A DNA stretch of 64,000 nucleotides from contig CAVYEI010000002.1 of NCBI GenBank assembly GCA_963767475.1, positions 456,851 to 520,850 on the forward strand. The letters are read 5' to 3'. Each line of letters starts with the position of its first letter. The stretch's first letter is position 1. The notes under the pieces were generated by a model. That model was given only the letters and a program-made list of their open reading frames with translations. It was not told the origin of the DNA and searched no databases. The translations under genes and the position numbers were made by a program. This DNA is from an uncultured Solirubrobacterales bacterium. Its GTDB lineage: Bacteria > Actinomycetota > Thermoleophilia > Solirubrobacterales > 70-9. Positions 1 to 64,000 of the stretch are shown here, one piece after another.

Positions 1-1
1 T

Positions 2-631
2 GCAGAACGCAACCGCACGCGCATCCTCGCCGCCGCCTCCGAGCTCTTCGCAGCCGAGGGAGTCGACGCCTCCCTAGAGGAGGTCGCCGCCCGCGCCGGG
101 GTCGGCGTCGGGACCGTCTACCGTCGCTTCGGAGACAGGGAGGGCCTGATCGACGCCCTCTTTGAGGATCAGCTCGCGGAGGTCGCTGTCCTCGCCCACC
201 GAGGCCTTGAGATGGACGATGCGTGGACCGGGCTCGAGTTCTTCCTGCGTGAATCCACTGCCCTCAGCGTGGCCGATCGGGGTCTGCGCCAGGCGGTGCT
301 CAACCCGGCACGCGGGAGCGAGCTTGCGGCACGCGCGCGCGACACCATTGCGCCGCTGGCGGCGCGGCTCTTTGAGCGCGCCCTTGATGACGGACGCCTG
401 CGCGGCGACCTCGGTGTCTTCGATATCCCGATGATGCAACTAATGCTCGGCGCCCTGGCTGATGTCACCGGCGAGGTCGATCCCGAGTTTTGGAAGCGTT
501 TTCTCGGGATCCTTTTGGATGGGATGCGCACCAGCCGGCAGGCGCCGACGCCGCTGCCGGGTGAGCCGCTGGACGCCGAGCGCTATGCAGCGGCAATGTC
601 GCAGGCCCGCCCGGCGACGCGGCTTCGGTAA
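2..631 (+). CDS. TetR/AcrR family transcriptional regulator (5' end cut by window edge)
   Basis: The frame of ORF 212..631 stays open to the window start. N-terminal HTH reads ILAAASELFAAEGVDASLEEVAARAGVGVGTVYRRFGDREGL, followed by a helical C-terminal domain. Confidence 0.8.
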   Translation, partial: AERNRTRILAAASELFAAEGVDASLEEVAARAGVGVGTVYRRFGDREGLIDALFEDQLAEVAVLAHRGLEMDDAWTGLEFFLRESTALSVADRGLRQAVLNPARGSELAARARDTIAPLAARLFERALDDGRLRGDLGVFDIPMMQLMLGALADVTGEVDPEFWKRFLGILLDGMRTSRQAPTPLPGEPLDAERYAAAMSQARPATRLR

Positions 632-1074
632 GGGGGGTCAGCTGACTGAGGGCGCTTGATGGGGATGAGCAGAACTGCGACATCCGTTCAGCAGCCGATG
701 TGCAGCAGGAGCCCGAGTGGCGCTTCGAACGACGTCCGCACGCGGCCAGACCGGGCTGGACGCGATCTTTCACGGTGCGGCCGACTTTGAACTGGAGCTA
801 GTCGAGAACCGGGACGCTCGACGGTCACATCTCTACCGACCCACCCTCCACTGACCTATACAGATTTCGCCTGCCGGGGCGCGCGTCACCAGGGCTCGAC
901 CGACCAACGACCCTGGCTGTGCTGAGGCAGATCCCTCGCCGTCGAGAAGGATCGACTCTTCCGAACGGACGGAAATGCTCTGGCTCAGGCACAGATCCTG
1001 AAGCGCCAGATCCGATGTAGGCGGCGGCCCGGCGCGCGCGACAGGCAAGTGGGGACCTGCCTATACTGGCCCCA

Positions 1075-1347
1075 TTGACCGACCTATTCCACGCACTCGC
1101 GGCGCCGGCTCGGCGAGCGATTCTGGACGAGCTTCACGATCGAGACGGCCAGACGCTCTTCGAGCTCTGCACCAGGCTGACGATGAAGCACCAGCTCGAG
1201 TTGTCGCGACAGGCGATCTCGCAGCACCTGGACGTCCTGGAAGCGGCCGGCCTGGTAAGCAGCAAACGCCAGGGCAGGTACAAGTTCCACTACCTCGATA
1301 CCGCACCGCTGAAAGCCATCGCGCAACGGTGGTCGATCGAGGCCTGA
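1075..1347 (+). CDS. ArsR/SmtB family winged-helix transcriptional regulator
   Basis: 90 aa. PARRAILDEL...LSRQAISQHLDVLEAAGLV is a typical ArsR HTH. TTG start, with a TATACT -10-like box just upstream. Confidence 0.8.
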   Translation: MTDLFHALAAPARRAILDELHDRDGQTLFELCTRLTMKHQLELSRQAISQHLDVLEAAGLVSSKRQGRYKFHYLDTAPLKAIAQRWSIEA

Positions 1348-1363
1348 CGAGGAGGTAAGACCA

Positions 1364-1759
1364 ATGAGGATCACAGTTTCGAGTGTCCTGGTGGATGATC
1401 AGGAAAAGGCGCTCAGCTTCTACACCGAGACTCTCGGGTTCGTGAAGAAGGAGGATGTCCCCCTTGGCGAGGCCCGCTGGCTGACCGTGGTTTCCCCCGA
1501 GCAGCCAGACGGGACCGAGCTGCTGCTCGAGCCGGACGGCCACCCTGCCGCCAAGCCGTTCAAGGAGGCGCTGATCGACGACGGAATTCCCTTCACGTCG
1601 TTCGCCGTTGAGGACGTCAACGCTGAGTACGAGAGGTTGAGCGCGCTCGGAGTCGAGTTCACGCAGAAGCCGCTCGAGATGCCAACCGTCACCACCGCCG
1701 TGTTCGACGACACCTGCGGCAACCTGATCCAGATCGCGAGCCAGGGCGACGGGCGCTGA
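1364..1759 (+). CDS. VOC (glyoxalase/bleomycin-resistance/dioxygenase) family protein
   Basis: 131 aa, ALSFYTETLGF...GNLIQI pattern. SD GAGGAGG upstream. Starts 17 nt after the ArsR gene, so probably a two-gene operon. Confidence 0.75.
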   Translation: MRITVSSVLVDDQEKALSFYTETLGFVKKEDVPLGEARWLTVVSPEQPDGTELLLEPDGHPAAKPFKEALIDDGIPFTSFAVEDVNAEYERLSALGVEFTQKPLEMPTVTTAVFDDTCGNLIQIASQGDGR

Positions 1760-2340
1760 CGACCACCACGGGTGCCCGGCGGCCACGCCGATCGCTCAGC
1801 CGCTGGTTCCCTTCGGCGTGAGGGGCTTCCGCCCGGCCGGGATTTGCACCCACTAGACGCCGCGTCTTACTAGTCCTGCGGACCTCACGAATGCGGCGTC
1901 GTGGGCCTGTACGAGCCGGCACATAGGGCGGACGTCGCCGAATCCGATCCGCGTCGCCCGCCCTCTCGATCTGGGTGTCTCGCGCCCGGGGCAACGAGAG
2001 CCGAGCTTGAGCCTGGCGCGCGCCGGGATCGCAGGCTTGTCTCCCTCGCGATGGGAGGATCTCCGATCCCGTCGGAGCCGTTCACGGAGTAAGGGGAACG
2101 ACGAAAGGAACGTGATGAGCGTGCCTAGTCGACCTCGTCGCGGAGGCACTCATGCCGGGTTGCTCATCGTCGATTATCACAGCGTCATCGTCGACCGTCA
2201 GCGGCAGAGATGTGGACACTGCACGCGACTCCGACAGCGACCCCATTGGGTCAATGGCGTCGACGACAGTCACAGGCCACTCGGTATCCCGGAGCGTCAC
2301 GCAAGTCCATCGTCCGTGATCCCATAAGCAGCAACCGCGA

Positions 2341-2369
2341 TTGCCGGCCTGCCCAACCCGGCCTAGGTT
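2341..2369 (+). promoter_or_regulatory. Candidate promoter of peptide cassette 1 (TTGCCG-17 nt-TAGGTT)
   Basis: -35/-10-like hexamers with 17-nt spacing lie ~70 nt upstream of the small ORF. The element is retained in all three units, including the truncated one. Confidence 0.35.
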
Positions 2370-2437
2370 GGTCGCGATCGGATGTGGGTTCCGATCGGAA
2401 GTACCGCCTTCGGGCGTCGATTGAAAGGAAGTGGCCA

Positions 2438-2578
2438 ATGCGGTCCACCTCACTCGCTCAGCTCTCGGTTCGTTTCGCCCAGCGCAAGGGCCTGATCGTC
2501 GGGACCGGCGTCGCCCTCGCCGCCGCGGTCGCGCTGTTGCTCGGCGACTCGCACTCGCTCGGGATGACGCACAACTGA
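2438..2578 (+). CDS. Small hydrophobic peptide, 46 aa (MRSTSLAQLSVRFAQRKGLIVGTGVALAAAVALLLGDSHSLGMTHN)
   Basis: SD GAAAGGAAG lies 7 nt upstream of the ATG. Basic N-terminus, a ~20-aa hydrophobic helix and a 10-aa polar tail. A strong hairpin terminator follows. Too short to appear in the ORF track as a separate ORF. Confidence 0.6.
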   Translation: MRSTSLAQLSVRFAQRKGLIVGTGVALAAAVALLLGDSHSLGMTHN

Positions 2579-2652
2579 CGAACGTTTGTGGGGCCTCCCA
2601 CGGCGTTTGAGCCTCGAGCGAGCTCTGGTTTCTGGCAGCTCGCGACGGCTCA

Positions 2653-2687
2653 GGGGCGCGCCGCTTTGCGGCGCGCCCCTCGTCTTT
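2653..2687 (+). terminator. Intrinsic terminator-like hairpin (GGGGCGCGCCGC-TTT-GCGGCGCGCCCC + TCGTCTTT)
   Basis: Perfect 12-bp GC stem followed by a T-rich tail, 75 nt after the peptide stop codon. Confidence 0.65.
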
Positions 2688-3116
2688 AGGCCGGCGAACT
2701 AGAGCAAACGCGAAGAGCAAGCGCCGACGTCGCCCGCCCTCTCGATCTGGGTGTCTCGCGCCCGGGGCAACGAGAGCCGAGCTTGAGCCTGGCGCGCGCC
2801 GGGATCGCAGGCTTGTCTCCCTCGCGATGGGAGGATCTCCGATCCCGTCGGAGCCGTTCACGGAGTAAGGGGAACGACGAAAGGAACGTGATGAGCGTGC
2901 CTAGTCGACCTCGTCGCGGAGGCACTCATGCCGGGTTGCTCATCGTCGATTATCACAGCGTCATCGTCGACCGTCAGCGGCAGAGATGTGGACACTGCAC
3001 GCGACTCCGACAGCGACCCCATTGGGTCAATGGCGTCGACGACAGTCACAGGCCACTCGGTATCCCGGAGCGTCACGCAAGTCCATCGTCCGTGATCCCA
3101 TAAGCAGCAACCGCGA

Positions 3117-3145
3117 TTGCCGGCCTGCCCAACCCGGCCTAGGTT
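3117..3145 (+). promoter_or_regulatory. Candidate promoter of peptide cassette 2
   Basis: Identical copy of TTGCCG-17-TAGGTT. Confidence 0.35.
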
Positions 3146-3213
3146 GGTCGCGATCGGATGTGGGTTCCGATCGGAAGTACCGCCTTCGGGCGTCGATTGA
3201 AAGGAAGTGGCCA

Positions 3214-3354
3214 ATGCGGTCCACCTCACTCGCTCAGCTCTCGGTTCGTTTCGCCCAGCGCAAGGGCCTGATCGTCGGGACCGGCGTCGCCCTCGCCGCC
3301 GCGGTCGCGCTGTTGCTCGGCGACTCGCACTCGCTCGGGATGACGTTCAACTGA
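3214..3354 (+). CDS. Small hydrophobic peptide, 46 aa, variant ...GMTFN
   Basis: Identical to copy 1 except codon 45 (TTC instead of CAC). Same SD. Confidence 0.6.
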   Translation: MRSTSLAQLSVRFAQRKGLIVGTGVALAAAVALLLGDSHSLGMTFN

Positions 3355-3427
3355 CGAAGGTTGTGGGGCCTCCCACGGCGTTTGAGCCTCGAGCGAGCTC
3401 TGGTTTCTGGCAGCTCGCGATGGCTCA

Positions 3428-3461
3428 GGGGCGCGCCGCTTTGCGGCGCGCCCCTCGTCTT
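3428..3461 (+). terminator. Intrinsic terminator-like hairpin, copy 2
   Basis: Same 12-bp GC stem. Unit 3 begins immediately after it. Confidence 0.6.
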
Positions 3462-3552
3462 GTCAATGGCGTCGACGACAGTCACAGGCCACTCGGTATC
3501 CCGGAGCGTCACGCAAGTCCATCGTCCGTGATCCGATAAGCAGCAACCGCGA

Positions 3553-3581
3553 TTGCCGGCCTGCCCAACCCGGCCTAGGTT
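3553..3581 (+). promoter_or_regulatory. Candidate promoter of peptide cassette 3
   Basis: Identical copy of TTGCCG-17-TAGGTT. Confidence 0.35.
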
Positions 3582-3649
3582 GGTCGCGATCGGATGTGGG
3601 TTCCGATCGGAAGTACCGCCTTCGGGCGTCGATTGAAAGGAAGTGGCCA

Positions 3650-3790
3650 ATGCGGTCCACCTCACTCGCTCAGCTCTCGGTTCGTTTCGCCCAGCGCAAG
3701 GGCCTGATCGTCGGGACCGGCGTCGCCCTCGCCGCCGCGGTCGCGCTGTTGCTCGGCGACTCGCACTCGCTCGGGATGACGTACAACTGA
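3650..3790 (+). CDS. Small hydrophobic peptide, 46 aa, variant ...GMTYN
   Basis: Identical to copies 1 and 2 except codon 45 (TAC). Same SD. Confidence 0.6.
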   Translation: MRSTSLAQLSVRFAQRKGLIVGTGVALAAAVALLLGDSHSLGMTYN

Positions 3791-3845
3791 CGAACGTTTG
3801 TGGGCCTCGAGCGAGCTCTGGTTCCTGGCTGCTCGCGACGGCTCA

Positions 3846-3880
3846 GGGGCGCGCCGCTTTGCGGCGCGCCCCTCGTCTTT
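3846..3880 (+). terminator. Intrinsic terminator-like hairpin, copy 3
   Basis: Same 12-bp GC stem plus TCGTCTTT. The CPBP gene starts 52 nt downstream. Confidence 0.6.
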
Positions 3881-3931
3881 AGGCCGGCGAACTAGAGCGA
3901 ACGCCGAAGAGCAAACGCCGACGGAGTAGAC

Positions 3932-4753
3932 GTGGAGCGCAGCAAGAAGCAAAGCCATCCCGGTGGCATCTCGCCGGCGATCGCGATCGTGGCATTGGTC
4001 GTGCTCGCCGCGGCCATTTTCGGTGAAGAACTCATCTCACGCAGGCTCAGCCTCGGGATGAGCGAGACGTCGGAGAGGCTCGGCTGGTGGGACGTAGCGT
4101 TTGCCGTGTTCGAGCACGTCCTGATCCTGGCCGCGGCGCTGATCCCGATCCGCCTGGTCCTTGGTCGCTTGCGGGCATCAGATCTCGGATTGCGGCGTGT
4201 GCCGTGGCGCCCAGCCGTGGCAAGCGCTGTGGCCGTGTACGCCGCTTACGTGCTCGTCGCTGCGATTGCCTTTGCGATCCTCGGAGCACCACCCGAACGA
4301 GCCAGTGCCGACACCTTCGCCGACTCCGACTGGGCTGGGCCGCTGATCACCTACGCGCTGATCGCCTGTGTCGTCGCCCCGCCTACCGAGGAGCTCTTCT
4401 TTCGCGGTCTGATGTTCGGGGCCTTCCGCCGTCGCCTTCGCCCACTTCCTGCCGTGGTCTGCGGAGGCGTCCTCTTCGGCGTTGCCCACGGCCCGCCGCT
4501 TGCGGGAATGCTCGACCTCGCCCTGCTCGGCATCGCCCTTTGTTTCCTTTACGAGCGCACCGGATCGCTTCTGCCCTGCATCGGGGTCCACGCTGCCCAC
4601 AACGCGATCGCTTTCGGGGCAATCGTCTCGCTCCCATTCCCGGCGACCGCCTTGCTGACGACCGTCGGCGTCACACTCGCGACCGGGGTGAGCTGGGCGC
4701 TGTCGACCTCCGCTTCCGAGAGGGCAATTCGTCGGGTCCAGGTCGCCATGTGA
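3932..4753 (+). CDS. CPBP family (CAAX/Abi) intramembrane glutamic endopeptidase
   Basis: 273 aa and polytopic. All three family motifs are present: TEELFFRG (EExxxR), LFGVAHG (FxxxH) and HAAHNAIAF (HxxxN). GTG start with GGAG 6 nt upstream. Confidence 0.85.
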   Translation: MERSKKQSHPGGISPAIAIVALVVLAAAIFGEELISRRLSLGMSETSERLGWWDVAFAVFEHVLILAAALIPIRLVLGRLRASDLGLRRVPWRPAVASAVAVYAAYVLVAAIAFAILGAPPERASADTFADSDWAGPLITYALIACVVAPPTEELFFRGLMFGAFRRRLRPLPAVVCGGVLFGVAHGPPLAGMLDLALLGIALCFLYERTGSLLPCIGVHAAHNAIAFGAIVSLPFPATALLTTVGVTLATGVSWALSTSASERAIRRVQVAM

Positions 4754-4817
4754 GACCGCGACATCGACGACCGCGTGACCCTGGAGACGCGCTCAAACGC
4801 TTAAAGGACGCGACCGC

Positions 4818-5771
4818 TCAGGCGGCGATCACCTGGCCGGCGGTGTCGGCGAAGGCACGGATCCGGGGATCGCGGCTCGCGCGGCGCCAGACGAGCGCAG
4901 TCTCGACCGGCGCCATCCCGACCAACGGGACGAACGTGACCCCCTGCAAGGTCACGTAGTCCGCAACCGCACTTTCGGTGGGATGGACTAGCTCGCCACG
5001 CGCGACGTTCATGAATAGCTCGGCAAAGTTGCGCGGGGGCGGGATTGAGTTGTTCCGGCGGATCGGGCGTCCTTTCGGGGTCCGCGCCGGGATCAAGTCG
5101 CTGACCATGTCCTGCAGGTCGGTGTCGAAGCGAGCCACGGCATACGGGACCAGATCCTCAAGCGTCACCTCGTCGCGTCCGGCAAGCGGATGATCCTCGG
5201 CTACCGCGACGACCCGCCCGTTGCGACCGAGCACGGGTCCGACGGTGAGCTCCGGATGGCTGACTGGCAACCGGGCGGCCATCAAGTCAGCCTCTCCTCG
5301 TATGAGCGGGCCGAGCACGTCGGACCAATCGACGGTGACGCTGACATCCACCGGGCACTCAGGATGACGATCCTGGAAGATTTCGATGATCTCGGTCAAC
5401 CGAGGGCCACCTGCTGCCGGATAGAAGAGCCGCAGGCGTAGGAGACCGACGAGCTCCCGGTCATCACGGTCGGCGCGCTCGAGAACCGAAGCCAGCTGGC
5501 CGAGTGGCGAGCGCAGATCGGAAAGCAGCTCTGCCCCAGCCTGGCTGAGCTCGACGCGGCGGCTCGTCCGCTCGAAGAGAACCTCACCGAGCTTGACCTC
5601 GAGTTCCCGAACGGTCTGGCTTACCCGCGATTGAGTGACCAGAAGGCGCGCGGCGCTGCGACCGAAGTGCCGCTCCTCGGCGACCACAAGGAAGGTGCGT
5701 AGTTCGCGCAATTCAACCTGTTCCCACACCGGGCTCCCAGCGGGACGGCGTCGATGCGTCCCTCGATCCAT
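4818..5771 (-). CDS. LysR family transcriptional regulator
   Basis: 317 aa. N-terminal HTH LRTFLVVAEERHFGRSAARLLVTQSRVSQTVRELEVKLG, then a substrate-binding domain. Confidence 0.85.
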   Translation of the reverse strand: MDRGTHRRRPAGSPVWEQVELRELRTFLVVAEERHFGRSAARLLVTQSRVSQTVRELEVKLGEVLFERTSRRVELSQAGAELLSDLRSPLGQLASVLERADRDDRELVGLLRLRLFYPAAGGPRLTEIIEIFQDRHPECPVDVSVTVDWSDVLGPLIRGEADLMAARLPVSHPELTVGPVLGRNGRVVAVAEDHPLAGRDEVTLEDLVPYAVARFDTDLQDMVSDLIPARTPKGRPIRRNNSIPPPRNFAELFMNVARGELVHPTESAVADYVTLQGVTFVPLVGMAPVETALVWRRASRDPRIRAFADTAGQVIAA

Positions 5772-5919
5772 TAGCGGACCTAATCGCTCCGATCGCGGAT
5801 AGCTCCTTGATCGGCAGATTGAATCAGTTCAAGCTCCATATTGCATCCGTTATGCACCGGCGAACACCCGAACTCAGTTGGCGCCCACGAGCGCAGAGGG
5901 CTGAGCCATACGCCAGGAT

Positions 5920-7017
5920 GTGATCGGGAGCGACGGGCGCCCCTCCGGCAACGGTGCGGGGCGGTTCCCTGCGCCTGCGCCTGGGCCATCGCCAGCGAGA
6001 TTCGCTGCCGTCGAGCTTGAAGATCTTGAGCGCACCCGGGTATCCGTCGCATTCTCTCCACTTGCGACGCTCGGTCTCCTCGTCTTCGATTGCGTGCAAG
6101 AGAGCCGGTTGTTGGGAGGGTCACCGCCCGTGATCCGCGCGATCCGCTCGCACCTACGTGCTCGCGATCTAGAGGTCCTTGGCACACTGGCGAGGCGGGG
6201 TAGCGCACCACCCTCGCTCGTCGGCCAGCGAGTCGCGACCCCGAACGGGTTCGCGCGGATCCTATGCGGCGACCCGGGCCCGGGCGTCAACAGCCTCGCG
6301 GACCAGCTCGAGGCGGTCGCCGAGATCGACCCCGACGAATTCCTGGCCTCGGTCGCCGGTTGTGTCGGCGATAGCCCTAGCGAGTCATGGGCAGCGTTGT
6401 ATTCAGACCCATCACGCTGGCTTCAGGCCTACGCAGGCGCCTTGTTGCGCGCGTGGCAAGCGGTCGGTCCGATCTGGGAGCGCGCGCGAGGCCTTATCGA
6501 GATGGAGGGCGAGCGGGTCGAGGCGGCGCTCGAGCGGGGCGCGGGCGCTGCGCTCGTCGTCGGGCTTCACGGCCGCGCCGCAGCGAGCGAGACGCACTGG
6601 CTCATCCCCACCGACCAGGATCCTCAGACCTACAGGCTGGCGCCGCATCTCGTCATCGCGCCGATGCTCACCGATCCGACGACGACAGCGATCTTCTCCG
6701 ACGGCACCGGGGCGCTGCCGACTCTGTTTTACGCGTGCGCGGGGGGTTCGCGGGCATACAACGGCGAGGCGCCGGCGCCGGCATCGCTCGAGGCCTTGGT
6801 TGGAACTCCGCGGGCTAGGATCCTCGCCGCGCTCGAGCGGCCGCTACGAGCCGGCGAGCTAGCGGCGATCCTGCAAACGGCCCCCGGCGGCGCCACCCAC
6901 CACCTGCGACTGCTAGAGGCGGCCGGACTCGTGATCCGGGTACGCGACGGCCGCTGGGTGGTAGTCGAGCGCACGCGGCGTGGGACCGCGCTGCTCGCGC
7001 TGTATGGGCTGGACTAG
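5920..7017 (+). CDS. ArsR-type winged-helix regulator with long N-terminal domain (DUF5937-like architecture), paralog 1
   Basis: C-terminus reads LEALVGTPRARILAALERPLRAGELAAILQTAPGGATHHLRLLEAAGLVIRVRDGRWVVVERT. Clearly paralogous to 12712..13746 and 19841..20848. The exact start is uncertain. Confidence 0.7.
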   Translation: MIGSDGRPSGNGAGRFPAPAPGPSPARFAAVELEDLERTRVSVAFSPLATLGLLVFDCVQESRLLGGSPPVIRAIRSHLRARDLEVLGTLARRGSAPPSLVGQRVATPNGFARILCGDPGPGVNSLADQLEAVAEIDPDEFLASVAGCVGDSPSESWAALYSDPSRWLQAYAGALLRAWQAVGPIWERARGLIEMEGERVEAALERGAGAALVVGLHGRAAASETHWLIPTDQDPQTYRLAPHLVIAPMLTDPTTTAIFSDGTGALPTLFYACAGGSRAYNGEAPAPASLEALVGTPRARILAALERPLRAGELAAILQTAPGGATHHLRLLEAAGLVIRVRDGRWVVVERTRRGTALLALYGLD

Positions 7018-7080
7018 CCGACGACCAGCTTCGCTGATCGTCCCGAATGCAGTGTTAGCGCCTCGGGCCTTGGAGCGGTT

Positions 7081-7581
7081 TTAGCGCAGCCGAATCGGGC
7101 GGTCCAGGAGGTCGCTGGCAACTTCTGCATCCTCCGGCCCAGCGGCGAAGTCGGCGCAGTTGAATGGCTTGCCGGCAAGCTGCCGCCTGTCCACGGTGAG
7201 TGTGATGCGCTGGTCCTTCACATTTGCACGAGCCTTGAATCGCTTGTTTTCGACGGCAGCAAAGGCCTTTCCGGGACCCGGGAGGTACCCGAGGACGAGC
7301 GCGTTGTCGGAGAAGCACTTGCCACCCTGGGCCTGCGTGCTGAACACCACGGCGATCAGCGACCCGGCCTGCGGCGCCAAGCCGAGCGACAAGCTGGCCT
7401 CCACCGCCCCGCCAGTCTTGTAGGTCGCGGACATGCGCTGGATGTCATGCTGCGGCTCGGCGTCCCCGGAGGGGTCGGAGCCCGAGCCCGAGCGAGTGGC
7501 GCCCAGCGCCGTCGCCGGCGACAGCAGCGCGACGCAGATGGCTAGGAGCAAGGATGGGGGAACGCGGGTCTTCTTCATCAT
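7081..7581 (-). CDS. Secreted hypothetical protein
   Basis: 166 aa. N-terminal signal peptide MMKKTRVPPSLLLAICVALLSPATALG. Confidence 0.6.
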   Translation of the reverse strand: MMKKTRVPPSLLLAICVALLSPATALGATRSGSGSDPSGDAEPQHDIQRMSATYKTGGAVEASLSLGLAPQAGSLIAVVFSTQAQGGKCFSDNALVLGYLPGPGKAFAAVENKRFKARANVKDQRITLTVDRRQLAGKPFNCADFAAGPEDAEVASDLLDRPIRLR

Positions 7582-7815
7582 TGTCTCGATCTGGTTGACG
7601 TCGAGGGCCGGAAGCTACCCGCGATGCGGCGCCACCCAATCGAACTGGGAGATTGGTCGTCCACGACTCCGCATCGCCTGTAATCCATCCCCAATCCGGG
7701 GAGGCCACATACCACCTGGTCCAGCCAAGGCGTGCAAGACGGGGTCCCCTCGACCGCGGGACCAGCGTGGACTCATCGGCGAGCGGGACCAAGAACTTTC
7801 CGCGATCGTTGAATG

Positions 7816-8256
7816 TCAAGCACACCGCCGCTGCGTTCGCGTCCACCAGAGCGTTCGCTCCGGAACACCCCCGGCCGTGGCGCCGACACGGACGATCGAA
7901 GCGGGCTCGCAGGTGACATTGAGTGCCTTGAGCAACCTCGGCCAGGTGGTGGCGACGGACACGTTCCGAGAGTGGGCCCGCAGGATCTCGCCGAGACCAC
8001 GCTCCGCGACGACCCCGAGCACAGCATCCCTGTGGGCGGCCAATACCGCGATCCGCCGCAGCGACCCGAGGAGATGCCCGCTGACGCGAACGCCGGCCGC
8101 GCATTCGACGATCACCGCCCGATCTCCGTCAGCGAGGCGACGAATAGCCAGCGCTTCCAGCCATTCGGCCGTCTCCCGCGTCAGCTCTCCGTCGACGACG
8201 ATCGCCGCCGCTCGATCGTCTGCCTTTCGTGTGCCATTGACCAGTTCGGTTTCCAT
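7816..8256 (-). CDS. STAS domain protein (anti-sigma-factor antagonist-like)
   Basis: Start chosen at METELV, with SD GGAACGAAGGA upstream. AAIVVDGELTRETAEWLEALA...AVIVECAAGVRVSGHLLGSL fits a STAS/SpoIIAA-like pattern. Confidence 0.5.
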   Translation of the reverse strand: METELVNGTRKADDRAAAIVVDGELTRETAEWLEALAIRRLADGDRAVIVECAAGVRVSGHLLGSLRRIAVLAAHRDAVLGVVAERGLGEILRAHSRNVSVATTWPRLLKALNVTCEPASIVRVGATAGGVPERTLWWTRTQRRCA

Positions 8257-8441
8257 CCTTCGTTCCTTTCGTGTTGTTTGAGCGAGCCGTACGCCACCCT
8301 CAGCCATAGATGTCGCCAGCCGGGCAGCGCGCCCCCCATGCCAACCCGGACGCTCACCGGCGCCAAGATCTGATCGCGTTTGCTGATCGCCCGATGTGCG
8401 CTGCGAATTGCTCCTGGACCGTCGCTCGACAGGATCCAGGC

Positions 8442-9542
8442 ATGACACTGACGGCACCCAGCGACTCAGTCCGACCCGCTGGGCCCCGCGTCGACCGCCT
8501 CAGCGGAGTCGACGGGATGATCGTCTTGGACGTGCCGAGCGCGCCGACGAGCGGCGGAGGTACACGCCTCGCGCCCGACGTCACGGAGCCCGAGATGCGC
8601 CTGCTCGCGCGGGCGATGACCTACAAGCTCGCGGTCCTAGAGATTCCAGTTGGTGGGGCCAAGATCGGCCTCCGAGCCTCGCCCGACGACCGGGCCGAGG
8701 TCATCAGCCGTTTTCGCGCCGAGATCGCTCCGCGCCTGGGCTCCGGTGCGCTGATGACTGGCCCGGACCTCGGCACCTATGAGGAGGACTTCGAGGGCCT
8801 CCCGACTCCAGGCGGAGCCGAGGGCATCGCCGCGACGAATGGCAACGGGATGCCTATCGAACAGTTGCTCTCCGGCGCCGGGGTCGTCTCCGCGTTGAGC
8901 GCCGCGTTCGGGGGCGACCTCGAGGGTCGTGCGGTCGCACTCGAGGGCTTCGGGAAAATGGGCCAGAGCATCGCCCTTGCGCTCGCCGCCCGGGGCGGTC
9001 GCATCGTGGCCGTCTCGACCGTGGTCGGCTGCGCAGTCGCTCCGCCCGGAGGCGAGCTCGAGCTCGAGGAGCTCCTCGGGGCGCAGAGGCTATGGGGCGA
9101 TGCCTTGGTCGAGCAGGTCGGACTTCATGCCCACCGGGCGGCGCTTTGGAGCGTCCCCTGTGACGCGCTCGTCCCAGGCGCCCGGCCGGGCGTCCTTGGC
9201 GTGGGTTGTGCCAGGCGCGTCGCCGCAAGAGCGATCATGCCGGTCGCGAATGCTCCCTATACAGCTGGCGGCCTGCGCGCACTTCGCGAGCGCGGGATCT
9301 CCGCCCACGCTGACTTTCTCACGAGCGCCGGTGGAGCGATGGCCTACCTCGCGCCGGCTGTCGCAGGAGCGTCGACCGTCGAGGAGGCCTGCGATGCACT
9401 CGACGATGCCATGGCATCGATCGTCGCTGAAGTACTGGACCACCCGGCCGGACCGTACGCGGGCGCGGTAGCCCGCGCTGAGAGCTTCCTGCACACATGG
9501 CTGGACCCATCGGAGCTGCCAGACGGCCCACCGTTGGCCTGA
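8442..9542 (+). CDS. Glu/Leu/Phe/Val dehydrogenase family protein (leucine/valine dehydrogenase-like)
   Basis: LAVLEIPVGGAKIGL contains the catalytic GGxK box. Rossmann motif LEGFGKMGQS. Sits directly upstream of the 2-oxoacid dehydrogenase genes. Confidence 0.75.
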   Translation: MTLTAPSDSVRPAGPRVDRLSGVDGMIVLDVPSAPTSGGGTRLAPDVTEPEMRLLARAMTYKLAVLEIPVGGAKIGLRASPDDRAEVISRFRAEIAPRLGSGALMTGPDLGTYEEDFEGLPTPGGAEGIAATNGNGMPIEQLLSGAGVVSALSAAFGGDLEGRAVALEGFGKMGQSIALALAARGGRIVAVSTVVGCAVAPPGGELELEELLGAQRLWGDALVEQVGLHAHRAALWSVPCDALVPGARPGVLGVGCARRVAARAIMPVANAPYTAGGLRALRERGISAHADFLTSAGGAMAYLAPAVAGASTVEEACDALDDAMASIVAEVLDHPAGPYAGAVARAESFLHTWLDPSELPDGPPLA

Positions 9543-9548
9543 GTCGCG

Positions 9549-10571
9549 ATGACAGGAGCGACGCTTAACGGGGCAGATCCACGCTCTGTCCCGCATGATC
9601 ATCCGCAAGCCGAGGACATCGCGCTGCTCAAGGACATGCTTCTGCTGCGGGCCTACGATGAGCGCGCCGTTACGCTCCAGCGACAGGGGCGCATCGGCGC
9701 ATATCCGATGTTCTGGGGTGAGGAGGGGATCCAGGCGGGCGCCGTGTCGGCCCTGCGTGCCTCGGACTGGATCTTCCCCACCTACCGTCAGAACGCGCTT
9801 CCGATCCTGCGCGGCCTACCACCCGATCGGGCGCTTCGCTACTTCAACGGCGATCCGCGAGCGTTCTTCGACCCGAAGGAATATGGCTGCGCGCCGCAAT
9901 GCGTTCCGATCGCGACCCATCTCCCGCACGCCGTGGGCTGGGCCTGGGGCCGGAGGATCTCAGGCGCTGACGACGTGGCGATCGCGTTCTTCGGCGACGG
10001 CGCGACCTCCGAGGGCGACTTCAGCGAGGCGCTGAACATCGCCGGAGTCCAGCGCGCACCAGTCGTGTTCATGTGCACCAACAACCGCTGGGCGGTCTCC
10101 ACTCCCGTCGAACGGCAGACAGCAGCCAGCAAGCTCGCGGACAAGGCCTCGGGCTATGGGATCGCCGCCGTCGAGGTCGACGGGTACGACGCGCGTGCGG
10201 TCCGGGACGTGGTCGCCGTCGCAACCGAGCGCGCGCGCGCCGCCGCCGGACCGTCGCTCATCGAGGCGAGCTGCTACCGGATCGAGGCGCACGCGACAGC
10301 CGACGATCCCTCGCGCTATCGCAACCAGGCCGAAGCTGAGGCGTGGCGGGCGCGCGAGCCTGTAGCGCGGCTGGCCCGTGAGCTGATTGCCGAAGGCGAG
10401 CTCACTGCGGAGGAGCTAGAGCAACTCACTGCGGACGCGCACGGGGCGATGCGCGATGCCGCTGAGCAGCTAAACAGCGGACCGCCGATCGGGCGTCGGC
10501 TCTTGATCGAGCACGTGCTCGCGCATCCAACCGCGGTCCTCGAAGCTCAGCTCGAGGGCCGCACCGCGTGA
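9549..10571 (+). CDS. 2-oxoacid dehydrogenase E1 component, alpha subunit (ThDP-dependent)
   Basis: 340 aa. ThDP motif GDGATSEGDFSEALNIAGVQRAPVVFMCTNN. Confidence 0.9.
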   Translation: MTGATLNGADPRSVPHDHPQAEDIALLKDMLLLRAYDERAVTLQRQGRIGAYPMFWGEEGIQAGAVSALRASDWIFPTYRQNALPILRGLPPDRALRYFNGDPRAFFDPKEYGCAPQCVPIATHLPHAVGWAWGRRISGADDVAIAFFGDGATSEGDFSEALNIAGVQRAPVVFMCTNNRWAVSTPVERQTAASKLADKASGYGIAAVEVDGYDARAVRDVVAVATERARAAAGPSLIEASCYRIEAHATADDPSRYRNQAEAEAWRAREPVARLARELIAEGELTAEELEQLTADAHGAMRDAAEQLNSGPPIGRRLLIEHVLAHPTAVLEAQLEGRTA

Positions 10572-11587
10572 GCCTTCCAGAGGTCGCGAGCTCGCCGCAC
10601 ATCATCGGCGGGAGCCCGGTGACTATGGTCCAGGCGCTCAACGCTGCGCTTGATCGGGCCCTGGAGACGACTCCAAGCGTTCTCCTCCTCGGCCAGGACA
10701 TCGGCCCCAACGGTGGAGTCTTTCGAGTCACCGAGGACCTGGCCGAACGCCACGGTGCGGAGCGCGTCGTCGACATGCCGATCGCAGAGGCCGGGATGGT
10801 CGGGGCAGCCGTTGGACTCGCGCTGGCCGGTCACCGACCCGTGCTCGAGGTGCAGTTCGATGCCTTCAGCTATCCGGCGTTCGAGCAGATCGCCACGCAC
10901 GTGGCGCGTTACAGATGGCGTACGAACGGTGCCAGCGCGATGCCCATCGTCATTCGCGTTCCGTTCGGTGGGGGCGTACGAGCGCCTGAGCTGCATAGCG
11001 ACTCACCCGAGGCCCTCTTCTCCCACCTACCCGGGCTGCGTGTCGTTTGCCCCTCGACGCCGGCTGATGCGTTCGCCCTGCTGGGCTGGGCAATCGCTGC
11101 GGACGATCCGGTCGTGTTCATGGAGCCCAAGCGCCTTTACCGCGGTTTACGCGAGCCACTGCGAGCCGAGTACCGCGAGCCGGACGAGCCAGAGGTCGGC
11201 GTGGTGCGCGAGGGCCACGATGTCACGGTCATCGGCTACGGCCCGACCGTTTCCACCTGCGTTTTCGCAGCCGCCGCGCTCCAGGGCGAAGGGATCTCGG
11301 CCGAGGTCCTCGATCTACGCTCACTCTGGCCACTCGACGCCGACGGCATCCTTCACTCTGTTCGCCGGACTGGGCGCTGCGTGATCGTCCATGAAGCCCC
11401 ACAGTCCTGCGGGATCGGAGCCGAAGTCGCAGCGCTGGTCTCGGAGCACGCCCTGCTGGATCTGGAGGCGCCCGTCTTACGCATTACCGGCCCCGACGCG
11501 CCGTTCCCGCTGTTCGCGCTCGAGGAGGAGTATCCGCCGAGCGTTTCGCGGGTTTCCAACGCCGTCCGGACAACCGTCGCTTTCTGA
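10568..11587 (+). CDS. 2-oxoacid dehydrogenase E1 component, beta subunit
   Basis: 339 aa with a transketolase-like pyrimidine-binding fold (VVDMPIAEAGMVGAAVGLA). 4-nt overlap with the alpha subunit gene. Confidence 0.9.
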   Translation: MSLPEVASSPHIIGGSPVTMVQALNAALDRALETTPSVLLLGQDIGPNGGVFRVTEDLAERHGAERVVDMPIAEAGMVGAAVGLALAGHRPVLEVQFDAFSYPAFEQIATHVARYRWRTNGASAMPIVIRVPFGGGVRAPELHSDSPEALFSHLPGLRVVCPSTPADAFALLGWAIAADDPVVFMEPKRLYRGLREPLRAEYREPDEPEVGVVREGHDVTVIGYGPTVSTCVFAAAALQGEGISAEVLDLRSLWPLDADGILHSVRRTGRCVIVHEAPQSCGIGAEVAALVSEHALLDLEAPVLRITGPDAPFPLFALEEEYPPSVSRVSNAVRTTVAF

Positions 11588-12693
11588 TGATCCATCACCT
11601 TGTGTTGCCCGACCTAGGCGAAGGCGTTGCCGAGGGGGAGGTGATCGCCTGGTTGGTCGAGCCCGGGCAGGCCATCGCCGCGGACGAGCCGATCGTTGAG
11701 GTTTCAACGGACAAGGCCGACGTCGTCATCCCGTCCGCGATCACCGGCACCGTTGTGAGCTTGCGCGTCGATGTCGGCCAGGCGGTTTCCGTCGGAACCG
11801 CGCTCGCCCAGATTGACGATGGCCAGGACGGCGAGTCCGAAACCACGCCGCCGACGACGCTGCTCGAGACGCCGAAGGCCCTGCCGTTCGTTCCGGCCGA
11901 CCGCGGCCCGGTCGCACTGCCGGCGGTGCGCGGACTGGCTCGCAAGCTGGGTGTTGAGCTCAGCACCGTGCGCCCAAGTGGCCCCAATGGGCGGGTCACG
12001 GAGGACGACGTGAGGGCAGCGGCCGCCGAGACCGGCAACGGCCTGAGAGAGACGATCGCTCGCCGCCTGACCACCGCCGCTGCGATTCCGACGGTAACGA
12101 ACGTCGACGCAGCGGACTTTGAGGCGGTGCGCTCGGCTCGGCAGTCGCCCCTGGTCGCATGCTCGAGAGCGGTCGTTCTGGCCCTAGCCGACCATCCGCG
12201 GCTCAACGCCTGGCAGCTCGACGACGGATCAGTGGTCGAGAATCCGGAAGTCCACTTGGGCATCGCGACGCAGACGCCGAAGGGACTCCTCGTCCCGGTA
12301 GTCCGGAATGCCCACCTGCTGGCGGCTGAGGAACTCGGCGCGGCGATCGCAGAAAAGGCGGCAACAGCGCGTGAAGGCCGCGCGGCCCCCGAGGAGCTGA
12401 GAGGCTCGACGATCACGATTACAAGCGCCGGCATGCGCGGGGGACTCTTTGCGACTCCGCTCCTCAACCTGCCGGAGATCGCGATCGTTGGCTTGTACCG
12501 GATCGAGCAGCGGCCGGCCGTTCGCGACGGCAAGGTCGTCCCCCGCCACACCGGCAACATCTCGGTGACCTTCGATCACCGGGCGATCGACGGTGTCCAC
12601 GCCGCCGATTTCCTCGGGCGCGTCATCGAGATCCTCGAGCGCTGGCCTTCCGAGCGTTCCGACGCTCAAGACGCGAGTCAGCGGCTCGCCTGA
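11587..12693 (+). CDS. Dihydrolipoamide acyltransferase, E2 component
   Basis: Lipoyl domain with VEVSTDKADVVIP. E3-binding segment. Catalytic motif FDHRAIDG. Confidence 0.9.
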   Translation: MIHHLVLPDLGEGVAEGEVIAWLVEPGQAIAADEPIVEVSTDKADVVIPSAITGTVVSLRVDVGQAVSVGTALAQIDDGQDGESETTPPTTLLETPKALPFVPADRGPVALPAVRGLARKLGVELSTVRPSGPNGRVTEDDVRAAAAETGNGLRETIARRLTTAAAIPTVTNVDAADFEAVRSARQSPLVACSRAVVLALADHPRLNAWQLDDGSVVENPEVHLGIATQTPKGLLVPVVRNAHLLAAEELGAAIAEKAATAREGRAAPEELRGSTITITSAGMRGGLFATPLLNLPEIAIVGLYRIEQRPAVRDGKVVPRHTGNISVTFDHRAIDGVHAADFLGRVIEILERWPSERSDAQDASQRLA

Positions 12694-12711
12694 AAGTCTC
12701 AAGGCGAGACC

Positions 12712-13746
12712 CTAGTCGGCATACAGTCCGAGCAGCGCGGATCCGCGAACACTGCGGTGCACGACAACATGCCGACCATCCCGCTCGCGGATGATCAACC
12801 CCGCCACCTCGAGCGCCCGAAGGTGATGGGTTGCGGCGCCTGGGGTCGCGACAATCGCCTGGGCGATCGCGCCGGCATGGCGCGGCCGGTCGAGGAGCCG
12901 CAGGATCTTGGCGCGCTGGGCGCCCAGGAGCGCGTCCAGAGCCGCCGGCGATGGGAGGACCTCGCCGTTCAGGACCTTCGTCGCCCCCGGCAATGGATAG
13001 TGAATCGCGCTCAGGGTCCCGTCGTCATGAACGTTGGCACGCGCGCTCCCAGGCCCGTTGAGGACCGGTGTGATCACCAGGCCCTCGGCGGGCAGCTGCA
13101 GTTCAAGGGGCTCGTCGTGGGCCATGCGCCATAGACCGTCGCGAACCTCTGCGCGGTGGTGGAAGTCGGCGCTCAGCTCCGGCAGCGCGCCGCGGGCCGC
13201 CGCCGTTTCCACTCGTTCGATCTCGAGTTCGATCAGTCCGCGTGACGCCGCCCACGGCTCTTGCATGCCGTGCCAGACCCTCCCAAGTGCCCGCGCATAG
13301 AGCACGAGCCACCTACGCGGCCGCCGGGCTACCTCATCCCAAGGAGGCGCCGGCGAGGAGCCGCAGGCGAAGGCGATGTCGTCAAGCAGCGCATCGGTCG
13401 ACAGCGTCGCGATTCGCTCGAGCTCCTCGCGGACGCTGTCACTGGACACCTGATCATCGGGCTGGATCAAGCATCCAGGACTGAAGCTGCCGGGCGGGCC
13501 CCCGGTCGGGGCAAGAATTGCGTGATCGGAGGGCTCGAGCTGAGCACGCGCCGCGGCTATCCACTCGGCAGGGGTCCCCCGCCCGGCCCCGGCGACATCG
13601 GCGGCAAGCGTGAACAGCGTCGGCCCCGGAGTGACCGCGACACGTGGCGCCTGGACTTCGAGCAGCTCGAGATCCAGGGTCGCGTATGAGTTTGCATCAT
13701 TGCCAGAGGGCGCGGATTGATTCACGCCCTCACCCACGTCCATCAC
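12712..13746 (-). CDS. ArsR-type regulator with long N-terminal domain (DUF5937-like), paralog 2
   Basis: C-terminus reads LDALLGAQRAKILRLLDRPRHAGAIAQAIVATPGAATHHLRALEVAGLIIRERDGRHVVVHRS. Confidence 0.7.
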   Translation of the reverse strand: MMDVGEGVNQSAPSGNDANSYATLDLELLEVQAPRVAVTPGPTLFTLAADVAGAGRGTPAEWIAAARAQLEPSDHAILAPTGGPPGSFSPGCLIQPDDQVSSDSVREELERIATLSTDALLDDIAFACGSSPAPPWDEVARRPRRWLVLYARALGRVWHGMQEPWAASRGLIELEIERVETAAARGALPELSADFHHRAEVRDGLWRMAHDEPLELQLPAEGLVITPVLNGPGSARANVHDDGTLSAIHYPLPGATKVLNGEVLPSPAALDALLGAQRAKILRLLDRPRHAGAIAQAIVATPGAATHHLRALEVAGLIIRERDGRHVVVHRSVRGSALLGLYAD

Positions 13747-14123
13747 CTGCGGTCAGACTGAACATGGCAATGTCGACCAAGCTCGGGTCGGCACCAGGAA
13801 CGGTCCCGTACTTGGCCCGCCGCTACAAGCATTTCAACGATCGTTAAAGCGAGGGAAGTGGTAGCAGTAGACGTGGTCGTCGATCAGCCTCTAGGCATCG
13901 TGGAAGAGCGCCTCTCGATCGCCGCCAGGATCAAGCTTGTGCAGTTCGTAGGCCTTGGAGATCGTGGGGCTGAGAGGCACGGGTCGAGATTCCCGACCCT
14001 ATGCCGCCTCGCAACCAGATCTGGCCTCTCGGTGATGCGAATTCCAGATCACTGCCTGTCGGGGTCGAATTCAGGGATACACCCGATACCGCGACCTGCG
14101 GGCATCTGCGAGCGTATCGCGCC

Positions 14124-15104
14124 ATGGAGGGCTGGTTCGGAGTGGAGATCCGTCATCTCGCGACACTTATGGCGATCGACAGCGAGCGCTCGTTTCGGGG
14201 GGCAGCGGAGAAGCTCGGATACGTTCAGTCCGCGGTCAGCCAACAACTGGTCAAGCTCGAAGCGTTGGTCGGCGCAAGGCTGGTCGAGCGCTCCAGGGGC
14301 CACAGCCAGGTGGAACTGACACATGCCGGTCGGGTCCTCCTCTCTCACGCCGATCGCGTGCTGAAGCAGCTGGAGGCAGCGCAGACCGACATGCTGGCGG
14401 CAACGGAGGGTCCCCAAGGCGTCCTCCGGGTCGGCGCGTGCGCGAGTGCGGCGACCCGGATCATGCCCAGGGCCCTGGCCCTGCTGGCGAACCGACATCC
14501 AGAGCTCAGGATCGAGTCCACCGACTCGCCGAGCGATTCGCCGTTCTTCGACGGGATCCAAGGTTGCGACCTGGATGTGGCCTTTGCCGAGCTCCCGCTC
14601 GAGCCCGGCACCTTCGAATATCGGCGGCTGCTCTCCGACCCGTGTGTGCTGCTCGTGCACTGGGAGTCGCCCTGGGCGCTGAGCGAGCGCGTGCCGGATC
14701 TCGACGAGATCGCCTCCCTGCCGCTGGTAGCCCATCCCAGCTGGCGCAACGGTGCGCTGATCGACGGATACTTCGAGGCCGCCGGGCTGACCCCTCGATA
14801 TAGCCACCGATCGCACTCGAGCTCTGCGACGCAGGCGCTCGTTGCCGGCGGACTCGCAGCCGCGATCCTGCCGAAGCTCGCCGTGGACCCGCATCACCCG
14901 GATACGACGGCGATCGAGCTCAATGTCCTCCCCCGGACCGCGCTCGCGCTCTACTGGCATGCCGAACGAGCACCACACCCAGCACTGCCGGCGTTCGTCG
15001 ACGCGGTTGAGAGCGTATGCGCTCGCCTCCTGACGCCTGGGGCCCTCGCCGCCGCGCCGCCCATCGAGCGGCCGGCCCCTGCGTCAAGCGCCGTCCCAGC
15101 CTGA
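14124..15104 (+). CDS. LysR family transcriptional regulator
   Basis: Start chosen at MEGWFG. HTH IRHLATLMAIDSERSFRGAAEKLGYVQSAVSQQLVKLE. Confidence 0.8.
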   Translation: MEGWFGVEIRHLATLMAIDSERSFRGAAEKLGYVQSAVSQQLVKLEALVGARLVERSRGHSQVELTHAGRVLLSHADRVLKQLEAAQTDMLAATEGPQGVLRVGACASAATRIMPRALALLANRHPELRIESTDSPSDSPFFDGIQGCDLDVAFAELPLEPGTFEYRRLLSDPCVLLVHWESPWALSERVPDLDEIASLPLVAHPSWRNGALIDGYFEAAGLTPRYSHRSHSSSATQALVAGGLAAAILPKLAVDPHHPDTTAIELNVLPRTALALYWHAERAPHPALPAFVDAVESVCARLLTPGALAAAPPIERPAPASSAVPA

Positions 15105-15209
15105 GCGCCCACTAGAACAGTTGAAGGATTCTGAAAATCCTTGAGCGCGTGTCCGCGTTCGACAATCCTGCCCTCAACATGCGTTAACAAATAGCGGGGG
15201 TGGGAGGTC

Positions 15210-18194
15210 ATGGTGGCGATGCCGACGCTAGGGGCGTCCGGCGCGAACAAGGAACCGCATCCGGCCAGGGTGGCAAGCGAAAAGCTGATCGGGCGAGACG
15301 CTGAGCTGGCTGCGATCGATCTCGCGATCGATCGCGTCGCCAGCGGGCACCCTTGCGGCCTTGCGTTCGTCGGCGAGCCGGGCGTGGGCAAGACGGCTCT
15401 GCTCGGTCAGGTCTGCAGCCGGGCGCGTGCCGCCGGTCTCACCGTAGTCGCCGGCCGCGGCACCGAGTTCGAGCGAGGGGTGCCGTTCGGCGTCCTCGTC
15501 GATGCCCTCGACGCCACACTCGCCTCGCGTGGCGCCAATTGGCCGAACGAGCTCACCGAGGAGCGCCTGGCCTGCCTGGCATCGGTGTTCCCGTCGCTAG
15601 CAGAACTTCGCTCGCCGACGTCCGAGCTGCCGTCTCTCGAGGAGCATCGCTTTCACAAGGCTGTTCGGACCGCGCTCGAGGCCATGGCGAATGACGAGCC
15701 GTTCGTCCTCGCGCTCGACGACGTGCATTGGTCGGATCGGGCCTCTGCCGACCTCCTTGCCCATCTGCTGCATCAGGGGATGCGCGGACCGATCTTGACC
15801 GTGATCGCCTATCGAGCGGCCGAAGCACCGACGGTTCTTCGGCGGGCGGTCGCGGGCGCGGCCCGAGATCGCGACGTGGTGGAGCTTTCGATCGCCCCCC
15901 TTGACGAGGAGCAAGCGGACGAGCTGCTTGGAGGCGACCTGCCGGCAGAGCGGCGGCGAGAGCTGTACCGCGAAACCGGCGGCAATCCCTTCTATTTGAT
16001 GGAGCTCGCGCGTGCGGAAGCCTACGCGGAGGTCGGAGCGAACGTAGCGGACTCGCCCGCCGAGCTGAGGCCGGACGAGGTTCCGACGGCGATCCGCGCG
16101 GCGATCGAGCATGAGGTCGAGGCGCGCTCGCCCGGAGCCCGCGCGCTCACGGAGGCCGCCGCCGTGGTTGGTGAACCTTTCGAGCCCGAGGTCGCCGGGC
16201 ATGTAGCCCAGCTCGGAACTGACGACCTGCCATCGGCACTCGATGAGATCGCGGCAGCGGGGTTGATCCGACCGGCGGACGGGGCTCGTGGCTACGTGTT
16301 CCGTCACCCGATTGTCCGGCGGGCGGTTTACGAGTCACTCGGCGTCGGATCGCGCGCGAGCGCTCATGGGCGTGCCGCCGAGTTCCTCGAGCATGCACGT
16401 GGCCCGCTTCCCGCACGCGCCCACCACGTCGAGCGTTCCGCGCGCCGCGGCGATGCGCAGGCGATCGACCTGCTGCAGACGGCGGCAGCAGCCACGGCGC
16501 CGTTGGCGCCGTCGGCCGCGTCTCGTTGGTTGTCGAGTGCGCTCGACCTGCTCCCCGGTGACGCCACCGCCGAGCGCCGAATTTCCCTCTTGATACCGCT
16601 CGCGACAACCTCCGCCGGCGCCGGCAAGCTCCTCGCAGGTCGCGCTGCCCTAGTCGACGCGCTCCCGTCGCTTTCGGGCAAGGACGAAGTCGGACCACAT
16701 GCCGAGCTGGTCAGCTCGCTCGCCCGACTGGACCACGCAGTCGGGCGCGAGCAGGACGTCCGAGCGGTATTGGAAGACGCACTGCGGGAGAGCGAGGCAT
16801 TGACCGCGCAGCAGGAACTCCGCCTGCTCGTGGACCTGGCGGTGAGCTGCTGGCTCGGCGACGACCCGCACGCGCTTGCCAGCGGCGCGCGATCAGCCCG
16901 CCGACTTGCTGCGGAAATCGACGACCGGGTCAGCTACGCGACCCTCTGCGCATTGGAGGCACTCGCTTGCGGTCGCACCGGGGAACTCGACCTGGCTCTC
17001 GCGCGAACCAAGGAGGCGAGTGGTCTCGTCGACCGCTTGACCGACGCCGGCTTCGCCGCCCGGATCGAAGGCCTGCTGCTGCTCGGGCACGCCGAGCTCG
17101 CGATCGGAGTCCCGGCCGCCGCCGCGCGCCGTCTCGAGCGCGGCCTGCGAATCGCTCGGGCCACCAATCAGGTCGCCTGGTCTGCACTCCTCACCAGTGA
17201 GCTGGCCCTTGCCCGCGCACTTGGAGGCGAGCTCAACGGCGCTTCCGAAGCGGCCGACGAGGCGCTGGCCGCTTCCAGCCTCGACCACCCGGAGCTGGAG
17301 ATTCGAGTCCTTTCTGTCCGGGCAACGGTCCACACGGTCGCGGGGGACCTGAATCGGGCAATCGGCTACGGCGAACAGGCGGTGGCGATCACCGACCGTG
17401 TGCCGCGGTCGGCATTCACTTGGACCGCTCACAGTGCCCTCGCGCGGGCGCGGCTCGAATCCGGTGATCCGGCGCTGGCACGCGACGACATCCTTGCTCA
17501 CGCTGGCGGCGCCGAACTCCCAGTCGTGCCTCACGGCGAGCGCGCACACTGGTTCGCCAAGCTCGCCGAGGCGGAGCTATCCGTCGAGGATGTCGAGCAG
17601 GCCGGGACTTGGACGAAGCTGGCTGAAGAGGCGGCCGACGCATACCCGCTCGGGCGGGCGCGCGGCGAAGCGCATCTCGCCCGCGCCCGCCTCGAGCTTG
17701 CAGAGGGACGGGTTGGCGAGGCCGCGGCGCATGCCCGCGAGGCGGCTGACGCATTCCGCTCGTGCGGGCTGCCGATCGACTCAGCCAAGGCGGAGATCGT
17801 CGAGGGCCGCGGCGCGGCGCGCGCCGGCGACCATGAGTCGGCAATCGGACTCCTGCGTGGGGCCGAAATGGAGCTCCGACGCTGCGGCGCGGACCGCAAC
17901 GCCGACGAGGCCGCGAGCGAGCTCCGCGCCCTCGGAGAGCGAGTCTCCCGGCGTGCTCGACCTCTTGCGGGGACCGAGACCCTCGAGATCCTCAGCCGGC
18001 GCGAGCGCGAGGTCGCGGGGCTCGTTGCCCGCGGGTTGACCAACCGCGAGATCGCCGCCCACCTGTTCCTAAGCACGAAGACGATCGAGACCCACCTCAG
18101 CCGCGCCTATGAGAAGCTCGGCATCTCGTCCCGCGCGGCATTGGCGGTTGCAATCGAACGCGCCCCGGCCGAACCAGGCGAACGCGTTCGATAG
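15210..18194 (+). CDS. LAL-type (large ATP-binding LuxR family) transcriptional regulator
   Basis: 994 aa. Walker A GEPGVGKTAL, a long helical repeat region and a C-terminal LuxR HTH (REVAGLVARGLTNREIAAHLFLSTKTIETHLSRAYEKLG). SD GGGAGG. Confidence 0.85.
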   Translation: MVAMPTLGASGANKEPHPARVASEKLIGRDAELAAIDLAIDRVASGHPCGLAFVGEPGVGKTALLGQVCSRARAAGLTVVAGRGTEFERGVPFGVLVDALDATLASRGANWPNELTEERLACLASVFPSLAELRSPTSELPSLEEHRFHKAVRTALEAMANDEPFVLALDDVHWSDRASADLLAHLLHQGMRGPILTVIAYRAAEAPTVLRRAVAGAARDRDVVELSIAPLDEEQADELLGGDLPAERRRELYRETGGNPFYLMELARAEAYAEVGANVADSPAELRPDEVPTAIRAAIEHEVEARSPGARALTEAAAVVGEPFEPEVAGHVAQLGTDDLPSALDEIAAAGLIRPADGARGYVFRHPIVRRAVYESLGVGSRASAHGRAAEFLEHARGPLPARAHHVERSARRGDAQAIDLLQTAAAATAPLAPSAASRWLSSALDLLPGDATAERRISLLIPLATTSAGAGKLLAGRAALVDALPSLSGKDEVGPHAELVSSLARLDHAVGREQDVRAVLEDALRESEALTAQQELRLLVDLAVSCWLGDDPHALASGARSARRLAAEIDDRVSYATLCALEALACGRTGELDLALARTKEASGLVDRLTDAGFAARIEGLLLLGHAELAIGVPAAAARRLERGLRIARATNQVAWSALLTSELALARALGGELNGASEAADEALAASSLDHPELEIRVLSVRATVHTVAGDLNRAIGYGEQAVAITDRVPRSAFTWTAHSALARARLESGDPALARDDILAHAGGAELPVVPHGERAHWFAKLAEAELSVEDVEQAGTWTKLAEEAADAYPLGRARGEAHLARARLELAEGRVGEAAAHAREAADAFRSCGLPIDSAKAEIVEGRGAARAGDHESAIGLLRGAEMELRRCGADRNADEAASELRALGERVSRRARPLAGTETLEILSRREREVAGLVARGLTNREIAAHLFLSTKTIETHLSRAYEKLGISSRAALAVAIERAPAEPGERVR

Positions 18195-18401
18195 CAACCG
18201 GTGGTGCACCGCCACCACGTCGATGTGAGCTCAGGTCCGGTCGCCGTTCTGGGATCCCACCCCCTCCGCCTGCGCTGCGGCCCCGCCTGAAAACCGGACC
18301 GCGAGGCCGACCGGGCCAGCCTTCGTCGCCGGGAGCGGACGACCGCGCTTGTCAGTCGCTGGGTAGGGGCGCGTCTCGACCTGGTGGCCGTGGGACTTCG
18401 C

Positions 18402-18553
18402 TCAGCGTTTGACGTTGTAGCCGAAGGTCTCGTCGAGCTCTCGTAGTCCTTGCCCTTGACGAACTTCCAGGCCTGTCCATCGGCCCACTCACTGAAGTCG
18501 AACTTCGGCCTTGAGAGCGGTGCGGGCAGACCGTCATCAAGAACTTGTGGCAT
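18402..18553 (-). pseudogene. Small ORF with apparent 1-nt frame disruption (MPQVLDDGLPAPLSRPKFDFSEWADGQAWKFVKGKDY / ELDETFGYNVKR*)
   Basis: SD GAAGGAG lies before the ATG at 18553. After KGKDYE the annotated frame becomes Arg-rich and runs into the LuxR gene. An adjacent frame reads ELDETFGYNVKR and stops at 18402. Confidence 0.3.
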
Positions 18554-18717
18554 CGGTGTACTCCTTCGATCGGTGGCTACGGGGCGGGCGCCGCGCCCAC
18601 CCCTTGATGCCTCGATCGCGGGACCTCGCCCCCCTGAACCGCCCGAGCTGCGGCAAGCCTTGAAAGATCGTTGAATTGCTGGCCGGCGCCACTCCAAGTC
18701 GCGACGCTCCCAGGACG

Positions 18718-19833
18718 ATGAAATGCTGGCGGATGTCTCGTGGGCTTGCGAGTCTGGCGGCGATCGGCGCAGCCGGGGCCCTCCTGGGTGCGATGAGCCC
18801 GGGGGCGAGCGCTGAGGACGAGCATCCGTGTGGCAAGGCGGTCCCGTTCCCGCAGTACGGGCTTGAGCTCCAGCCGTGCCCGATCGGACATTCGCTGCCA
18901 GAGGGCATCCCCGTGTACGCGGAGCCGGTTCCGAGTTCCCCGGGGGGACCGATCCCAGCCCCGCAGGGCTGGCTTCGCAGCACCGAAGGCAAGTACTTCG
19001 AGTGCGACCGTATTTATCCCAACGCCGTCTACTCCCACCCGACGCAGGGGTGGCGCAACATCTGGTGGGCTCGTACGATCAGCGACGAGGGCATCTGGGG
19101 CTGGGTGCCTGAGGTCTTCTTCAGGGGCGGCGACACCTACGAGCCCGACTTCGGCTTGCGCAGCTGTCCCCCGCCCCCCGCTCCCGCCGGGCCTTGCGAC
19201 GGGGTCAGCGCGGACAGCGGGGCCAAAGTTCGCGCCCGATTGCGGGGTGGTCGGCGCATGGCGACCACTCGATATGCGGCGCGTCCGCAGGTCCGTGGTG
19301 TGCTGAAGACAACGACGGGCGAGCCGATCGGTGCGACCGAACTGTGCGTCGTCGAGACCAACTCCCGGGGTCCTGCCGGTCGTACCGTCGCCGGCTCGGT
19401 GATGACCAACGACCGGGGCGAGTTCAAGTACCGAGTGCCGCAAGGCCCGTCCCGGCGCGTCGCGTTCTTGTATCGCTCAGGCTCGATCGCCGCATCCGGC
19501 GCAGTCAAGGTCCGAGTTCGAGCGCCGGTGTCGCTGCGCGCGAAGCCGCACTCGCTCAGGACGGGCGAGACCGTGCGCTTTCGCGGTCGGTTGCGCGGGG
19601 GTACCGGCGTGGCCCGCAGGCTGGTTGAGATGCAGGTTCGTCGCGACGGGCGATGGGAATCCCTGCTCGGCACCACGCGGACCCGCAAGAAGGGCGGCTT
19701 CGGCGACCGCTATCGGTTCCGGTTCTCAGAGGGCGTTCAGCATTACGCGTTTCGGGCACACGTCCCGCCACAGCGGGGCCTTCCTTTCGCCGCCGGATCG
19801 AGCCGGCCGGTGAGGGTGCAGGTCAAGGGATAG
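18718..19833 (+). CDS. Secreted hypothetical protein
   Basis: Signal peptide MKCWRMSRGLASLAAIGAAGALLGAMSPGASA. Cys-containing N-terminal domain. The C-terminal half has a beta-rich pattern (VLKTTTGEPIGATELCVVE...TNDRGEFKYRV) reminiscent of carboxypeptidase-regulatory-like folds. Confidence 0.55.
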   Translation: MKCWRMSRGLASLAAIGAAGALLGAMSPGASAEDEHPCGKAVPFPQYGLELQPCPIGHSLPEGIPVYAEPVPSSPGGPIPAPQGWLRSTEGKYFECDRIYPNAVYSHPTQGWRNIWWARTISDEGIWGWVPEVFFRGGDTYEPDFGLRSCPPPPAPAGPCDGVSADSGAKVRARLRGGRRMATTRYAARPQVRGVLKTTTGEPIGATELCVVETNSRGPAGRTVAGSVMTNDRGEFKYRVPQGPSRRVAFLYRSGSIAASGAVKVRVRAPVSLRAKPHSLRTGETVRFRGRLRGGTGVARRLVEMQVRRDGRWESLLGTTRTRKKGGFGDRYRFRFSEGVQHYAFRAHVPPQRGLPFAAGSSRPVRVQVKG

Positions 19834-19840
19834 AGCCGGA

Positions 19841-20848
19841 TCAGTCGACGTAAAGCTCCAGGAGTGCGCTGCCGCGCGCGGTTCGTTCGACGACCACGTT
19901 TCGCCCGCGGCGAACCCGCAAGATCAGCCCGGCGGACTCGAGCGCGCCGAGCTGATAGCTGGCGGCGCCTGGGGTGGCGAAGATCGCTTCGGCGATGTCG
20001 CCTGCGGTCGCAGACCGGTCGAGACGCATAAGGATCCGCGCCCGCTGGACACCCAGCAAGGCTTCGAGCGAGCCCGGCGCCAGCCGCTCCTCGTCAAACG
20101 CTCGCCATGCGCCGGGGAGGGGGTAGGCCAGCTGGGTCAGCGTATTCGAGTTGTCATCGCTGACCGTGCAGACATCCTCGACCACCAGCGGCGTCACGAG
20201 GAACTCGGTTGCGACGTGCAGGCGCTCCAGCCTTGACACCCGCATTCTCGGTCGCCATTCGTCGCCGACGATCGAGCTGCGCGGATGAAGCGCATCCACG
20301 CACTGCGCGACCGCTCCCAACGCGACGGCGACTCCGACACGCTCAACCTCACGCTCCAGGAGATCCTGTGAGCGCTGCCATATCGGCTCGATCGCCGACC
20401 AGGCGCGTCGCATGGCTTCGGCGTAGTCGCGCAGCCAGCGGCCTGGGTGGCGGAGCACCGGAAGCCATGATTCGAGCGGGCGATCGCCCCAGCCCTCCTC
20501 AACGTCGGCAACGAATGCGTCGACCTCGGCATAGGCGACCGCTTCAAGCTCATCCTCCAGTGTTGAGAGGCCGGGTGTGCAACTCCCCGAGAGCCGGTTG
20601 GGCCAAGTGGTTGTGCCCGGGTCGGCAAGAGGGGCGAGCGTGGCGTAGTCACGCTCGCGCATTCGTGCCCTGACCGCGCTCTTCCATCCCGAGGGTCCTG
20701 CGCCCGCCGCCTCTTCCCTTCCCGCGACCGCTGCCAGAGCGAACATAAACACGGTCGGAAGCGGCGAGATGTTGACTCGAACAGTTGCCGCGTCGAGCTC
20801 GTTCAGCGGGACGTACTCGCGGGCATTCTCAGCGTCACCCGGTGTCAC
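19841..20848 (-). CDS. ArsR-type regulator with long N-terminal domain (DUF5937-like), paralog 3
   Basis: C-terminus reads LEALLGVQRARILMRLDRSATAGDIAEAIFATPGAASYQLGALESAGLILRVRRGRNVVVERT. Confidence 0.7.
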   Translation of the reverse strand: MTPGDAENAREYVPLNELDAATVRVNISPLPTVFMFALAAVAGREEAAGAGPSGWKSAVRARMRERDYATLAPLADPGTTTWPNRLSGSCTPGLSTLEDELEAVAYAEVDAFVADVEEGWGDRPLESWLPVLRHPGRWLRDYAEAMRRAWSAIEPIWQRSQDLLEREVERVGVAVALGAVAQCVDALHPRSSIVGDEWRPRMRVSRLERLHVATEFLVTPLVVEDVCTVSDDNSNTLTQLAYPLPGAWRAFDEERLAPGSLEALLGVQRARILMRLDRSATAGDIAEAIFATPGAASYQLGALESAGLILRVRRGRNVVVERTARGSALLELYVD

Positions 20849-21138
20849 TCAAGCCCTCGCGCCACCCAGCCTGTCTCCTCGAGCGCCAGAAGAGCGGCGC
20901 CAACCATGCCGGCGGAGGTCCCAAGCTCTGCAGCCTTGACCGAGGCCCGAGCGAGCGGCCCAAGCGCACGCTCGCTCTCCGTCGAGGTGGTGTGAGGCCA
21001 AAGCCAGGAGATCTGGTCGATGCTCGCTAACCTGGCCCGATCCGAGGTCTGGACGGCGCCTTGCCTTGGAAAGAGGTAAGCGACTACGTGGCCGTCTTCG
21101 GCCACGGCATTGGTCGGTTCCGCGCCCTGATAAGTCAT
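20845..21138 (-). CDS. Hypothetical protein (97 aa)
   Basis: Its stop overlaps the start of the downstream regulator by 4 nt. No recognisable motif. Confidence 0.35.
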   Translation of the reverse strand: MTYQGAEPTNAVAEDGHVVAYLFPRQGAVQTSDRARLASIDQISWLWPHTTSTESERALGPLARASVKAAELGTSAGMVGAALLALEETGWVARGLE

Positions 21139-21163
21139 CGGGAGCTACTTGGTGAACGCCGCG

Positions 21164-21415
21164 TCATGCGTCCGGGCCTTGGACGCCCCCAAGCGGCCCG
21201 GCTAGGCGAATTCCGCGCGGTTTGCCGTCCGGCCCAATCTCCAGAGATACGAGCTCACCGAGGCCGAGTTGCAGCCACAGACGGCCACGGACGCGGACGT
21301 TCACCCGCCCGCCGTCATCCGTGCGCAAGGACAGCTGCTCGCCGCAGCTGCGTCCGACTACCGTGGCCTCGATCGTGGTCGTGGCATCGACATCGCCTGG
21401 CAACGATCCCGTCAC
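21164..21415 (-). CDS. Hypothetical protein (83 aa)
   Basis: GTG start in a GTGA overlap with the preceding ORF. The composition is beta-rich. Confidence 0.35.
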   Translation of the reverse strand: MTGSLPGDVDATTTIEATVVGRSCGEQLSLRTDDGGRVNVRVRGRLWLQLGLGELVSLEIGPDGKPRGIRLAGPLGGVQGPDA

Positions 21416-21714
21416 ACGGCCAGCCCCAGCGGCTCGGTAAGCAGGGCCCGAACCCGGCCGAGGAACTCGGCGCCGTAGGCCGTCTCGGGGCTGTCGTCCG
21501 ATCCGAGGAGGGACCCCGCCGGCGCTGCATGAGAGACCGGCGCCGGCGGGGTTTCCTCGGTCATCGCAGGAGCTGCGACTCCGGCTTGCGCCGGGCTCGA
21601 CGTCGACGACTCCCCCGAGAGAGGAGAAAGGGGATGGTCCGCCGTCGACGCCGAGCCCGAGGCAAGCCCTTGTTTCAAGACTCGATCGTGCCCGCCCAAG
21701 CCAAGGCCGATCAT
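21412..21714 (-). CDS. Hypothetical Ser/Pro/Ala-rich protein (100 aa)
   Basis: Its ATG overlaps the acs stop codon (ATGA). GC3 is high. Hidden in the ORF track inside the long 21412..22932 reading frame. Confidence 0.3.
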   Translation of the reverse strand: MIGLGLGGHDRVLKQGLASGSASTADHPLSPLSGESSTSSPAQAGVAAPAMTEETPPAPVSHAAPAGSLLGSDDSPETAYGAEFLGRVRALLTEPLGLAV

Positions 21715-23732
21715 TCCTGACCCTCGCTCGCCCGCCGCTTGACCACCTCGTCGAGCTCCTTGACCACGTCGGGATCGCGCAACGTCGTGACGTCGCCCAG
21801 CTCGCGGCCCTCGGCGATGTCGCGAAGCAGCCGGCGCATGATCTTCCCCGAGCGGGTCTTCGGTAGGTCGTCGGCCCAGACGATCCGCTTCGGTCGCGCC
21901 AGCTTGCCGATCTTCAGGGCGACGTGCTCGCGCAGCTCGGCGACCATCTCGTCGTCGCCCGCGAGCTCGCCCTCGAGGGTGACGAAGGCGCAGATCGACT
22001 GGCCGGTGTCCTCGTCGGCTTGGCCGATCACCGCCGCCTCGGCGACCTTCGGGTGGCTGACGATCGCCGATTCGACCTCCGCGGTCGAGAGCCGGTGACC
22101 GGAGACGTTGATCACGTCGTCGACGCGGCCGATCACCCAGAAGTAGTCGTCGGGGTCCTTGCGGGCGGCGTCGCCGACGAAGTACGTCTGCTTGCCGAAC
22201 TTCGAGAAGTAGGTCTCGACGTAGCGCTCGTCCTCCTTGTAGAGCGTGCGCAACATCGCCGGCCACGGGCGGCGCAATGCGAGCAGTCCCTGCTCGTCCG
22301 AGACCTCGTTGCCTTGCTCGTCGAGCACCGCCGCCTCGATCCCCGGCAGCGGCGTGCCGGCCGAGCCGGGCTTCGCGGCCTGGGCGCCGGGAAGCGTCGT
22401 GATCATGATCTGCCCCGTCTCGGTCTGCCACCAGGTGTCGACAACCGGGCAACGCCCGCCGCCGATCACCTTCCAGTACCAAAGCCAGGCCTTCGGGTTG
22501 ATCGGCTCGCCAACGGTGCCCAGCAGGCGCAGCGAGGAGAGATCGTGCTGGTTGGGGTACCTCGCGCCCCACTTCATGCAGGCGCGGATCGCGGTCGGGG
22601 CGGTGTAGAAGATCGTCACGCCGTAGCGCTCGATCAGCTCCCACCAGATGTCCTTGTCGGGATAGTCGGGCCCGCCCTCCCACATCACCGATGTGGCGCC
22701 GTTGAGCAGCGGGCCATAGACGATGTAGGAGTGCCCGGTGACCCAGCCGACGTCGGCGCCGCACCAGTAGACGTCCTGATCGGGCTTCAGGTCGAAGACC
22801 AGCTTGTGGGTCGCCGCGACCCCGGTCAGATACCCCCCGGTCGTGTGCAGGATGCCCTTCGGCTTGGCCGTCGAGCCGGAGGTGTAGAGGATGAAGAGCG
22901 GGTGCTCCGCGTCGAGCTCGGCGGCGGGGCACTCGGCCTCGGCGGCCTCGATCGCCTCGTCGTAGTAGAGGTCGCGGCCCTCGGTCATCGCCACCTCGGC
23001 GCCGGTGTTGCGGACCACGATCACGGTCTCGATCGACGGCACCTCGCCGAGGAACGCGTCGACGGCCGGCTTGATCTCAGCCGCCTTGCCCTTGCGCCGG
23101 GCCGCGTCGACGGTGATCAGCGCCTTGGCCTCGGAGAACTGCATCCGATCCTTGACCGCGTCCGGCGAGAAGCCACCGAAGACGACGTTGTGCGGCGCGC
23201 CGATGCGCGCGCAGGCGAGCATCGCGACGGCGACCTCGGGGATCATCGGCAGGAAGATTCCAACGACGTCGCCGGCCTCGACGCCGCGCTCCTTGAGCAC
23301 GTTCGCGAGCCGCTGCGTGTCGCGAAGCAGGTCGGCGTAGGTGACGTCGCGCTCCTCGCCCTCCTCGCCGCGCCAGTGAAACGCCACCCGGTCTCCGAGG
23401 CCGGCCTCGACGTGGCGGTCGAGGCAGTTGTGCGAGGCGTTGAGCCTGCCGTCGGAGAACCACTTGAAGAACGGCGGGTCGGACTCGTCGAGCCCCTCGG
23501 TGGGCTCGGTGAACCACTCGAGGTCGCCCGCGAGCTTCAGCCACCAGGCATCGGGATCTGCCTTCGCCTGTTCATGGAGCGAGAGGTCCGTGACCAGCGC
23601 GGCCGCGCCGAAGTCCTCGGGCGGCTCGAAGATCTCCTGCTCGAGCAATGTTGTAAGACCGTTGACGGCCTGCGATTGGTCATGGCCAAGCTCCATCAGC
23701 ACTTCGATCCCGGCTGTATCCCCCGGAGACAC
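21711..23732 (-). CDS. acs: Acetyl-CoA synthetase (acetate--CoA ligase)
   Basis: 673 aa. AMP-binding motif LFILYTSGSTAKPKGILHTTGGYL, WWQTETG, and C-terminal PKTRSGKIMRR. The true start may be the internal MELGHD. Confidence 0.9.
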   Translation of the reverse strand: MSPGDTAGIEVLMELGHDQSQAVNGLTTLLEQEIFEPPEDFGAAALVTDLSLHEQAKADPDAWWLKLAGDLEWFTEPTEGLDESDPPFFKWFSDGRLNASHNCLDRHVEAGLGDRVAFHWRGEEGEERDVTYADLLRDTQRLANVLKERGVEAGDVVGIFLPMIPEVAVAMLACARIGAPHNVVFGGFSPDAVKDRMQFSEAKALITVDAARRKGKAAEIKPAVDAFLGEVPSIETVIVVRNTGAEVAMTEGRDLYYDEAIEAAEAECPAAELDAEHPLFILYTSGSTAKPKGILHTTGGYLTGVAATHKLVFDLKPDQDVYWCGADVGWVTGHSYIVYGPLLNGATSVMWEGGPDYPDKDIWWELIERYGVTIFYTAPTAIRACMKWGARYPNQHDLSSLRLLGTVGEPINPKAWLWYWKVIGGGRCPVVDTWWQTETGQIMITTLPGAQAAKPGSAGTPLPGIEAAVLDEQGNEVSDEQGLLALRRPWPAMLRTLYKEDERYVETYFSKFGKQTYFVGDAARKDPDDYFWVIGRVDDVINVSGHRLSTAEVESAIVSHPKVAEAAVIGQADEDTGQSICAFVTLEGELAGDDEMVAELREHVALKIGKLARPKRIVWADDLPKTRSGKIMRRLLRDIAEGRELGDVTTLRDPDVVKELDEVVKRRASEGQE

Positions 23733-23781
23733 GATGCCTCCGCCCGAGAATGCGACGGCTTCGCCACGATGCCACTACTTG

Positions 23782-24681
23782 TCATGGGTGGATCGCTCGC
23801 AAACCTTGCGGCCTCGGCAACTCAAGAGATTGCCGCTGACAGCGCGGCGGTTCGATAGTCGACCCGGATCGGTCATGGCTGGACCCCGAGGCGGTAGTGG
23901 GGGAATGCGATCGGCTCACGTCGAAGCCCAGGGCGGTTGAGATCTCGCCTGCGGTCGTGACCACTCGATCGATCAGCTCTCGTCGCCTCGCGTCGTGAAG
24001 ACGGTCAGCAGCCGCGGCAACGCCGACGGCTGCCAGCGGCACGCGTTCGTGCGAGAACACGGTCGTTGCCACGCAGGTCACTCCGGGCGTGGTGAGTCCC
24101 TCGTCGACCGCATATCCGCGATGGCGGCTTTCGACCAGCGCTCGCTCCAACTCGCCGAGAAGCCGAGGGCCACGCCGGGTGCGCCGCACGAGCTGTTGAT
24201 CCAGCGGAAAGAGGGCTTCGAGATGCGTTCGCGGCAAATGCATGAGAATCGCCCGACCGACCGCCGTTAAGTGAGCTGGCAGTCGCAGCCCGACCTGGCT
24301 GATCAACCGCAGAGGGGCTGACGGTGTTTCTTCCTTTGCGAGATAGAGAACCTCGTTGCCCTGAAGGATCGCCAGGTGGGAGGTCACGCCACATGCGAGC
24401 GAAAGGTCCCGTAGATACGGCCGCCCCAGCCAGGTCAGGGGCTCCCGTCGCAGGTAGGCGGTCCCGAGCGAAAACACTTCCGGCCCGAGCCCCCATGCAT
24501 GCTGGTCGGGGTAGTAGGTAACAAAATCCCGCTCGAGCATTACTTTGAGCAGCTGATAGGTGCTGGATCTCGGCAGACCGCAGCTCCGAGCAATCACCGT
24601 GGCCGGCACGGGGCGCAGCCGCCCCGACAGGAACCGCAGGACGGTCATGACCCGGTCAGCGGAGCGGGCGCCTTCACCCAT
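23782..24681 (-). CDS. IclR family transcriptional regulator
   Basis: N-terminal wHTH RVMTVLRFL...ATVIARSCGLPRSSTYQLLKVMLERDFV, then an IclR effector domain. Confidence 0.8.
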   Translation of the reverse strand: MGEGARSADRVMTVLRFLSGRLRPVPATVIARSCGLPRSSTYQLLKVMLERDFVTYYPDQHAWGLGPEVFSLGTAYLRREPLTWLGRPYLRDLSLACGVTSHLAILQGNEVLYLAKEETPSAPLRLISQVGLRLPAHLTAVGRAILMHLPRTHLEALFPLDQQLVRRTRRGPRLLGELERALVESRHRGYAVDEGLTTPGVTCVATTVFSHERVPLAAVGVAAAADRLHDARRRELIDRVVTTAGEISTALGFDVSRSHSPTTASGSSHDRSGSTIEPPRCQRQSLELPRPQGLRAIHP

Positions 24682-26257
24682 TTGATGCCACCCTTCCCAC
24701 TTGGCGCGAACCGCCGCCTCGTGCTGGCGACTGCGGCGCGATAGCCACTAGTCGTCCAGCCGGGTCGAAACTCACGCGCACGCGTCGACCCGGGGCGAGC
24801 TCGGGCGCCAAGGCCTCGTCGACGCGGAGGGTCGCGGTGCGCCCACCGTCGGTCTTTGTGCAGATCAGCTGACCTTGAACACGCGAAACCACGACGCCGG
24901 CCTCGGTCTCCGTCGGAGGAAACGGAACGACGTTGCCGCGTTCGTCTAGCACGTGGTCGCGGCCATTGCTGACGAACGCGGCGGCGACCGACTGCCCGAG
25001 GGCCACGGCCGAGAGGTGGACCGCCGCCAATCTGAGCACATCCCGGGCGGCGCCAATGCGAAACAGCGATTGCGTCTCGGCCGTTACATCTCCGTCGCCG
25101 GCCCGCAGGACCACGCGTATATCGTCATTCGCCGACAGTCCGGCGACCGCGACAGAGACGTTGGTCCCATCACTCGAGGTAACTGCGGCTAGCGCTCGCG
25201 CGCGACGGATCGACAGACGGCCCAGGAGAAACCGGCTTCCGCCGTGCCCGATCACCACCGGGACCCGGCGGTCCCTTGCAACGCGTACATTCGGAGCCCT
25301 CGGATCGACCTCGACGGCAACAACGGGCACTCCGAGATCACGAAGCGCCAGGCAGAGCCGGAGGCCGACCTGGCCAAGGCCGACGACGACGACATGCTCT
25401 GACCGGGGGATGGTGAGAGAGCCGACGATGCCGCTTAGTCGCGGCTCGAGCAGCCGGTTCACCAGGCCGGCCGTGAAGAGCACCGCACACAGGCCCGCGA
25501 CCAGGATCGCCAAAGAGCTCATCGCCTTAAACCAATCCGGGCCGTCGTCCACGAGCTCGTTGGGACCGATCGTGGCGATTGTTTTGACGGCGCCATAGAA
25601 GGACTCAACGAAGCTGGCGTCAAGCATGAGGACCGCGATCAGCACATCGATGACGAAGACGACGGCTAGGCCGAGGCTCCCGACCACCAGCATGCTCGAG
25701 CCGCTGTCGAGGGGGCGTAACTGCGACTGCATCCAGCGGCGAAGCCGCGCACGACGCGAACGCCCGCGCTCTCGGCGGAGAGTCTCCACGGTCGGGCCGG
25801 CGACACCATCCTCGACGGTGATCTGGCGCCCGGCGGCGTCGACCGTCATCAGGCAAGAGCCCGGCTTGAGGCAGGCAGCCACAAGGCTCGGGGCTGCGGC
25901 ATCCGCCATCGAGATGACCCGGCAGTCCGGCACGGCCCGGGCCAGCTGTGACGCGACTGTCCGCCCGAACATCGTCACGATCAAGCGCAGTCCCGGCCGC
26001 AAATGCTCGACGAGCAGGGCCATTCGAAGGGCCTCGATGTCGTCACGGGAAACGAGGATCACCGCACGAAAGTCCGAACGCACGGCCGTTCGCAATTCGC
26101 GGTCCGTCGGCGCACGCAGCCTGAGGACCTCGGCTCCAGCGGTCCCGAGGGTGGCTTCCAGCGCCTGCGCCAGGTCGCCTCTTCCGACCACGAGGATCGG
26201 GCGGTCGTCGTCCTCGGCGTCCTGCCAGTCGCCGGCGGCCGCCGCCGGCCGGTCCAT
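24674..26257 (-). CDS. Ion-channel-like membrane protein with RCK/TrkA-N domains
   Basis: Start taken at MDRPAAAAG, 14 nt after the upstream stop. Two TM helices flank TIATIGPNE. NAD-type fold VVVVGLGQVGLRLCLALRDLG. Confidence 0.65.
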   Translation of the reverse strand: MDRPAAAAGDWQDAEDDDRPILVVGRGDLAQALEATLGTAGAEVLRLRAPTDRELRTAVRSDFRAVILVSRDDIEALRMALLVEHLRPGLRLIVTMFGRTVASQLARAVPDCRVISMADAAAPSLVAACLKPGSCLMTVDAAGRQITVEDGVAGPTVETLRRERGRSRRARLRRWMQSQLRPLDSGSSMLVVGSLGLAVVFVIDVLIAVLMLDASFVESFYGAVKTIATIGPNELVDDGPDWFKAMSSLAILVAGLCAVLFTAGLVNRLLEPRLSGIVGSLTIPRSEHVVVVGLGQVGLRLCLALRDLGVPVVAVEVDPRAPNVRVARDRRVPVVIGHGGSRFLLGRLSIRRARALAAVTSSDGTNVSVAVAGLSANDDIRVVLRAGDGDVTAETQSLFRIGAARDVLRLAAVHLSAVALGQSVAAAFVSNGRDHVLDERGNVVPFPPTETEAGVVVSRVQGQLICTKTDGGRTATLRVDEALAPELAPGRRVRVSFDPAGRLVAIAPQSPARGGGSRQVGRVASNG

Positions 26258-26271
26258 GGAATCTGTGTCCG

Positions 26272-27531
26272 CTAGGCCCGAAACCGCCACGCCGCGTCCT
26301 CCCGGACGTAATGGGGGCTGCCGTCGACGAACGCCGCTACGACAGGGCTGCGGCCGATCAGACTCGCCGTGCTCTCCAGAGGACCATCCAGAACTGTCAG
26401 GTCGGCTCGCTTCCCGGCTTCGATGCTGCCGCGCACCCGCGATTGCCCCAGAACCCACGCACCGTTGAGCGTGGCGGCCGCCAGCGCCTGCTTTGGACTC
26501 CATCCGTACCGGTGGATCGCGAGAGCGACCGCCAAGGGCATCGTCGCGATCGAGGGTTGATCGGGCGCGAAGTCAGTGGCCACCGCGGCGATTGCGGCCG
26601 AGCCGGCCAGCAGGCGCCCCATCGACTCGCCAACCGTATCGGCGCGAAATAGCTCGCTTCCAGGCGCGAGCACGGCTGCGCAATCGTTTTCGGCGAGCCG
26701 CTGGAGATCGCCGCATCCGATGAAAGCTGCGCCGTCGATGGCTCGCGCCCCGGCGGTCAGCGCGGTGGGTATCGCGCGGGAGTTTGCAGCCCGGCAGCGC
26801 AGACGCAGCCCGAGATCAGTCGCCAGTCGGCCCAAACGGTCAGCCTGGAAGCTCGCGATCGGCGACGCCAGATCGAGTTCGACGGCGTTGACTTGCGGCG
26901 ACACGTTCCGCAGCACGGCGGCAACGTGCTGAGCCCAGGAGCCCGAGGTCGCGGGCTCCGATACGACATCGCTCAACACGGCCGTTGCAACAGCGGTGAT
27001 CGGCGGACCGCTTCCGCTGGGTGCAACGGTCGCGCCCGGCGATGAATCGGGCCCGGCCCATTCCCCGAGTTGGCCAGCGAGGGCCGTGGTACCGGACCTG
27101 AGCATTTGCTCGAGCACGCGGCGGGCAGACCTGGACACGGCGGGCACCGGGCGACCGGTCGTCGGGGCGCCGGCAGCCGAGGCGGGTTGCCCGTTGGCCG
27201 ACCCCCGCACACTCCAGGCCGACAGTGGGATACGAGTACGAGGATCGACGAATCCGGGGATGACCGTGCAACCGCTCGCATCCATCCGCAACTCGGCTTC
27301 TGGAGTCGGCTCGAGCGCCGAGATCATCGTCGAGGCGATGCTGATCGATGATGGCGTCAGTCGCTGTCGGTCAGCCTCGTCGAGACGCACGTAAGGCCGG
27401 CCGGGCTGGTCTGGAAGCAGGACCGCCGCGGCGCGATTGATCCAGACGCTCCGAGCCCCAGCAAGCTGCGAAGTATCGAACCGCTGCGACCGAGATTTCG
27501 ATCTCGCCGCCCGAGCCTCGAAGCCGTTCAT
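26272..27531 (-). CDS. Amidohydrolase-superfamily protein, HutI-like but lacking metal ligands
   Basis: 419 aa. [12 protein letters not shown] replaces the HxH motif (FVDSHTHL in the bona fide hutI at 37682..38851). The C-terminal [15 protein letters not shown] motif is conserved. ATGA overlap with the hutU stop. Confidence 0.6.
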
Positions 27532-29171
27532 CCGACCAGGGATGTACTGGCCATTGGGATTCGAACCCCATGGCGGTCCGCGGCCTCGACGGCCTCGCTA
27601 TAGCCGGCGTCCGCGTGGCGCAGGATCCCGGTCAAGGGATCGGCAGCAAGGGTGCGCTCGATCCGATCCCCGGCCTCCCGAGTCCCGTCGGCGACGATCA
27701 CCTGGCCGGCGTGAAGGGACTTGCCCATACCGACGCCCCCTCCATGGTGGAAAGAGACCCAACTCGCCCCGCAGGCGGTATTAACCAAGGCATTGAGTAT
27801 CGGCCAATCCGCGATGGCGTCGGAGCCGTCTCGCATGGCCTCGGTCTCACGCTCCGGCGATGCCACCGAACCAGCGTCGAGGTGATCTCGTCCGATCACG
27901 ATCGGGCCGCGCAACTCGCCGCTCGCGACCATCTCGTTGAACCGCATCCCGGCCAAATGCCGCTCGCCATAGCCGAGCCAGCAGATGCGAGCGGGGAGGC
28001 CTTGGAAGCTGACCGTCTCGCGGGCCTTGCGGATCCAGTCGACGATGTGCTCTTGGTCGGCGAAGAGCTTCAGAAGGGCCTCGTCGGTGCGATAGATGTC
28101 CTGTGGGTCGCCCGAAAGTGCCACCCAGCGAAATGGGCCCTTGCCCTCGCAGAAGAGTGGGCGGATGTATGCCGGGACAAAGCCCGGATACTCGAACGCC
28201 TCCCCGTCTCCGTGGTCGGCCGCCAGTCCTCGCAATGCGTTGCCGTAGTCGAACGCCTGAGCGCCATTGCGGCCCAGCTCCCGAATCGCGGCGACGTGAC
28301 CAAGGACGCTCTCCCCCACTTGCCGCAGGTACTCGTCCGGGTCCCGCTCCCGGAGTGCGGCTCCCTGCTCGGGCGTCAGCCCGGCCGGGAGGTATCCGTT
28401 AAGCGGATCGTGGGCGCTGGTCTGGTCGGTGACAACGTCGACCTCGACCCCGCGCCGTAGCAACTCGGGGAGGACATCCGCGGCATTTCCGAGGAGCCCG
28501 ATCGACAGTGGCCGCCCGGCGCGGCGAGCCGCCTCGAGCCGGGCGAGGGCGTCATCAAGGCTGACAGCGCGTTCGTCGAGGTACCCAGTCTTGATCCTGC
28601 GCTCGATCCGCTGCACGTCGACCTCGATGCAGAGCGCCGTGCCGCCGCAGAGGGTCACCGCCAACGGCTGCGCTCCGCCCATGCCTCCGAGGCCGGCCGT
28701 GACGACGGTGCGGCCGGTCAGGTCGCCGCCGAAGTGCTGGCGGGCGATCGCCGCGAACGTCTCGTAGGTCCCCTGCAGAATTCCCTGACTCCCGATGTAG
28801 ATCCAGGACCCTGCTGTCATCTGCCCGTACATCGTCAGGCCGGCCGCGTCGAGCTCACGGAAGCTGTCCCACGTCGCCCAGGCGGGCACCAGATTCGAAT
28901 TGGCGATCAGCACCCGCGGTGCCCCTTCGTGGGTCGCCACCACCCCGACCGGCTTCCCGGACTGAACCAGCAGCGTTTCTTCGTTCCCGAGTCGCTGGAG
29001 TTCGGCAACGATCGCCTGATAGCACTCCTTATTCCGGGCAGCCTTCCCGATGCCGCCGTAAACGACCAGCCGGTCGGGATCCTCGGCGACGTCCGGATGC
29101 AGGTTGTTCTCGAGCATCCGCAGGGCGGCCTCTTGTACCCAGCCCTTGCAGCGCAGACCCGAAGCCGTCAT
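27528..29171 (-). CDS. hutU: Urocanate hydratase
   Basis: 547 aa. [19 protein letters not shown] site. Urocanase pattern is present throughout. Confidence 0.9.
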
Positions 29172-29947
29172 TGAGTCACCTGCAGCGACTCAGCTCGAAT
29201 CGCGTCGAGGAGCTCGGCCTTCGGTCCCAGGAAAGCTGGGTCCGAGACCATCTCTGGGGCGCGCGGGCGCGGCAGGTCGACCTCGATCTCAGCCTTGATG
29301 CGGCCGGGACGGTTAGTCATGACCAAAACGCGGTCCGAGATGTAGATCGCCTCCTCGACGTCATGCGTAACAAAGAGAACCGTGAGCCGATGCTGCTCCC
29401 AGACCGAGGTCAGGAGCTCCTGCATGAGCTGCCGGGTCAAGGCATCGAGCGCGCCGAACGGCTCGTCCATGAGCAGGACCAGCGGGTGGTAAGACAGGGC
29501 CCGAGCAATCGCGACACGCTGACGCATGCCGCCTGATAGCTGGTTGGGAAGAGCGTCGGCGAAGTCCTCCAACCCGACCATGCTCAGGTGAGCGTCGGCA
29601 ATCTCCCGCCTTTCGGCCTTCGATGAGCAGCTGTCGCGCAGAGCGAACTCGATGTTCTGGCGCGCAGTGAGCCAGGGGAACAATGTGTAGGACTGGAAGA
29701 CGACGCCACGGTCGCGCCCTGGCCCGACGACCAGCTCACCGTCGACGCGCACCTCCCCGGCGGACGGCTCCTCGAGCCCGGCGACGATCGACAGAAGCGT
29801 GCTCTTGCCGCAACCGGACGTGCCGACGAGGGTGACGAACTCATTCGTTGCCACGGAAAGCGTGGCATCGCTCAGAGCTTCGACCTCCGACTTTTTGTCG
29901 GCGAACGTCTTGCCGATGCCTCGAACGTCCAGCTTCGTATCGGTCAT
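29168..29947 (-). CDS. ABC transporter ATP-binding protein (NitT/TauT family type)
   Basis: Walker [10 protein letters not shown], signature LSGGMRQRV, Walker [12 protein letters not shown]. Confidence 0.9.
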
Positions 29948-30831
29948 CGCCGCTCCTCCGCCCAGGAGAAGAGCCGTTTGCCGCTCGCCTTCATCAACTG
30001 ATCTGTGAGTAGGCCGAGCACACCGAGCACCAACAGGTAGCCGATGATCGTCTCGGTCTCGAAGAAGCGCTGAGCGGTCACGATCCGGTATCCCAGTCCC
30101 GAGGTCGCGGCGACTAGCTCTGCGAGAACCAGCCAGGTCCAGGCCCAGCCGAGGCTGATCCTCATCGAATCCCAGATTCCTGGGCCTGCGGCCCGGACGA
30201 TGATCCGGCTCAGGATTGCCCGATCCTTGAGACCCAGGGTGCGCCCGACGTCGATGAAATCGCCCGGAATCCGCCGGACGTTGTCCATGATCAGCAGGAC
30301 CTGCTGGAAGAAGGTCCCGAGCCAGATGATCAGGAACTTCTGGGTTTCGTCGGTTCCCACCCAGACGATCGTCAGAGGCACAAATGCGACGACCGGCATG
30401 TAGCGGACGAAGTCCACGAGCGGCTCCAGCGCAGCCTCCCAGATTCGGTAAGAGCCCGCCAGGACACCGAGCGGGATTGCCATCGCAGTCGCGATGGAGA
30501 ACCCGATCAAGATGCGATAGGAGCTGATCCCGATGTCTGACCAGAGCGTCCCGTCTTTGGCCAGCTCCACCAGCCGGTTGACGACGTCGCCGGGCCCGGG
30601 CAGGAACAACTCGTCCACCCAGCCCGCAGACGTGGCCACGTACCAGACGATGATCAGGGTGACGAAGACCGAGCTCGCCACACCCACCCAGGCGCGTGTG
30701 GACATCGAGCCACGCAGCGCCAGCGACCCCCGCTGGCGCTGCGCCCGGCGGCGGGGCTGAGCTGTGGTGGCCTCAGCCGCCGGCTTGGAGGAGGCGGGGT
30801 TGGCCTCCGTTGGGCTCGAAACCGGAGTCAC
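29944..30831 (-). CDS. ABC transporter permease
   Basis: 295 aa and polytopic, with an EAA-like loop (GRTLGLKDRAILSRIIVRAAGPGI). Confidence 0.85.
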   Translation of the reverse strand: MTPVSSPTEANPASSKPAAEATTAQPRRRAQRQRGSLALRGSMSTRAWVGVASSVFVTLIIVWYVATSAGWVDELFLPGPGDVVNRLVELAKDGTLWSDIGISSYRILIGFSIATAMAIPLGVLAGSYRIWEAALEPLVDFVRYMPVVAFVPLTIVWVGTDETQKFLIIWLGTFFQQVLLIMDNVRRIPGDFIDVGRTLGLKDRAILSRIIVRAAGPGIWDSMRISLGWAWTWLVLAELVAATSGLGYRIVTAQRFFETETIIGYLLVLGVLGLLTDQLMKASGKRLFSWAEERR

Positions 30832-31871
30832 TACTTACTCGCCGCCTCGACGAACGCCGGATCGATCAGGCCGTCGTAGTCAGGCTCAGCGCTCAGGATG
30901 CCGGCGTCCACGCCGACTTGAGCAACGGCCGGAACCGTCTCGTCTGCAAACGAGCCCGTCAACTCGGTCTTGTTCTGCTGGAGGTCGAAGAACTCGACGC
31001 CCTTGAACGCCGTCTCGAGGTCGGCGACGCTGGCGCCGACGCCCTCGGCGATGATGGCCTGCGCGGCTTCAGGATCGGAGCGATAGAACTCGATCGCCTT
31101 GTTCCAGGCCCGCATCAGGCCCGCGATCTGCCCTGGTCGCTCGCTGAGTGCGTCGCCACTCGCGATCAGCACGTCGCTGATCAACCCGGGCTTCTCGCCA
31201 GCGGTGTAGAGCAACTTGAACGACGAATTCTCGTTGAGGGCCGTGGTCAGATACGGCTCGTACGTGACGGCCGCGGGCACCCGTCCGGCGATGGCAGCGC
31301 TACCGGCATCAGCCGCGGGCAGCGGCACCTTTTCGACGTCGTCGATCGTCAGCCCTTCCTGTTGGAGGGCGTAGCGGAGGAGGATGTCGCTGGTGGTTCC
31401 CTCTTCGTAGGCCACGCGCTGGCCCTCGAGGTCGGCGATGGAACTGATGTCGGGACCGGCCAGCACTGCGTCAGCCGTCGTCGAGACGTCCTCCAGCAGC
31501 ACGATCTTGGCCTCCAGGCCAGCTTCAATCAGCTTGAGAGCGGTGTGCGTGGCGACGTTGGAGACCGCCATCTTCCCACTCGCGAATGCCGAGTTCAGGT
31601 CGTTGTCGGTGGTGAAGTTCGTCAACTCCACGTCGAGGCCCTCATCGGCGAAGTACCCCTCCGCCTGGGCCACGTACCACGGCCCGTAACCGATCCAGGG
31701 CTGGATGCCCATCTGAATCGTGCCGCTCTCGGGCTCTGCCGGGATCTCCCCTACGGGACCCGCGGGCTCGGCGTCATTGCTGCCGCAGGCCACCAGGGTC
31801 GCTGCGAACACGATCAGGGCCGCCAACAGAGCGAGCGGCCTCTTGCCGTCACGTCGCTTCACGCACGTCAC
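30831..31871 (-). CDS. ABC transporter substrate-binding lipoprotein (NMT1/THI5-like, sulfonate/nitrate/taurine type)
   Basis: Lipobox LVACGS. Periplasmic-binding-protein pattern. Confidence 0.75.
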   Translation of the reverse strand: MTCVKRRDGKRPLALLAALIVFAATLVACGSNDAEPAGPVGEIPAEPESGTIQMGIQPWIGYGPWYVAQAEGYFADEGLDVELTNFTTDNDLNSAFASGKMAVSNVATHTALKLIEAGLEAKIVLLEDVSTTADAVLAGPDISSIADLEGQRVAYEEGTTSDILLRYALQQEGLTIDDVEKVPLPAADAGSAAIAGRVPAAVTYEPYLTTALNENSSFKLLYTAGEKPGLISDVLIASGDALSERPGQIAGLMRAWNKAIEFYRSDPEAAQAIIAEGVGASVADLETAFKGVEFFDLQQNKTELTGSFADETVPAVAQVGVDAGILSAEPDYDGLIDPAFVEAASK

Positions 31872-33216
31872 CTCCTGTCGCTACTAGTCCAGCGGCGCGG
31901 ATTCGCGCCGCTGCTGCATGAGCCGGGAAGCCCTCCCACTCGGCGAGTGCCAGGGTTGCGCTGCTCAGCCTCTCCATACCCCCCTTATCGAGACGGGCGA
32001 TGGATACGGTCTTAGTGAAGGTCTCGGCCGTAACGCCCGACGAGACCCGAGCGAAGCGGTTCGTCGGCAGAGCGGCCGGCACGCCGATCGTGTAGTTGGC
32101 CGCCGCGAACGGTGTGTCCTGACCGATCAGAATCTCGGCGGCGTGGTGGAGCTCTGGGACCATCCGCTCCGGATTTTTAATCGCAAGCTGGAGGTGCTCG
32201 GGCGCGTAGGTGTTGGCGAACTCGACCGCGCTCGCGAGATCGTCAACCAACACGGCGCCTCCGACCCGGCCAACCGCGGCAAGCGCGTAACTCCGGCGTG
32301 GCTCGGGGAGGGCCGCGAGCTGCTCGGCGACGGCGCCTTGGACGGCCTCGACGAGGTCGCGGTCCACCGTAACCAGGATCGCCGCCGAGTCACTCCCGTG
32401 CTCGGCCTCGCTGAGAAGATCCGCCGCGACAAGACGCGGGTCCGCAGATGCATCAGCAATGATCATGCTCTCAGTCGGACCGAGCACCATCACCGTCGCG
32501 GTTCCGTAGCGCTGGACCTCCATCTGAGCGATCTGGACGGGAGTGCTCCCGGGACCGAGGACCTTAACCGCCTGGGGGATGGTCCTCGTACCGAAAGCGA
32601 GCGCGGCGATCCCGGCCGGGCCGTTGGTCCGAAACACGCGGGCGATGCCCAGCTCCGACGCCACGGCAAGAACGGCCGGGTCAACCCGTCCGTGCTGGCC
32701 CGGGACAGGCGGCACCACGATCGCAATGTCCGGAACGCCGGCGACGACCGCCGGTGTCGCGATCTGGATCAGCGACGAAGGATAGGAGCCCTTGCCACTG
32801 GGAACGAACAGGCCGGCGCTTGGGATCGGCACCACACGCTGCCCGACCTCCACGCCCGGCTCAAGCTCACGGAGCCAGTTCCGCTCACCGAGTGCGAACC
32901 CGTTGAAGGCGCGTACGCGCCCAATCGATGCGCGGATGGCATCGAGGAGGTCGTCCGAAATCTCCGTCTCGGCCCGGGCGAACTCATCCTCGGTCACCTC
33001 GAGGCCGCCGGGATCGACCGAGCACCCGTCGAACTCGAAAAGTGCTCGAGAGACGGCGTCGTCGCCGTTGTTCCGGACGTCCTCGATCAGGCGCCGGATG
33101 GCTGCGACCAGATCGGGGTCGAGCCCATCGCGCCCACGGCTGAGCAGGTGCTCCCGGCCGGCGGAATCGAGTTCTCGCCAGTTGATGACACGCACTGGCC
33201 CCACCGTCGAGCTCAT
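31849..33216 (-). CDS. Histidinol dehydrogenase family protein, non-canonical subfamily (paralog 1)
   Basis: 455 aa. LGPTESMIIADASADPRLVAADLLSEAEHGSDS aligns to the HisD signature, but with E in place of Q before AEH. Confidence 0.75.
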   Translation of the reverse strand: MSSTVGPVRVINWRELDSAGREHLLSRGRDGLDPDLVAAIRRLIEDVRNNGDDAVSRALFEFDGCSVDPGGLEVTEDEFARAETEISDDLLDAIRASIGRVRAFNGFALGERNWLRELEPGVEVGQRVVPIPSAGLFVPSGKGSYPSSLIQIATPAVVAGVPDIAIVVPPVPGQHGRVDPAVLAVASELGIARVFRTNGPAGIAALAFGTRTIPQAVKVLGPGSTPVQIAQMEVQRYGTATVMVLGPTESMIIADASADPRLVAADLLSEAEHGSDSAAILVTVDRDLVEAVQGAVAEQLAALPEPRRSYALAAVGRVGGAVLVDDLASAVEFANTYAPEHLQLAIKNPERMVPELHHAAEILIGQDTPFAAANYTIGVPAALPTNRFARVSSGVTAETFTKTVSIARLDKGGMERLSSATLALAEWEGFPAHAAAARIRAAGLVATGGDVREAT

Positions 33217-34526
33217 GGATAAAGACCTCGTGTGTCGTGGGCCTCGGCGACCCGCTGCACCGCGAGAAGCATCGCCGCGTCACGCAATGAAAGGCAACGC
33301 TCGCCGGCGACCGCGAGGACCGCCCGGCAGGCCGCATCGAGCTGCTCGGTGACGCGCCGATAGACCTCCTCGTCTGAGAACGCCCGTCCGTTGGCCTCCT
33401 GGAGGGCTTCCAGGTGACTCGCTATTACTCCCCCGGCATTCGCGAGGATGTCGGGGACCACCACGACTCCGGCCTCGCCCAAGAGGCGATCGGCGGCCAC
33501 GGAGATCGGGCCGTTGGCGGCCTCGACGACGATCCCCGCTTTGACGCCAGGCGCATTGGCGTCGCCGATCACGCCGGCAACGGAGGCCGGGATGAGCACG
33601 TCGCAGTCGGCTTCCAGCACTGACTCGCGATCGACAGGCTCGCCGGCACTGCTCGTCATCACCGTCCCATGCTCGCCGGCGGCGCTAAGCAGTGCGGCGT
33701 GATCGAGGCCATCCGGATCGAGGCGCCCCCCAGCCACGTCCGACACCGCGACGAGGCGAAAATCACCTCGCTCGGCCAGCGCCTGGGCCGCGGCCCGTCC
33801 GACCTCCCCGAAGCCGGCAATCGCAACTCGAATCGGCTTCGGCACCCGATGTTGGTTGCAGATCACCTCGAGCAGATGAGCGACACCGTGGCCCGTGGCC
33901 GTGCGGCGTACATCGGTCCCCCCCACGATCACCGGCTTGCCGGTGACCGGCGAACCAAAGGCACCTCCAGCCAGAGAGCGATATGTATCAAGGATCCACG
34001 CCATCTCCCGCGCGCCGGTTCCGATATCTGGCGCCAGCACGTCGCGGCCCGGACCGATTATCGGGGCGACCTCGCTCGCGTAACGCCTTGTGATCCGCTC
34101 GAGCTCATACGGAGTGTGGCTTTCCGGCGCGCAGCGGACGGCTCCCTTGGCGCCGCCGAACGGAATATCGGCCAAAGCGCATTTCCAGGTCATGCGCATC
34201 GCCAAAGCCTTGGTCTCGTCGAGAGACGCGAGATCGTGATAGCGGAGCCCGCCCTTCGCCGGACCCCGGGTCAGGCTGTGCTGGACCCGGTACCCGCGAA
34301 ACGTCTTGACCTCTCCTGAGTCGAGACGCACCGGAAGACTGACTTCAAGCGAGCGCCGTGGTCGCCTGAGGAACTCGCGCTGGCCGTCGTCGAGGTCGAG
34401 CAGATCGGCAGCGCGCGCGAACTGCGCTTCTGCCTCGCTGAGGTCGGCTGTCCCGAGGCGGTCAGCATCGGCCGCCTCCACCAGGGGAACGGGCTGAGCT
34501 ACGGGGCTGGGCGGTGCGGAAGTCAC
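33213..34526 (-). CDS. Glu/Leu/Phe/Val dehydrogenase family protein
   Basis: 437 aa. ALADIPFGGAKGAV catalytic-Lys box. Rossmann motif IAGFGEVGRAAA. GTG start is uncertain. Confidence 0.8.
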   Translation of the reverse strand: MTSAPPSPVAQPVPLVEAADADRLGTADLSEAEAQFARAADLLDLDDGQREFLRRPRRSLEVSLPVRLDSGEVKTFRGYRVQHSLTRGPAKGGLRYHDLASLDETKALAMRMTWKCALADIPFGGAKGAVRCAPESHTPYELERITRRYASEVAPIIGPGRDVLAPDIGTGAREMAWILDTYRSLAGGAFGSPVTGKPVIVGGTDVRRTATGHGVAHLLEVICNQHRVPKPIRVAIAGFGEVGRAAAQALAERGDFRLVAVSDVAGGRLDPDGLDHAALLSAAGEHGTVMTSSAGEPVDRESVLEADCDVLIPASVAGVIGDANAPGVKAGIVVEAANGPISVAADRLLGEAGVVVVPDILANAGGVIASHLEALQEANGRAFSDEEVYRRVTEQLDAACRAVLAVAGERCLSLRDAAMLLAVQRVAEAHDTRGLYP

Positions 34527-34567
34527 TGCTTGAAAGGTTGCGGGGCGGATAGGACGACCTCAGATAT

Positions 34568-34599
34568 GGGATACCGTCCAATTCGACAGTCGGTATCCC
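34568..34599. promoter_or_regulatory. Perfect 9-bp inverted repeat GGGATACCG-N14-CGGTATCCC in a divergent intergenic region
   Basis: Lies between the minus-strand operon start (34526) and the plus-strand IclR gene (34661). Candidate operator. Confidence 0.4.
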
Positions 34600-34660
34600 A
34601 TCGCGTCAAACATGCCTTGTCAAGGGCATCTTGCGCCGAATCTGCTTATATATGGAAAGG

Positions 34661-35524
34661 ATGGTGGTCTCAAGCGGATCGGCGGACCGGGCGCTGGAGA
34701 TACTGACCGACCTATCCGAGAGGGCCCTGCCGGTCGCGACAACGGTCCTATCGCGCGAGCATGGGATTCCCCGCTCCAGCCTGCATCGGCTGCTGCACGG
34801 CTTGGAGGCGCGCGGGCTGGCACGCTACGACGAGAACTCGCGAGGTTGGGTGCTTGGGTCCGAGGCCGCAGCGCTGGTCCCGGGCGTTGTGACGCTGGAC
34901 GATGGTCTCAGCGTCCTCGAAGCTTTCGACCGACAGACTCTCGATCTCGACCCCGACACGATCGCCGAGCGCAGCGGCCTGGACGCCGAACGAGTTCGCC
35001 GCGTCGCCCGGCAGCTCGAGAGCCACCGGCTCCTGACGAGAGACGGCACCGGCTACACGCTCGGCCCGCACCTGGCCGCGCTCGCTGCGCGGTTCGAACC
35101 GTTCGAACAGTTGCGGGCGGCAGCGCGACCCGTGCTGACGGATCTTCGAGATGCCACCGGCGAGACCGCCAGTCTGGTGATCCGCGACGGGAACTACGCG
35201 GTGTATCTGGATCAGGCCGAGAGCCGGCATGCACTGCGCCATGCGGGCTGGGCCGGTCGGTCGATTCCGCTGGAGGGCACCGCCGCCGGCGCCGCCCTGT
35301 CCGGTCGGGGCCGCGGCCCGCACGAGGCGACCGACGCGGTCGAGATCGGCGTGGCCGCCATCGCGCAGGCTGTTCGGTACCCACCGATCGGGGCCGCGGC
35401 CGTAAGCCTGATCGCCCCAGCTTCCCGACTCATGGGACAAGCGCGGCTGGACGCGCGCGCCGCCGTAGCGGAGGCAGCAGATGAAGTCGTGGCCCGGCTG
35501 GAGCGGAGTGCTCAGTCAAGCTGA
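34661..35524 (+). CDS. IclR family transcriptional regulator
   Basis: SD GGAAAGGA before the ATG at 34661 (alternative ATG at 34652). wHTH RALEILTDLSERALPVATTVLSREHGIPRSSLHRLLHGLEARGL. Confidence 0.8.
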   Translation: MVVSSGSADRALEILTDLSERALPVATTVLSREHGIPRSSLHRLLHGLEARGLARYDENSRGWVLGSEAAALVPGVVTLDDGLSVLEAFDRQTLDLDPDTIAERSGLDAERVRRVARQLESHRLLTRDGTGYTLGPHLAALAARFEPFEQLRAAARPVLTDLRDATGETASLVIRDGNYAVYLDQAESRHALRHAGWAGRSIPLEGTAAGAALSGRGRGPHEATDAVEIGVAAIAQAVRYPPIGAAAVSLIAPASRLMGQARLDARAAVAEAADEVVARLERSAQSS

Positions 35525-35534
35525 CGCTGAGGCG

Positions 35535-37685
35535 TCATGCGACCAAGAACCGATCGAGAACATTCTTGGTGATGCGCGCCACGTTGTTCTGGTATCGCGA
35601 GTGGGACAGGGCGCTTGTCCAGGAGATAGACCCGACCGAAAACACGAATCCGTTTCCGGGCGTTTCGAACAGCACCATGTCGGCGCGGATGAACGGATCG
35701 GAGGTGAGAGGAACGTAGTCCTGGAAGCCACGCGCTCGGGCGAGCACCAACGCATGGTCCGGCGAGCCGAGGAGAGGGTCGAGGCCATCCACCTCGTACC
35801 CGGCAGCCCCGCCGAAGCCCAGGCCAAAGTCGCCGATCGCCTCGTCGTCGCCGATGCCCTCGAACACGAACGCGGCCCGCGGGTCGAAGCTGTCGGCCTG
35901 GCGCTTGTAGAACGTCGCACCGCAAAAGCCCATGCCGACCGACTCGACGCCGACGAGCGCGCGTGGCGTCTCCTTGCGCTGCGACCAACGGCCGCCCGGC
36001 TCACCCGTAGCGGCGAGACGCCCTTCGCCGGGCTCGCTCTCCCAGAGGTCGGCGTGGCCGAGCGACCGCCGAACCTCGGTGACGTGGTCTCGCTCGGGAT
36101 GAACCCCGGTCACCATCGTGAACCCGTTGCCCCCCAGGTACATCAGCCGTCCGCCCGCGCCGAGATAGCCGTCCAGCGCCCTCATCTGCGAGTGGGTGGT
36201 GTATTCCGGATGACTTCCGGTGAGCACGGTCCGGTAGCGGCCGAGGAGGTCGTCCCCATGTTCGTGCACGTCCTCGTCGACGATCAGGTCGTGCGGGACC
36301 CGCTCATGGCGCAGCCAGTCGAGCAGGTAGAGGTCCGCGCCGAGGCCGTGCGGCGCTCCCGTCAGCCAGTAGCGATATGAGGGCCGTAGGCTTGGAAGGG
36401 GCCGGAGGCGGGAGGCGTGAACCACGCCCGAGCCGTCCTCGTGACGGTTGTATTGACTGAGCAGCCCGGTGGCAGCGACGTAGTGATCGTCTTCGCTCTC
36501 GATCACTGGGTCGAAAGGGGGCACGATGCGCTCGCCGGCGTATGCGAGATAGGTAAACGTCGGCAGCCAGACCGCGACCGCGGCCTTGGGCTCGCGCGAC
36601 CGGACCAGGAATGGGACCCTGTCGGTAGCACCTGACTCGGTTTCGAGCCGCAGTGCGTAGACGCCCGACTCGAGCTCCGGGAGTTTGATGCCGACATCGC
36701 TCTCCCACCCTGCATCCTCGAGATCGTCGGCGTGAAAGTGAATCGCCGCATACTCGGCCGGGGCCAGGCGCCAGTCGTAGGCCTGCCCCGACCACAAGTG
36801 TCCGGTCACCGCTCTCGTCGGCATGTTCACCAGGTCGGCATGCCATGAGTTGGCGCCGCAGTCGACGACTCGAGCCGTAGGTATCCCGATCGAGAAATCC
36901 CACGCCGCAAGAACGCCTTGAGAGGCTCTGTACTCACCTGCGGCGCTAAGACGTCGGATCTCCTCCGGCGCCGCCGCGCGCTCGAGAACGACTGGGGCCT
37001 CGAGCTTGCCGTCAAAGTGCCCCCGGGGGCGGCGGTCGCGATCCAAATGAGCGGCGATCAGATAGGGAAGCCCGTCCGCATCCAGCCTTTCGGAGCTGCA
37101 GCCTGTCGTTCTGCGGCTCGCGCTCTCCACAAACCCCGGCACGGTGGATTCCGGCTCGTGGTGGATCGCGGCCACCCCGTCGAGTCGCTCGAAGGTCGCG
37201 ATGACGAGATGCCACATTCGAGGCGCCAACGCGCGCTCGGTGCGGACGGCCGTGTGGCCGCCGATGATGAGCGCGACGTCGCCTTCGGGCATGAGGAACA
37301 AGCCATAGCCGCGTGACGAGCCGGGGCTCTCGAGCCACCTGGCCAGAAGGGCCTGCTTGCGGCCGCCGGGGCGGGTGGCGTAGACCCGGACGGCGAGAGA
37401 GAGAGCGTCGGGCGTCGGGCTGGAGGCACTTTCGCGAGCCACGGCATACGAGCCACGATCGATGCCCTGGAGCCGGGCCGCGTGGCTTGAGCCATATCCC
37501 GTGATCGGCTCTTCAACCGAGCCAGGCCCATCGGCCGAGGTGTCGCCGTGGAGCAGGCGCACCAGGCCCGCCTCGTACGGTTCGGGACTGCTGACCATAA
37601 AGCGCAAACGCTCGCCCGGCGCGGCGACCAGCGCGTCCGCGTATCCGGTCAGCTTGTCGCCGGCGCCCCGATGATCGGCAGTCAA
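35535..37685 (-). CDS. Large hypothetical protein, N,N-dimethylformamidase large-subunit-like
   Basis: 716 aa. The N-terminus LTGYADALVAAPGERLRFMVSS resembles, from memory, the start of DMFase beta-subunit family proteins. 4-nt overlap with the hutI stop. Assignment made without a search. Confidence 0.45.
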   Translation of the reverse strand: MTADHRGAGDKLTGYADALVAAPGERLRFMVSSPEPYEAGLVRLLHGDTSADGPGSVEEPITGYGSSHAARLQGIDRGSYAVARESASSPTPDALSLAVRVYATRPGGRKQALLARWLESPGSSRGYGLFLMPEGDVALIIGGHTAVRTERALAPRMWHLVIATFERLDGVAAIHHEPESTVPGFVESASRRTTGCSSERLDADGLPYLIAAHLDRDRRPRGHFDGKLEAPVVLERAAAPEEIRRLSAAGEYRASQGVLAAWDFSIGIPTARVVDCGANSWHADLVNMPTRAVTGHLWSGQAYDWRLAPAEYAAIHFHADDLEDAGWESDVGIKLPELESGVYALRLETESGATDRVPFLVRSREPKAAVAVWLPTFTYLAYAGERIVPPFDPVIESEDDHYVAATGLLSQYNRHEDGSGVVHASRLRPLPSLRPSYRYWLTGAPHGLGADLYLLDWLRHERVPHDLIVDEDVHEHGDDLLGRYRTVLTGSHPEYTTHSQMRALDGYLGAGGRLMYLGGNGFTMVTGVHPERDHVTEVRRSLGHADLWESEPGEGRLAATGEPGGRWSQRKETPRALVGVESVGMGFCGATFYKRQADSFDPRAAFVFEGIGDDEAIGDFGLGFGGAAGYEVDGLDPLLGSPDHALVLARARGFQDYVPLTSDPFIRADMVLFETPGNGFVFSVGSISWTSALSHSRYQNNVARITKNVLDRFLVA

Positions 37686-38851
37686 TGGCCCGCTACCAGC
37701 TCCCCGCCGAGAAAGACCGCGGCCGACAATGGAACCCCAGGTCGGTAAACCAGGTGGGCGTAAGTTGGAGCCTCGAGAAGGAGGGCGTCGGCCCGAGAAC
37801 CGGGCGCGAGCCGTCCGAGATCGTCTCGACGCAGGGCGACGGCGCCACCGATGGTCGCCGCCTGCAGCGCTTCCTCGATCGTCATTCTCAGATCCCGCAC
37901 GGCGAGCGCAATCACGAATGGCATCGAGGTAGTGAAGCTCGATCCCGGGTTTGTGTTCGTCGCCAGGGCGACGTTGACGCCGGCATCGATCGCCCGTCGT
38001 GCGTCCGGATAGGGCTGGCGCGTCGAGAAATCCGTCGCTGGCAGGTAGGTGGCAACGGTGCGGCTGCCGGCCAGCGCTGCGATGTCGTCATCGGAGAGAT
38101 ACGTGCAGTGGTCCACCGACGCGGCATCCATCTCGACCGCGAGGGCCGCGCCAGGGCCGGGGCCAAGCTGGTTGCCGTGAACGCGTAGGCCCAATCCCGC
38201 CTGCCGCCCGGCCTCGAGCACGCGAAGGGACTGCTCGCGGTCGAACGCTCCTCGCTCGCAGAAGACATCGATCCAGCGAGCGTGCGGCGCGCAGGCTTCG
38301 AGCATCGGGCCGCAGACCAGGTCAACGTAGGCATCGGGATGCCCGTTGTACTCCTCCGGCACAAGATGCGCGCCGAGGAACGTCACATCGTCAGTCAGCA
38401 TCGCGGCCAGCCGGCAGAGGCGCTCCTCGGAGTCGACCGATAGGCCATACCCGGACTTGACCTCCTGGTGAGTGATGCCGCACGCGATCGCTTCGGCGCC
38501 TCGCGACCGCCCCAGCTCGAGAAGCTCCTGGTCGGTGGCGCTTCGCGTCGCCTCGGTGGTGACCTGGATGCCGCCGGCTTCATACGGCGCCCCGGCCATC
38601 CTCGCCGCGAACTCCTCGCCCCGGTCGCCGGCAAACAGCAGGTGGGTGTGGCTGTCGACGAAGCCCGGGATGAGGCAGCGTTCGCCTGCGTCGAAATGCC
38701 GGTCGCCTTGTGCACCGGTCGGTTCGACCGCCTTTACGACGCCGTCCTCGACGACCAACGCAGCGTTGTGAACGACGCCGAGAGGCCCCTCGCCCTGCGC
38801 GGGATCGTTGCTGACGAGCACCCCGATGCGATCGATGACCAGAGCGCTCAT
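37682..38851 (-). CDS. hutI: Imidazolonepropionase
   Basis: 389 aa. IPGFVDSHTHLLFAGDR, HGNQLG, SVDHCTYL and ALATNTNPGSS metal/active-site motifs. Confidence 0.9.
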   Translation of the reverse strand: MSALVIDRIGVLVSNDPAQGEGPLGVVHNAALVVEDGVVKAVEPTGAQGDRHFDAGERCLIPGFVDSHTHLLFAGDRGEEFAARMAGAPYEAGGIQVTTEATRSATDQELLELGRSRGAEAIACGITHQEVKSGYGLSVDSEERLCRLAAMLTDDVTFLGAHLVPEEYNGHPDAYVDLVCGPMLEACAPHARWIDVFCERGAFDREQSLRVLEAGRQAGLGLRVHGNQLGPGPGAALAVEMDAASVDHCTYLSDDDIAALAGSRTVATYLPATDFSTRQPYPDARRAIDAGVNVALATNTNPGSSFTTSMPFVIALAVRDLRMTIEEALQAATIGGAVALRRDDLGRLAPGSRADALLLEAPTYAHLVYRPGVPLSAAVFLGGELVAGH

Positions 38852-40173
38852 TCCCAGGCCTTAGCGATCGACTCGCGCAGCTCGCGCGGAACGTCCAGCT
38901 CACAGTGCTGTCCATCGCGGACGATCTCGCGACCTCCGCAAACAACTCGGGCGACGTCGGCAGCCGTCGCGGCATACACGGCAAACTCAAGCGCCGTGTC
39001 GACCTCCACGCCGGCGGCCCGCACGCCATCAAGCCTGACGGTCAGCAGGTCCGCCGGGGCCCCGGGAGCCAGCGACCCGGCCGCTGGCCAGCCGATGGAC
39101 GTGTGACCGCCGGCCGTGGCCGCGGTCAGGAGCGCGTCGGTCCGGTGTCGCCCTCGCTGGCCGCTTTCGAGGCGTTCGTCAAGCTCGATTGCCCGTGTCT
39201 CCTCGAAGCCGTCGATGATCGCGTGAGAGTCGGTCCCGACCGCCAGCGGGCTCCCAGCCCGGGCAAGGTCCGCGGCCGGGCCGATGCCGTCCGCCAGGCT
39301 CCTTTCGGTCGTCGGGCATATGCAACAGCACGAGTGCGACGCACCGAGGAGCTTCACGTCGGCGTCACTGAGGTGGGTGGCGTGCACTGCCGTGAAGGAG
39401 CTACCGAGGGCTCCAGCGTCATCCAGCACCGCGCTGGGGGTTCTGCCATACGCCGCCAGACAGGCTTCGTTCTCCGCCGGCTGCTCGGAGACGTGAGCGT
39501 GTAGCGGCCATTCCCGCTCGGCGGCGAACTTAGCGACCGCGCGGGCTTCGTCGGGAGCAACGGCGCGAACGCTGTGAATCGCGGCGCCGAGGACTGCTCC
39601 GTCGCACGCGGTCAGGAGATCGGCGCGCTCAGCCCAGGCCTGGACCCGCCCGTCGGAGAACCGCCGCTGGATCTCGTCGGGCTCCTCACCGATGCCCCCA
39701 TGCAGGTAACAGGTATCAAGCAGTGTTATGCGGATCCCGGCCTGCGCCGCGGCCTCGGTCAAGCGCACGCCGATCTCATTCGGATCGTCGTACGGTTGTC
39801 CTCGAGGCCCGTGATGCAGGTAGTGAAACTCGCCAACGGCGGTGAAACCGGCGAGCGCCATCTCGCCGAAGACCGCCCGGGCCAGGCGAAAGTATCGGTC
39901 GGGGTCGAGCTTGGCCGCGAGCTCGTACATGCGCTCCCGCCAGCTCCAGAAGCTGTCGTCGCTCTCGGTCCGCCCGCGAAGGGCACGGTGAAAGGCATGC
40001 GAGTGAGCGTTGGCAAGACCGGGAAGGGTGAGGCCGTCGAGTCGGGTGGCGTCGGCCGGGCACCCCGTGACACGCCGCACCGACGCGATCCGGCCGCTGT
40101 CCGTCTCGATCAAGATCGAGTGCTCAGCCCGGTCTCCCCCCAGCCAGGCCAATTGGCACCAGTATTTGGTCAC
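38848..40173 (-). CDS. hutF: Formimidoylglutamate deiminase
   Basis: 441 aa. LPGLANAHSHAFHRALRGRTE is the typical HutF N-terminal motif. Amidohydrolase fold. Confidence 0.8.
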   Translation of the reverse strand: MTKYWCQLAWLGGDRAEHSILIETDSGRIASVRRVTGCPADATRLDGLTLPGLANAHSHAFHRALRGRTESDDSFWSWRERMYELAAKLDPDRYFRLARAVFGEMALAGFTAVGEFHYLHHGPRGQPYDDPNEIGVRLTEAAAQAGIRITLLDTCYLHGGIGEEPDEIQRRFSDGRVQAWAERADLLTACDGAVLGAAIHSVRAVAPDEARAVAKFAAEREWPLHAHVSEQPAENEACLAAYGRTPSAVLDDAGALGSSFTAVHATHLSDADVKLLGASHSCCCICPTTERSLADGIGPAADLARAGSPLAVGTDSHAIIDGFEETRAIELDERLESGQRGRHRTDALLTAATAGGHTSIGWPAAGSLAPGAPADLLTVRLDGVRAAGVEVDTALEFAVYAATAADVARVVCGGREIVRDGQHCELDVPRELRESIAKAWE

Positions 40174-40745
40174 GAGCCGACTCGCTCAACGAACGTGCTG
40201 ATGCGGGTCACGAACTCATCCCGACGGAAGCGCTCGAATTGCTCCCATGTGCTCAGGGTGGTCGGATCGAGTACGCGATCGAGAAAGAGCACGCCGTTGA
40301 GATGATCGATTTCGTGCTGGAACGTCCCAGCGGTCAATCCGCGATAGACCTGGTCGTGGGAAACCCCGTGGCGGTCGAGGTAGCGGAGGCGCACCTTGAC
40401 GTGGCGCAAGAGCTCGCCGCGCAGATTCGGTATGGACAGGCAGCCCTCGTTGATCGAAACCGTCTCCCGATCCAGTGGCTCGATTACAGGATTGATCAGA
40501 ACTGTCAGCGGCAGCGGCGGCTTGTACGGATAGCGTTCGTTGTCGGCCACCTCGGCCACGGCGATGCGCACCGTGTGGCCAACTTGATTCGCTGCCAGTC
40601 CGGCGCCGCGAGCGTGGCGCATGGTCTCGATCATGTCGTCGATCAGCTGTTGAGTGTGCGGTGCCGTGAGCTCTTCGACACTTACGTCGCGCGATGGCTC
40701 GCGCAGGGTCGGATGCCCAATCTCGAGGATCGGCAAACCGGCCAT
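40170..40745 (-). CDS. def: Peptide deformylase family protein
   Basis: 191 aa. All three PDF motifs are present: GAGLAANQVG, EGCLSIP and QHEIDHLNG. ATGA overlap with the hutF start. Confidence 0.85.
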   Translation of the reverse strand: MAGLPILEIGHPTLREPSRDVSVEELTAPHTQQLIDDMIETMRHARGAGLAANQVGHTVRIAVAEVADNERYPYKPPLPLTVLINPVIEPLDRETVSINEGCLSIPNLRGELLRHVKVRLRYLDRHGVSHDQVYRGLTAGTFQHEIDHLNGVLFLDRVLDPTTLSTWEQFERFRRDEFVTRISTFVERVGS

Positions 40746-40770
40746 CGCCTACGACACCCGCTTCATGTCT

Positions 40771-42384
40771 TCAGGCCAGCTCTCCGACGACCTGCTCCAC
40801 CTCGGTCCGCAGTAGCCCGGAAGCGAGCAGCGATTCGACCGCGGCGAGCTCTGGTGCGAGCCAGCGGTCTGCCCCGGCACCCGGTACGAGCTGGCGTACC
40901 GCACGCAGCGCTGCTTGTGTTCCTGGAGCCGGCTCCAGCGGCGCTCGCAGTTCCAAGGCCCGCGTCCCACAGGCTATTTCCACCGCGAGGATCCGCCGGA
41001 GGTTGGCGATTGCCGATCGGAGCTTCCGCGCAGCCCCCCACCCCATAGAGACATGATCCTCCTGCATTGCGCTGGTCGGCAGCGAGTCGGTGCTCGCCGG
41101 GACCGCCAGCCGGCGATTCTCGGCAACCATTGCCGCCTGCGTGTACTGAGCGATCATCAGCCCCGAGTTGACCCCGGCCTCCGGAGCCAGGAACGGGGGC
41201 AGGCCATGCGACCGACTCGGGTCGAGCAGACGATCAGTACGGCGCTCGGCGATGGAGCCGACCTCGCTGGCGCCGATGGCCAGAAAGTCGCAAGCCATGG
41301 CCACCGGTGCGCCGTGGAAGTTGCCGCACGACTCGACCCGCCCATCCGGGAGGATCATCGGGTTGTCGATCGCCGACCTCAGCTCGGCTTCGGCGACGAA
41401 GACGGCATACGCGTGCGTATCTCGCGAGGCCCCATGGACCTGAGGCGTACACCGAATCGAGTAGGCATCCTGAACGCGTGGGTCGTTCTCCCGGTGACTG
41501 GCAACGACCTCCGATCGATCGAGCAGGCGGCGCAGGTTCGCGGCGCTCAGCGCCTGGCCCGGCTGGGGGCGCAGCGCGATCAGGTCGGCCGCGAACGCGC
41601 GGTCGGTGCCGAGCAGGGCCTCGGTTGTGATCGAGGCGGCGAGGTCGGCCAGCGTCAAGAGGTCGGCCAGATCCTCGAGCGACATAACCAGCATGCCGAG
41701 AATCCCGTCGGTGCCATTGATCAGGGCCAACCCTTCTTTGGGTCCGAGCGCCAGCGGACGGAGGCCGACGGCAGCGAGACCGTCCGCGGCGGGCACGATC
41801 CGATCATGCTGATCAAAGATTTCGCCCTCGCCAATCAGGGCCAATGCGCACGCCGCCAGTGGCGCCAGATCGCCGCTCGCACCCAAGGAGCCATGCTCGG
41901 GTACCACCGGATCCAGGTCCGCGTTCAGCATCGCGAGCAAGCCGCCCGCCACGAGCGGGCTGGCGCCCGAGCGCCCCATCGCGAGCGACCGAGCCCTCAG
42001 GAACATCATCGCCCGGACGACCTCGCGCTCAACGGGCGGTCCCATTCCCGCCGCATGTGAGCGGATCAGGGCCAGCTGGAGCTCTGCCAGGCGTTCGGGC
42101 GGAATACGCGTATGCGCCAGCGACCCGAAACCGGTAGAGATTCCATAGGCGGCATCACCACTCTCGGCGATGCGGCCGACTGCGGCGTGTGACCGCTCCA
42201 TCGCGCCATCGGCGTCCTCGCCGAACCGCACTCGTGCTCGATGCCGGGCAACCGCCACGACGTCGGGCCGTGACACACCGTCTGTTCCGATCTCGATTTG
42301 ATCCACAGGTCCCATCCTGACGATCACCTGACGGGTCGATTCACCAGTCCGACGTAAAAGCGTCCAGATTCCGGGACGCGTCAC
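40771..42384 (-). CDS. hutH: Histidine ammonia-lyase
   Basis: MIO-forming triad in SLGASGDLAPLA. HAL/PAL fold throughout. The true start may be the internal MGPVDQ (42315). Confidence 0.9.
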   Translation of the reverse strand: MTRPGIWTLLRRTGESTRQVIVRMGPVDQIEIGTDGVSRPDVVAVARHRARVRFGEDADGAMERSHAAVGRIAESGDAAYGISTGFGSLAHTRIPPERLAELQLALIRSHAAGMGPPVEREVVRAMMFLRARSLAMGRSGASPLVAGGLLAMLNADLDPVVPEHGSLGASGDLAPLAACALALIGEGEIFDQHDRIVPAADGLAAVGLRPLALGPKEGLALINGTDGILGMLVMSLEDLADLLTLADLAASITTEALLGTDRAFAADLIALRPQPGQALSAANLRRLLDRSEVVASHRENDPRVQDAYSIRCTPQVHGASRDTHAYAVFVAEAELRSAIDNPMILPDGRVESCGNFHGAPVAMACDFLAIGASEVGSIAERRTDRLLDPSRSHGLPPFLAPEAGVNSGLMIAQYTQAAMVAENRRLAVPASTDSLPTSAMQEDHVSMGWGAARKLRSAIANLRRILAVEIACGTRALELRAPLEPAPGTQAALRAVRQLVPGAGADRWLAPELAAVESLLASGLLRTEVEQVVGELA

Positions 42385-42467
42385 CGGCGCCGGCCGTTCG
42401 GACCAGCTCGCCGGCTGACGACCAGCCGCCGCCGGAATGGCTTAGGCGAACGTATGTTCGGTCTCAG

Positions 42468-42532
42468 GGCAAAAAAAGAGAGAGTTACCCGCGCAACCGG
42501 GCGGACCACCTCCGAAGAGGAAGTCCGCCCGG
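42468..42532 (-). terminator. Terminator-like hairpin plus T-run downstream of the HisD-like paralog 2
   Basis: On the minus strand: GGGCGGAC-loop-GTCCGCCC, then a second small stem and CTCTCTTTTTTTGCC. Confidence 0.45.
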
Positions 42533-42612
42533 CCGACTCGAGCCACGGCTCAGGCGGACCTGCGCCGGAGTTGCCTGAAACTCAGGGCGTCAGCGCTGCT
42601 GTGCGTGGACGG

Positions 42613-43938
42613 CTACGGCCGTCGACGCACTGACACCGTCGCCGCGTGGGCGGGGAATCCCTCGTGGGCAGCCAGCGCCTCAACTGTGGGCGCAAGCCGC
42701 CAAAACGCCTCCTCGGTGAGGCTGGCGACAGCGGAACGCACCAAGTACGTCGCCGCAGTCACGCCGCTCGAGACCTTCGCGAATCCAGTCGTCGGCAGCG
42801 TTGCCGGCGTGCCGGTAGCGAAATTTGACATCGCGAAGGTCGTCCACGGGCCGAGCAGGATCGTGCCCGCATAGCGGATCAACGGCATCCACGCCTCTGG
42901 GTCCGCCACCGCCAGCAGTAGGTGCTCTGCGCCGTAGTCGTTCGCGATCTCGGCGGCTTGGGCCATGTCCGCCGCGAGGATCAGCCCTCCATTCATGGCG
43001 ATTGACGAAACGGCGTATGTGCACCGCGGTTCCGGCAAGCGCTCCAGCTGTGGGGTCAGCTCGTCGACGACCGACTCGAGCAGCCGGCGATCAGTCGAGA
43101 TGAGGATGGCCGACGAGTCCGACCCGTGCTCGGCCTCGTTGAGGAGGTCAGCGGCCAGAACCTTCGGATCGGCCGAGCCGTCGGCGATGATTGCCGCGTC
43201 GGTCGGGCCGAAACCGACCTCGACGACCGTCCCGAATTGCTGGACGAGCATTTGCGCGAGTGTCACACCGCGCCCGCCGGGACCGACGATCTTGCCGACC
43301 CTGGGGACGGATTCCGTGCCGAGAGCCATCGCCGCGATGCCAGCCGGTCCATTGCAGCGGAAGATATCTCGAACACCGAGCTCGTCGAGGGCGACCAGTG
43401 TCGCGGGATCGATGGTTCCGTCGTGCAAAGGCGGAACGCCGACAACGATTCGCTCAACCCCGGCGACCACGGCGGGGGTAGCGATCTGAATTGCGACCGA
43501 CGGATAGGACCCTTTCCCGCTAGGAACAAAAAGTCCGACGCTCGGTATCGCGCTCGCACGCTCACCGAGCATCGTGCCGTCGGGCCTCACAGCTTTCCAG
43601 GACGCGCGATCGCGGATCAGCTCGTTGAACTGTCGTGATTGAGCGATCGACGTCCTGATGGCCTGCAGGAGCTGGTCCGACACGAGGCTGCGCGCACGCT
43701 CGACTTCGCCCCGATCGACCCGCAACCGGCTCGCAGGGACGAGGACGTCGTCGTAAACACGAAGGGCTTCCACCAAGGCCGTGTCGCCGTGGACCCGAAC
43801 GCGGTCGACGAGCGCCTGGATCGACGTCCGGATATCGGAGTTCGGCCCGAGGCCCGCGGCGTTCCCGCCGCGAGTAATTACCCGTGCTCGCTCCGACTCC
43901 GTCGCGTGGGACCAGTCGAGGATCGTGAATGTTGTCAT
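42613..43938 (-). CDS. Histidinol dehydrogenase family protein, non-canonical subfamily (paralog 2)
   Basis: 441 aa. FGPTDAAIIADGSADPKVLAADLLNEAEHGSDS. SD GGAAGGAA. Confidence 0.75.
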   Translation of the reverse strand: MTTFTILDWSHATESERARVITRGGNAAGLGPNSDIRTSIQALVDRVRVHGDTALVEALRVYDDVLVPASRLRVDRGEVERARSLVSDQLLQAIRTSIAQSRQFNELIRDRASWKAVRPDGTMLGERASAIPSVGLFVPSGKGSYPSVAIQIATPAVVAGVERIVVGVPPLHDGTIDPATLVALDELGVRDIFRCNGPAGIAAMALGTESVPRVGKIVGPGGRGVTLAQMLVQQFGTVVEVGFGPTDAAIIADGSADPKVLAADLLNEAEHGSDSSAILISTDRRLLESVVDELTPQLERLPEPRCTYAVSSIAMNGGLILAADMAQAAEIANDYGAEHLLLAVADPEAWMPLIRYAGTILLGPWTTFAMSNFATGTPATLPTTGFAKVSSGVTAATYLVRSAVASLTEEAFWRLAPTVEALAAHEGFPAHAATVSVRRRP

Positions 43939-44024
43939 GGCTGAATTCCTTCCGTTCCAACTGCTTCAGGTCTTGACTCTTGCTCGGGTCTCAAGATGAG
44001 ATCCGGCTTCCGTGCGGAGGCCAC

Positions 44025-44801
44025 CTATGCCCCCGATTCGCCGCCGTCGACCGCGAGCACGACACCGCTGAGGTACGAGCCGGCCGTCGACGCGAGGTAC
44101 AGGGCCGCACCAGCCAGGTCGTCGGACGACCCCAGCCGACCCAGCGGGATCGCCTCCGTGAACCGCCGCTGCTCGATTGGATCTGCCAGCAGACCGCGCG
44201 TCATATCCGTGGCGAACAGCCCTGGAGCGATCGCGTTGACCGTGACAGTGGGAGCGAGATCCCGCGCGAGGTGCCGGGTCATCATGTGAACGGCCGCCTT
44301 CGAAGCGGCGTACCCGTAGTTCGGGACCGGCGATACGGCGATTCCGTCGATCGATCCTATGTTGATGACGCGGGACGGAGCCCCAGGACGGGCTGCGGCG
44401 CGCAGCGCGCCGGCCAGAGCGAGGGTCAGCTGGAGGGGCGCCTTGAGATTCACCGCCAGCAGCTGATCGAGCTCGTCTTCTGGGTGCTCACCTCGTTCAT
44501 GGAGCAATGTCGCCCCGGCATTGTTGATCAGCACGTCCAGGCGAGGCTCTTCGTTGAGAACCTGCGTGACTAGACGCTGCCGATCGGCGACGCGCGATAG
44601 GTCGGCGGTCGTGCTCGAGCACCGGGTGTGCGTGGCGACCTCAGCGACGACGCTGCTTAGCGCCTCGCGATCCCTGCCCGTCAGGTGAACTCGGGCGCCG
44701 GCGCGACCGAACGCGACCGCCAGCATCCGGCCGATGCCACGGCTGGCGCCGGTGATGAGCACACGTTTTCCAGACACGGAGAAGAGATCTCCGGGATGCA
44801 T
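44025..44801 (-). CDS. SDR family oxidoreductase
   Basis: ITGASRGIG cofactor motif, NNAG, and YAASKAA (YxxxK). Confidence 0.85.
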   Translation of the reverse strand: MHPGDLFSVSGKRVLITGASRGIGRMLAVAFGRAGARVHLTGRDREALSSVVAEVATHTRCSSTTADLSRVADRQRLVTQVLNEEPRLDVLINNAGATLLHERGEHPEDELDQLLAVNLKAPLQLTLALAGALRAAARPGAPSRVINIGSIDGIAVSPVPNYGYAASKAAVHMMTRHLARDLAPTVTVNAIAPGLFATDMTRGLLADPIEQRRFTEAIPLGRLGSSDDLAGAALYLASTAGSYLSGVVLAVDGGESGA

Positions 44802-44844
44802 GTCCTGTTCCTCTCATCGGGTTCGGGCCTTCGGCCCAAGGGGA

Positions 44845-44878
44845 CTGCTCGGCCGCGCGGGAAGGCGCGGCCGAGCAG
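44845..44878 (-). other. Perfect 14-bp GC-rich intercistronic stem-loop
   Basis: CTGCTCGGCCGCGC-GGGAAG-GCGCGGCCGAGCAG, between the PRTase-like and SDR genes. No T-run. Confidence 0.6.
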
Positions 44879-44890
44879 TGAACGAGAAAC

Positions 44891-45784
44891 TCAGAGCGCG
44901 AGCAACTGCTCGTAGAGCCCACGGTCCTTAAGCATCTCGGCAAGCGCGCGGAGCGCGTCGGTGGCGCCCTGGGCGTCGCCGCCGAAGATCTTCGCCATCC
45001 ACTCAGGCTCGTCGATGTACGCGTGGCTGGTGCCGTCCTCGAACCGGATCGCGTTCGTCAGGATCCAGTCCTTGGTGAAGTAGACATCCGTGTCCCACGA
45101 GACTGGGTAGGTCTCGCCGCGAAGGAGGACACCCTGGACCGGGCGCCAGCCCCGACGGTGGAACCCATCCTGCGTCGCCTGGCAGGCGATGAACCCGAGG
45201 GTCGAGATCTGCGCCTCCGGCCGCAAAGCGAGCAACTCGTTGACGACGGCCTCGGTGCCCTTCCCAGTCTGGATGCAATCGTCGATCACGGCGATTCGCG
45301 GCACGCGGTCGTGCTTCGGGATCCGCGCGACCGCCTCACGGCACTGCTCCGCGAGCCCGGCACCCTTGCTGACGCCGATCTCGAAACCCGAGTAGAAGGC
45401 GTCCGTCCGGTCACTCAGATAGTGGGTGACCCGAACGTTCGCAGCTTGCTCGCTCAGGTCTCGACCGTGATCCCGGCGGAAGACCTCCTGAAGCGTGTCG
45501 GAGGCATACCCACCGTTGCACCCCTGCGAGACCAGCAGGTCATAGGCGACGCCGCGGTCGGCGAGCTCCCAGGCGAGCTGGATCGCTGCGCCGTCCCACG
45601 TCGACAGGGTGAGGTCCTGACGACTGGGGTCAAGGCATGCGAGCGCCTGGTTGAGGTACCGGCCGACGCCGCGCAAGGCGTCGGCGGCCTCGGCGCTGGT
45701 GCCGCTCGATGAGGTCAACCTGCGCACGTGGTGCGTCAGGTCGTCGAAGACGTAGAGGTGCTTGATGACGTTGTTGTCAGTCAT
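44891..45784 (-). CDS. Phosphoribosyltransferase-like protein
   Basis: 297 aa. PRPP-loop-like RIAVIDDCIQTGKGTE. The N-terminal ~150 aa is unassigned. Confidence 0.5.
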   Translation of the reverse strand: MTDNNVIKHLYVFDDLTHHVRRLTSSSGTSAEAADALRGVGRYLNQALACLDPSRQDLTLSTWDGAAIQLAWELADRGVAYDLLVSQGCNGGYASDTLQEVFRRDHGRDLSEQAANVRVTHYLSDRTDAFYSGFEIGVSKGAGLAEQCREAVARIPKHDRVPRIAVIDDCIQTGKGTEAVVNELLALRPEAQISTLGFIACQATQDGFHRRGWRPVQGVLLRGETYPVSWDTDVYFTKDWILTNAIRFEDGTSHAYIDEPEWMAKIFGGDAQGATDALRALAEMLKDRGLYEQLLAL

Positions 45785-45973
45785 TTCTTTTCTCCATTTG
45801 CGGTTTGGTGACTTCGGTTTTTGCGATCTGTTGGGTCGACGGCCCCACGGCGGGCCGCGAGGCCACCCAGGCCGCCAGTCAGGGACGACGCCGTAAATGC
45901 GCCTTCACCTCCCTCCTTAATGAGTGGAGCGCGCGAACGGCAGGTGTCGCGCGCGATCGTCACCGAGCCCGGT

Positions 45974-46945
45974 TCACGTCCCCAGTGACTCGGCCAACAC
46001 CTCGGGCCCATGACCCTGGTTGACGACCTGTTCGGCGAGGTGGTCGTCCACCGCGACACCATGGCCGACGAAGGAGTTGCTGATCTGAACATCCGGGGCG
46101 ACGGTCGCGCGCTCTCCGATCACGGAGTTCTGGATCCGCGCTCCGGCCGAGATCGTGGCCTCGGGTCCAATCCAAAACCAGCCCGAAAGCCTCGCCTCGG
46201 GATCAACGTTCGCGGACGGCGCCACGTATCGCATTTCTCTGTCGGCGTGAGCGGACCAAATCCGTCGCCACGTTCCCAGGTCACGCCAATACCCCCTGCC
46301 GAACGTAATCCGGACCCGGTAGCCCTCCTCGATCAGGAGGGGAATGAACTCGTCGGCCCACGGATCTTCGGCCTGGTTGGGAATATCGGCCAGGCGCCTG
46401 AGTGCCCGAGGCGACGTCACTGTCATTCCGATCTCGTGTGCCACCACGGTGTCGCCGGACCCGGGCACGACGATGCCGTCGCGGTTCAGGGAGAACTCGC
46501 GTGGCTTTCCGAATTGACCATCCCCGCTGGCGTCGCGGACGGCGGCCACTGTCACGTCGGCAGCCAGGACCCGGTGCGTCGTGAGCGCCGTTCCCCAGCT
46601 GGGGTCGAGGAGAAGATCTCCGTTCAGCGTCACCATGGGCGTCATGGACGTTTGGGCCCAAGCGAGCAGCCACTCATACACGCCCGGCCAATCCAACACG
46701 TGCACCGGCTCACACCGAAGCGCCGAGTTGCGGACCGCCTCCCGCAGCAGGTCGAGCTCGCACGTTGGCCGCGCGAGAAGTGTCGCCTTCACGACACCCC
46801 AACTCCTCAGCAGTCCTAGCTGGCGTCGGACGAGAGGCTCGCCCAAGAACGGAATCAGAGCCTTGGATGGCACGGCGGGCCCGAGCCGCCGACCGAAGCC
46901 GCTCGAGAGAATTGCAGCCTCGAATAGCTTGTCGAACGTCTGCAT
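45974..46945 (-). CDS. Sugar-phosphate nucleotidyltransferase with C-terminal hexapeptide-repeat (LbH) region
   Basis: AAILSSGFGRRLGP...SKALIPFLGEPLV, GYWRDLGT, and I/V-G-x hexapeptide repeats at the C-terminus. Confidence 0.75.
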   Translation of the reverse strand: MQTFDKLFEAAILSSGFGRRLGPAVPSKALIPFLGEPLVRRQLGLLRSWGVVKATLLARPTCELDLLREAVRNSALRCEPVHVLDWPGVYEWLLAWAQTSMTPMVTLNGDLLLDPSWGTALTTHRVLAADVTVAAVRDASGDGQFGKPREFSLNRDGIVVPGSGDTVVAHEIGMTVTSPRALRRLADIPNQAEDPWADEFIPLLIEEGYRVRITFGRGYWRDLGTWRRIWSAHADREMRYVAPSANVDPEARLSGWFWIGPEATISAGARIQNSVIGERATVAPDVQISNSFVGHGVAVDDHLAEQVVNQGHGPEVLAESLGT

Positions 46946-46984
46946 CGTTCGTTCCTTCCTGAGTGTGCGTGGTTTACCGCGACC

Positions 46985-47034
46985 GACGGATCGGCTCCTC
47001 GCGCCCCTTCGGGGCCACGAGGAACCGATCCGTC
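46985..47034 (-). other. Long (about 21-bp) intercistronic hairpin
   Basis: GACGGATCGG CTCCTCG CGCCCC TTCG GGGCCA CGAGGAA CCGATCCGTC, between the cupin and nucleotidyltransferase genes. Confidence 0.6.
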
Positions 47035-47041
47035 AGCGTCG

Positions 47042-47440
47042 TCAGCCAGCCGAGTCCGGCAGCGGCTCGCCGGTCTCGAACTCATCAGCGAGCGTGAAGG
47101 CGGGCGAGTTGGCCGCGATCATGATCACCCGCTCGCCTGAGTTGTTCCGACTCCCGTGGCTCATGCCCGGCGGGATCGAGATCCCGTCGCCGGCCCGGAT
47201 CTTGAACATCTCGCCGTCCAGGAACAGGTCGAGCTCACCCGAGACGATGTAGAGAATCTCGGAGCCGGTTTTGTGGACCACAGGTGTCCGAATCGCACCG
47301 GGCTCGATCACCAGGTAGTCCATCGAGAGACTCCCGAGGTTCCCGAGGACGTGCATCCTCATGTCCGCGGTGAGACTGCTCCAGGACCCGTCGTCGAGAT
47401 TGGGAACCGTTGAGACATGCTGCCTCGGGTCGCTCGTCAT
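47042..47440 (-). CDS. Cupin domain protein
   Basis: Start at MTSDPRQ, in an ATGA overlap with the ThDP enzyme stop. Cupin motifs VHKTGSEILYIVSG and IPPGMSHGSRN. Confidence 0.75.
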   Translation of the reverse strand: MTSDPRQHVSTVPNLDDGSWSSLTADMRMHVLGNLGSLSMDYLVIEPGAIRTPVVHKTGSEILYIVSGELDLFLDGEMFKIRAGDGISIPPGMSHGSRNNSGERVIMIAANSPAFTLADEFETGEPLPDSAG

Positions 47441-49197
47441 CGCGCAGCCCCCTCGATGCCGAAGAAGGGCGAAGGCGCCGGAGCGGGGTCGATGATCGCG
47501 TCGATCACGATGGGCCGCGCCGCAGCCAGAGCCCACTCGAGAGCCTGATCGAGCTCAGCCCTTGTCGTCACTCGCCTCCCGTCGGCACCAAGTGATCGAG
47601 CCAGACCAACGAAGTCGGTCGGAGGCAGATCGACGGCGACCGGCCGGTGCCCCTCACGCTCGAACCAGGCGCGCTGGGTTCCGAGGGTGCCGTTGTTGAA
47701 GATCACCCAGGTAACGGCCGCCTGCTCAGCCACGGCCGCAGAGACCTCGAGACCGGACATCAGAAAGCCGCCATCGCCCGTGGTGGCGATGACACGCTCG
47801 TGCGGCATCTCCCTGCGCGCCAGCCAGGCGCCGAGCGCGCCAGCCACGGCGTGCCCCATCGCCCCGAGGCCCGCATTGAGGACGAATCGGTCATCACCGC
47901 GCGTTCGCAGGTAGCGCTCGACCCAGTACGCGTTCTGGCCGATGTCGGCGACCACGCTGGTCCGCCCGTCGAGATGCGCGTTGATGGCTTCACAGACCTC
48001 GACCGGGTGCAGCAGGGCGCCCGCCTCCAGTTCGGAGTCGGGGTGCTCGCGACGAAGACGCTCTGCGCGGGAGAGGCCATTGCCTACCTTGGACGCCCCG
48101 ACCATCGCCTCTGCGAGCCCGCGGACGAACGCACCAGCTTCCGCGTTCAACCCGAGGCTCGCCATGTAGTTGTTTGTCAGCTCCCGACGATCGATGTCGA
48201 CTCGGATCAGCCGGTCCGGCGGCATCGGGATCGACCAGCCCGAGGTGGACAGCCATGAGAAGGCGACCCCCAGCGCCAAGACCACGTCGGCCTCGGCGTG
48301 AAGGGCGTGGTTTGCGGCCGCGCGCCCGTAGATTCCAATCGGTCCGAGGACGAGCGGGTGACGCTCATCCAGGTAACGCTTCGCCGCGAACGTCCCAGCG
48401 ATCGGAACGTCCAACCGCTCCGCGAGCTCGATCAGCTGAGCCGCGGTCGCCGGCGAGCCGATGCCGCCGCCGGCGAGGATCAAGGGACGCTCGGCTTGCG
48501 CCAGTCGCTTGACGACCGCGGCGACCTCATCCGACTTCGGCTCCGGGCCCGCGCTTACGGCGCGAAGAGAAAACTCGGGCAGATCTCCGACCATCGACGG
48601 CACCTCGGCCGTGAACAGATCCGAGGGAATGTCGATGTGGACCGGGCCGGGCCGGCCAGCCTGGGCGAGCCGGATCGCCGACTCGAAGCAGCGTCGCAGC
48701 TCGTGGACCTTCTTCGGCTGGTAGGTCTGCTTCGTTGTCGCCTGGAACATCAGCGGGATGTTGGGTGTCCGACCACGGCCAGTGCCCTCCTGGATCCCGT
48801 AGCGCCCGAACTCGCCGGTCTCAGCCTGAGCCGTGATCAGGAGCATCGGAACACTGTCCATCCACGCTGCAGCCGCTCCTCCGAGAAGGTTGATCGCCCC
48901 CGGCCCAGAGGTGGACATGGCGACACCAATGTCGCCGGTGATGCGCGCGTGGGTGTCTGCCATGTACGCCGCACCCTGCTCGTGACGAGCCAGGGTGATA
49001 CCGATGTTGACCTCGTCCAGCGCGTGCCAGAGGGGGAGGATGCGCTGTCCGGATATGCCGAACGTGTGTTTAATCCCAGCCGCAGCGAGGAGTGCCGCGA
49101 CCAGCTCGGCACCGGTCCACGCCCGCTGACCCAACTCACCTTTGTCGCCTCCGTTGCGCGGCTGCTGGCCGTCGCTACGGGTCTCGTCGTGACTCAT
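47437..49197 (-). CDS. Thiamine-diphosphate-dependent enzyme (acetolactate synthase large-subunit-like)
   Basis: ThDP motif GDGGFLMSGLEVSAAVAEQAAVTWVIFNNG. N-terminal Pyr domain GIKHTFGISGQRILPLW. Start chosen at MSHDE. Confidence 0.8.
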   Translation of the reverse strand: MSHDETRSDGQQPRNGGDKGELGQRAWTGAELVAALLAAAGIKHTFGISGQRILPLWHALDEVNIGITLARHEQGAAYMADTHARITGDIGVAMSTSGPGAINLLGGAAAAWMDSVPMLLITAQAETGEFGRYGIQEGTGRGRTPNIPLMFQATTKQTYQPKKVHELRRCFESAIRLAQAGRPGPVHIDIPSDLFTAEVPSMVGDLPEFSLRAVSAGPEPKSDEVAAVVKRLAQAERPLILAGGGIGSPATAAQLIELAERLDVPIAGTFAAKRYLDERHPLVLGPIGIYGRAAANHALHAEADVVLALGVAFSWLSTSGWSIPMPPDRLIRVDIDRRELTNNYMASLGLNAEAGAFVRGLAEAMVGASKVGNGLSRAERLRREHPDSELEAGALLHPVEVCEAINAHLDGRTSVVADIGQNAYWVERYLRTRGDDRFVLNAGLGAMGHAVAGALGAWLARREMPHERVIATTGDGGFLMSGLEVSAAVAEQAAVTWVIFNNGTLGTQRAWFEREGHRPVAVDLPPTDFVGLARSLGADGRRVTTRAELDQALEWALAAARPIVIDAIIDPAPAPSPFFGIEGAAR

Positions 49198-49330
49198 CTC
49201 TTGGGACTCACCTTCTTTTGTGGGCGGGGTCGGGGTGACCACCGCCTGGACTGGCCTCGGCGTCGCCGAAGCCAAGCGCTGCGCCGCGGAGTCGAACCGC
49301 GGCGCAGCGACCAACCGTCAGGCGTGCGGA

Positions 49331-50242
49331 CTAGCCGCGGGCGCGAAAGAACCTGCCGAGCGCCGCGCTCAGCGATTTCAGGACCCGTGCGCCTGCCCGG
49401 GCGTAGTACTTCACCTCAACCCAGTAGTTGTGGCCCCAATGGAACGCCGCCAGGGCGCGACTCATGATCGAAGATCGCAACCACGCGGGGCATCCGGGCA
49501 TGTCTCGGAGTGAGGCCCGAATGCGTGCCCGTATGGCCATTCGATCGCGGGTAGACATCGTCACCATTTGGGTGTGGAGACCAACGACCGTGCCTTGGCG
49601 CCGGTAGTTGTAGACGGGCTCCGTGGTTTGAACGAGCGGTCCGCGTAGAGCGAGAGCGATCGTCAACGGCCAGTCCTCGGCGTGGCTGACGTCCGCGAAC
49701 CCGCCCGCGGCACGCACCTCATCGGTTCGCAGAAGGGCGCCATGCAACGGATACGCGAGCCGGGTCGAAAAGAAGAGCGCCACCAGCGATGGCTTCCCTG
49801 TCAACGCTCGGTGCAGCCTTCGCATCCATGGATGTGGCCAAGGATCAAGGCGTTCGTCGCCCGAATCACTGTTCCAAAGCACCTGAGCGCCTTGGAGAGC
49901 CACCGCGTTCGGGTGTCGGTCGCGCAGCTCGCACAGGTAGCGCAGGGCTCCCGGAAGCAGCGCGTCGTCGCAATCGAGAAAGACGACCCAGGGCGTTGCG
50001 ACGTGTTCGAGTCCAAAGTTGCGGCTGGAACCGAAGCTGGCGCGGCGGGTTATGCGCATCACCTCTACTCCCTGCCCCTGCCGAACCGGGACCTTGGACT
50101 CGTTGTCGATGACGAGGATCCGCACCCGAACATCTTGCGACCTCACAGAGTCGATGCAGTTAGTGAGCCACTCCTCTGGCAGATCCCAGTAGGGGATGAC
50201 GACCGTGATGTCGGGGTCGTCCGGAATGTTCAATTCGTTCAC
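49331..50242 (-). CDS. Glycosyltransferase family 2 protein (copy A)
   Basis: GTG start after SD GGAGGAAAC. ITVVIPYWDLPEEWL and FLDCDD (DxD). Paralog of 51607..52551. Confidence 0.75.
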   Translation of the reverse strand: MNELNIPDDPDITVVIPYWDLPEEWLTNCIDSVRSQDVRVRILVIDNESKVPVRQGQGVEVMRITRRASFGSSRNFGLEHVATPWVVFLDCDDALLPGALRYLCELRDRHPNAVALQGAQVLWNSDSGDERLDPWPHPWMRRLHRALTGKPSLVALFFSTRLAYPLHGALLRTDEVRAAGGFADVSHAEDWPLTIALALRGPLVQTTEPVYNYRRQGTVVGLHTQMVTMSTRDRMAIRARIRASLRDMPGCPAWLRSSIMSRALAAFHWGHNYWVEVKYYARAGARVLKSLSAALGRFFRARG

Positions 50243-50361
50243 CGTTTCCTCCAATAGAACGGCCGATCCGCGCGGCCGTAGCAAGCGTGGCCACGCGGGA
50301 GCACCGGTTGGCGTCAGCCCGAACCGCTGGGCGCCAACCGGTGCGTCTGTCAGACGGTGCT

Positions 50362-51492
50362 CTAGACCGCGAGGGTCTCCAGGTACAGGCGCTCGTATCC
50401 GGATGCGAAGGCGTCGACCGTGTAACGGTCGGCGACACTGGCTCGGCACCTCTCGCGGTCAATCTGCGGGATCGCCGAAACCAGCTCCACAAGCTCGGGA
50501 GTGGTGAGAGCCAGGAACCCGTTGAGACCGTGCTGCACGATTTCGCCGACCGCGCCATCCGGGAATCCGAGCACTGGAGTGCCGCAGGCGAGGGCCTCAA
50601 CGATCCCAAGGCCGAACGGCTCGCACCACTTCGCCGGCCAGAGCAGGGCGGCGGCGCCCGCTAGCAGGTCGATCTTGGCCTGCCCGCCGACCTCACCCAC
50701 GTACGAGATGCGGTCGCCGTCGACATGCGGGGCTACGTATCCATCGAAGAACGCTTCCTGTCCACGGTGAACAGGGCCAGCGAGAATCAGGCGCATGCCC
50801 GAATGCTGAGCGATCTCAATGGCCCGGTGGGGGCCCTTCAGCTCCTGGACCCGTCCCATCCACAGCAGGTAGTCGCCGCGCTCGCGACGCAACGGCCAGG
50901 CGGACACGTCGATCGCGTGGTTGATCACCGTCGCCTCGACAGATGCCGGGGACCCGTCAACCTCGGCGTTGAAGAACCGGCACGTCCCGCCGGCGCAGTT
51001 CAACTGCCCCTGGCTGATGGCCGCCAGCTTGACCTCGTGGTGGTAATCGGCATAGAAGCGCCCGACCGGCGGGTTCAGCTGACCATGCATGGTGTGGACC
51101 ATTGGGACGCTGAGGCGGTCCGCCATACCCACCGCCATGAATCCACTGTGATCGTGAACCAGGTCGAAGGGCTCTGCGGCAGTCTCGATCGCCGTGAACG
51201 CTCGCGACACGTGATGCGCTTCGTATGGCGGACGCAACGGCGTTCCCGCATGGGCCTTATCGAGGACGGGACGCACCATCGCGAGCGAGGTCGAGCCCGG
51301 AGGGCAGAAGAGCTCGACGTTGTGGCCACGCCGCACGAGCTCGTCTGTGAGCATCGCGACGACCAGCTCGGTTCCGCCGTAGCCTTTTCGCGGCGGCACC
51401 TCAGCCCAAGGCCCGGCCAGCATCGCGATCCGCAGGCTGCGGTCGATCGCGGACCCGCGAGCCGACTTGAAGTTTGCGTTGTTTCGTTCCAT
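50362..51492 (-). CDS. Glycosyltransferase family 4 protein (copy A)
   Basis: YGGTELVV N-terminal motif. EX7E region CEPFGLGIVEALACGTPVLG. Confidence 0.8.
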   Translation of the reverse strand: MERNNANFKSARGSAIDRSLRIAMLAGPWAEVPPRKGYGGTELVVAMLTDELVRRGHNVELFCPPGSTSLAMVRPVLDKAHAGTPLRPPYEAHHVSRAFTAIETAAEPFDLVHDHSGFMAVGMADRLSVPMVHTMHGQLNPPVGRFYADYHHEVKLAAISQGQLNCAGGTCRFFNAEVDGSPASVEATVINHAIDVSAWPLRRERGDYLLWMGRVQELKGPHRAIEIAQHSGMRLILAGPVHRGQEAFFDGYVAPHVDGDRISYVGEVGGQAKIDLLAGAAALLWPAKWCEPFGLGIVEALACGTPVLGFPDGAVGEIVQHGLNGFLALTTPELVELVSAIPQIDRERCRASVADRYTVDAFASGYERLYLETLAV

Positions 51493-51606
51493 TTGAGTGT
51501 TCTCCGTTTCTCTTTCTTTCAGGACGCCGTCGCGCTCTAGAGCTCTCAATCTGAGACGCAACGGACGCGTGGGGGCCGCGCGCGAGGATGGCCCTCGCGG
51601 GGCCGC

Positions 51607-52551
51607 TCAGTTGCCGATCCCGAGCCTTCGCGAGGTCCGCTGGAGCACTTCGGTCACTCGGCAGCGGATGAGAACCTCGTGCAGGTGATGGAGCGCAGCC
51701 AGAGCCCACCGGGTCGGCCGGATCTTCAGCCACCCGCTCGTGGCTGGCTCATTGATGAGGTGCTGGAGGATGCGTGCACGCACGTCAGCTCGCGTTCGCG
51801 AAGGAAGGCGCCAGACCTCGCGTCCGCGCGCCCGCGTACCGTCATCGCGGCGAGGCGCGGTACTCAGGGTCGCCGTCTGGAGCTGGCGGCGATACGCGTA
51901 GGTCGGAACTCGCGTCTGGATCATTCGCCCCCGAAGGCTCATGGACACGAGTAGTGCCCAATCCTGTGCTTGCCGCCAGTCCGCGAATCCACCTGCCTCG
52001 CGGACAGCTTCCGTTCGTAGAAGCGCACCGTGCATCGGAAAGTTGCAGCGGATCGCGGCCAGGAAGGCCGAGGCGCGCCGCGAGCCCTGGAGGCGCTTGG
52101 CGATCCAGCGCATCCATAGGTAAGGCCACCGGTCCAGAACCTCCTTGGACTCATCCGAAAACCAGAGGTGTTGCCGCCCTTGCACCCCGTGCGCTTCCGG
52201 GTGTTCGTCGATCAGGCCGCGCAGGTACCGCAGGCTGCCCGGCAGCATCCGGTCATCAGCGTCGAGGAAGGCGACGAGCCCGGTCGTGACGTGCTCGAGG
52301 CCGATATTCCGCGCTACACCGACCGTGCCTTGCTCCGCGATCCGAACGACCTCAACGCCCTCGAGCTCGGGGATCGGCACCGACGAGCAGTTGTCCACTA
52401 CGAGGATCCGAGCCGGTTCTTCTTGCTCGCGTACCGAATCGACGGCGATTCGAAGCCACTCCTCCGGCAGGTCCCAGTACGGAATGACGACCGTGATCCG
52501 GGACGCATCGGGCTCCCCAGACTCAAGAGCAAACCGATCCGACAGTTCCAT
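51607..52551 (-). CDS. Glycosyltransferase family 2 protein (copy B)
   Basis: SD GAAGGAGA. ITVVIPYWDLPEEWL and FLDADD. Confidence 0.75.
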   Translation of the reverse strand: MELSDRFALESGEPDASRITVVIPYWDLPEEWLRIAVDSVREQEEPARILVVDNCSSVPIPELEGVEVVRIAEQGTVGVARNIGLEHVTTGLVAFLDADDRMLPGSLRYLRGLIDEHPEAHGVQGRQHLWFSDESKEVLDRWPYLWMRWIAKRLQGSRRASAFLAAIRCNFPMHGALLRTEAVREAGGFADWRQAQDWALLVSMSLRGRMIQTRVPTYAYRRQLQTATLSTAPRRDDGTRARGREVWRLPSRTRADVRARILQHLINEPATSGWLKIRPTRWALAALHHLHEVLIRCRVTEVLQRTSRRLGIGN

Positions 52552-52723
52552 TCCTATCTCCTTCGAGAGGCAACTCCAACCGCGCTTTGCAGCCGGAGAC
52601 CGCGCGGAGTTGACTCCGCGCGTCATGCCGATCGCCGTAAGGGCGTCGGTCAAATGCCAGCGGACCGGCGTCCCCACCAGTTGGACGTGTGGGGACGCCA
52701 GCGCTGACGTCCGGCAGGTGTTC

Positions 52724-53806
52724 CTATCGGCGAGCCACCTGTCGGTAGATCTCTTCGTAGCGGTCAGTCATCGCGCCGACACTGAAGCGCTCGGCGACGG
52801 CTCGGCACGCGTGCGGGTCGATCTCGCCGGCGCGCCGCGCAGCGTCCGCCATGCTCGGCACATCGTCGACGAGATAGCCGCTGACACCGGGAACGATGAT
52901 CTCGCGGGCGGCCCCTTCGTCGAAGGCGATGGCAGGTGTCCCCACGGACATGGCCTCGAGCATCACAAGGCCGAACGGCTCACACCAACGGATCGGCAGC
53001 ACCAGCGCTCGGGCCCGTGAGAACAGTCGCCATTTCTGCTCGCCGGCGATCTCGCCGACCCAGGAGATGCCGTCCGTTCCCAGGTGCGGGCGGACCATGC
53101 CCTCGAAATAGTCGCCGCCGTAGCTGGGGACCGGACCTGCGAGCACGAGCGGCAGGCCCGACAGCCGTGCAACTTCGATCGCGCGATGCGGACCCTTGTC
53201 TCGAGTCATCCGACCGACGAAGAGCAAATAGTCCTCCTTCTCCTCAGCCACAGGCCAAACGTCGAGACCGTTCCACACCACAGACGCGTCGAGCTCGAGG
53301 TTGGGCGGCTCCGCTCGACGACATCGCCCGGCCCCGCAGTCCAGCTGGCTCTGGCTGATGGCGACCAATCGCGCCTTGTGTCCGTGCTGTGCGTAGAACC
53401 CGGCGGGGTCGCCGTTGAGATGCCAGTGCATCGTGTGAACCATCGGCACGGCGAGGCGATCGGCCATCGCCAACGCGACGTAACCGCTGTGGTCGTGAAC
53501 CACGTCGAATGGCGGATCGGAAGCCTCGATCGCTGCGAACGCCCGCGCCACGTGATCAGCCTCATAAATCGAACGATTGCCACCATTCGGGTAGGCGTGG
53601 TGGAGGAGCGGCCGGACTACGGCCGACGACCTCGAGCCGGGTGGTGCGAAGAGCTCGACCGAGTGTCCGCGGCGTACAAGCTCGTCGGTCAATGGGAGGA
53701 TGACCGCCTGGATGCCACCCTGAGCGGACGGAACGGGACGGGTGTGAGGGGCGAGAAGGGCGATACGAAGTAGCTCACTCGGAGCGCGCCGAATGTCGTG
53801 ATTCAT
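52724..53806 (-). CDS. Glycosyltransferase family 4 protein (copy B)
   Basis: SD AGGAAGGA. CEPFGLVMLEAMSVGTPAIAF EX7E region. Paralog of 50362..51492. Confidence 0.8.
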   Translation of the reverse strand: MNHDIRRAPSELLRIALLAPHTRPVPSAQGGIQAVILPLTDELVRRGHSVELFAPPGSRSSAVVRPLLHHAYPNGGNRSIYEADHVARAFAAIEASDPPFDVVHDHSGYVALAMADRLAVPMVHTMHWHLNGDPAGFYAQHGHKARLVAISQSQLDCGAGRCRRAEPPNLELDASVVWNGLDVWPVAEEKEDYLLFVGRMTRDKGPHRAIEVARLSGLPLVLAGPVPSYGGDYFEGMVRPHLGTDGISWVGEIAGEQKWRLFSRARALVLPIRWCEPFGLVMLEAMSVGTPAIAFDEGAAREIIVPGVSGYLVDDVPSMADAARRAGEIDPHACRAVAERFSVGAMTDRYEEIYRQVARR

Positions 53807-53818
53807 GACTCATCCTTC

Positions 53819-55138
53819 CTAGGAGTTCAGGGTGCTAGCCCGGCCGATGCCTTCGTAGACCAAGCCGGCGGCGCGAACCTGGGCCGGGTCGAGGTAGTTG
53901 CGGCCGTCGATCAGGAGGGGGTTCGCCATTCGGCGACCCAGCCGACGCCAGTCGAGGTCGGCGAACTCCGGCCACTCTGTTACGAGAATCGCCGCATCCG
54001 CGCCGGCCAACGCGTCCTCCGCCGATCCAGCCAGCTCGACCGCGGGCAGCAGCCTCGCCGCTCGACGCGCCGCGACCGGGTCGTAGGCCACGACTCGCGC
54101 CCCCGCGCCTTGCAAGCGCGCGGACAGCACGAGACTTGCCGCGTCGCGCATGTCATCGGTGTTGGGCTTGAAGGCCAACCCGAGCAGAGCGACACGCCTT
54201 CCGACGAGTGAGCCGAGGTGCTTGACCAGCTTTTGCACGACCCGCCGCTTCTGCAGTTCGTTGACCTCGATCACGGCGGTCAGCAACTGGAAGTGGTAAC
54301 CGGTATTGCCTGCCAGCACCTTCAGCGCGCTGACGTCCTTCGCGAAGCAGGAGCCGCCATAGCCGATGCCCGCGCGGAGAAAGCTGGGAGCGATCCGGGT
54401 GTCGAGCCCCATTCCCCGCGCCACCTCGACGACGTCAGCACCGGTCTCGTCGCAGACGTTCGCGATCTCATTGATGAACGAGATCTTTGTCGCCAGAAAG
54501 GCATTTGAGGCCAGCTTGATCATCTCGGCCGAGGCGACGTCCGTTCGCACCACCTCCGCACCCGAGTAGTCATAGAGGCGCTGCACCGCATCCGCGGCGC
54601 CCTGATCGTCGCCCGCAACTCCGATCACGACCCGCGCGGGGTTGAAGAAGTCGTCGACCGCCGAGCCCTCTCTCAAGAACTCGGGGCATGAGACGTATCT
54701 CAGTCCGGGCTTGGCACGACGAAGAGCGTGCCCGGTGCCAACCGGGACCGTGCTCTTCATGATGAAGACGTGCTCGCCCCCGCAAGGCACACCTCCCAGC
54801 ACCGCTCTTACCCGCGAGAGATCGGCGTCCCCGGCGTGCGTCGACGGAGTGTCGACACAGCAAAAGATCTGCCGCGTCTGTCCGACGAGCAGGTCCATGG
54901 ACGTGGTGAAATGAAGGCGTTCGCGGTTCTTGACGACGAGCGCGGCGAGCCGCGGTTCGTGGATAGGCACCTCGCCTTCGGAGAGCGAGGCAACCTTGTC
55001 GTCGTCGACGTCCATGACGATCACCCGATGGCCAAGCTCAGCGAAGCCGGCCGCCGTCACGAGCCCGACCCAGCCGGCACCAACCACGCCGATTGTGGTG
55101 GGCCGCTGGACCGCCTCTGAAGATGCGTGTTCTGACAT
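53819..55138 (-). CDS. UDP-glucose/GDP-mannose 6-dehydrogenase family protein
   Basis: IGVVGAGWVGL Rossmann motif. Catalytic Cys in GIGYGGSCFAKDV. Confidence 0.85.
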   Translation of the reverse strand: MSEHASSEAVQRPTTIGVVGAGWVGLVTAAGFAELGHRVIVMDVDDDKVASLSEGEVPIHEPRLAALVVKNRERLHFTTSMDLLVGQTRQIFCCVDTPSTHAGDADLSRVRAVLGGVPCGGEHVFIMKSTVPVGTGHALRRAKPGLRYVSCPEFLREGSAVDDFFNPARVVIGVAGDDQGAADAVQRLYDYSGAEVVRTDVASAEMIKLASNAFLATKISFINEIANVCDETGADVVEVARGMGLDTRIAPSFLRAGIGYGGSCFAKDVSALKVLAGNTGYHFQLLTAVIEVNELQKRRVVQKLVKHLGSLVGRRVALLGLAFKPNTDDMRDAASLVLSARLQGAGARVVAYDPVAARRAARLLPAVELAGSAEDALAGADAAILVTEWPEFADLDWRRLGRRMANPLLIDGRNYLDPAQVRAAGLVYEGIGRASTLNS

Positions 55139-55209
55139 CACAGCTCCTATCTCGAGGGTGGATGGCGGCGGATCGGCCGCCGGTTTGAGGGATCTCTGAG
55201 CCCCTCGCA

Positions 55210-55242
55210 GGCGCCTCCACCCGAGACTCGAGTGGAGGCGCC
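55210..55242 (-). other. 11-bp GC-rich stem-loop after the aminotransferase gene
   Basis: GGCGCCTCCAC-N11-GTGGAGGCGCC. Confidence 0.55.
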
Positions 55243-55286
55243 GCCGTTTGGCTCAGCGAAACGGGATCTGTGGTTCAGTCACCGGG

Positions 55287-56408
55287 TCAGGGCTGTCCGT
55301 CAACCGCTGCACGCGCTCGTTGGATGGCACTGAGGACGAGTCGGAGGTCGTCCTGCAGAGGCACGCTGATGCGTGCCCATCCCGGAAATCCCAGCCCCGA
55401 CATCTCGCGAACGTGGATCCGTGAAACGTCCGCCATGCGTGCCACGACAGCCGCTCCCTGGGAGCCGAGATTCGCGAGGACGAAGTTGGCTTCCGACGGG
55501 AGGGCCTGGATTCCGAGCTGCTGCAGTTCCCAGACGAGCGACGCTCGCACCCTGCGATTCGCGCTCACGACCCAACTGATGTGCTCCTGATCGGCGAGTG
55601 CCTCCGGCGCTGCCGCCAACGCGATCCGGTTGACGTTGTAGGGCAGCGCGTTGCGCTCGGCCAGCATCGCGGCAATGACGGCCTCGTCACCGACGGCGTA
55701 GCCGACCCGAAGGCCCGCCAAGCCGTAGGCCTTCGAGAACGTTCGAAGAACCACCACGGACCCACCGTCGATGTGCTCCAGGCCACTCTGGAAGACGTCC
55801 GGGTCCGGGTCAGCGAACTCGGCATATGCCTCATCGAGAACCAACACGGTTCCGGTCTGCCGAGCGGCCGCAACCAGCGCCGTGACCTGATCGCGGTTGA
55901 GCGCAGCGCCGGTGGGGTTGTGAGGATTCGCCAACATCACCGGTGCCGGTCCCACCATGGCGTCGATGACCGCATCCACGTCGATTGCCGAGTCACGCAG
56001 CGGGACTATCCGAGCGGGCTGTCCGGCGATCTCCATCGACGCGGCATAGCCGGCGAAGGTGTTCGTCGTGGTCACGCCGAGCCCCGCCAGGCTGACCGTG
56101 GCCTGGGCGATCAGCAGGATCAGCTCGTCCGTGCCGTTGCCGAGAACGACGTTGTTCAGCGAGATCCCGTAGTGGTCCGCGATGGCGCTGCGCAACGGCT
56201 CGCCGTCAGAGTGGGGGTAGAGGTTGAGACGCGTCAGCTCAGCGGCGGCCGCGCGCTCCGCCCTCGAAGATGGCCCGTACGGGCTCTCCGACAAGGCGAG
56301 CCGCTTAACGCCCAGCGGGTCGTGAGCGTGGGGCTGCGCCTGGAAAGGCGTCAGCGTGGGGAACTGGCGCACAAGGGTCCTGTAGTCACGGCTTGGTTTG
56401 TCGGTCAT
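55287..56408 (-). CDS. Histidinol-phosphate aminotransferase-like (class II PLP aminotransferase)
   Basis: Start at MTDKPS. YPHSDGEPLRSAIADHYG. PLP-lysine box VLRTFSKAYGLAGLRVGY. Confidence 0.75.
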   Translation of the reverse strand: MTDKPSRDYRTLVRQFPTLTPFQAQPHAHDPLGVKRLALSESPYGPSSRAERAAAAELTRLNLYPHSDGEPLRSAIADHYGISLNNVVLGNGTDELILLIAQATVSLAGLGVTTTNTFAGYAASMEIAGQPARIVPLRDSAIDVDAVIDAMVGPAPVMLANPHNPTGAALNRDQVTALVAAARQTGTVLVLDEAYAEFADPDPDVFQSGLEHIDGGSVVVLRTFSKAYGLAGLRVGYAVGDEAVIAAMLAERNALPYNVNRIALAAAPEALADQEHISWVVSANRRVRASLVWELQQLGIQALPSEANFVLANLGSQGAAVVARMADVSRIHVREMSGLGFPGWARISVPLQDDLRLVLSAIQRARAAVDGQP

Positions 56409-56612
56409 TCCATTGACCTCTCTGTTTCGGCAACGCGCTTGCTCCGTTGCTTCGAGTGACCCTCCGGCGGAGTTGCCAGGGGCCAGCGCCGCATCCGGGG
56501 GTCGAACCCGTGATGCGGCTGGGAACCGGTCAGCGCCATCCTCCTGACGCCGCCTACTGCATCGTCTCCAATCTTGGGGTGACAAATGCCGATCGCCCTG
56601 CGGCGGTGCGCC

Positions 56613-57206
56613 TCAGCTCAGACCCTCTGGAAACCGCCTTGGAGCGAGCGCGCCGGAAACCACACGGGCAAACACCTCTTGGACGCGCAAGGGCTCATCC
56701 CCGAGCTGCTTACTGCACTCAGCCAAAAGAGCGTTGAGGTCCGGCATGGCGCCGTACTCGACGTACCAGCGGTCGAGCTCGTCGAGTGGCCTCCCGCTGA
56801 CGGCGCCCGAAACGATCGACGCTAGGAGCGTCCGCCGATCCGCGCCGCGAGATGCGGTCTCGCGGATGCGCCAGAGCGCGATCGCGGTCAGGATCGGGGT
56901 GCCCAGCGCAAACATGCACAGGATCAGGAGGACCTTGCCCGCGATAGAGCCGCTCGCGAGACCGCCGAGAAATCGCATGCTTTCCTCGGGACCGAACTCC
57001 ACCAACAGCCTCACGATCGCGGCTGCTAGTACGAGTTGGCAGACACACACGCCGATGTAGCTCCGCAGCCATGCTGGGATGCGCTCTGCTTCCGGCGTGA
57101 CCACCACCTCGATGAGCCAGCCAAGCGTCACGACAATCATGAGGATCGCGAGCATGAACGCTGCAATCATCGGGAAGTGCTCCCAGTGACCAGTCACGGT
57201 CATCAT
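56613..57206 (-). CDS. Hypothetical integral membrane protein
   Basis: SD GAAGGAG. Four predicted TM helices followed by a soluble ~70-aa tail. Confidence 0.5.
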   Translation of the reverse strand: MMTVTGHWEHFPMIAAFMLAILMIVVTLGWLIEVVVTPEAERIPAWLRSYIGVCVCQLVLAAAIVRLLVEFGPEESMRFLGGLASGSIAGKVLLILCMFALGTPILTAIALWRIRETASRGADRRTLLASIVSGAVSGRPLDELDRWYVEYGAMPDLNALLAECSKQLGDEPLRVQEVFARVVSGALAPRRFPEGLS

Positions 57207-57258
57207 CTCCTTCTTGGGATGGATTTGGAGGCTTTCGGCCTCCTCGCGCCTGAACGGT

Positions 57259-57534
57259 TCAGGCGCGGAGAGTCCGCAGCGCGAACGCAGCACTCCGGTT
57301 GGTGTGGACCAGACGCTTTGCCTCGCGGATGCACGCGCCCCGGATTCGCGGTGCCTTGGTGCCCTCGCCGTACGCCTCCGGCAACTGCTTGGCCATCATC
57401 TGGGCGACCAGGGCTCGGCCTTCCTCGCCCAGGTTGAAGACTGCGTTCAGGGCGGCGCCCGGCCTCAACGTGGCGCGCTCAGCCAGGTCCATCAGGTGCT
57501 CGAAGGAGTCGGTCAGGTTGGTGGTCGTGGACAT
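57259..57534 (-). CDS. Hypothetical protein (91 aa)
   Basis: SD GGAAGGAA. Helical composition. No motif recognised. Confidence 0.4.
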   Translation of the reverse strand: MSTTTNLTDSFEHLMDLAERATLRPGAALNAVFNLGEEGRALVAQMMAKQLPEAYGEGTKAPRIRGACIREAKRLVHTNRSAAFALRTLRA

Positions 57535-57642
57535 GAGGGGGTGGTTCCTTCCGTGACGGGCCGCTCATTGCTGAACGGTTGAGAAGATGTTCTCTTCGTT
57601 CGCTGTTACCGGTGGATCGACGATCGGGTCCGCCAGGGGGCC

Positions 57643-58710
57643 TCACATCACCACGAGGGCCTTGATCAGCGAAGCCTCACGCGGTTGCCACGCCATCGCG
57701 TGGAACGCGTCGTTGATCTCGTCGAGGCCGTAGTGGTGAGTTAGCACCGGTCCGAAGTCGAAGCGAGGAGACGCAAGGATCGTGAGTGCGGTCTCGGTCG
57801 CTCGGACGAGGTAGGACAGGTCTCGGCCCGAGCATTCGACGAGCTCGATCCCGCTGCGCGCGGCCTCCGAGATGGTCTGCCTCGGGGCGTCGACGCCCCA
57901 TCGATAGCCGACCTTGGCGACCTTCCCGCCTGGTATGGCGGCGCTGCCCTTTCGCGTGACCTGGAGCGCAAGCGGAACGCCTTGCGGCGGGCCCCAGGTG
58001 TCGAACGTGACGTCCGCGCCGTCAGGGCCCAGGAGGTCGTGCACGGCATCGATCGCCTCCTTGGCGATGTTGACCACGCGGGTAGCACCGAGTCCCTCGG
58101 CGACCGTGAGCGGATGGTCCCGGCGCCCGATGACGATGACCTCGCTTGCGCCGATAGAACAGGCGGCCGTCAGCATCTGCGCCACACCCCCAGTGCCGAG
58201 GATGACGACCTTCTGGCCCTTGACCTGGCCAACGTCGTCGAGGAGGTGGATCGCGAACCCGAGCTGATGTGCGAGCAGCGGGTAAGCGACCGAGGGACCG
58301 ACTTTGACGCAGCGCGTCGCCGGGACGATGACCTCCTCCCCGAAACCCGACAACGGACGCTCTTGCAGCGGGATCACAAGGTCGCCGGGCCTCACGTGGT
58401 TCACGCCCCAACCGACTCGCCTTACCCGACCCACGGCCTCGCCGCCGATCGAAGGTGCTGCGGACGTGCCCCGGTAGACGGCCTTCCAGAACTGGTCGTT
58501 CAAGAAGAACTGCGACTCGAGACCGTTGACGCCGCAGGCGTTGATCTGGACGCGGACCTCCTCGTAGCCCAGGTCGCGAGGCGGCTCGTGCCGGAAACCT
58601 ATGTCGTGATAAGCGTCGAGCTCTGCGAACTTCGTCAATTCGATCGCCTTCTTAGATGGATGGGACCCGCGTCCGGGGTGCTGTCGGGGCACCGCGGACG
58701 CAGCGGTCAC
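57643..58710 (-). CDS. Medium-chain dehydrogenase/reductase (MDR) family oxidoreductase
   Basis: GroES-like N-terminal region EEVRVQINACGVNG, which lacks the second Zn ligand pattern. Rossmann motif VVILGTGGVAQ. Confidence 0.7.
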   Translation of the reverse strand: MTAASAVPRQHPGRGSHPSKKAIELTKFAELDAYHDIGFRHEPPRDLGYEEVRVQINACGVNGLESQFFLNDQFWKAVYRGTSAAPSIGGEAVGRVRRVGWGVNHVRPGDLVIPLQERPLSGFGEEVIVPATRCVKVGPSVAYPLLAHQLGFAIHLLDDVGQVKGQKVVILGTGGVAQMLTAACSIGASEVIVIGRRDHPLTVAEGLGATRVVNIAKEAIDAVHDLLGPDGADVTFDTWGPPQGVPLALQVTRKGSAAIPGGKVAKVGYRWGVDAPRQTISEAARSGIELVECSGRDLSYLVRATETALTILASPRFDFGPVLTHHYGLDEINDAFHAMAWQPREASLIKALVVM

Positions 58711-58825
58711 TGCGTGTTCCGACTCAGCTCAGCCGCCGAGGCAGGGTGGCTGCTCGCCCTCGTTGAGGACGCCAACCTGGCGATACCGCTCGCCGATGAT
58801 TCCTTCTGATCCTTAGGCGACATGA

Positions 58826-59338
58826 CTAGTAGATGGGCCGGAGCGCGACCACGCGCAAGACGAGACCGGTGTCGGTTAGCCCGCACTCGACGTCCATCTG
58901 GACCTTGCCGCCGCTGTCGGCGCTCAGCACCAGCGCGGCGACATTCTTGCGGGGGTCGTCGGAACCGTCGTACTTGGCCTCCGACAGCCATGGATACGCG
59001 GGGCAGATGGATCGGATGTCCGTCGGACGGTCGTCGCACCGCAACGCAATCCGCACGAGCGCCACCACGTCGTCGTCCGCCATCAGCAGGCGCCTGACCC
59101 AATCCTCGGGCGGTTCGTCGTCCTCGCTTTGGTCGTCGGCAAACTCGACCCGGACCCGGTCTCCCCGCAACGCGCGGTTGATCGAGGCGCGGGGGCCCAT
59201 CGCGCTCTTGCCGACGACCACCATGGCGAGAACCAACCCGAGCACCACTATGAGGGTCGGATCGCTCGCGATCGCCTCGAGCAGAGTGCCACCCACCAAG
59301 AAGGCGGCGATGAGACCGAAGACGACGTAGCCGATCAC
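58826..59338 (-). CDS. Hypothetical membrane protein (2 TM helices plus acidic soluble domain), orphan-operon gene 5
   Basis: GTG start in a GTGA overlap with the upstream stop. VIGYVVFGLIAAFLVGG and LIVVLGLVLAMVVVG helices, then EFADDQSEDDEPPEDW. Confidence 0.5.
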   Translation of the reverse strand: MIGYVVFGLIAAFLVGGTLLEAIASDPTLIVVLGLVLAMVVVGKSAMGPRASINRALRGDRVRVEFADDQSEDDEPPEDWVRRLLMADDDVVALVRIALRCDDRPTDIRSICPAYPWLSEAKYDGSDDPRKNVAALVLSADSGGKVQMDVECGLTDTGLVLRVVALRPIY

Positions 59339-60081
59339 GACTGCTCCTTTCCGCCCAGGATGTCGGTCGCTTCGCCCAGCCAGAAGCGGCGTACGTAAGG
59401 GCCCCAGTCCGGGCTCACCCTCCACTCCAGTGAGTACGTCTGCCACCGGGACTGGCTGGTGACGATCAACGACGGCCCGTCGCTCTCGCTGCCGGGGCGC
59501 CACTCGAAGCGTCGGTCCCCGAACGTGCCGGCACCCTGCGCTCCGAGCTCGCCAGCCTGCCAGCCGCGCCCGATCGCGTCCCACTGCCGCATGCTCTCGG
59601 CCGCGTTGTAGTGGATGCTGCACGTGTTGGCGCGCATGGCCTCCTCCACTGGGGTCGTGGACATGAGCAGGCCGCCCGCCAGGACCAACTCCTCCGTGTC
59701 GTCCTCGCGTTCTGTCGCGTGCCATCGGCCAGCACTGACGGCGTAGACGTACGGCTTGCCGGCCGTGCTCAGCCGGAGCTCCACCGAGTACGCGCGCGGC
59801 GCGGTGTAGTAGGACGGGCGCTGGACCCAGAGCCGCATGCTGCCCGCGCTCGTTCCGGGTCGCCAGGCGAACGCCGAGACCGTCGCCAGTTCAGTGGCGG
59901 CCCGGAAACCGGTGGCGCCGTAGGCGCCCCCAACCCAGAGGCGGTTGACCTCGGCCGCGATCGTGCGAGCGTCGCCCCTCGGGAACTGAAGGTTCAGCTC
60001 TTCCACCAGCGCGGCTTTCGCACTCGCTCGCCAGCAGAGTCCCTCGAACGCGATCAGGGTCTCGGTACGGGAATCAGTCAT
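59335..60081 (-). CDS. Hypothetical protein, paralog of 60551..61324 (orphan-operon gene 4)
   Basis: SD GAAGGAGA before the ATG at 60081. Segments shared with the paralog: FAWRPG..MRLWVQRP vs FAWTPG..LRLYVQAP, and SLEWRVSPDWGPYVRRFW vs SLEWALSPRWGAFVRSFW. Confidence 0.6.
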   Translation of the reverse strand: MTDSRTETLIAFEGLCWRASAKAALVEELNLQFPRGDARTIAAEVNRLWVGGAYGATGFRAATELATVSAFAWRPGTSAGSMRLWVQRPSYYTAPRAYSVELRLSTAGKPYVYAVSAGRWHATEREDDTEELVLAGGLLMSTTPVEEAMRANTCSIHYNAAESMRQWDAIGRGWQAGELGAQGAGTFGDRRFEWRPGSESDGPSLIVTSQSRWQTYSLEWRVSPDWGPYVRRFWLGEATDILGGKEQS

Positions 60082-60125
60082 GGGGTGTCTCCTTCGCGAA
60101 GGCTTGGACATGGCTAGGGATGGGC

Positions 60126-60455
60126 TCACGCCGGCCGGCGCGGGAACAGGTTGCGCTCGCGGAGGTGCTGCTCGGCCTCGAGCTGGAGCTCGAAGCCGGG
60201 GCGCCCGGCCTTCCCGGTCCAGGTGTGGAGGACCTTGACCTTGTCCTCGTCGAGGCCCCAGGGGTGAAGCTCCGAGACGGTGAAGGTGGCCTGGTCGGTC
60301 CCGGCGTCGACCTTTTCCTCGATCAGGAACCGACGCATGGGCTCGAGGATTCCGAAGGTGATGAACTGGCCGTCGGACCGCGGGGTGACGATGGTGGTCA
60401 TGTACTCGATGTGCTGGCGCGCGGGGCGACCGAACAGCATCGGGGTGTCGTTCAT
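60126..60455 (-). CDS. Hypothetical protein (109 aa), orphan-operon gene 3
   Basis: SD AGGAGG before the ATG at 60455. No motif recognised. Confidence 0.5.
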   Translation of the reverse strand: MNDTPMLFGRPARQHIEYMTTIVTPRSDGQFITFGILEPMRRFLIEEKVDAGTDQATFTVSELHPWGLDEDKVKVLHTWTGKAGRPGFELQLEAEQHLRERNLFPRRPA

Positions 60456-60550
60456 CTTCAACCTCCTGGTTGGTGTCGGAACGTCTGCTTGGAGACGGGT
60501 GAGGTGGCGAGGACTACTCGGCTACTCGATCTCGGATCGGATGGATGGGC

Positions 60551-61324
60551 TCAGAACCAGCGGCCGCCGGTCACCTTGTTGACCCAGGCCCGCCAGCCGC
60601 TCAGGTTGGGGTCGGGGCGGTCGTCAGCGTCGCCAGTCCAGAAGCTGCGAACGAAAGCGCCCCAGCGCGGGCTCAGGGCCCACTCCAGCGAGAAGGCCCG
60701 TTCGCCGCTGCGGTGGCGCGCCACCGTGGTCGTGATCACGGTGCGCTCGTATGGGTCCGGGCCTTCGCTCCAGCGGATCTCGCGGTCGCCGATCAGCCCC
60801 GAGCCGTTGGGCGAGTAGTTGCCCTCGAACCATTCCTTGGCGGTGAAGGCGGCGGCGCCGAAGGTCCCGGTCGCGTCCTCGAGCGCGCAGCCGAGCTCCT
60901 TGTCCATCTGCTGCTCGACCGACTCCAAGCACTGGAGCTTGTCGACGATGATCAGCTCGCCTCGGTCTTGGGGGTGGCCTGTGTCGCGGCGCCCGCCGAT
61001 GCCGAAGCGGTGGGCGCAGGGCCACTCGTCGCCCGGCGTGATCCAGAACTCGATCCAGTAGATGCGCGGAGTCTCGACGCTGTCGCGCGGGGCCTGGACG
61101 TAGAGGCGAAGCTCCTGGGGGTCGGCGCCGGGGGTCCAGGCAAAGGCGTCGAACGTGGCGGCCTTCTCGAAGCCGGGCTTTGCGACCAGACCTCGCTGGA
61201 GCAGGCTCTGGACCTGAGCGAGGGCGCTGTTGGCCTGCAGCTCGGGGTGGGCGAGCGCGGCTTGCATCTCCTGCTTGACGGACGGTTGGCACGGAAGTTT
61301 TCCGAGGCGGACCGAAGAGGACAT
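60551..61324 (-). CDS. Hypothetical protein, paralog of 59335..60081 (orphan-operon gene 2)
   Basis: SD AGGAAGG before the ATG at 61324. See the paralog evidence above. Confidence 0.6.
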   Translation of the reverse strand: MSSSVRLGKLPCQPSVKQEMQAALAHPELQANSALAQVQSLLQRGLVAKPGFEKAATFDAFAWTPGADPQELRLYVQAPRDSVETPRIYWIEFWITPGDEWPCAHRFGIGGRRDTGHPQDRGELIIVDKLQCLESVEQQMDKELGCALEDATGTFGAAAFTAKEWFEGNYSPNGSGLIGDREIRWSEGPDPYERTVITTTVARHRSGERAFSLEWALSPRWGAFVRSFWTGDADDRPDPNLSGWRAWVNKVTGGRWF

Positions 61325-61399
61325 TGGCAATTGCCTTCCTGGATGGATCGCCGCCCCGGCGGGGTGGCGATCGGGTGCGATGTATGCGAGGGAGAACGG

Positions 61400-62182
61400 C
61401 TACGGCTCGAAAGCAGCGGTCATCGGACCGGGAGTGAAGCCCTCGATGAGCAGATCTGGTCCCATCGTGATCTCGGCGCTCGATCCGGGCATCGCGGAAC
61501 GGCGGGCCTCGATCACCTCGAGCACGCGCTTAGCGATCGTCCTGAGCGAGCCGGCGCGGCGACCGAGACCCTTCATGAGCGGGGCGGCGATCGCGGGGTC
61601 GAAAGCTCCGAGCTCTGCCGCGAGGAGGTTCTGGGCGTGTCCGAACTCCCGGTTGCACTCGTGGCAGAACTCGACCGGGATGCCCCCGAACCTCCCTCGG
61701 TACTCGGACCGCCGCTGCTCGCAGACAGCACAAGGAGGCATCGGCGGCCTGGTCACGTTCGGGTCCGGAGCAAAGCGGGCGCCATCGCTGGCGAACCAGC
61801 CATAGCGCTGGTCGTAGTAGTGGTACCAGAAGTTCACCAGGACGTCCGGAATCCAGAAGCGGCCACCGAGCCGGTACCAGCGGGTGGGGATGTCTCGCGG
61901 CGAAAGGAGGCTGTGCTCGGTGGTGGCGGTGGTCAGCTCGACGCCGGACGTGAGGGGGTTGCCATCGGCGTCCTCGATGATGCGGGGGCAGTCGCCCTCG
62001 TCGTATGAGGTGAAGCCGGCGGCCTCGAGGAGGTCACGCTCCGCCTCGGCGGCGATCCGAACGGCGGGCTCCCCATCCGGCCAGTTGAGTGCCGCGACTT
62101 CGTACTGGGCGGTCAGACAGGTCTTTACCAGGGTGGGGTCCAAGGGCGGCACGGTGACGATCACATCGTTGCGGTCGGACAT
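61400..62182 (-). CDS. Hypothetical protein with CxxC...CxxC zinc-ribbon-like motif (orphan-operon gene 1)
   Basis: SD GGAGGA before the ATG at 62182. PPCAVCEQRRSEYRGRFGGIPVEFCHECNREF. The ORF track extends this frame up to 62575 (see findings). Confidence 0.55.
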   Translation of the reverse strand: MSDRNDVIVTVPPLDPTLVKTCLTAQYEVAALNWPDGEPAVRIAAEAERDLLEAAGFTSYDEGDCPRIIEDADGNPLTSGVELTTATTEHSLLSPRDIPTRWYRLGGRFWIPDVLVNFWYHYYDQRYGWFASDGARFAPDPNVTRPPMPPCAVCEQRRSEYRGRFGGIPVEFCHECNREFGHAQNLLAAELGAFDPAIAAPLMKGLGRRAGSLRTIAKRVLEVIEARRSAMPGSSAEITMGPDLLIEGFTPGPMTAAFEP

Positions 62183-62275
62183 GGATCCTCCAATGCGAAG
62201 AGGGCGCGAAGCAAAAAAGGGGGCGGGTACGGCGAAGGCCGAAGGCGCCAACAGCGCCCTGGTCCGCATCAGCGC

Positions 62276-62300
62276 AGGCGAGGGCCTCGCAGGCCCCCGC
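62276..62300 (-). other. GC-rich hairpin (attenuator/terminator-like) between the small ORF and gene 1
   Basis: Minus strand GGCGGGGGCCT-GCG-AGGCCCTCGCC. A second stem (GGCGC-TGTTG-GCGCC) and the run CCCCCTTTTTTGC follow. Confidence 0.45.
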
Positions 62301-62374
62301 CTACTCCGAGAATGGGTGCAAGGTCGAACAGTCCGCCGTCGATCGACCGCGACTGTCCGAGGGGGTTGAGATGT

Positions 62375-62575
62375 CACCGAGGCGATGCCGTCGGGCATGG
62401 CCATGGAGGTGGTTGCCAGGGCGCTCTCCAGGGCGGGCCAGTGGGGAGTTGGGGTGAGGGTGTAGATGGTGGTGGTGGTGGTGATGGTCTTGGAGGAGGC
62501 CTTGCGCACGATGCCGCTAAGGCTGGTGGACATAGGTCGGGGGCTCAAGGCCTTGGTCGACATGCTGGAAACCAT
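62375..62575 (-). CDS. Thr-rich small ORF (MVSSMSTKALSPRPMSTSLSGIVRKASSKTITTTTTIYTLTPTPHWPALESALATTSMAMPDGIASV...), 3' end unresolved
   Basis: SD AGGAGGA lies 5 nt before the ATG. GC3 is about 90% over these 67 codons and then collapses. There is no in-frame stop before gene 1. Confidence 0.45.
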
Positions 62576-62719
62576 ATGTGTCCTCCTACCTACTCAAAAG
62601 CGCCAATCCAACGGGATCGCCAGCGGGTCCGCGAAGCGGAGCCTGGTGACTGGTGATCTATGTAGTTGGTGGACCGTGGCGGCCCGGAAAGCGCATGTAT
62701 AAGGGAAAGAAGTGCCTAC

Positions 62720-62747
62720 ATTGTACCCCGCTGAAGGCCTGGATCAA
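62720..62747 (-). promoter_or_regulatory. Near-consensus promoter TTGATC-16 nt-TACAAT (minus strand)
   Basis: Reverse complement of 62742-62747 is TTGATC and of 62720-62725 is TACAAT. Lies ~140 nt upstream of the small-ORF ATG. Confidence 0.55.
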
Positions 62748-62818
62748 TGCCTTTTTCGGCCTGTTTGCAGGGTTTTTCGCCGATTCGACGCCTTCAGCGA
62801 AGCTTCGCCGAAGGCCGC

Positions 62819-62839
62819 ATCTGGCTCTATGAGCCAGAT
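62819..62839. promoter_or_regulatory. Perfect 9-3-9 inverted repeat ATCTGGCTC-TAT-GAGCCAGAT
   Basis: Located ~75 nt upstream of the -35 box of the orphan-operon promoter. Either an operator candidate or an RNA hairpin. Confidence 0.35.
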
Positions 62840-63360
62840 CCCGGCGATTTGGGGTAGAGGGCTTCGTCGATGCACTAACGAAGCGGAAAGGGGCTTCCTG
62901 ACGCATTCGACGCAGCCCAGGCGGGTCTACCGAAGACCGGTCGCGACATAACGAAGGGCGCCCTGGAAGCCCGGCTTGTGACGAGCGGCGACGAAGCTCA
63001 TGGCGAAAAGGCGTCTCGGCCGCAGCTGAAAAGCCGCTGCCTCAACGTGCCAATGGCCCGAAGGGCCGGGCCCTTCCCCCGGCCCGGGCCGAGCTTCTCC
63101 GTGACTCCACGTGACGGACGCCCGGAACGGTTAGGGGCCTGGCGTCGGCAAGTTCCCGGCGTCGAGCCCGGGGCAATCCGGTCGGCCCTTGGAGGACAGG
63201 TCAGGGCCGTCTCTGCGGGCCTTGGTCGGTTGCTTCGCAGGCCCGTCGCAGCTTCCGATCCGTCCCGGCCGCTCGTCACACGTGTGGCCCTTGCCTGGGT
63301 GCTGGACTGCAGCGACGGCGCCGCGGACCCGTGGTCGGCGAACTCAGCCCGACGTACAAG

Positions 63361-63501
63361 ATGATGGATCTGTCCGACGTCAGTGGTCTCGCCCTCGTTG
63401 CCTACACCGCCGAGGCGGGCTCAACGTCTGCCGAGGCCCTCGACCTCCTCGGGAGCTGGACCGCGACGATCGACGTGGCCGAGGCGGCAGAGCGAGCCTA
63501 A
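63361..63501 (+). CDS. Possible small ORF or C-terminal gene remnant (46 aa, MMDLSDVSGLALVAYTAEAGSTSAEALDLLGSWTATIDVAEAAERA)
   Basis: High GC3 but no SD. The frame stays open upstream without a convincing start. Confidence 0.25.
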   Translation: MMDLSDVSGLALVAYTAEAGSTSAEALDLLGSWTATIDVAEAAERA

Positions 63502-63679
63502 GCGCGCGGCTCTCCGGATCGCTGTCGCATTCACGCGACCCCGACAGCGGTGCCGTGTCGGACCGTGCCGCATCGGCAACTAGGATGCCTCCCGCCGCTC
63601 GCCGCAAACGAGGTGTAAGCCGAGGGCAGCATCACAGGCACCTGTACCTGTCCACCTGATGAACAACGGAGGCGTCGAT

Positions 63680-64000
63680 ATGCCATCTGAGACGAGTCCC
63701 ACCAACAGCGGGCGAGCCCATGTGGACGCTGCGCGTGAGTTTTTCGAGCTCCTGAACCAAAAGGACGTCGATGCGTGGGGCGAGTTGTGGCACGAACAGG
63801 GGAGGATCATCGTGCCGTACCCAGCGGAGGGGTTTCCTGACTTGATCGAGGGCAAGGACGAGATCGTCGGCGGCTTTCAGGCCCTATTTGCCAATTTCGA
63901 CACGTTCGAGACCGAACTGACTGGGGTGTATCCGGCGGCGGACTCGGACGCCGTGTGCGTGGAGTACCGGGTCCACGCAACCCTGGTCGGCGGCACCGTG
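63680..64000 (+). CDS. SnoaL-like / NTF2-fold protein (3' end beyond window)
   Basis: SD GGAGG 7 nt upstream. AAREFFELLNQKDVDAWGELWHEQG is the typical SnoaL/NTF2-like N-terminus. Confidence 0.6.
   Translation, partial: MPSETSPTNSGRAHVDAAREFFELLNQKDVDAWGELWHEQGRIIVPYPAEGFPDLIEGKDEIVGGFQALFANFDTFETELTGVYPAADSDAVCVEYRVHATLVGGTV

Follow-up and report, generated by a model that had tools for sequence, protein, structure and literature searches.

Fifteen open reading frames (ORFs) lie between positions 42613 and 58710 of the 64,000-nucleotide stretch analysed here (the window), all on the minus strand. They raise the question of what a ThDP-dependent enzyme resembling acetolactate synthase (ALS) might make in the company of HisC-like, HisD-like and phosphoribosyltransferase (PRTase)-like proteins and four glycosyltransferases (GTs). 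The first-pass annotation had described an unusual ~16-kb minus-strand cluster of named families, and this description was borne out: all 15 ORFs were recovered where it had placed them, Pfam and NCBIfam assigned each to the family it had named wherever such a family exists (the PRTase-like protein was recognised by its fold), and the cluster is both real and unusual. The genes are co-directional with short gaps, and consensus scans of the cluster returned no promoter-like sites and fewer terminator-like sites than shuffled sequence. The cluster is a composite of a rare, horizontally acquired cassette and inserted sugar genes.

Enzymes of the cassette

At the core of the cassette is the ALS-like ThDP-dependent enzyme (47437..49314), which has three TPP_enzyme domains and the motifs HEQ and GDGG...NN, and which probably starts at M40 (49197), because its homologues are 551–578 aa long and the sequence AAGGTGAG lies upstream of that ATG. 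A homology check for a normal ilvB, the other identity raised for this protein, gave a TIGR00118 score of 347 bits against a cut-off of 538, and the enzyme falls under every NCBIfam cut-off, including that of NF005712, on which it scores 305 bits; no ilvB small subunit lies near the gene, while a canonical ilvB (808 bits) is encoded elsewhere, on contig C3. Judged by sequence, the enzyme is distinct from the housekeeping ilvB. It belongs to a clade of ~20 homologues at 42–70% identity, with generic ALS dropping to ≤37%. Its three-domain architecture and motifs resemble those of ALS/AlsS-type ThDP carboligases of specialised metabolism, and among solved structures BbmA (PDB 8x3x/8xod; E 2e-85 for 8x3x) comes closest. 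ScyA of scytonemin synthesis is likewise an ALS-type ThDP carboligase in specialised metabolism, and its gene is preceded by that of ScyB, an arrangement that can be likened to the aminotransferase–ThDP order here, where, in the order of cassette genes, the ThDP gene directly follows one for an enzyme making 2-oxo acids from amino acids. Unlike these carboligases, the cassette enzyme lies under every curated cut-off and in a clade of its own, and we know of no PRTase, NTP-transferase or HisD partner for any of them (BbmA, ScyA).

The HisC-like class I/II aminotransferase (55287..56585; probable start M59, ~56411) matches PF00155 and carries the PLP-lysine motif RTFSKAYGLAG, but its TIGR01141 score of 233 bits is under the hisC cut-off of 276.6. 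In related loci (L004, L005, L006, L018, L028 and L034), the ThDP gene is immediately preceded by an orthologue with 45–61% identity, a further one in L036 shares 32% identity, and a separate HisC homologue in this genome (contig C3) is more distant, at 34.5%. The HisD-family four-electron dehydrogenase (HisD2, 42613..43938; PF00815, TIGR00069 365.8 bits) keeps the fold, the catalytic Glu-His (EH) and two His metal ligands, and in these respects the two proteins resemble the late histidine enzymes HisC and HisD; the genome also has a canonical hisD on contig C6. HisD2 is nevertheless a variant, with NEAEHG and SNF..GTPATLPT replacing QAEH and GDY..SNHVLPT, and a remodelled metal and substrate site (Q259->E, D360->N, N-H367->P-A) is common to all actinobacterial cassette HisDs. 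The DHPS-3-dehydrogenase HpsN, the known case of a HisD relative that has taken on a new substrate, shows that the family can oxidise other primary alcohols to acids at the same zinc site, and Asp is an essential zinc ligand of HpsN (PMC11382572); the actinobacterial cassette HisDs differ from HisD and HpsN in carrying Asn at this position, D360. Cassettes may differ in their link to HisD, since the HisD of the Clostridia loci looks canonical.

The signature gene of the cassette encodes an orphan protein, P0001 (44891..45784), which has no match in Pfam or NCBIfam. Foldseek matched its AlphaFold model (pLDDT 93.6) to APRT, PyrR, HGXPRT and OPRT at probability 1.0 (TM 0.3–0.64), and the predicted fold is that of a type I phosphoribosyltransferase. 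Its canonical PRPP loop, VIDDCIQTGKGT, does not vary within the family. Relatives are few: a search of 1.84 billion proteins gave just 32 representatives at E<1e-3, and no such PRTase was found in the 60 related genomes searched (36 same-genus and 24 same-order).

The small metal-type cupin (47042..47536; Cupin_2) has the ligand motifs H..E and H, and its start is probably M33 (47440), giving a 4-nt overlap with the ThDP stop; in the PDB it matches quercetinase, oxalate decarboxylase and KdgF weakly, and the families among its matches include no dTDP-sugar-isomerase (RmlC-type). The nucleotidyltransferase (45974..46945; NTP_transf_3, NTP_transferase and LbH_EIF2B) is GMPPB-like, with a C-terminal left-handed beta-helix and a GxGxRL motif; its best NCBIfam match, mannose-1-P guanylyltransferase, scores 56 bits, far under the cut-off, and PDB 7d72 was matched at E 1e-6. 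The SDR (44025..44801; adh_short, TGxxxGxG and YxxxK motifs) is classical, FabG- or glucose-DH-like, and is a cassette gene of the type found in L006, L018 and L028 (54–61% identity).

Occurrence of the cassette and position of the sugar block

The cassette was compared with 11 related loci of the ThDP clade (Streptomyces, Actinoplanes, Clostridia MAGs and metagenomes). PRTase-like, NTP-transferase, cupin and HisD genes each occur in 10 of these 11 loci, and a HisC-like gene occurs in 8. The suggestion that HisC-, HisD- and PRTase-like genes go with the ThDP enzyme is thus upheld by their co-occurrence in other genomes. Further neighbours are ATP-grasp ligases, NRPS A/PCP/C domains, methyltransferases and MFS or ABC exporters: one setting combines a HisD-ATP-grasp fusion with an MFS exporter and methyltransferases, others hold an A domain, PCP, C domain and ATP-grasp or, elsewhere, PCP with PhyH, and a further one has an ABC-2 exporter, GH3 and GT2. 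The ATP-grasp, NRPS, methyltransferase and exporter neighbours therefore point to an amino-acid-like or nucleotide-linked metabolite as the cassette product. The cassette is rare and horizontally mobile. The cluster was not found in 38 same-genus genomes, where only hutH and the UDP-glucose 6-dehydrogenase (Ugd) match, and its GC content of ~65.5% is about 4 points lower than that of the genome (70.0%).

The inserted sugar block comprises Ugd (53819..55141; three UDPG_MGDP_dh domains, TIGR03026 385.6 bits, above the cut-off) and four GTs that together span 49331–53806. These are, by Pfam, GT2a (49331..50449; recorded as a 303-aa gene starting at 50242), GT4a (50362..51561), GT2b (51607..52677; Glycos_transf_2; recorded as a 314-aa gene starting at 52551) and GT4b (52724..53806; Glycos_transf_1 and Glyco_transf_4). 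A second Ugd on contig C3 shares 71% amino acid identity with the window copy. The two GT2s are 43% and the two GT4s 48% identical, and the GT2–GT4 pair is, on these comparisons, an old tandem duplication. A hydropathy scan found no TM segment in the GTs. A search with GT2b, in which 8,000 word-sharing candidates out of a 5.8-billion-protein collection were scored, returned only 14 proteins at E≤1e-10, including two GT2s of this genome; WecA-like and Wzy genes accompany a distant GT2 relative in a locus for wall polysaccharide.

Orthologues of the window GTs and Ugd occur in none of the 11 related loci, 8 of which have no GT in view, and GTs unrelated to those of the window adjoin the cassette in L001 and in L019/L020. 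The metagenomic locus L028 runs HisC, ThDP, cupin, NTP-transferase, a 399-aa gene, PRTase-like, SDR and HisD, the window order minus the Ugd/GT block, and gene order thus shows that the block was inserted where the HisC-like and ThDP genes would otherwise adjoin. In L006, L018 and L028, a gene of 392–399 aa separates the NTP-transferase and PRTase-like genes; a 189-nt spacer (45785..45973) occupies this site in the window, and no trace of the ~395-aa HExxH-motif gene was found in the window or genome. Because this gene of the closest relatives is absent from the window, this organism's version of the pathway may be changed or may lack a step.

Candidate product and competing explanations

We consider it somewhat better than an even chance (about 55%) that the cluster has two layers, a seven-gene biosynthetic cassette and a five-gene glycosylation block, whose joint product would be an amino-acid-like secondary metabolite that is glycosylated and linked to ribose or a nucleotide. 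The first layer would consist of the HisC-like enzyme, a ThDP carboligase/decarboxylase, the metal cupin, the GMPPB-like nucleotidyltransferase, the orphan PRTase, the classical SDR and the variant HisD as an alcohol-to-acid dehydrogenase; the second would be Ugd and the duplicated GT4–GT2 pair, placed between the HisC-like and ThDP genes in this species. The aminotransferase would interconvert amino and oxo compounds beside the ThDP step, in which decarboxylative C–C coupling would yield an alpha-hydroxyketone, to be isomerised, decarboxylated or reduced by the cupin and SDR. The HisC-like/HisD-like pair might then act as in late histidine synthesis, taking a keto-alcohol(-phosphate) through an amino-alcohol to an amino acid, whose carboxylate could be ligated in other hosts by ATP-grasp or NRPS enzymes. 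The PRTase would attach ribose-5-phosphate from PRPP, the nucleotidyltransferase would nucleotidylate a phosphate and, in this organism, the soluble GTs would attach a short glucuronate-containing oligosaccharide. We infer this order of chemical steps from family chemistry alone, and the coupling of cassette and sugar block from position, strand and short gaps alone, because no other cassette locus has this sugar block. Since the sugar block lies within the cassette, this organism may still make an amino-acid-decorated glycoconjugate, as first suggested.

An alternative that we regard as unlikely, yet worth weighing, is that the cluster makes a cell-envelope glycan: the GTs and Ugd would assemble an oligosaccharide of the wall or surface that contains glucuronate, and this would receive a non-sugar substituent from the cassette and/or ribofuranose-5-P, which the PRTase-fold protein would transfer from PRPP. 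The embedding of Ugd and the four GTs, the nearly universal nucleotidyltransferase, the unrelated GTs beside the L001 and L019/L020 cassettes and the wall-polysaccharide setting of the distant GT2 relative all favour such a glycan, and PRTase-fold ribofuranosyltransferases using PRPP are known in glycan synthesis (PMC10299916, PMC12096443). The window resembles the H. influenzae b Bcs3 (CriT/CrpP) and C. jejuni HS:2 (Cj1432, Cj1435-1438, Cj1441) capsule systems, with their PRPP-dependent ribofuranosyl transfer and uronic-acid amidation, in having a PRTase-fold enzyme, UDP-glucose dehydrogenase, HisC-type transaminase and GT4s in one locus, and homologous cassettes at other loci add an ATP-grasp ligase. 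In C. jejuni, the HisC-type transaminase is Cj1437 and the ATP-grasp ligase Cj1438C. In contrast to these capsule systems, however, the PRPP loop of P0001, with contiguous DD and TG-GT, is that of classical N-PRTases, and the 50 best fold matches listed for it are such enzymes (APRT, PyrR and HGXPRT), with no Bcs3 among them. The cluster also contains no HAD phosphatase partner or capsule export genes, its Pfam and NCBIfam annotation includes no priming phosphoglycosyltransferase, flippase, polymerase or ABC-2 exporter, and its GTs lack TM segments; most cassette loci are, moreover, GT-free and carry ATP-grasp, NRPS or exporter genes of the kind usual for soluble metabolites.

Quite improbable, in our estimation, is a reading in which there is no common product, the cassette being catabolic or a salvage route (NMT1 ABC uptake, amidase, transaminase, ThDP decarboxylase, dehydrogenases and hut enzymes) and the GT/Ugd block an unrelated same-strand insertion. 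A linked minus-strand module outside the cluster (29168..37685; Pfam) comprises a DMFA2_C amidase-like gene (35535-37685), a Glu/Leu-DH-like gene (33213-34526), a second variant HisD with the cassette-type signature (HisD1, 31849-33216) and an NMT1-type ABC importer (29168-31871), and a complete second hut gene set lies, like the Glu/Leu-DH-like gene and HisD1, directly downstream of the cassette. A catabolic role would fit the nearby importer, amidase and hut genes: the window's binding proteins and DMFA2 have reciprocal-best-hit orthologues on the flanks of the cassette in four other loci (L001, L004, L005 and L034), and the sequence transaminase, ThDP decarboxylase, dehydrogenase is a known catabolic order (arginine transaminase pathway), although the NF005712 match is under its cut-off. 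Against this, the PRTase, nucleotidyltransferase, ATP-grasp ligases, NRPS domains, methyltransferases and MFS/ABC-2 exporters are biosynthetic partners, the very rare and patchy distribution and the TetR or IclR regulators are as in secondary-metabolite clusters, and hut genes are linked to the cassette in none of the 11 related loci. Under the two-layer explanation, the importer, DMFA2-like amidase and second variant HisD, 5–13 kb downstream, would probably serve re-import or salvage of the product.

The YerE (yersiniose)-type logic proposed in the first-pass annotation, with an NDP-sugar made by the NTP-transferase, a two-carbon branch added to an NDP-ketosugar by the ThDP enzyme, cupin and SDR as isomerase and ketoreductase, and GTs transferring the branched sugar, was prompted by the adjoining ThDP, NTP-transferase, cupin, SDR and GT genes and is compatible with a ThDP enzyme other than ilvB, but is very unlikely because the cluster has no NDP-sugar 4,6-dehydratase; compared by gene content, it also lacks any other extended SDR or NDP-sugar-modifying enzyme for making the ketosugar, a DegT-type aminotransferase and an RmlC-type cupin (the cupin is Cupin_2 and the SDR classical), the ThDP/PRTase/cupin/NTP-transferase/HisD set recurs in the 11 other loci without the window's GTs or Ugd and its ThDP genes are mostly not beside GTs, the HisD-ATP-grasp fusion and the NRPS parts indicate that the building block is a carboxylate, and the HisC-like, HisD-like and PRTase genes, the most constant ThDP partners, are left unexplained. 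A new glycosylated metabolite is the more likely product than a branched-chain sugar.

Genes upstream of the cassette

The co-directional run begins with an MDR-superfamily oxidoreductase (57643..58710; ADH_N and ADH_zinc_N), which has GGE where the GHE zinc motif is expected. It has no orthologue in the 11 related loci, sharing only 20% identity with an MDR of L001, and its membership of the cassette is not supported by these sequence comparisons. The next gene encodes a 91-aa protein (57259..57534) with no Pfam or NCBIfam match and, like the membrane protein that follows, no orthologue in the related loci. The membrane protein (56613..57293), which matches no family, has 3–4 hydrophobic segments in a hydropathy scan of its translation, and its true start is probably near 57206.

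Gene content of the cluster and a core shared with other genomes

The cluster at 42613-58710 comprises 15 open reading frames, every one on the minus strand and separated by short gaps or overlapping. Pfam and NCBIfam searches assigned a HisD-like protein, a classical SDR, an NTP-transferase with a left-handed beta-helix, a Cupin_2 protein, a three-domain ThDP enzyme, four glycosyltransferases (GT2, GT4, GT2, GT4), a UDP-glucose dehydrogenase (Ugd), a HisC-like aminotransferase and an MDR oxidoreductase. All gene families named in the first-pass annotation were thereby confirmed, the PRTase-like one through its predicted fold. Apart from the PRTase-like protein, two cluster proteins had no Pfam or NCBIfam match, one of them with 3-4 hydrophobic segments. 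The ThDP and HisC-like genes probably start at M40 and M59, later than in the maximal ORFs, and the cupin gene at M33, giving a 4-nt overlap with the ThDP stop; the GT2 genes were recorded as 303 and 314 aa, again shorter than their maximal ORFs. A promoter and terminator scan of the cluster gave nothing above shuffled sequence. The cluster is a genuine one, rare and as yet uncharacterised.

Window proteins were mapped onto 11 loci of other genomes, each carrying a member of the ThDP clade or of the family of the PRTase-like protein (P0001); a contig search with a four-sequence alignment returned three loci and one fragment. Orthologues of the PRTase-like protein, the nucleotidyltransferase, the cupin and HisD were each present in 10 of the 11 loci, the HisC-like aminotransferase in 8 and the SDR in 4, and none of the loci (0/11) held an orthologue of the four GTs, Ugd, the MDR, the small protein or the membrane protein. 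The gene order in a metagenomic locus, L028, is HisC, ThDP, cupin, NTP-transferase, a 399-aa gene, PRTase, SDR, HisD and methyltransferase, and the window has the same order once the Ugd-GT4-GT2-GT4-GT2 block is removed. Since the ThDP start is usually overlapped by the HisC-like gene in related loci, this block of sugar genes is, in this genome, an insertion between genes that are translationally coupled elsewhere. The MDR and the 91-aa small protein were rejected as members of the cassette, the first being 20% identical to its counterpart in L001 and the second having no similarity to its counterpart there; the window GTs were likewise rejected as orthologues of those of L001 and L019 (22-23% identity). 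A 189-nt spacer (45785-45973) between the NTP-transferase and PRTase-like genes takes the place of a gene (392-399 aa; HExxH motif, no Pfam match) present in L006, L018 and L028; neither the window nor the genome has a detectable remnant of it.

The surroundings of the cassette (the HisC-like, ThDP, cupin, nucleotidyltransferase, PRTase-like, SDR and HisD genes) differ from host to host. In Streptomyces sp. NBC_01166, Actinoplanes sp. NEAU-A12 and locus L034, HisD either forms a fusion with an ATP-grasp ligase or lies next to one, and the locus also has a second HisD-like gene, a class III aminotransferase, an MFS exporter and an NMT1-type ABC system. Elsewhere, L035 has adenylation, carrier-protein and condensation domains plus an ATP-grasp protein beside the cassette, L036 a carrier protein with a PhyH dioxygenase, and the Clostridia MAGs an ABC-2 exporter and a GH3 hydrolase alongside an unrelated GT2. 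The distribution is patchy and horizontally transferred, and ligases, tailoring enzymes, exporters and regulators recombine with the core; this pattern is that of a secondary-metabolite core combined with ligation, tailoring and export modules. Searching the literature for gene clusters that combine histidinol dehydrogenase with ThDP, PRTase or ATP-grasp enzymes yielded only a paper on HpsN (PMC11382572) and no description of such a cassette.

The ThDP, PRTase-like and HisD-like proteins

A placing of the ThDP enzyme as an ordinary ilvB product with its small subunit nearby would have told against the first-pass annotation, and the homology searches gave no such placing. The enzyme scored 347.2 bits against TIGR00118 (IlvB; cut-off 538.35) and fell under the cut-off of every other NCBIfam family as well, no ACT or ALS small-subunit (IlvN) domain occurs in the cluster, where the neighbouring genes encode a GT2 and the cupin, and the canonical ilvB of the genome lies on contig C3 (808.5 bits, TIGR00118). 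Identity with IlvB was rejected on these grounds, and the name acetolactate synthase from automated annotation is very probably wrong. All three TPP_enzyme domains were found, and the translation contains RHEQGA, with the catalytic Glu (HEQ), and TGDGGF...FNNG, matching GDG-(x)n-NN. In a search of 5.8 billion proteins, ~20 relatives from Streptomyces, Actinoplanes and metagenomes shared 42-70% identity with the enzyme, and beyond them identity falls to <=37% (ordinary acetolactate synthases); the best solved relative is BbmA (PDB 8x3x, E 2e-85).

P0001 had no Pfam or NCBIfam match, PF00156 included. Its AlphaFold model, built on eight homologues, had a pLDDT of 93.6, and Foldseek matched the model to APRT, PyrR, HGXPRT and OPRT at probability 1.0 (target-normalised TM 0.42-0.64). 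The PRPP-binding loop, an acidic pair followed by T-G-x-T, reads VIDDCIQTGKGT, and its residues D168, C170, T173 and G174 are invariant across the family. P0001 is thus predicted to have a type I phosphoribosyltransferase core fold, and as modelled it resembles the classical N-PRTases. The family is small: a profile run against 1.84 billion representative proteins recovered 32 members at E<1e-3, of which 12 reached E<1e-30. Its most distant members were borderline on PF00156 (19-32 bits, cut-off 26.3), and a plasmid collection contained no relative. No HAD domain was detected by Pfam at 42.6-58.7 kb, and P0001 thus has no partner HAD phosphatase in the cluster such as would go with a CriT/Cj1432C-type PRPP-dependent O-ribofuranosyltransferase.

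The HisD of the cluster (HisD2, 42613-43938) scores above the HisD family cut-off (TIGR00069, 365.8 versus 243.8). It is not the histidine-pathway copy; the canonical hisD, the third of the genome, lies on contig C6. Gln259, Asp360 and His367 (E. coli numbering), the zinc and substrate residues of HisD, are replaced in HisD2 and kept in the canonical HisD of the same genome. The actinobacterial cassette HisDs and a second variant in the window (HisD1, 31849-33216) share a signature, NEAEHG versus QAEH and SNF..GTPATLPT versus GDY..SNHVLPT, and the cassette-type proteins retain the catalytic Glu-His and two histidine ligands. Judging from these alignments, the Gln-to-Glu and Asp-to-Asn changes would swap a carboxylate and an amide metal ligand. 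In HpsN, a member of the HisD family, the Asp equivalent to the changed one is an essential zinc ligand, and that enzyme also illustrates that other primary alcohols can serve as substrates within the family (PMC11382572). Given the altered metal ligands, this precedent and the canonical hisD on C6, the HisD-like genes considered here very probably do not encode histidinol dehydrogenases, though a curated model would name them so. The HisC-like protein scored under the TIGR01141 cut-off (233.3 versus 276.55), and a second, more distant HisC-family homologue (34.5% identity) is encoded on C3.

HisD1 lies directly upstream of an ABC binding protein gene and is translationally coupled to a gene of the Glu/Leu/Phe/Val-dehydrogenase family, the coupled pair spanning 31849-34526. 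Natural fusions of a variant HisD to an ATP-grasp ligase (868-887 aa) occur in two related loci (L005:6241-8904 and L034:6298-8904), which implies a carboxylate as the product of HisD, passed straight to an amide-forming enzyme. In the second HisD-like gene of the Streptomyces/Actinoplanes-type loci (L004:11671-12975, L005:11662-12945 and L034:11653-12936), Gln stands in place of the catalytic His (GGEQ versus PEH), and its product is probably no dehydrogenase of the usual mechanism.

Genomic setting, importer and hut genes

P0001 was not found in the 36 same-genus and 24 same-order genomes searched, and DNA at 40771-60000 matched 38 same-genus genomes at hutH and Ugd only. The GC content of the cluster is ~65.5%, against 70.0% for the genome. 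The 64-kb window is mostly poorly conserved within the genus, so the variable region may exceed it. Within the first 40 kb, DNA identity of 83-90% to genomes of the same genus is confined to 21715-23647, and in those genomes this segment and hut are on different contigs.

An NMT1-type ABC importer and a DMFA2-like (DMFA2_C) amidase are encoded downstream of the cluster at 29168-37685, together with HisD1 and its Glu/Leu-dehydrogenase-like partner. Orthologues of the importer and amidase, reciprocal best matches to the window copies, flank the cassette in four loci (L001, L004, L005 and L034), and these genes may therefore belong functionally to the cassette and not to histidine breakdown. They and HisD1 are interleaved with hut genes (26272-42384; hutH, a PDF-like gene, two amidohydrolases, hutI and hutU) in a rearranged order. 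By sequence comparison these hut genes are a second, divergent copy: the compact hutH-hutU-PDF-amidohydrolase-hutI operon typical of the genus lies on the same contig (G000:C2 ~720000-727000), is 82-93% identical in amino acids to the operon of relatives and is its true orthologue, and the window copies are 64-77% identical to both.

A proposed pathway and its alternatives

From family chemistry, we infer the following order of steps and substrates. The ThDP enzyme would catalyse a decarboxylative C-C coupling to an alpha-hydroxyketone, with amino/oxo interconversion beside this step by the HisC-like enzyme, and the metal cupin and the SDR would process the resulting ketol. The HisC/HisD pair, as in late histidine synthesis, could then convert a keto-alcohol(-phosphate) to an amino-alcohol and on to an amino acid, the PRTase would phosphoribosylate from PRPP and the nucleotidyltransferase would nucleotidylate a phosphate. 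In the source organism, the four soluble GTs and Ugd might add a short glucuronate-containing oligosaccharide. We tentatively propose, with a probability of about 30%, that the cassette is an undescribed route to amino-acid-like metabolites of a new class, linked to ribose phosphate or a nucleotide. In it a recruited HisC/HisD pair would make an amino acid from a ThDP-made keto-alcohol, hosts would then ligate, methylate or (here) glycosylate the product, and a dedicated NMT1-type importer and amidase would bring it back into the cell.

If this proposal is correct, the cassette is a compact, transferable pathway to a metabolite class for which we found no published description, containing two unusual enzyme families, an orphan PRTase with ~30 representatives in 1.84 billion proteins and a HisD subfamily in which the metal site is swapped. 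It would also be a natural experiment in pathway evolution, with one core joined to ATP-grasp, NRPS, methyltransferase or glycosyltransferase modules by host. It touches no long-standing open question; in practice it gives genome mining and heterologous expression a defined target, and it corrects automated annotation that would name a histidinol dehydrogenase and an acetolactate synthase where very probably neither exists.

We regard as doubtful the reading of the locus as a wall-glycan cluster, whose GTs and Ugd build a glucuronate-containing glycan. PRTase-fold ribofuranosyltransferases using PRPP are documented in capsules, and the Campylobacter jejuni HS:2 locus combines comparable functions, its serinol-phosphate transaminase being presumably of HisC type and its amide ligase presumably an ATP-grasp enzyme. 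In that locus UDP-GlcA is synthesised, GlcA is amidated with serinol or ethanolamine, and a GT4 domain is present (PMC12096443, PMC10299916). However, none of the 15 genes encodes a priming phosphoglycosyltransferase, flippase, polymerase, ABC-2 exporter or HAD phosphatase, the four GTs have no TM segment, the likeness of P0001 is to classical N-PRTases, and most cassette loci are without a GT. A catabolic or salvage cassette with an unrelated sugar block appears improbable; it would accommodate the hut genes together with the importer and amidase, but does not account for the PRTase and nucleotidyltransferase or for the ligases, NRPS parts and exporters. The branched-chain sugar chemistry of YerE type envisaged in the first-pass annotation is unlikely, as the cluster contains no NDP-hexose 4,6-dehydratase or other extended SDR to create a ketosugar, only a classical adh_short SDR and the MDR, and the most constant partners of the ThDP enzyme would be left unexplained.

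Two further candidates were set aside. A phosphonate pathway was rejected as no locus contains a PEP mutase. Organosulfonate metabolism, which would involve HpsN- or Xsc-like proteins and a TauA/SsuA-like binding protein, is disfavoured: HisD2 matches HisD far more strongly (E 1e-68) than it does HpsN (E 1e-39 to 1e-44), and the ThDP enzyme scores lower with the Xsc model than with ALS models.

The earlier suggestion of an unusual glycoconjugate survives for the source organism only. Within the sugar block the GT2-GT4 pair is an old tandem duplication, the copies being 43% and 48% identical. The cluster Ugd (53819-55141) has 71% amino acid identity to a paralogue at G000:C3:1063979-1065256, so the block may have been assembled within the lineage rather than having arrived with the cassette.

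Follow-up and report, generated by a model that had tools for sequence, protein, structure and literature searches.

A putative regulatory leader with a peptide-unconstrained upstream open reading frame ahead of a zinc-ribbon gene in an uncultured soil actinobacterium

Here we describe a locus within a 64-kb stretch of DNA (the window) from an uncultured Solirubrobacterales bacterium, where an open reading frame (ORF) of 391 codons begins at ATG 62575; this ORF and all the elements discussed below, including the zinc-ribbon gene, lie on the minus strand. An original prediction had singled out the 5' portion of the frame as a strongly signalled, Thr-rich small ORF and had raised the possibilities of a precursor peptide, an N-terminal extension of the next gene, or a frame error. 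The 391-codon ORF is not one gene. As we interpret it, it is a chance in-frame run-on that divides into three parts: an upstream ORF (uORF) led by an SD sequence, of which codons 1-67 are coding-like; a non-coding segment made up of two hairpins, H1 and H2, and a spacer; and the gene for a 260-aa protein. The proposed cassette spans ~590 bp (62849-62264) and would comprise two palindromes, a promoter, a leader, the SD and ATG of the uORF, a C-rich Thr tract, H1 and H2. It can be read as the region that regulates, from the 5' end, a variable operon of ORFans, the host being an uncultured actinobacterium of soil (Table 1). Two related sequences inform the analysis: L002, an 876-bp soil contig carrying a 99-aa ORF, P0004, that has been called as a gene, and L003, a contig of a related Solirubrobacterales MAG, which carries the zinc-ribbon homolog P0002.

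Table 1. Features of the locus, in window coordinates and in order of transcription
Feature	Position	Strand	Basis
Conserved upstream element: palindromes P1 and P2, motif A	62748..62849	-	97.1% identical to L002, no indels
Sigma-70-like promoter, TTGATC-16 nt-TACAAT	62720..62747	-	Only promoter-like site on this strand in 61000-64000
Structured 5' leader, ~138 nt (TSS predicted at ~62713)	62576..62719	-	Folding z = -2.6
Coding-like uORF part, codons 1-67, MVSSMSTKAL...GIASV	62375..62575	-	GC3 89.6%; SD/ATG kept in L002; sole protein homolog P0004
C-rich, G-poor tract including the Thr-codon run; rut-like composition	62430..62507	-	C 55%, G 10%
Hairpin H1, near-palindrome around GTCGATCGAC; holds the indel site C62331 vs CC	62324..62360	-	Folding, both copies
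Hairpin H2, 14-bp GC stem 62304-62274, loop 62290-62288; cassette end	62269..62309	-	Folding z = -4.4
Non-conserved spacer with T-run 62218-62213 and SD GGAGGA 62191-62186	62183..62268	-	Unrelated to L002: 49% identity, many gaps
Zinc-ribbon protein P0001, 260 aa, CxxC...CxxC	61400..62182	-	Database gene call, homolog starts, GC3 0.85

The start of the uORF is as originally described, with AGGAGGA at 62587-62581 placed 5 nt ahead of ATG 62575. The GC3 of codons 1-67 (62575-62375) is 60/67, close to the 90% first reported; this value has a binomial P of ~2e-5 against 67% GC, and only 2.5% of 67-codon windows, taken over all six frames, reach it. Threonine contributes 13 of the 67 residues, nine of them within KTITTTTTIYTLTPTP, and a run of 15 consecutive codons holds 9 Thr and 2 Ile; the (ACC)5 repeat is found at 62482-62468. 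Outside the NCC codons, GC3 is still 82% by hand count. The first and second positions (GC1 0.40, GC2 0.64) are atypical of genes here, and the codon-usage log-odds of codons 1-67 is ambiguous, lying at the 14th percentile of real coding windows, with 12% of off-frame windows scoring higher. The antisense frame that shares its third positions has an equal codon-usage score. A 78-aa antisense gene call (62466-62702) overlaps the region. Beyond codon 67 the coding-like signal does end, GC3 dropping to 59% over codons 68-131, a smaller fall than the ~50% of the first reading. Frame 0 then stays open past the T-run and into phase with ATG 62182, with no stop before 61400, and the alternative frame reads ...DCSTLHPFSE to a TAG at 62303-62301; both observations had been made correctly. 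An open frame across 64 non-coding-like codons has a probability of ~0.23 by chance at this GC, and one that is also in phase ~0.23 x 1/3.

For the downstream zinc-ribbon gene, the gene callers of the protein databases report the 260-aa product only, not one of 391 aa, and its ATG has an SD of its own. The homologs P0002, P0003 and P0005 are 253, 246 and 247 aa long (43-30% identity); their alignments begin between residues 1 and 15, at a point that corresponds to residues 132-145 of the 391-aa ORF. Because these homologs start at the position of ATG 62182, we reject a true N-terminal extension; the single conserved 391-aa protein that the original prediction had set against its own view is likewise absent from the homologs, which are ~250 aa and lack the extension. 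The frame-0 codon score of the spacer is negative. An AlphaFold2 model of the zinc-ribbon family had a mean pLDDT of 50.7, too poor for a fold search. The neighbourhood as a whole is rearranged and island-like, with a truncated MmyB-like fragment, a Replic_Relax gene and a PDC-S54 defence candidate; the remainder of the MmyB-like pseudogene was looked for under the cassette and is absent there.

Upstream of the promoter, the palindrome P1 (ATCTGGCTC-ATA-GAGCCAGAT, 62839-62819) is followed by P2 (62815-62790, with AAGCTT at its centre). Motif A, AGAGCCAGATGCGGCCTTCGGCGA (62828-62805), is common to the window and L003 and stands ~70 nt upstream of the -35 in both; a scan of GTDB genomes with motif A returned only the MAG of L003, which has TTGACA...TAGGCT at the aligned promoter position. 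In the predicted fold of the leader, the SD of the uORF is paired to pyrimidines near the 5' end, CUUCUUUCC, and a small 5' hairpin, GGGCCG-CCA-CGGUCC, is formed. Both the anti-SD:SD helix and this hairpin are kept in the RNAalifold consensus with L003 through two-sided changes, the three leader copies providing very few such events. The order in L003 is motif A, promoter, anti-SD, GATCCCGTTG and AGGAGGA, and then directly the ATG of P0002. Between 61000 and 64000, Rfam gave no structured-RNA match on either strand at E <= 1; a tRNA scan gave no hits, and no MITE or IS terminal inverted repeats were found around the cassette. Plus-strand coding beneath the leader and palindromes was also considered and rejected, since the indels that separate the window from L002 break the frames.

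At the other end of the cassette, H1 has a folding energy of -22.7 kcal/mol in the window and -24.4 in L002, where the helix is re-registered with the extra C in a bulge. The GC hairpin originally placed at 62276-62300 is present as H2, with a stem longer than described (14 bp, extended to 62309-62269). The TAG said to mark its foot sits inside the 5' arm, and a TGA (62271-62269) occupies the 3' foot. The second stem of the original prediction lies past H2 in the non-conserved spacer; the strong additional hairpin, H1, is upstream. All four substitutions that separate H2 from its L002 counterpart are pair-preserving, namely U62303C (U.G to C-G), U62281C (G.U to G-C) and the double compensatory change U62291C + A62287G (U-A to C-G), and an indel falls in the loop. 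The sequence after H2 is GCGCUGAUGCGG, which lacks a U-tract, and calling of terminator-like sites gave none for the minus strand.

The alignment to L002 extends from the palindromes to ~12 nt past H2, after which the next L002 gene is unrelated to that of the window. Identity is 96.4% (27/28) in the promoter and 98.3% in the leader (62719-62600), falls to 91.7% over codons 1-28 and to 88% plus a 9-nt deletion over codons 29-67, and returns to 94.6% over 62374-62301. Mismatches number 6/250 upstream and 20/192 in the ORF (Fisher P = 4e-4), so that the uORF has diverged four times as much as the neighbouring non-coding DNA. Its dN/dS is 1.23, with omega <= 0.3 rejected at P ~0.003, and substitutions are evenly spread over the three codon positions (9/8/6), estimates that come from two ORF copies and very few events. 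L002 keeps the SD and ATG even though a 10-12-nt insertion and a 2-nt deletion adjoin them. This one relative reverses the picture given by the window, because the non-coding flanks and hairpins are the conserved parts. The comparison demonstrates that the predicted hairpin structures and the flanking non-coding parts are kept, that the putative peptide is under no detectable purifying selection, and that its reading frame is not maintained at the 3' end. The cassette is found in two contexts, and the genes that follow it there are unrelated.

No other relatives emerged. An all-against-all HMMER search, run over 1.84 billion representatives (~15 billion proteins), gave P0004 of L002 as the only relative of the uORF; word-indexed protein searches with the 391-aa ORF, the small-ORF alignment and the antisense 78-aa ORF found only self or P0004. 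Scans of JGI metagenomes with peptide patterns and motif A, and blastn against plasmids and phages, yielded no further copies of the cassette, and scans of IMG/VR gave no matches to motif A, to a leader 22-mer or to the zinc-ribbon alignment.

The differences that break the frame between the two copies are C62331 versus CC, TAG to CAG, and a 1-nt insertion in the loop. In L002 frame 0 continues as far as codon 82 and the shift comes only at 62331, which leaves the frameshift proposed near codon 67 (the GDISTPSD... reading) unsupported. The broader claim that the ORF needs a change of frame to close is borne out: relative to its only homolog, the ORF is "missing" one base, whose presence would shift it to the TAG frame. 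Homologous loci had been expected to tell which frame is conserved; L002 allows that comparison, and the frame at the 3' end differs. Across H1/H2 both copies stay open, in different frames. A programmed -1 frameshift at CAA-CCC-CCU before H1 was also considered and rejected, the heptamer not being slippery, the spacer being ~0-1 nt and the -1 frame being unclosed in L002.

We give about an even chance to the reading that the uORF is translated, unconstrained in its peptide and part of a portable regulatory leader, with the 391-codon frame a chance run-on. Ribosomes would start at ATG 62575, since a real protein is initiated from the homologous leader and SD in L003. If anything about the uORF matters, it would be the act of translation and not the product. 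Its tract of 78 nt has a C-G value of 0.449, the most extreme of any 78-nt window on either strand of the 64 kb (the next is 0.321); the property is kept in L002 (0.474), and the MFE fold leaves most of the tract unpaired, so that in both composition and lack of pairing it has the character of a rut-like tract in Rho-dependent attenuation. Because this most C-rich, G-poor tract of the window lies inside it, the uORF may act in cis. Ribosome occupancy of the tract and melting of H1/H2 would then set how much transcription or translation reaches the downstream genes, and the uORF would be a device for polarity or attenuation, possibly Rho-dependent and possibly responsive to the supply of Thr-tRNA or to release of the SD from the leader structure. 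The attenuator of the original prediction thus survives in part: it is not of the classical type, with neither a U-tract nor a terminator call, and a cis-regulatory, attenuator-like role is plausible because the small ORF lies in the leader of downstream genes. A 391-aa fusion, as the sequence is written, is an odd design for a regulator and counts against this reading. With two copies known, the cis-regulatory module is a lead and not a finding.

Several alternatives were weighed against this reading. It seems unlikely to us that the uORF is a genuine gene for a small protein of ~91-99 aa, S/T/P-rich and disordered, that has been frameshifted here by the loss of one C at 62331, either as a true mutation or as a long-read assembly indel. 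With CC at this site the ORF would end in ...VDRRRTCSTLHPFSE, closed by TAG 62303. The strong SD and ATG, retained through adjacent indels, the in-frame length of the 9-nt indel, the intact ORF of L002 and its calling as a gene, and a CSTLHPFSE that the two copies share without change if the shift is granted are all consistent with such a gene. A GC3 of ~90% is seen in both copies and resembles that of selected coding sequence, and a real but fast-evolving small protein may account for it. Against it stand the dN/dS of ~1.2, the even codon positions and a divergence four times that of neighbouring non-coding DNA. Its stop is not conserved either; the TAG here is CAG in L002, a change explained, like the others in H2, by stem pairing, and L002 arrives at its own stop only through a second 1-nt insertion. 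Furthermore, codons 68-82 have non-coding-like GC3, H1 and H2 fill the supposed C-terminus, and no other homolog exists among the ~15 billion proteins searched.

An indel error at 62331 may nonetheless bear on this alternative, the assembly being probably Nanopore-only, as judged from the source project of a sister MAG, which was Nanopore-only with Medaka polishing. A separately assembled Logan contig (run ERR11593888, 8310 bp) is 100% identical to the window without gaps; the two assemblies most likely draw on the same underlying reads, and the reads behind the window assembly are probably Nanopore. The site itself is C versus CC, with no long homopolymer, and at least five other indels separate the copies, for which reasons a real indel is the simpler reading. 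We infer that the missing stop reflects a genuine 1-nt indel, the two copies differing by frequent indels in this region.

It is also rather improbable, in our judgement, that the uORF is a non-functional remnant, either what is left of the 5' end of a lost gene or a proto-gene in decay, caught between a conserved promoter and leader and new cargo. H1 and H2 would then be an old terminator or a recombination boundary, and translation would be incidental, with no regulatory role. The neutral-looking divergence fits such a history, as do a coding-like signal that breaks off abruptly at codon 67 without a stop, the different cargo downstream of H2 in the two copies, the L003 leader that drives its zinc-ribbon gene directly, and the rearranged, island-like surroundings. 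However, the pair-preserving changes in H1/H2 and the 94.6% identity of 62374-62301 argue that at least the 3' part is under constraint. The retention of the SD and ATG through nearby indels and the extreme C-over-G composition of both copies also speak against a remnant, and the protein search found no parent gene.

The favoured reading of a regulatory leader can be carried further, to a portable switch of a new kind that would control the expression of variable cargo genes carried on islands in Solirubrobacterales-like actinobacteria, an extension that we regard as distinctly doubtful. In such a switch, the structured leader would gate the SD of a long uORF; the ACC-rich sequence would have two roles, Thr-codon sensor and Rho-loading site; and ribosomes passing through H1/H2, with no need for a fixed frame or stop, would decide transcription into the cargo. 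If the lack of a stop were itself selected, this would explain why both copies are open across H1/H2 in different frames.

Very improbable is a classical ribosome-mediated attenuator for Thr or Thr/Ile, in which stalling at the ACC and ATC codons would favour an antiterminator over an intrinsic terminator. The Thr/Ile codon run is reminiscent of E. coli thrL, and the Thr run occurs in L002 too; a single promoter upstream and stable hairpins downstream complete the resemblance. The ORF thus has the regulatory codon run of a leader-peptide attenuator, but is much longer than typical. Moreover, H2 has no U-tract, the strand has no terminator-like site, the Thr run lies ~145 nt before H2, and the ORF is unstopped before the hairpins. 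MFE and centroid folds show H1 and H2 as independent structures, with no convincing antiterminator alternative standing out in them and two sequences being too few for covariation, and the downstream genes are ORFans that differ between copies, not genes for Thr/Ile biosynthesis or tRNA synthetases.

The suggestion of a RiPP or peptide-centred locus, with the uORF as a precursor with a Thr-rich core and the downstream genes of unknown function as tailoring enzymes, did not hold up, and we consider it highly improbable. The N-terminus, as in a precursor, is better conserved (codons 1-28) than the more variable Thr-rich middle, and downstream proteins without a known family could be novel enzymes. 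Yet Pfam and NCBIfam searches of eight downstream ORFs found no RiPP enzyme, protease or transporter family, their only matches being an ADH-like protein, an aminotransferase and a UDP-glucose dehydrogenase, all at least 3.5 kb away, and PHROGs and PADLOC were empty for the five nearest. Co-inheritance is missing as well: the ORF of L002 precedes an unrelated gene, and P0002, P0003 and P0005 occur without the ORF. The would-be precursor has no closed frame (its frame is without a stop before 61400 and differs from that of the only homolog), belongs to no homolog family, and carries non-synonymous changes in its "leader" part also, with dN/dS ~1.2 across the ORF. Finally, a functional 391-aa isoform of the zinc-ribbon protein with a disordered N-terminal extension of 131 aa is scarcely credible: the frame is open and in phase as sequenced, and identical in the Logan contig, but the internal ATG with its own SD is the start in 4/4 family members, residues 68-131 come from translating the hairpins and spacer and have a codon score below zero, L002 has the same upstream ORF separate from the next gene, and an open, in-phase frame has the chance probability given above.

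These results bear on annotation and on method. The start of the zinc-ribbon gene should be set at 62182, and neither the 391-aa ORF nor the antisense 78-aa call should spread as proteins. A strong SD and 90% GC3 in a high-GC genome are not proof of a functional peptide. If the cis-regulatory reading is true, the cassette would be a compact, transferable module of promoter, leader and uORF from a barely studied actinobacterial order, and would add an example of uORF control based on composition, here C-rich.

The locus shares features with several known systems. RiPP precursor genes resemble it as small Ser/Thr-rich ORFs with a strong RBS ahead of genes of unknown function, but recognisable tailoring, protease or export genes, co-inheritance, a closed frame and a precursor family are all missing here. 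With thrL-type attenuators and the polycysteine leaderless sORF attenuators of mycobacteria (bioRxiv 10.1101/834739), it has in common a run of codons for one amino acid (here Thr, with Ile), a position at the head of an operon and an actinobacterial host. Unlike these amino-acid-sensing leader peptides, the uORF described here is leadered and long, with a strong SD, and has no U-tract terminator, demonstrated antiterminator or link to Thr metabolism. The pervasively translated short ORFs and proto-genes of Mycobacterium tuberculosis (PMC9094748) are likewise unannotated, with good initiation signals and no sign of purifying selection. In that study a codon-position G/C skew was the hallmark of selection (PMC9094748). 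Here, a very strong GC3 skew is combined with a dN/dS of ~1, and a conserved non-coding cassette surrounds the ORF.

Regulatory uORFs in bacterial 5' leaders, which link translation to RNA structure and to termination by Rho, also include tnaC and mgtL. The uORF of this locus, at a minimum of 67 codons, is far longer than the 8-30 codons of regulatory uORFs and, in this copy, unclosed before the downstream gene; the occluded SD is the uORF's own, and two copies are known. Like toiL-topAI of E. coli (PMC12121999), it is an SD-led short ORF in a long leader upstream of genes that, by this analogy, would be regulated. As in systems of that type, a ribosome-binding site is predicted to be occluded by the leader structure, Rho could load on a C-rich, G-poor stretch left free of ribosomes, and conservation of the peptide is not required.

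The SD-led small ORF is a real observation. On the minus strand, AGGAGGA (62587-62581) stands 5 nt before ATG 62575, from which the frame runs for 391 codons to 61400, passing in phase through ATG 62182 of the zinc-ribbon gene, itself preceded by GGAGGA. Codons 1-67 have GC1/GC2/GC3 of 0.40/0.64/0.90 (GC3 60/67, binomial P ~2e-5), a GC3 level that just 2.5% of 67-codon windows reach when all six frames are counted, and include (ACC)5 at 62482-62468. GC3 is 0.59 in codons 68-131, and the chance of 64 GC-rich codons staying open is ~0.23. The alternative frame reads ...DCSTLHPFSE and stops at TAG 62303-62301. The original prediction had described the SD spacing, high GC3, (ACC)5, TAG frame and in-phase run correctly; its GC hairpin, H2, is also present, refined here to a 14-bp stem (62304-62274, extended 62309-62269) with the TAG inside the 5' arm. 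H2 is preceded by H1 (62360-62324), likewise a strong hairpin.

Using the full 391 aa as a HMMER query against 1.84 billion representatives, we found a sole relative of the small ORF: P0004, a 99-aa protein 69% identical to residues 1-99, encoded on L002, an 876-bp soil metagenome contig. No additional copies of the small ORF or its cassette were found in the protein collection, JGI metagenomes, GTDB genomes, IMG/VR, plasmids or phages. By DNA alignment, the cassette of palindromes, promoter, leader, SD and ATG, C-rich tract, H1 and H2 appears in the two copies joined to differing downstream genes; the gene that follows on L002 (MTTQPYTAADADL...) resembles nothing in the window.

Segments of the cassette and their conservation in the DNA alignment of two copies, window and L002
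Segment	Position	Strand	Window compared with L002
Palindromes	62849-62748	minus	97.1% identity
Promoter	62747-62720	minus	96.4% identity
Leader	62719-62600	minus	98.3% identity
SD-proximal stretch	62599-62576	minus	scrambled (10-12-nt insertion, 2-nt deletion); AGGAGGA and ATG kept
Codons 1-28	62575-62492	minus	91.7% identity
Codons 29-67	62491-62375	minus	88% identity, plus 9-nt in-frame deletion in Thr run
H1 region	62374-62301	minus	94.6% identity
H2 (hairpin segment as originally predicted)	62300-62276	minus	88% identity
Beyond H2	from ~62262	minus	unrelated

The non-coding upstream DNA is better conserved than the ORF (6/250 mismatches against 20/192; Fisher P = 4e-4). Over 81 codons, Nei-Gojobori counts gave 5.5 synonymous and 17.5 non-synonymous differences (dN/dS = 1.23); differences per codon position are 9/8/6, and omega <=0.3 is rejected (P ~0.003). 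By these counts purifying selection on the product is not detectable, and it is the promoter, leader and hairpins that are conserved.

Homologs had been proposed as a check on which frame is conserved, and L002 keeps neither the window's frame nor its TAG. Where the window has C62331, L002 has CC, and this shift puts it in register with the window's TAG; L002 itself reads CAG at that place, and an extra 1-nt insertion in the H2 loop takes L002 to a TGA corresponding to window 62271-62269. All four H2 substitutions keep pairing: U62303C, which abolishes the "stop", turns U.G into C-G, U62281C turns G.U into G-C, and U62291C with A62287G turns U-A into C-G. The H1 helix is stable in both copies (-22.7 kcal/mol in the window, -24.4 kcal/mol in L002), with the added C bulged and G62337C giving a new pair in L002. 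Because the pairing is kept and the frame is not, 62366-62269 behaves as structured RNA or DNA rather than coding sequence; the 3' third of the small ORF consists of hairpins, with neither frame nor stop conserved between the copies.

One rival is a real, fast-evolving small protein, frameshifted in the window. L001, a Logan contig from run ERR11593888, matches window 64000-55691 at 100% identity, gap-free. The same run also carries the identical P0002 gene of the "uncultured Solirubrobacterales" MAG MFD04212.bin.1.232, whose source project was Nanopore-only and Medaka-polished (PMC12313526). The window assembly and L001 probably derive from common reads, so a systematic indel is formally possible, although the site that matters differs as C versus CC and is no long homopolymer. 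Another rival is a gene stub without function. Elsewhere in the window, a perfect 300-nt direct repeat (1952-2251 and 2728-3027, spacing 776 nt) may have arisen by recent tandem duplication, or else be an artefact of long-read assembly.

For the zinc-ribbon gene, protein-database gene callers give only the 260-aa product P0001 from ATG 62182. In the search of 1.84 billion representatives, three relatives matched the C-terminal 260 aa (P0002, P0003 and P0005, with 43%, 38% and 30% identity; 246-253 aa). They share CxxC...CxxC with P0001 and align from their own N-termini onto query residues 132-145, none having an N-terminal extension. The single conserved 391-aa protein that the original prediction had named as a test is thereby refuted: homologs start at the equivalent of ATG 62182, the true start of the gene, and a functional long isoform, which the in-phase run would allow, is much less likely.

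L003, a contig of the Solirubrobacterales MAG, has 456 bp of intergenic DNA 5' of P0002. With the window it shares a promoter at the aligned position, a pyrimidine-rich transcript start, CTTTCCSGGC, GATCCCGTTG ~45 nt before the start codon, and AGGAGGA. There the ATG of P0002 follows directly with no small ORF between; in the window and L002 the small ORF is the first ORF behind the leader SD. Motif A (AGAGCCARATGCRGCCTTCGSCGA, 24 nt; window 62828-62805, L003 9696-9719) lies ~70 nt upstream of the -35 in both promoter regions, which have otherwise diverged, and is a candidate binding site of a regulator; it was found nowhere else in GTDB representative genomes, JGI metagenomes or IMG/VR. In single-sequence folds of window and L003, 5' CUUCUU/CUCUUC pairs with the SD, and in the RNAalifold consensus of three leaders the SD helix and a 5' hairpin of 6 bp persist, with changes in both arms. 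The promoter is the only promoter-like site on the minus strand in the region scanned. From leader homology and folds, we infer that it is the operon promoter and that the leader SD marks a genuine translation start region.

Within the ORF, 62507-62430 (78 nt; C 55%, G 10%) is the most C-rich, G-poor tract in 64 kb on either strand, with C-G of 0.449 against 0.321 for the next highest in the window; its L002 counterpart has 0.474. It is mostly unpaired in the MFE fold. A C-rich, G-poor composition is that of a Rho loading site, for which the tract is a candidate.

The public protein collection also holds P0006, a 78-aa product opposite the small ORF and leader (window 62466-62702, plus strand), called as a gene on L001. 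Its high GC3 stems from third-codon positions common with the minus-strand ORF, and in L002 the frame is disrupted, so P0006 very probably does not correspond to a real gene. Upstream of the cassette, a perfect 13-nt inverted repeat (TGTGACGAGCGGC / GCCGCTCGTCACA; 62977-62989 and 63268-63280) flanks 278 nt of apparently non-coding DNA.

The neighbourhood looks like a variable island. The five ORFs directly downstream match no Pfam, NCBIfam, PHROG or PADLOC family, and two are paralogs (60551-61330 and 59335-60129, minus strand; 30% identity, E = 2e-24). The match of a 56-aa ORF (63331-63501, plus strand) to the ligand-binding domain of MmyB-like regulators (PF17765; E = 2e-4) falls short of the Pfam curated cutoff and covers just the C-terminal end of the domain; no N-terminal part lies upstream, and the fragment marks a truncated gene and rearrangement breakpoint ~480 nt from the cassette. 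Just past window position 64000, L001 1-3835 encodes a Replication-relaxation protein (Replic_Relax, PF13814) and a 403-aa protein that matches PDC-S54, a candidate defence family of PADLOC (E = 3e-88); a SnoaL_2 protein gene (L001 3719-4177) spans the window end. This stretch resembles a mobile or defence island. The window and L003 operons have no genes in common apart from P0001/P0002. A LuxR/MalT-type 994-aa regulator and two neighbours (window 15210-19833) have homologs at L003 1-5687, adjoining the P0002 operon; in the window this set lies 43 kb from P0001 in a different relative orientation.

The object is most likely an ordinary upstream ORF, unusually long and C-rich, within a conserved portable regulatory leader. 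Translation would initiate at 62575, gated by the leader through SD masking, and would act in cis, if at all, through ribosomes that shield the C-rich tract and melt H1/H2 en route to the cargo genes. Two copies are too thin a basis for claiming a new mechanism. A thrL-type attenuator is much less likely, and so is the RiPP precursor originally suggested, which is not supported here; those characteristics of RiPP loci and classical attenuators that could be assessed were absent.

Among known systems, of whose classes the cassette is at most a candidate member, it would work most like uORF-containing leaders such as toiL-topAI (PMC12121999), for which Rho dependence and a response to translation are the defining functional features. 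The small ORF also echoes the mycobacterial amino-acid-codon sORF attenuators (bioRxiv 10.1101/834739). In being without peptide constraint it resembles the sORFs that are pervasively translated in M. tuberculosis (PMC9094748), but it shows the stronger GC3 skew.
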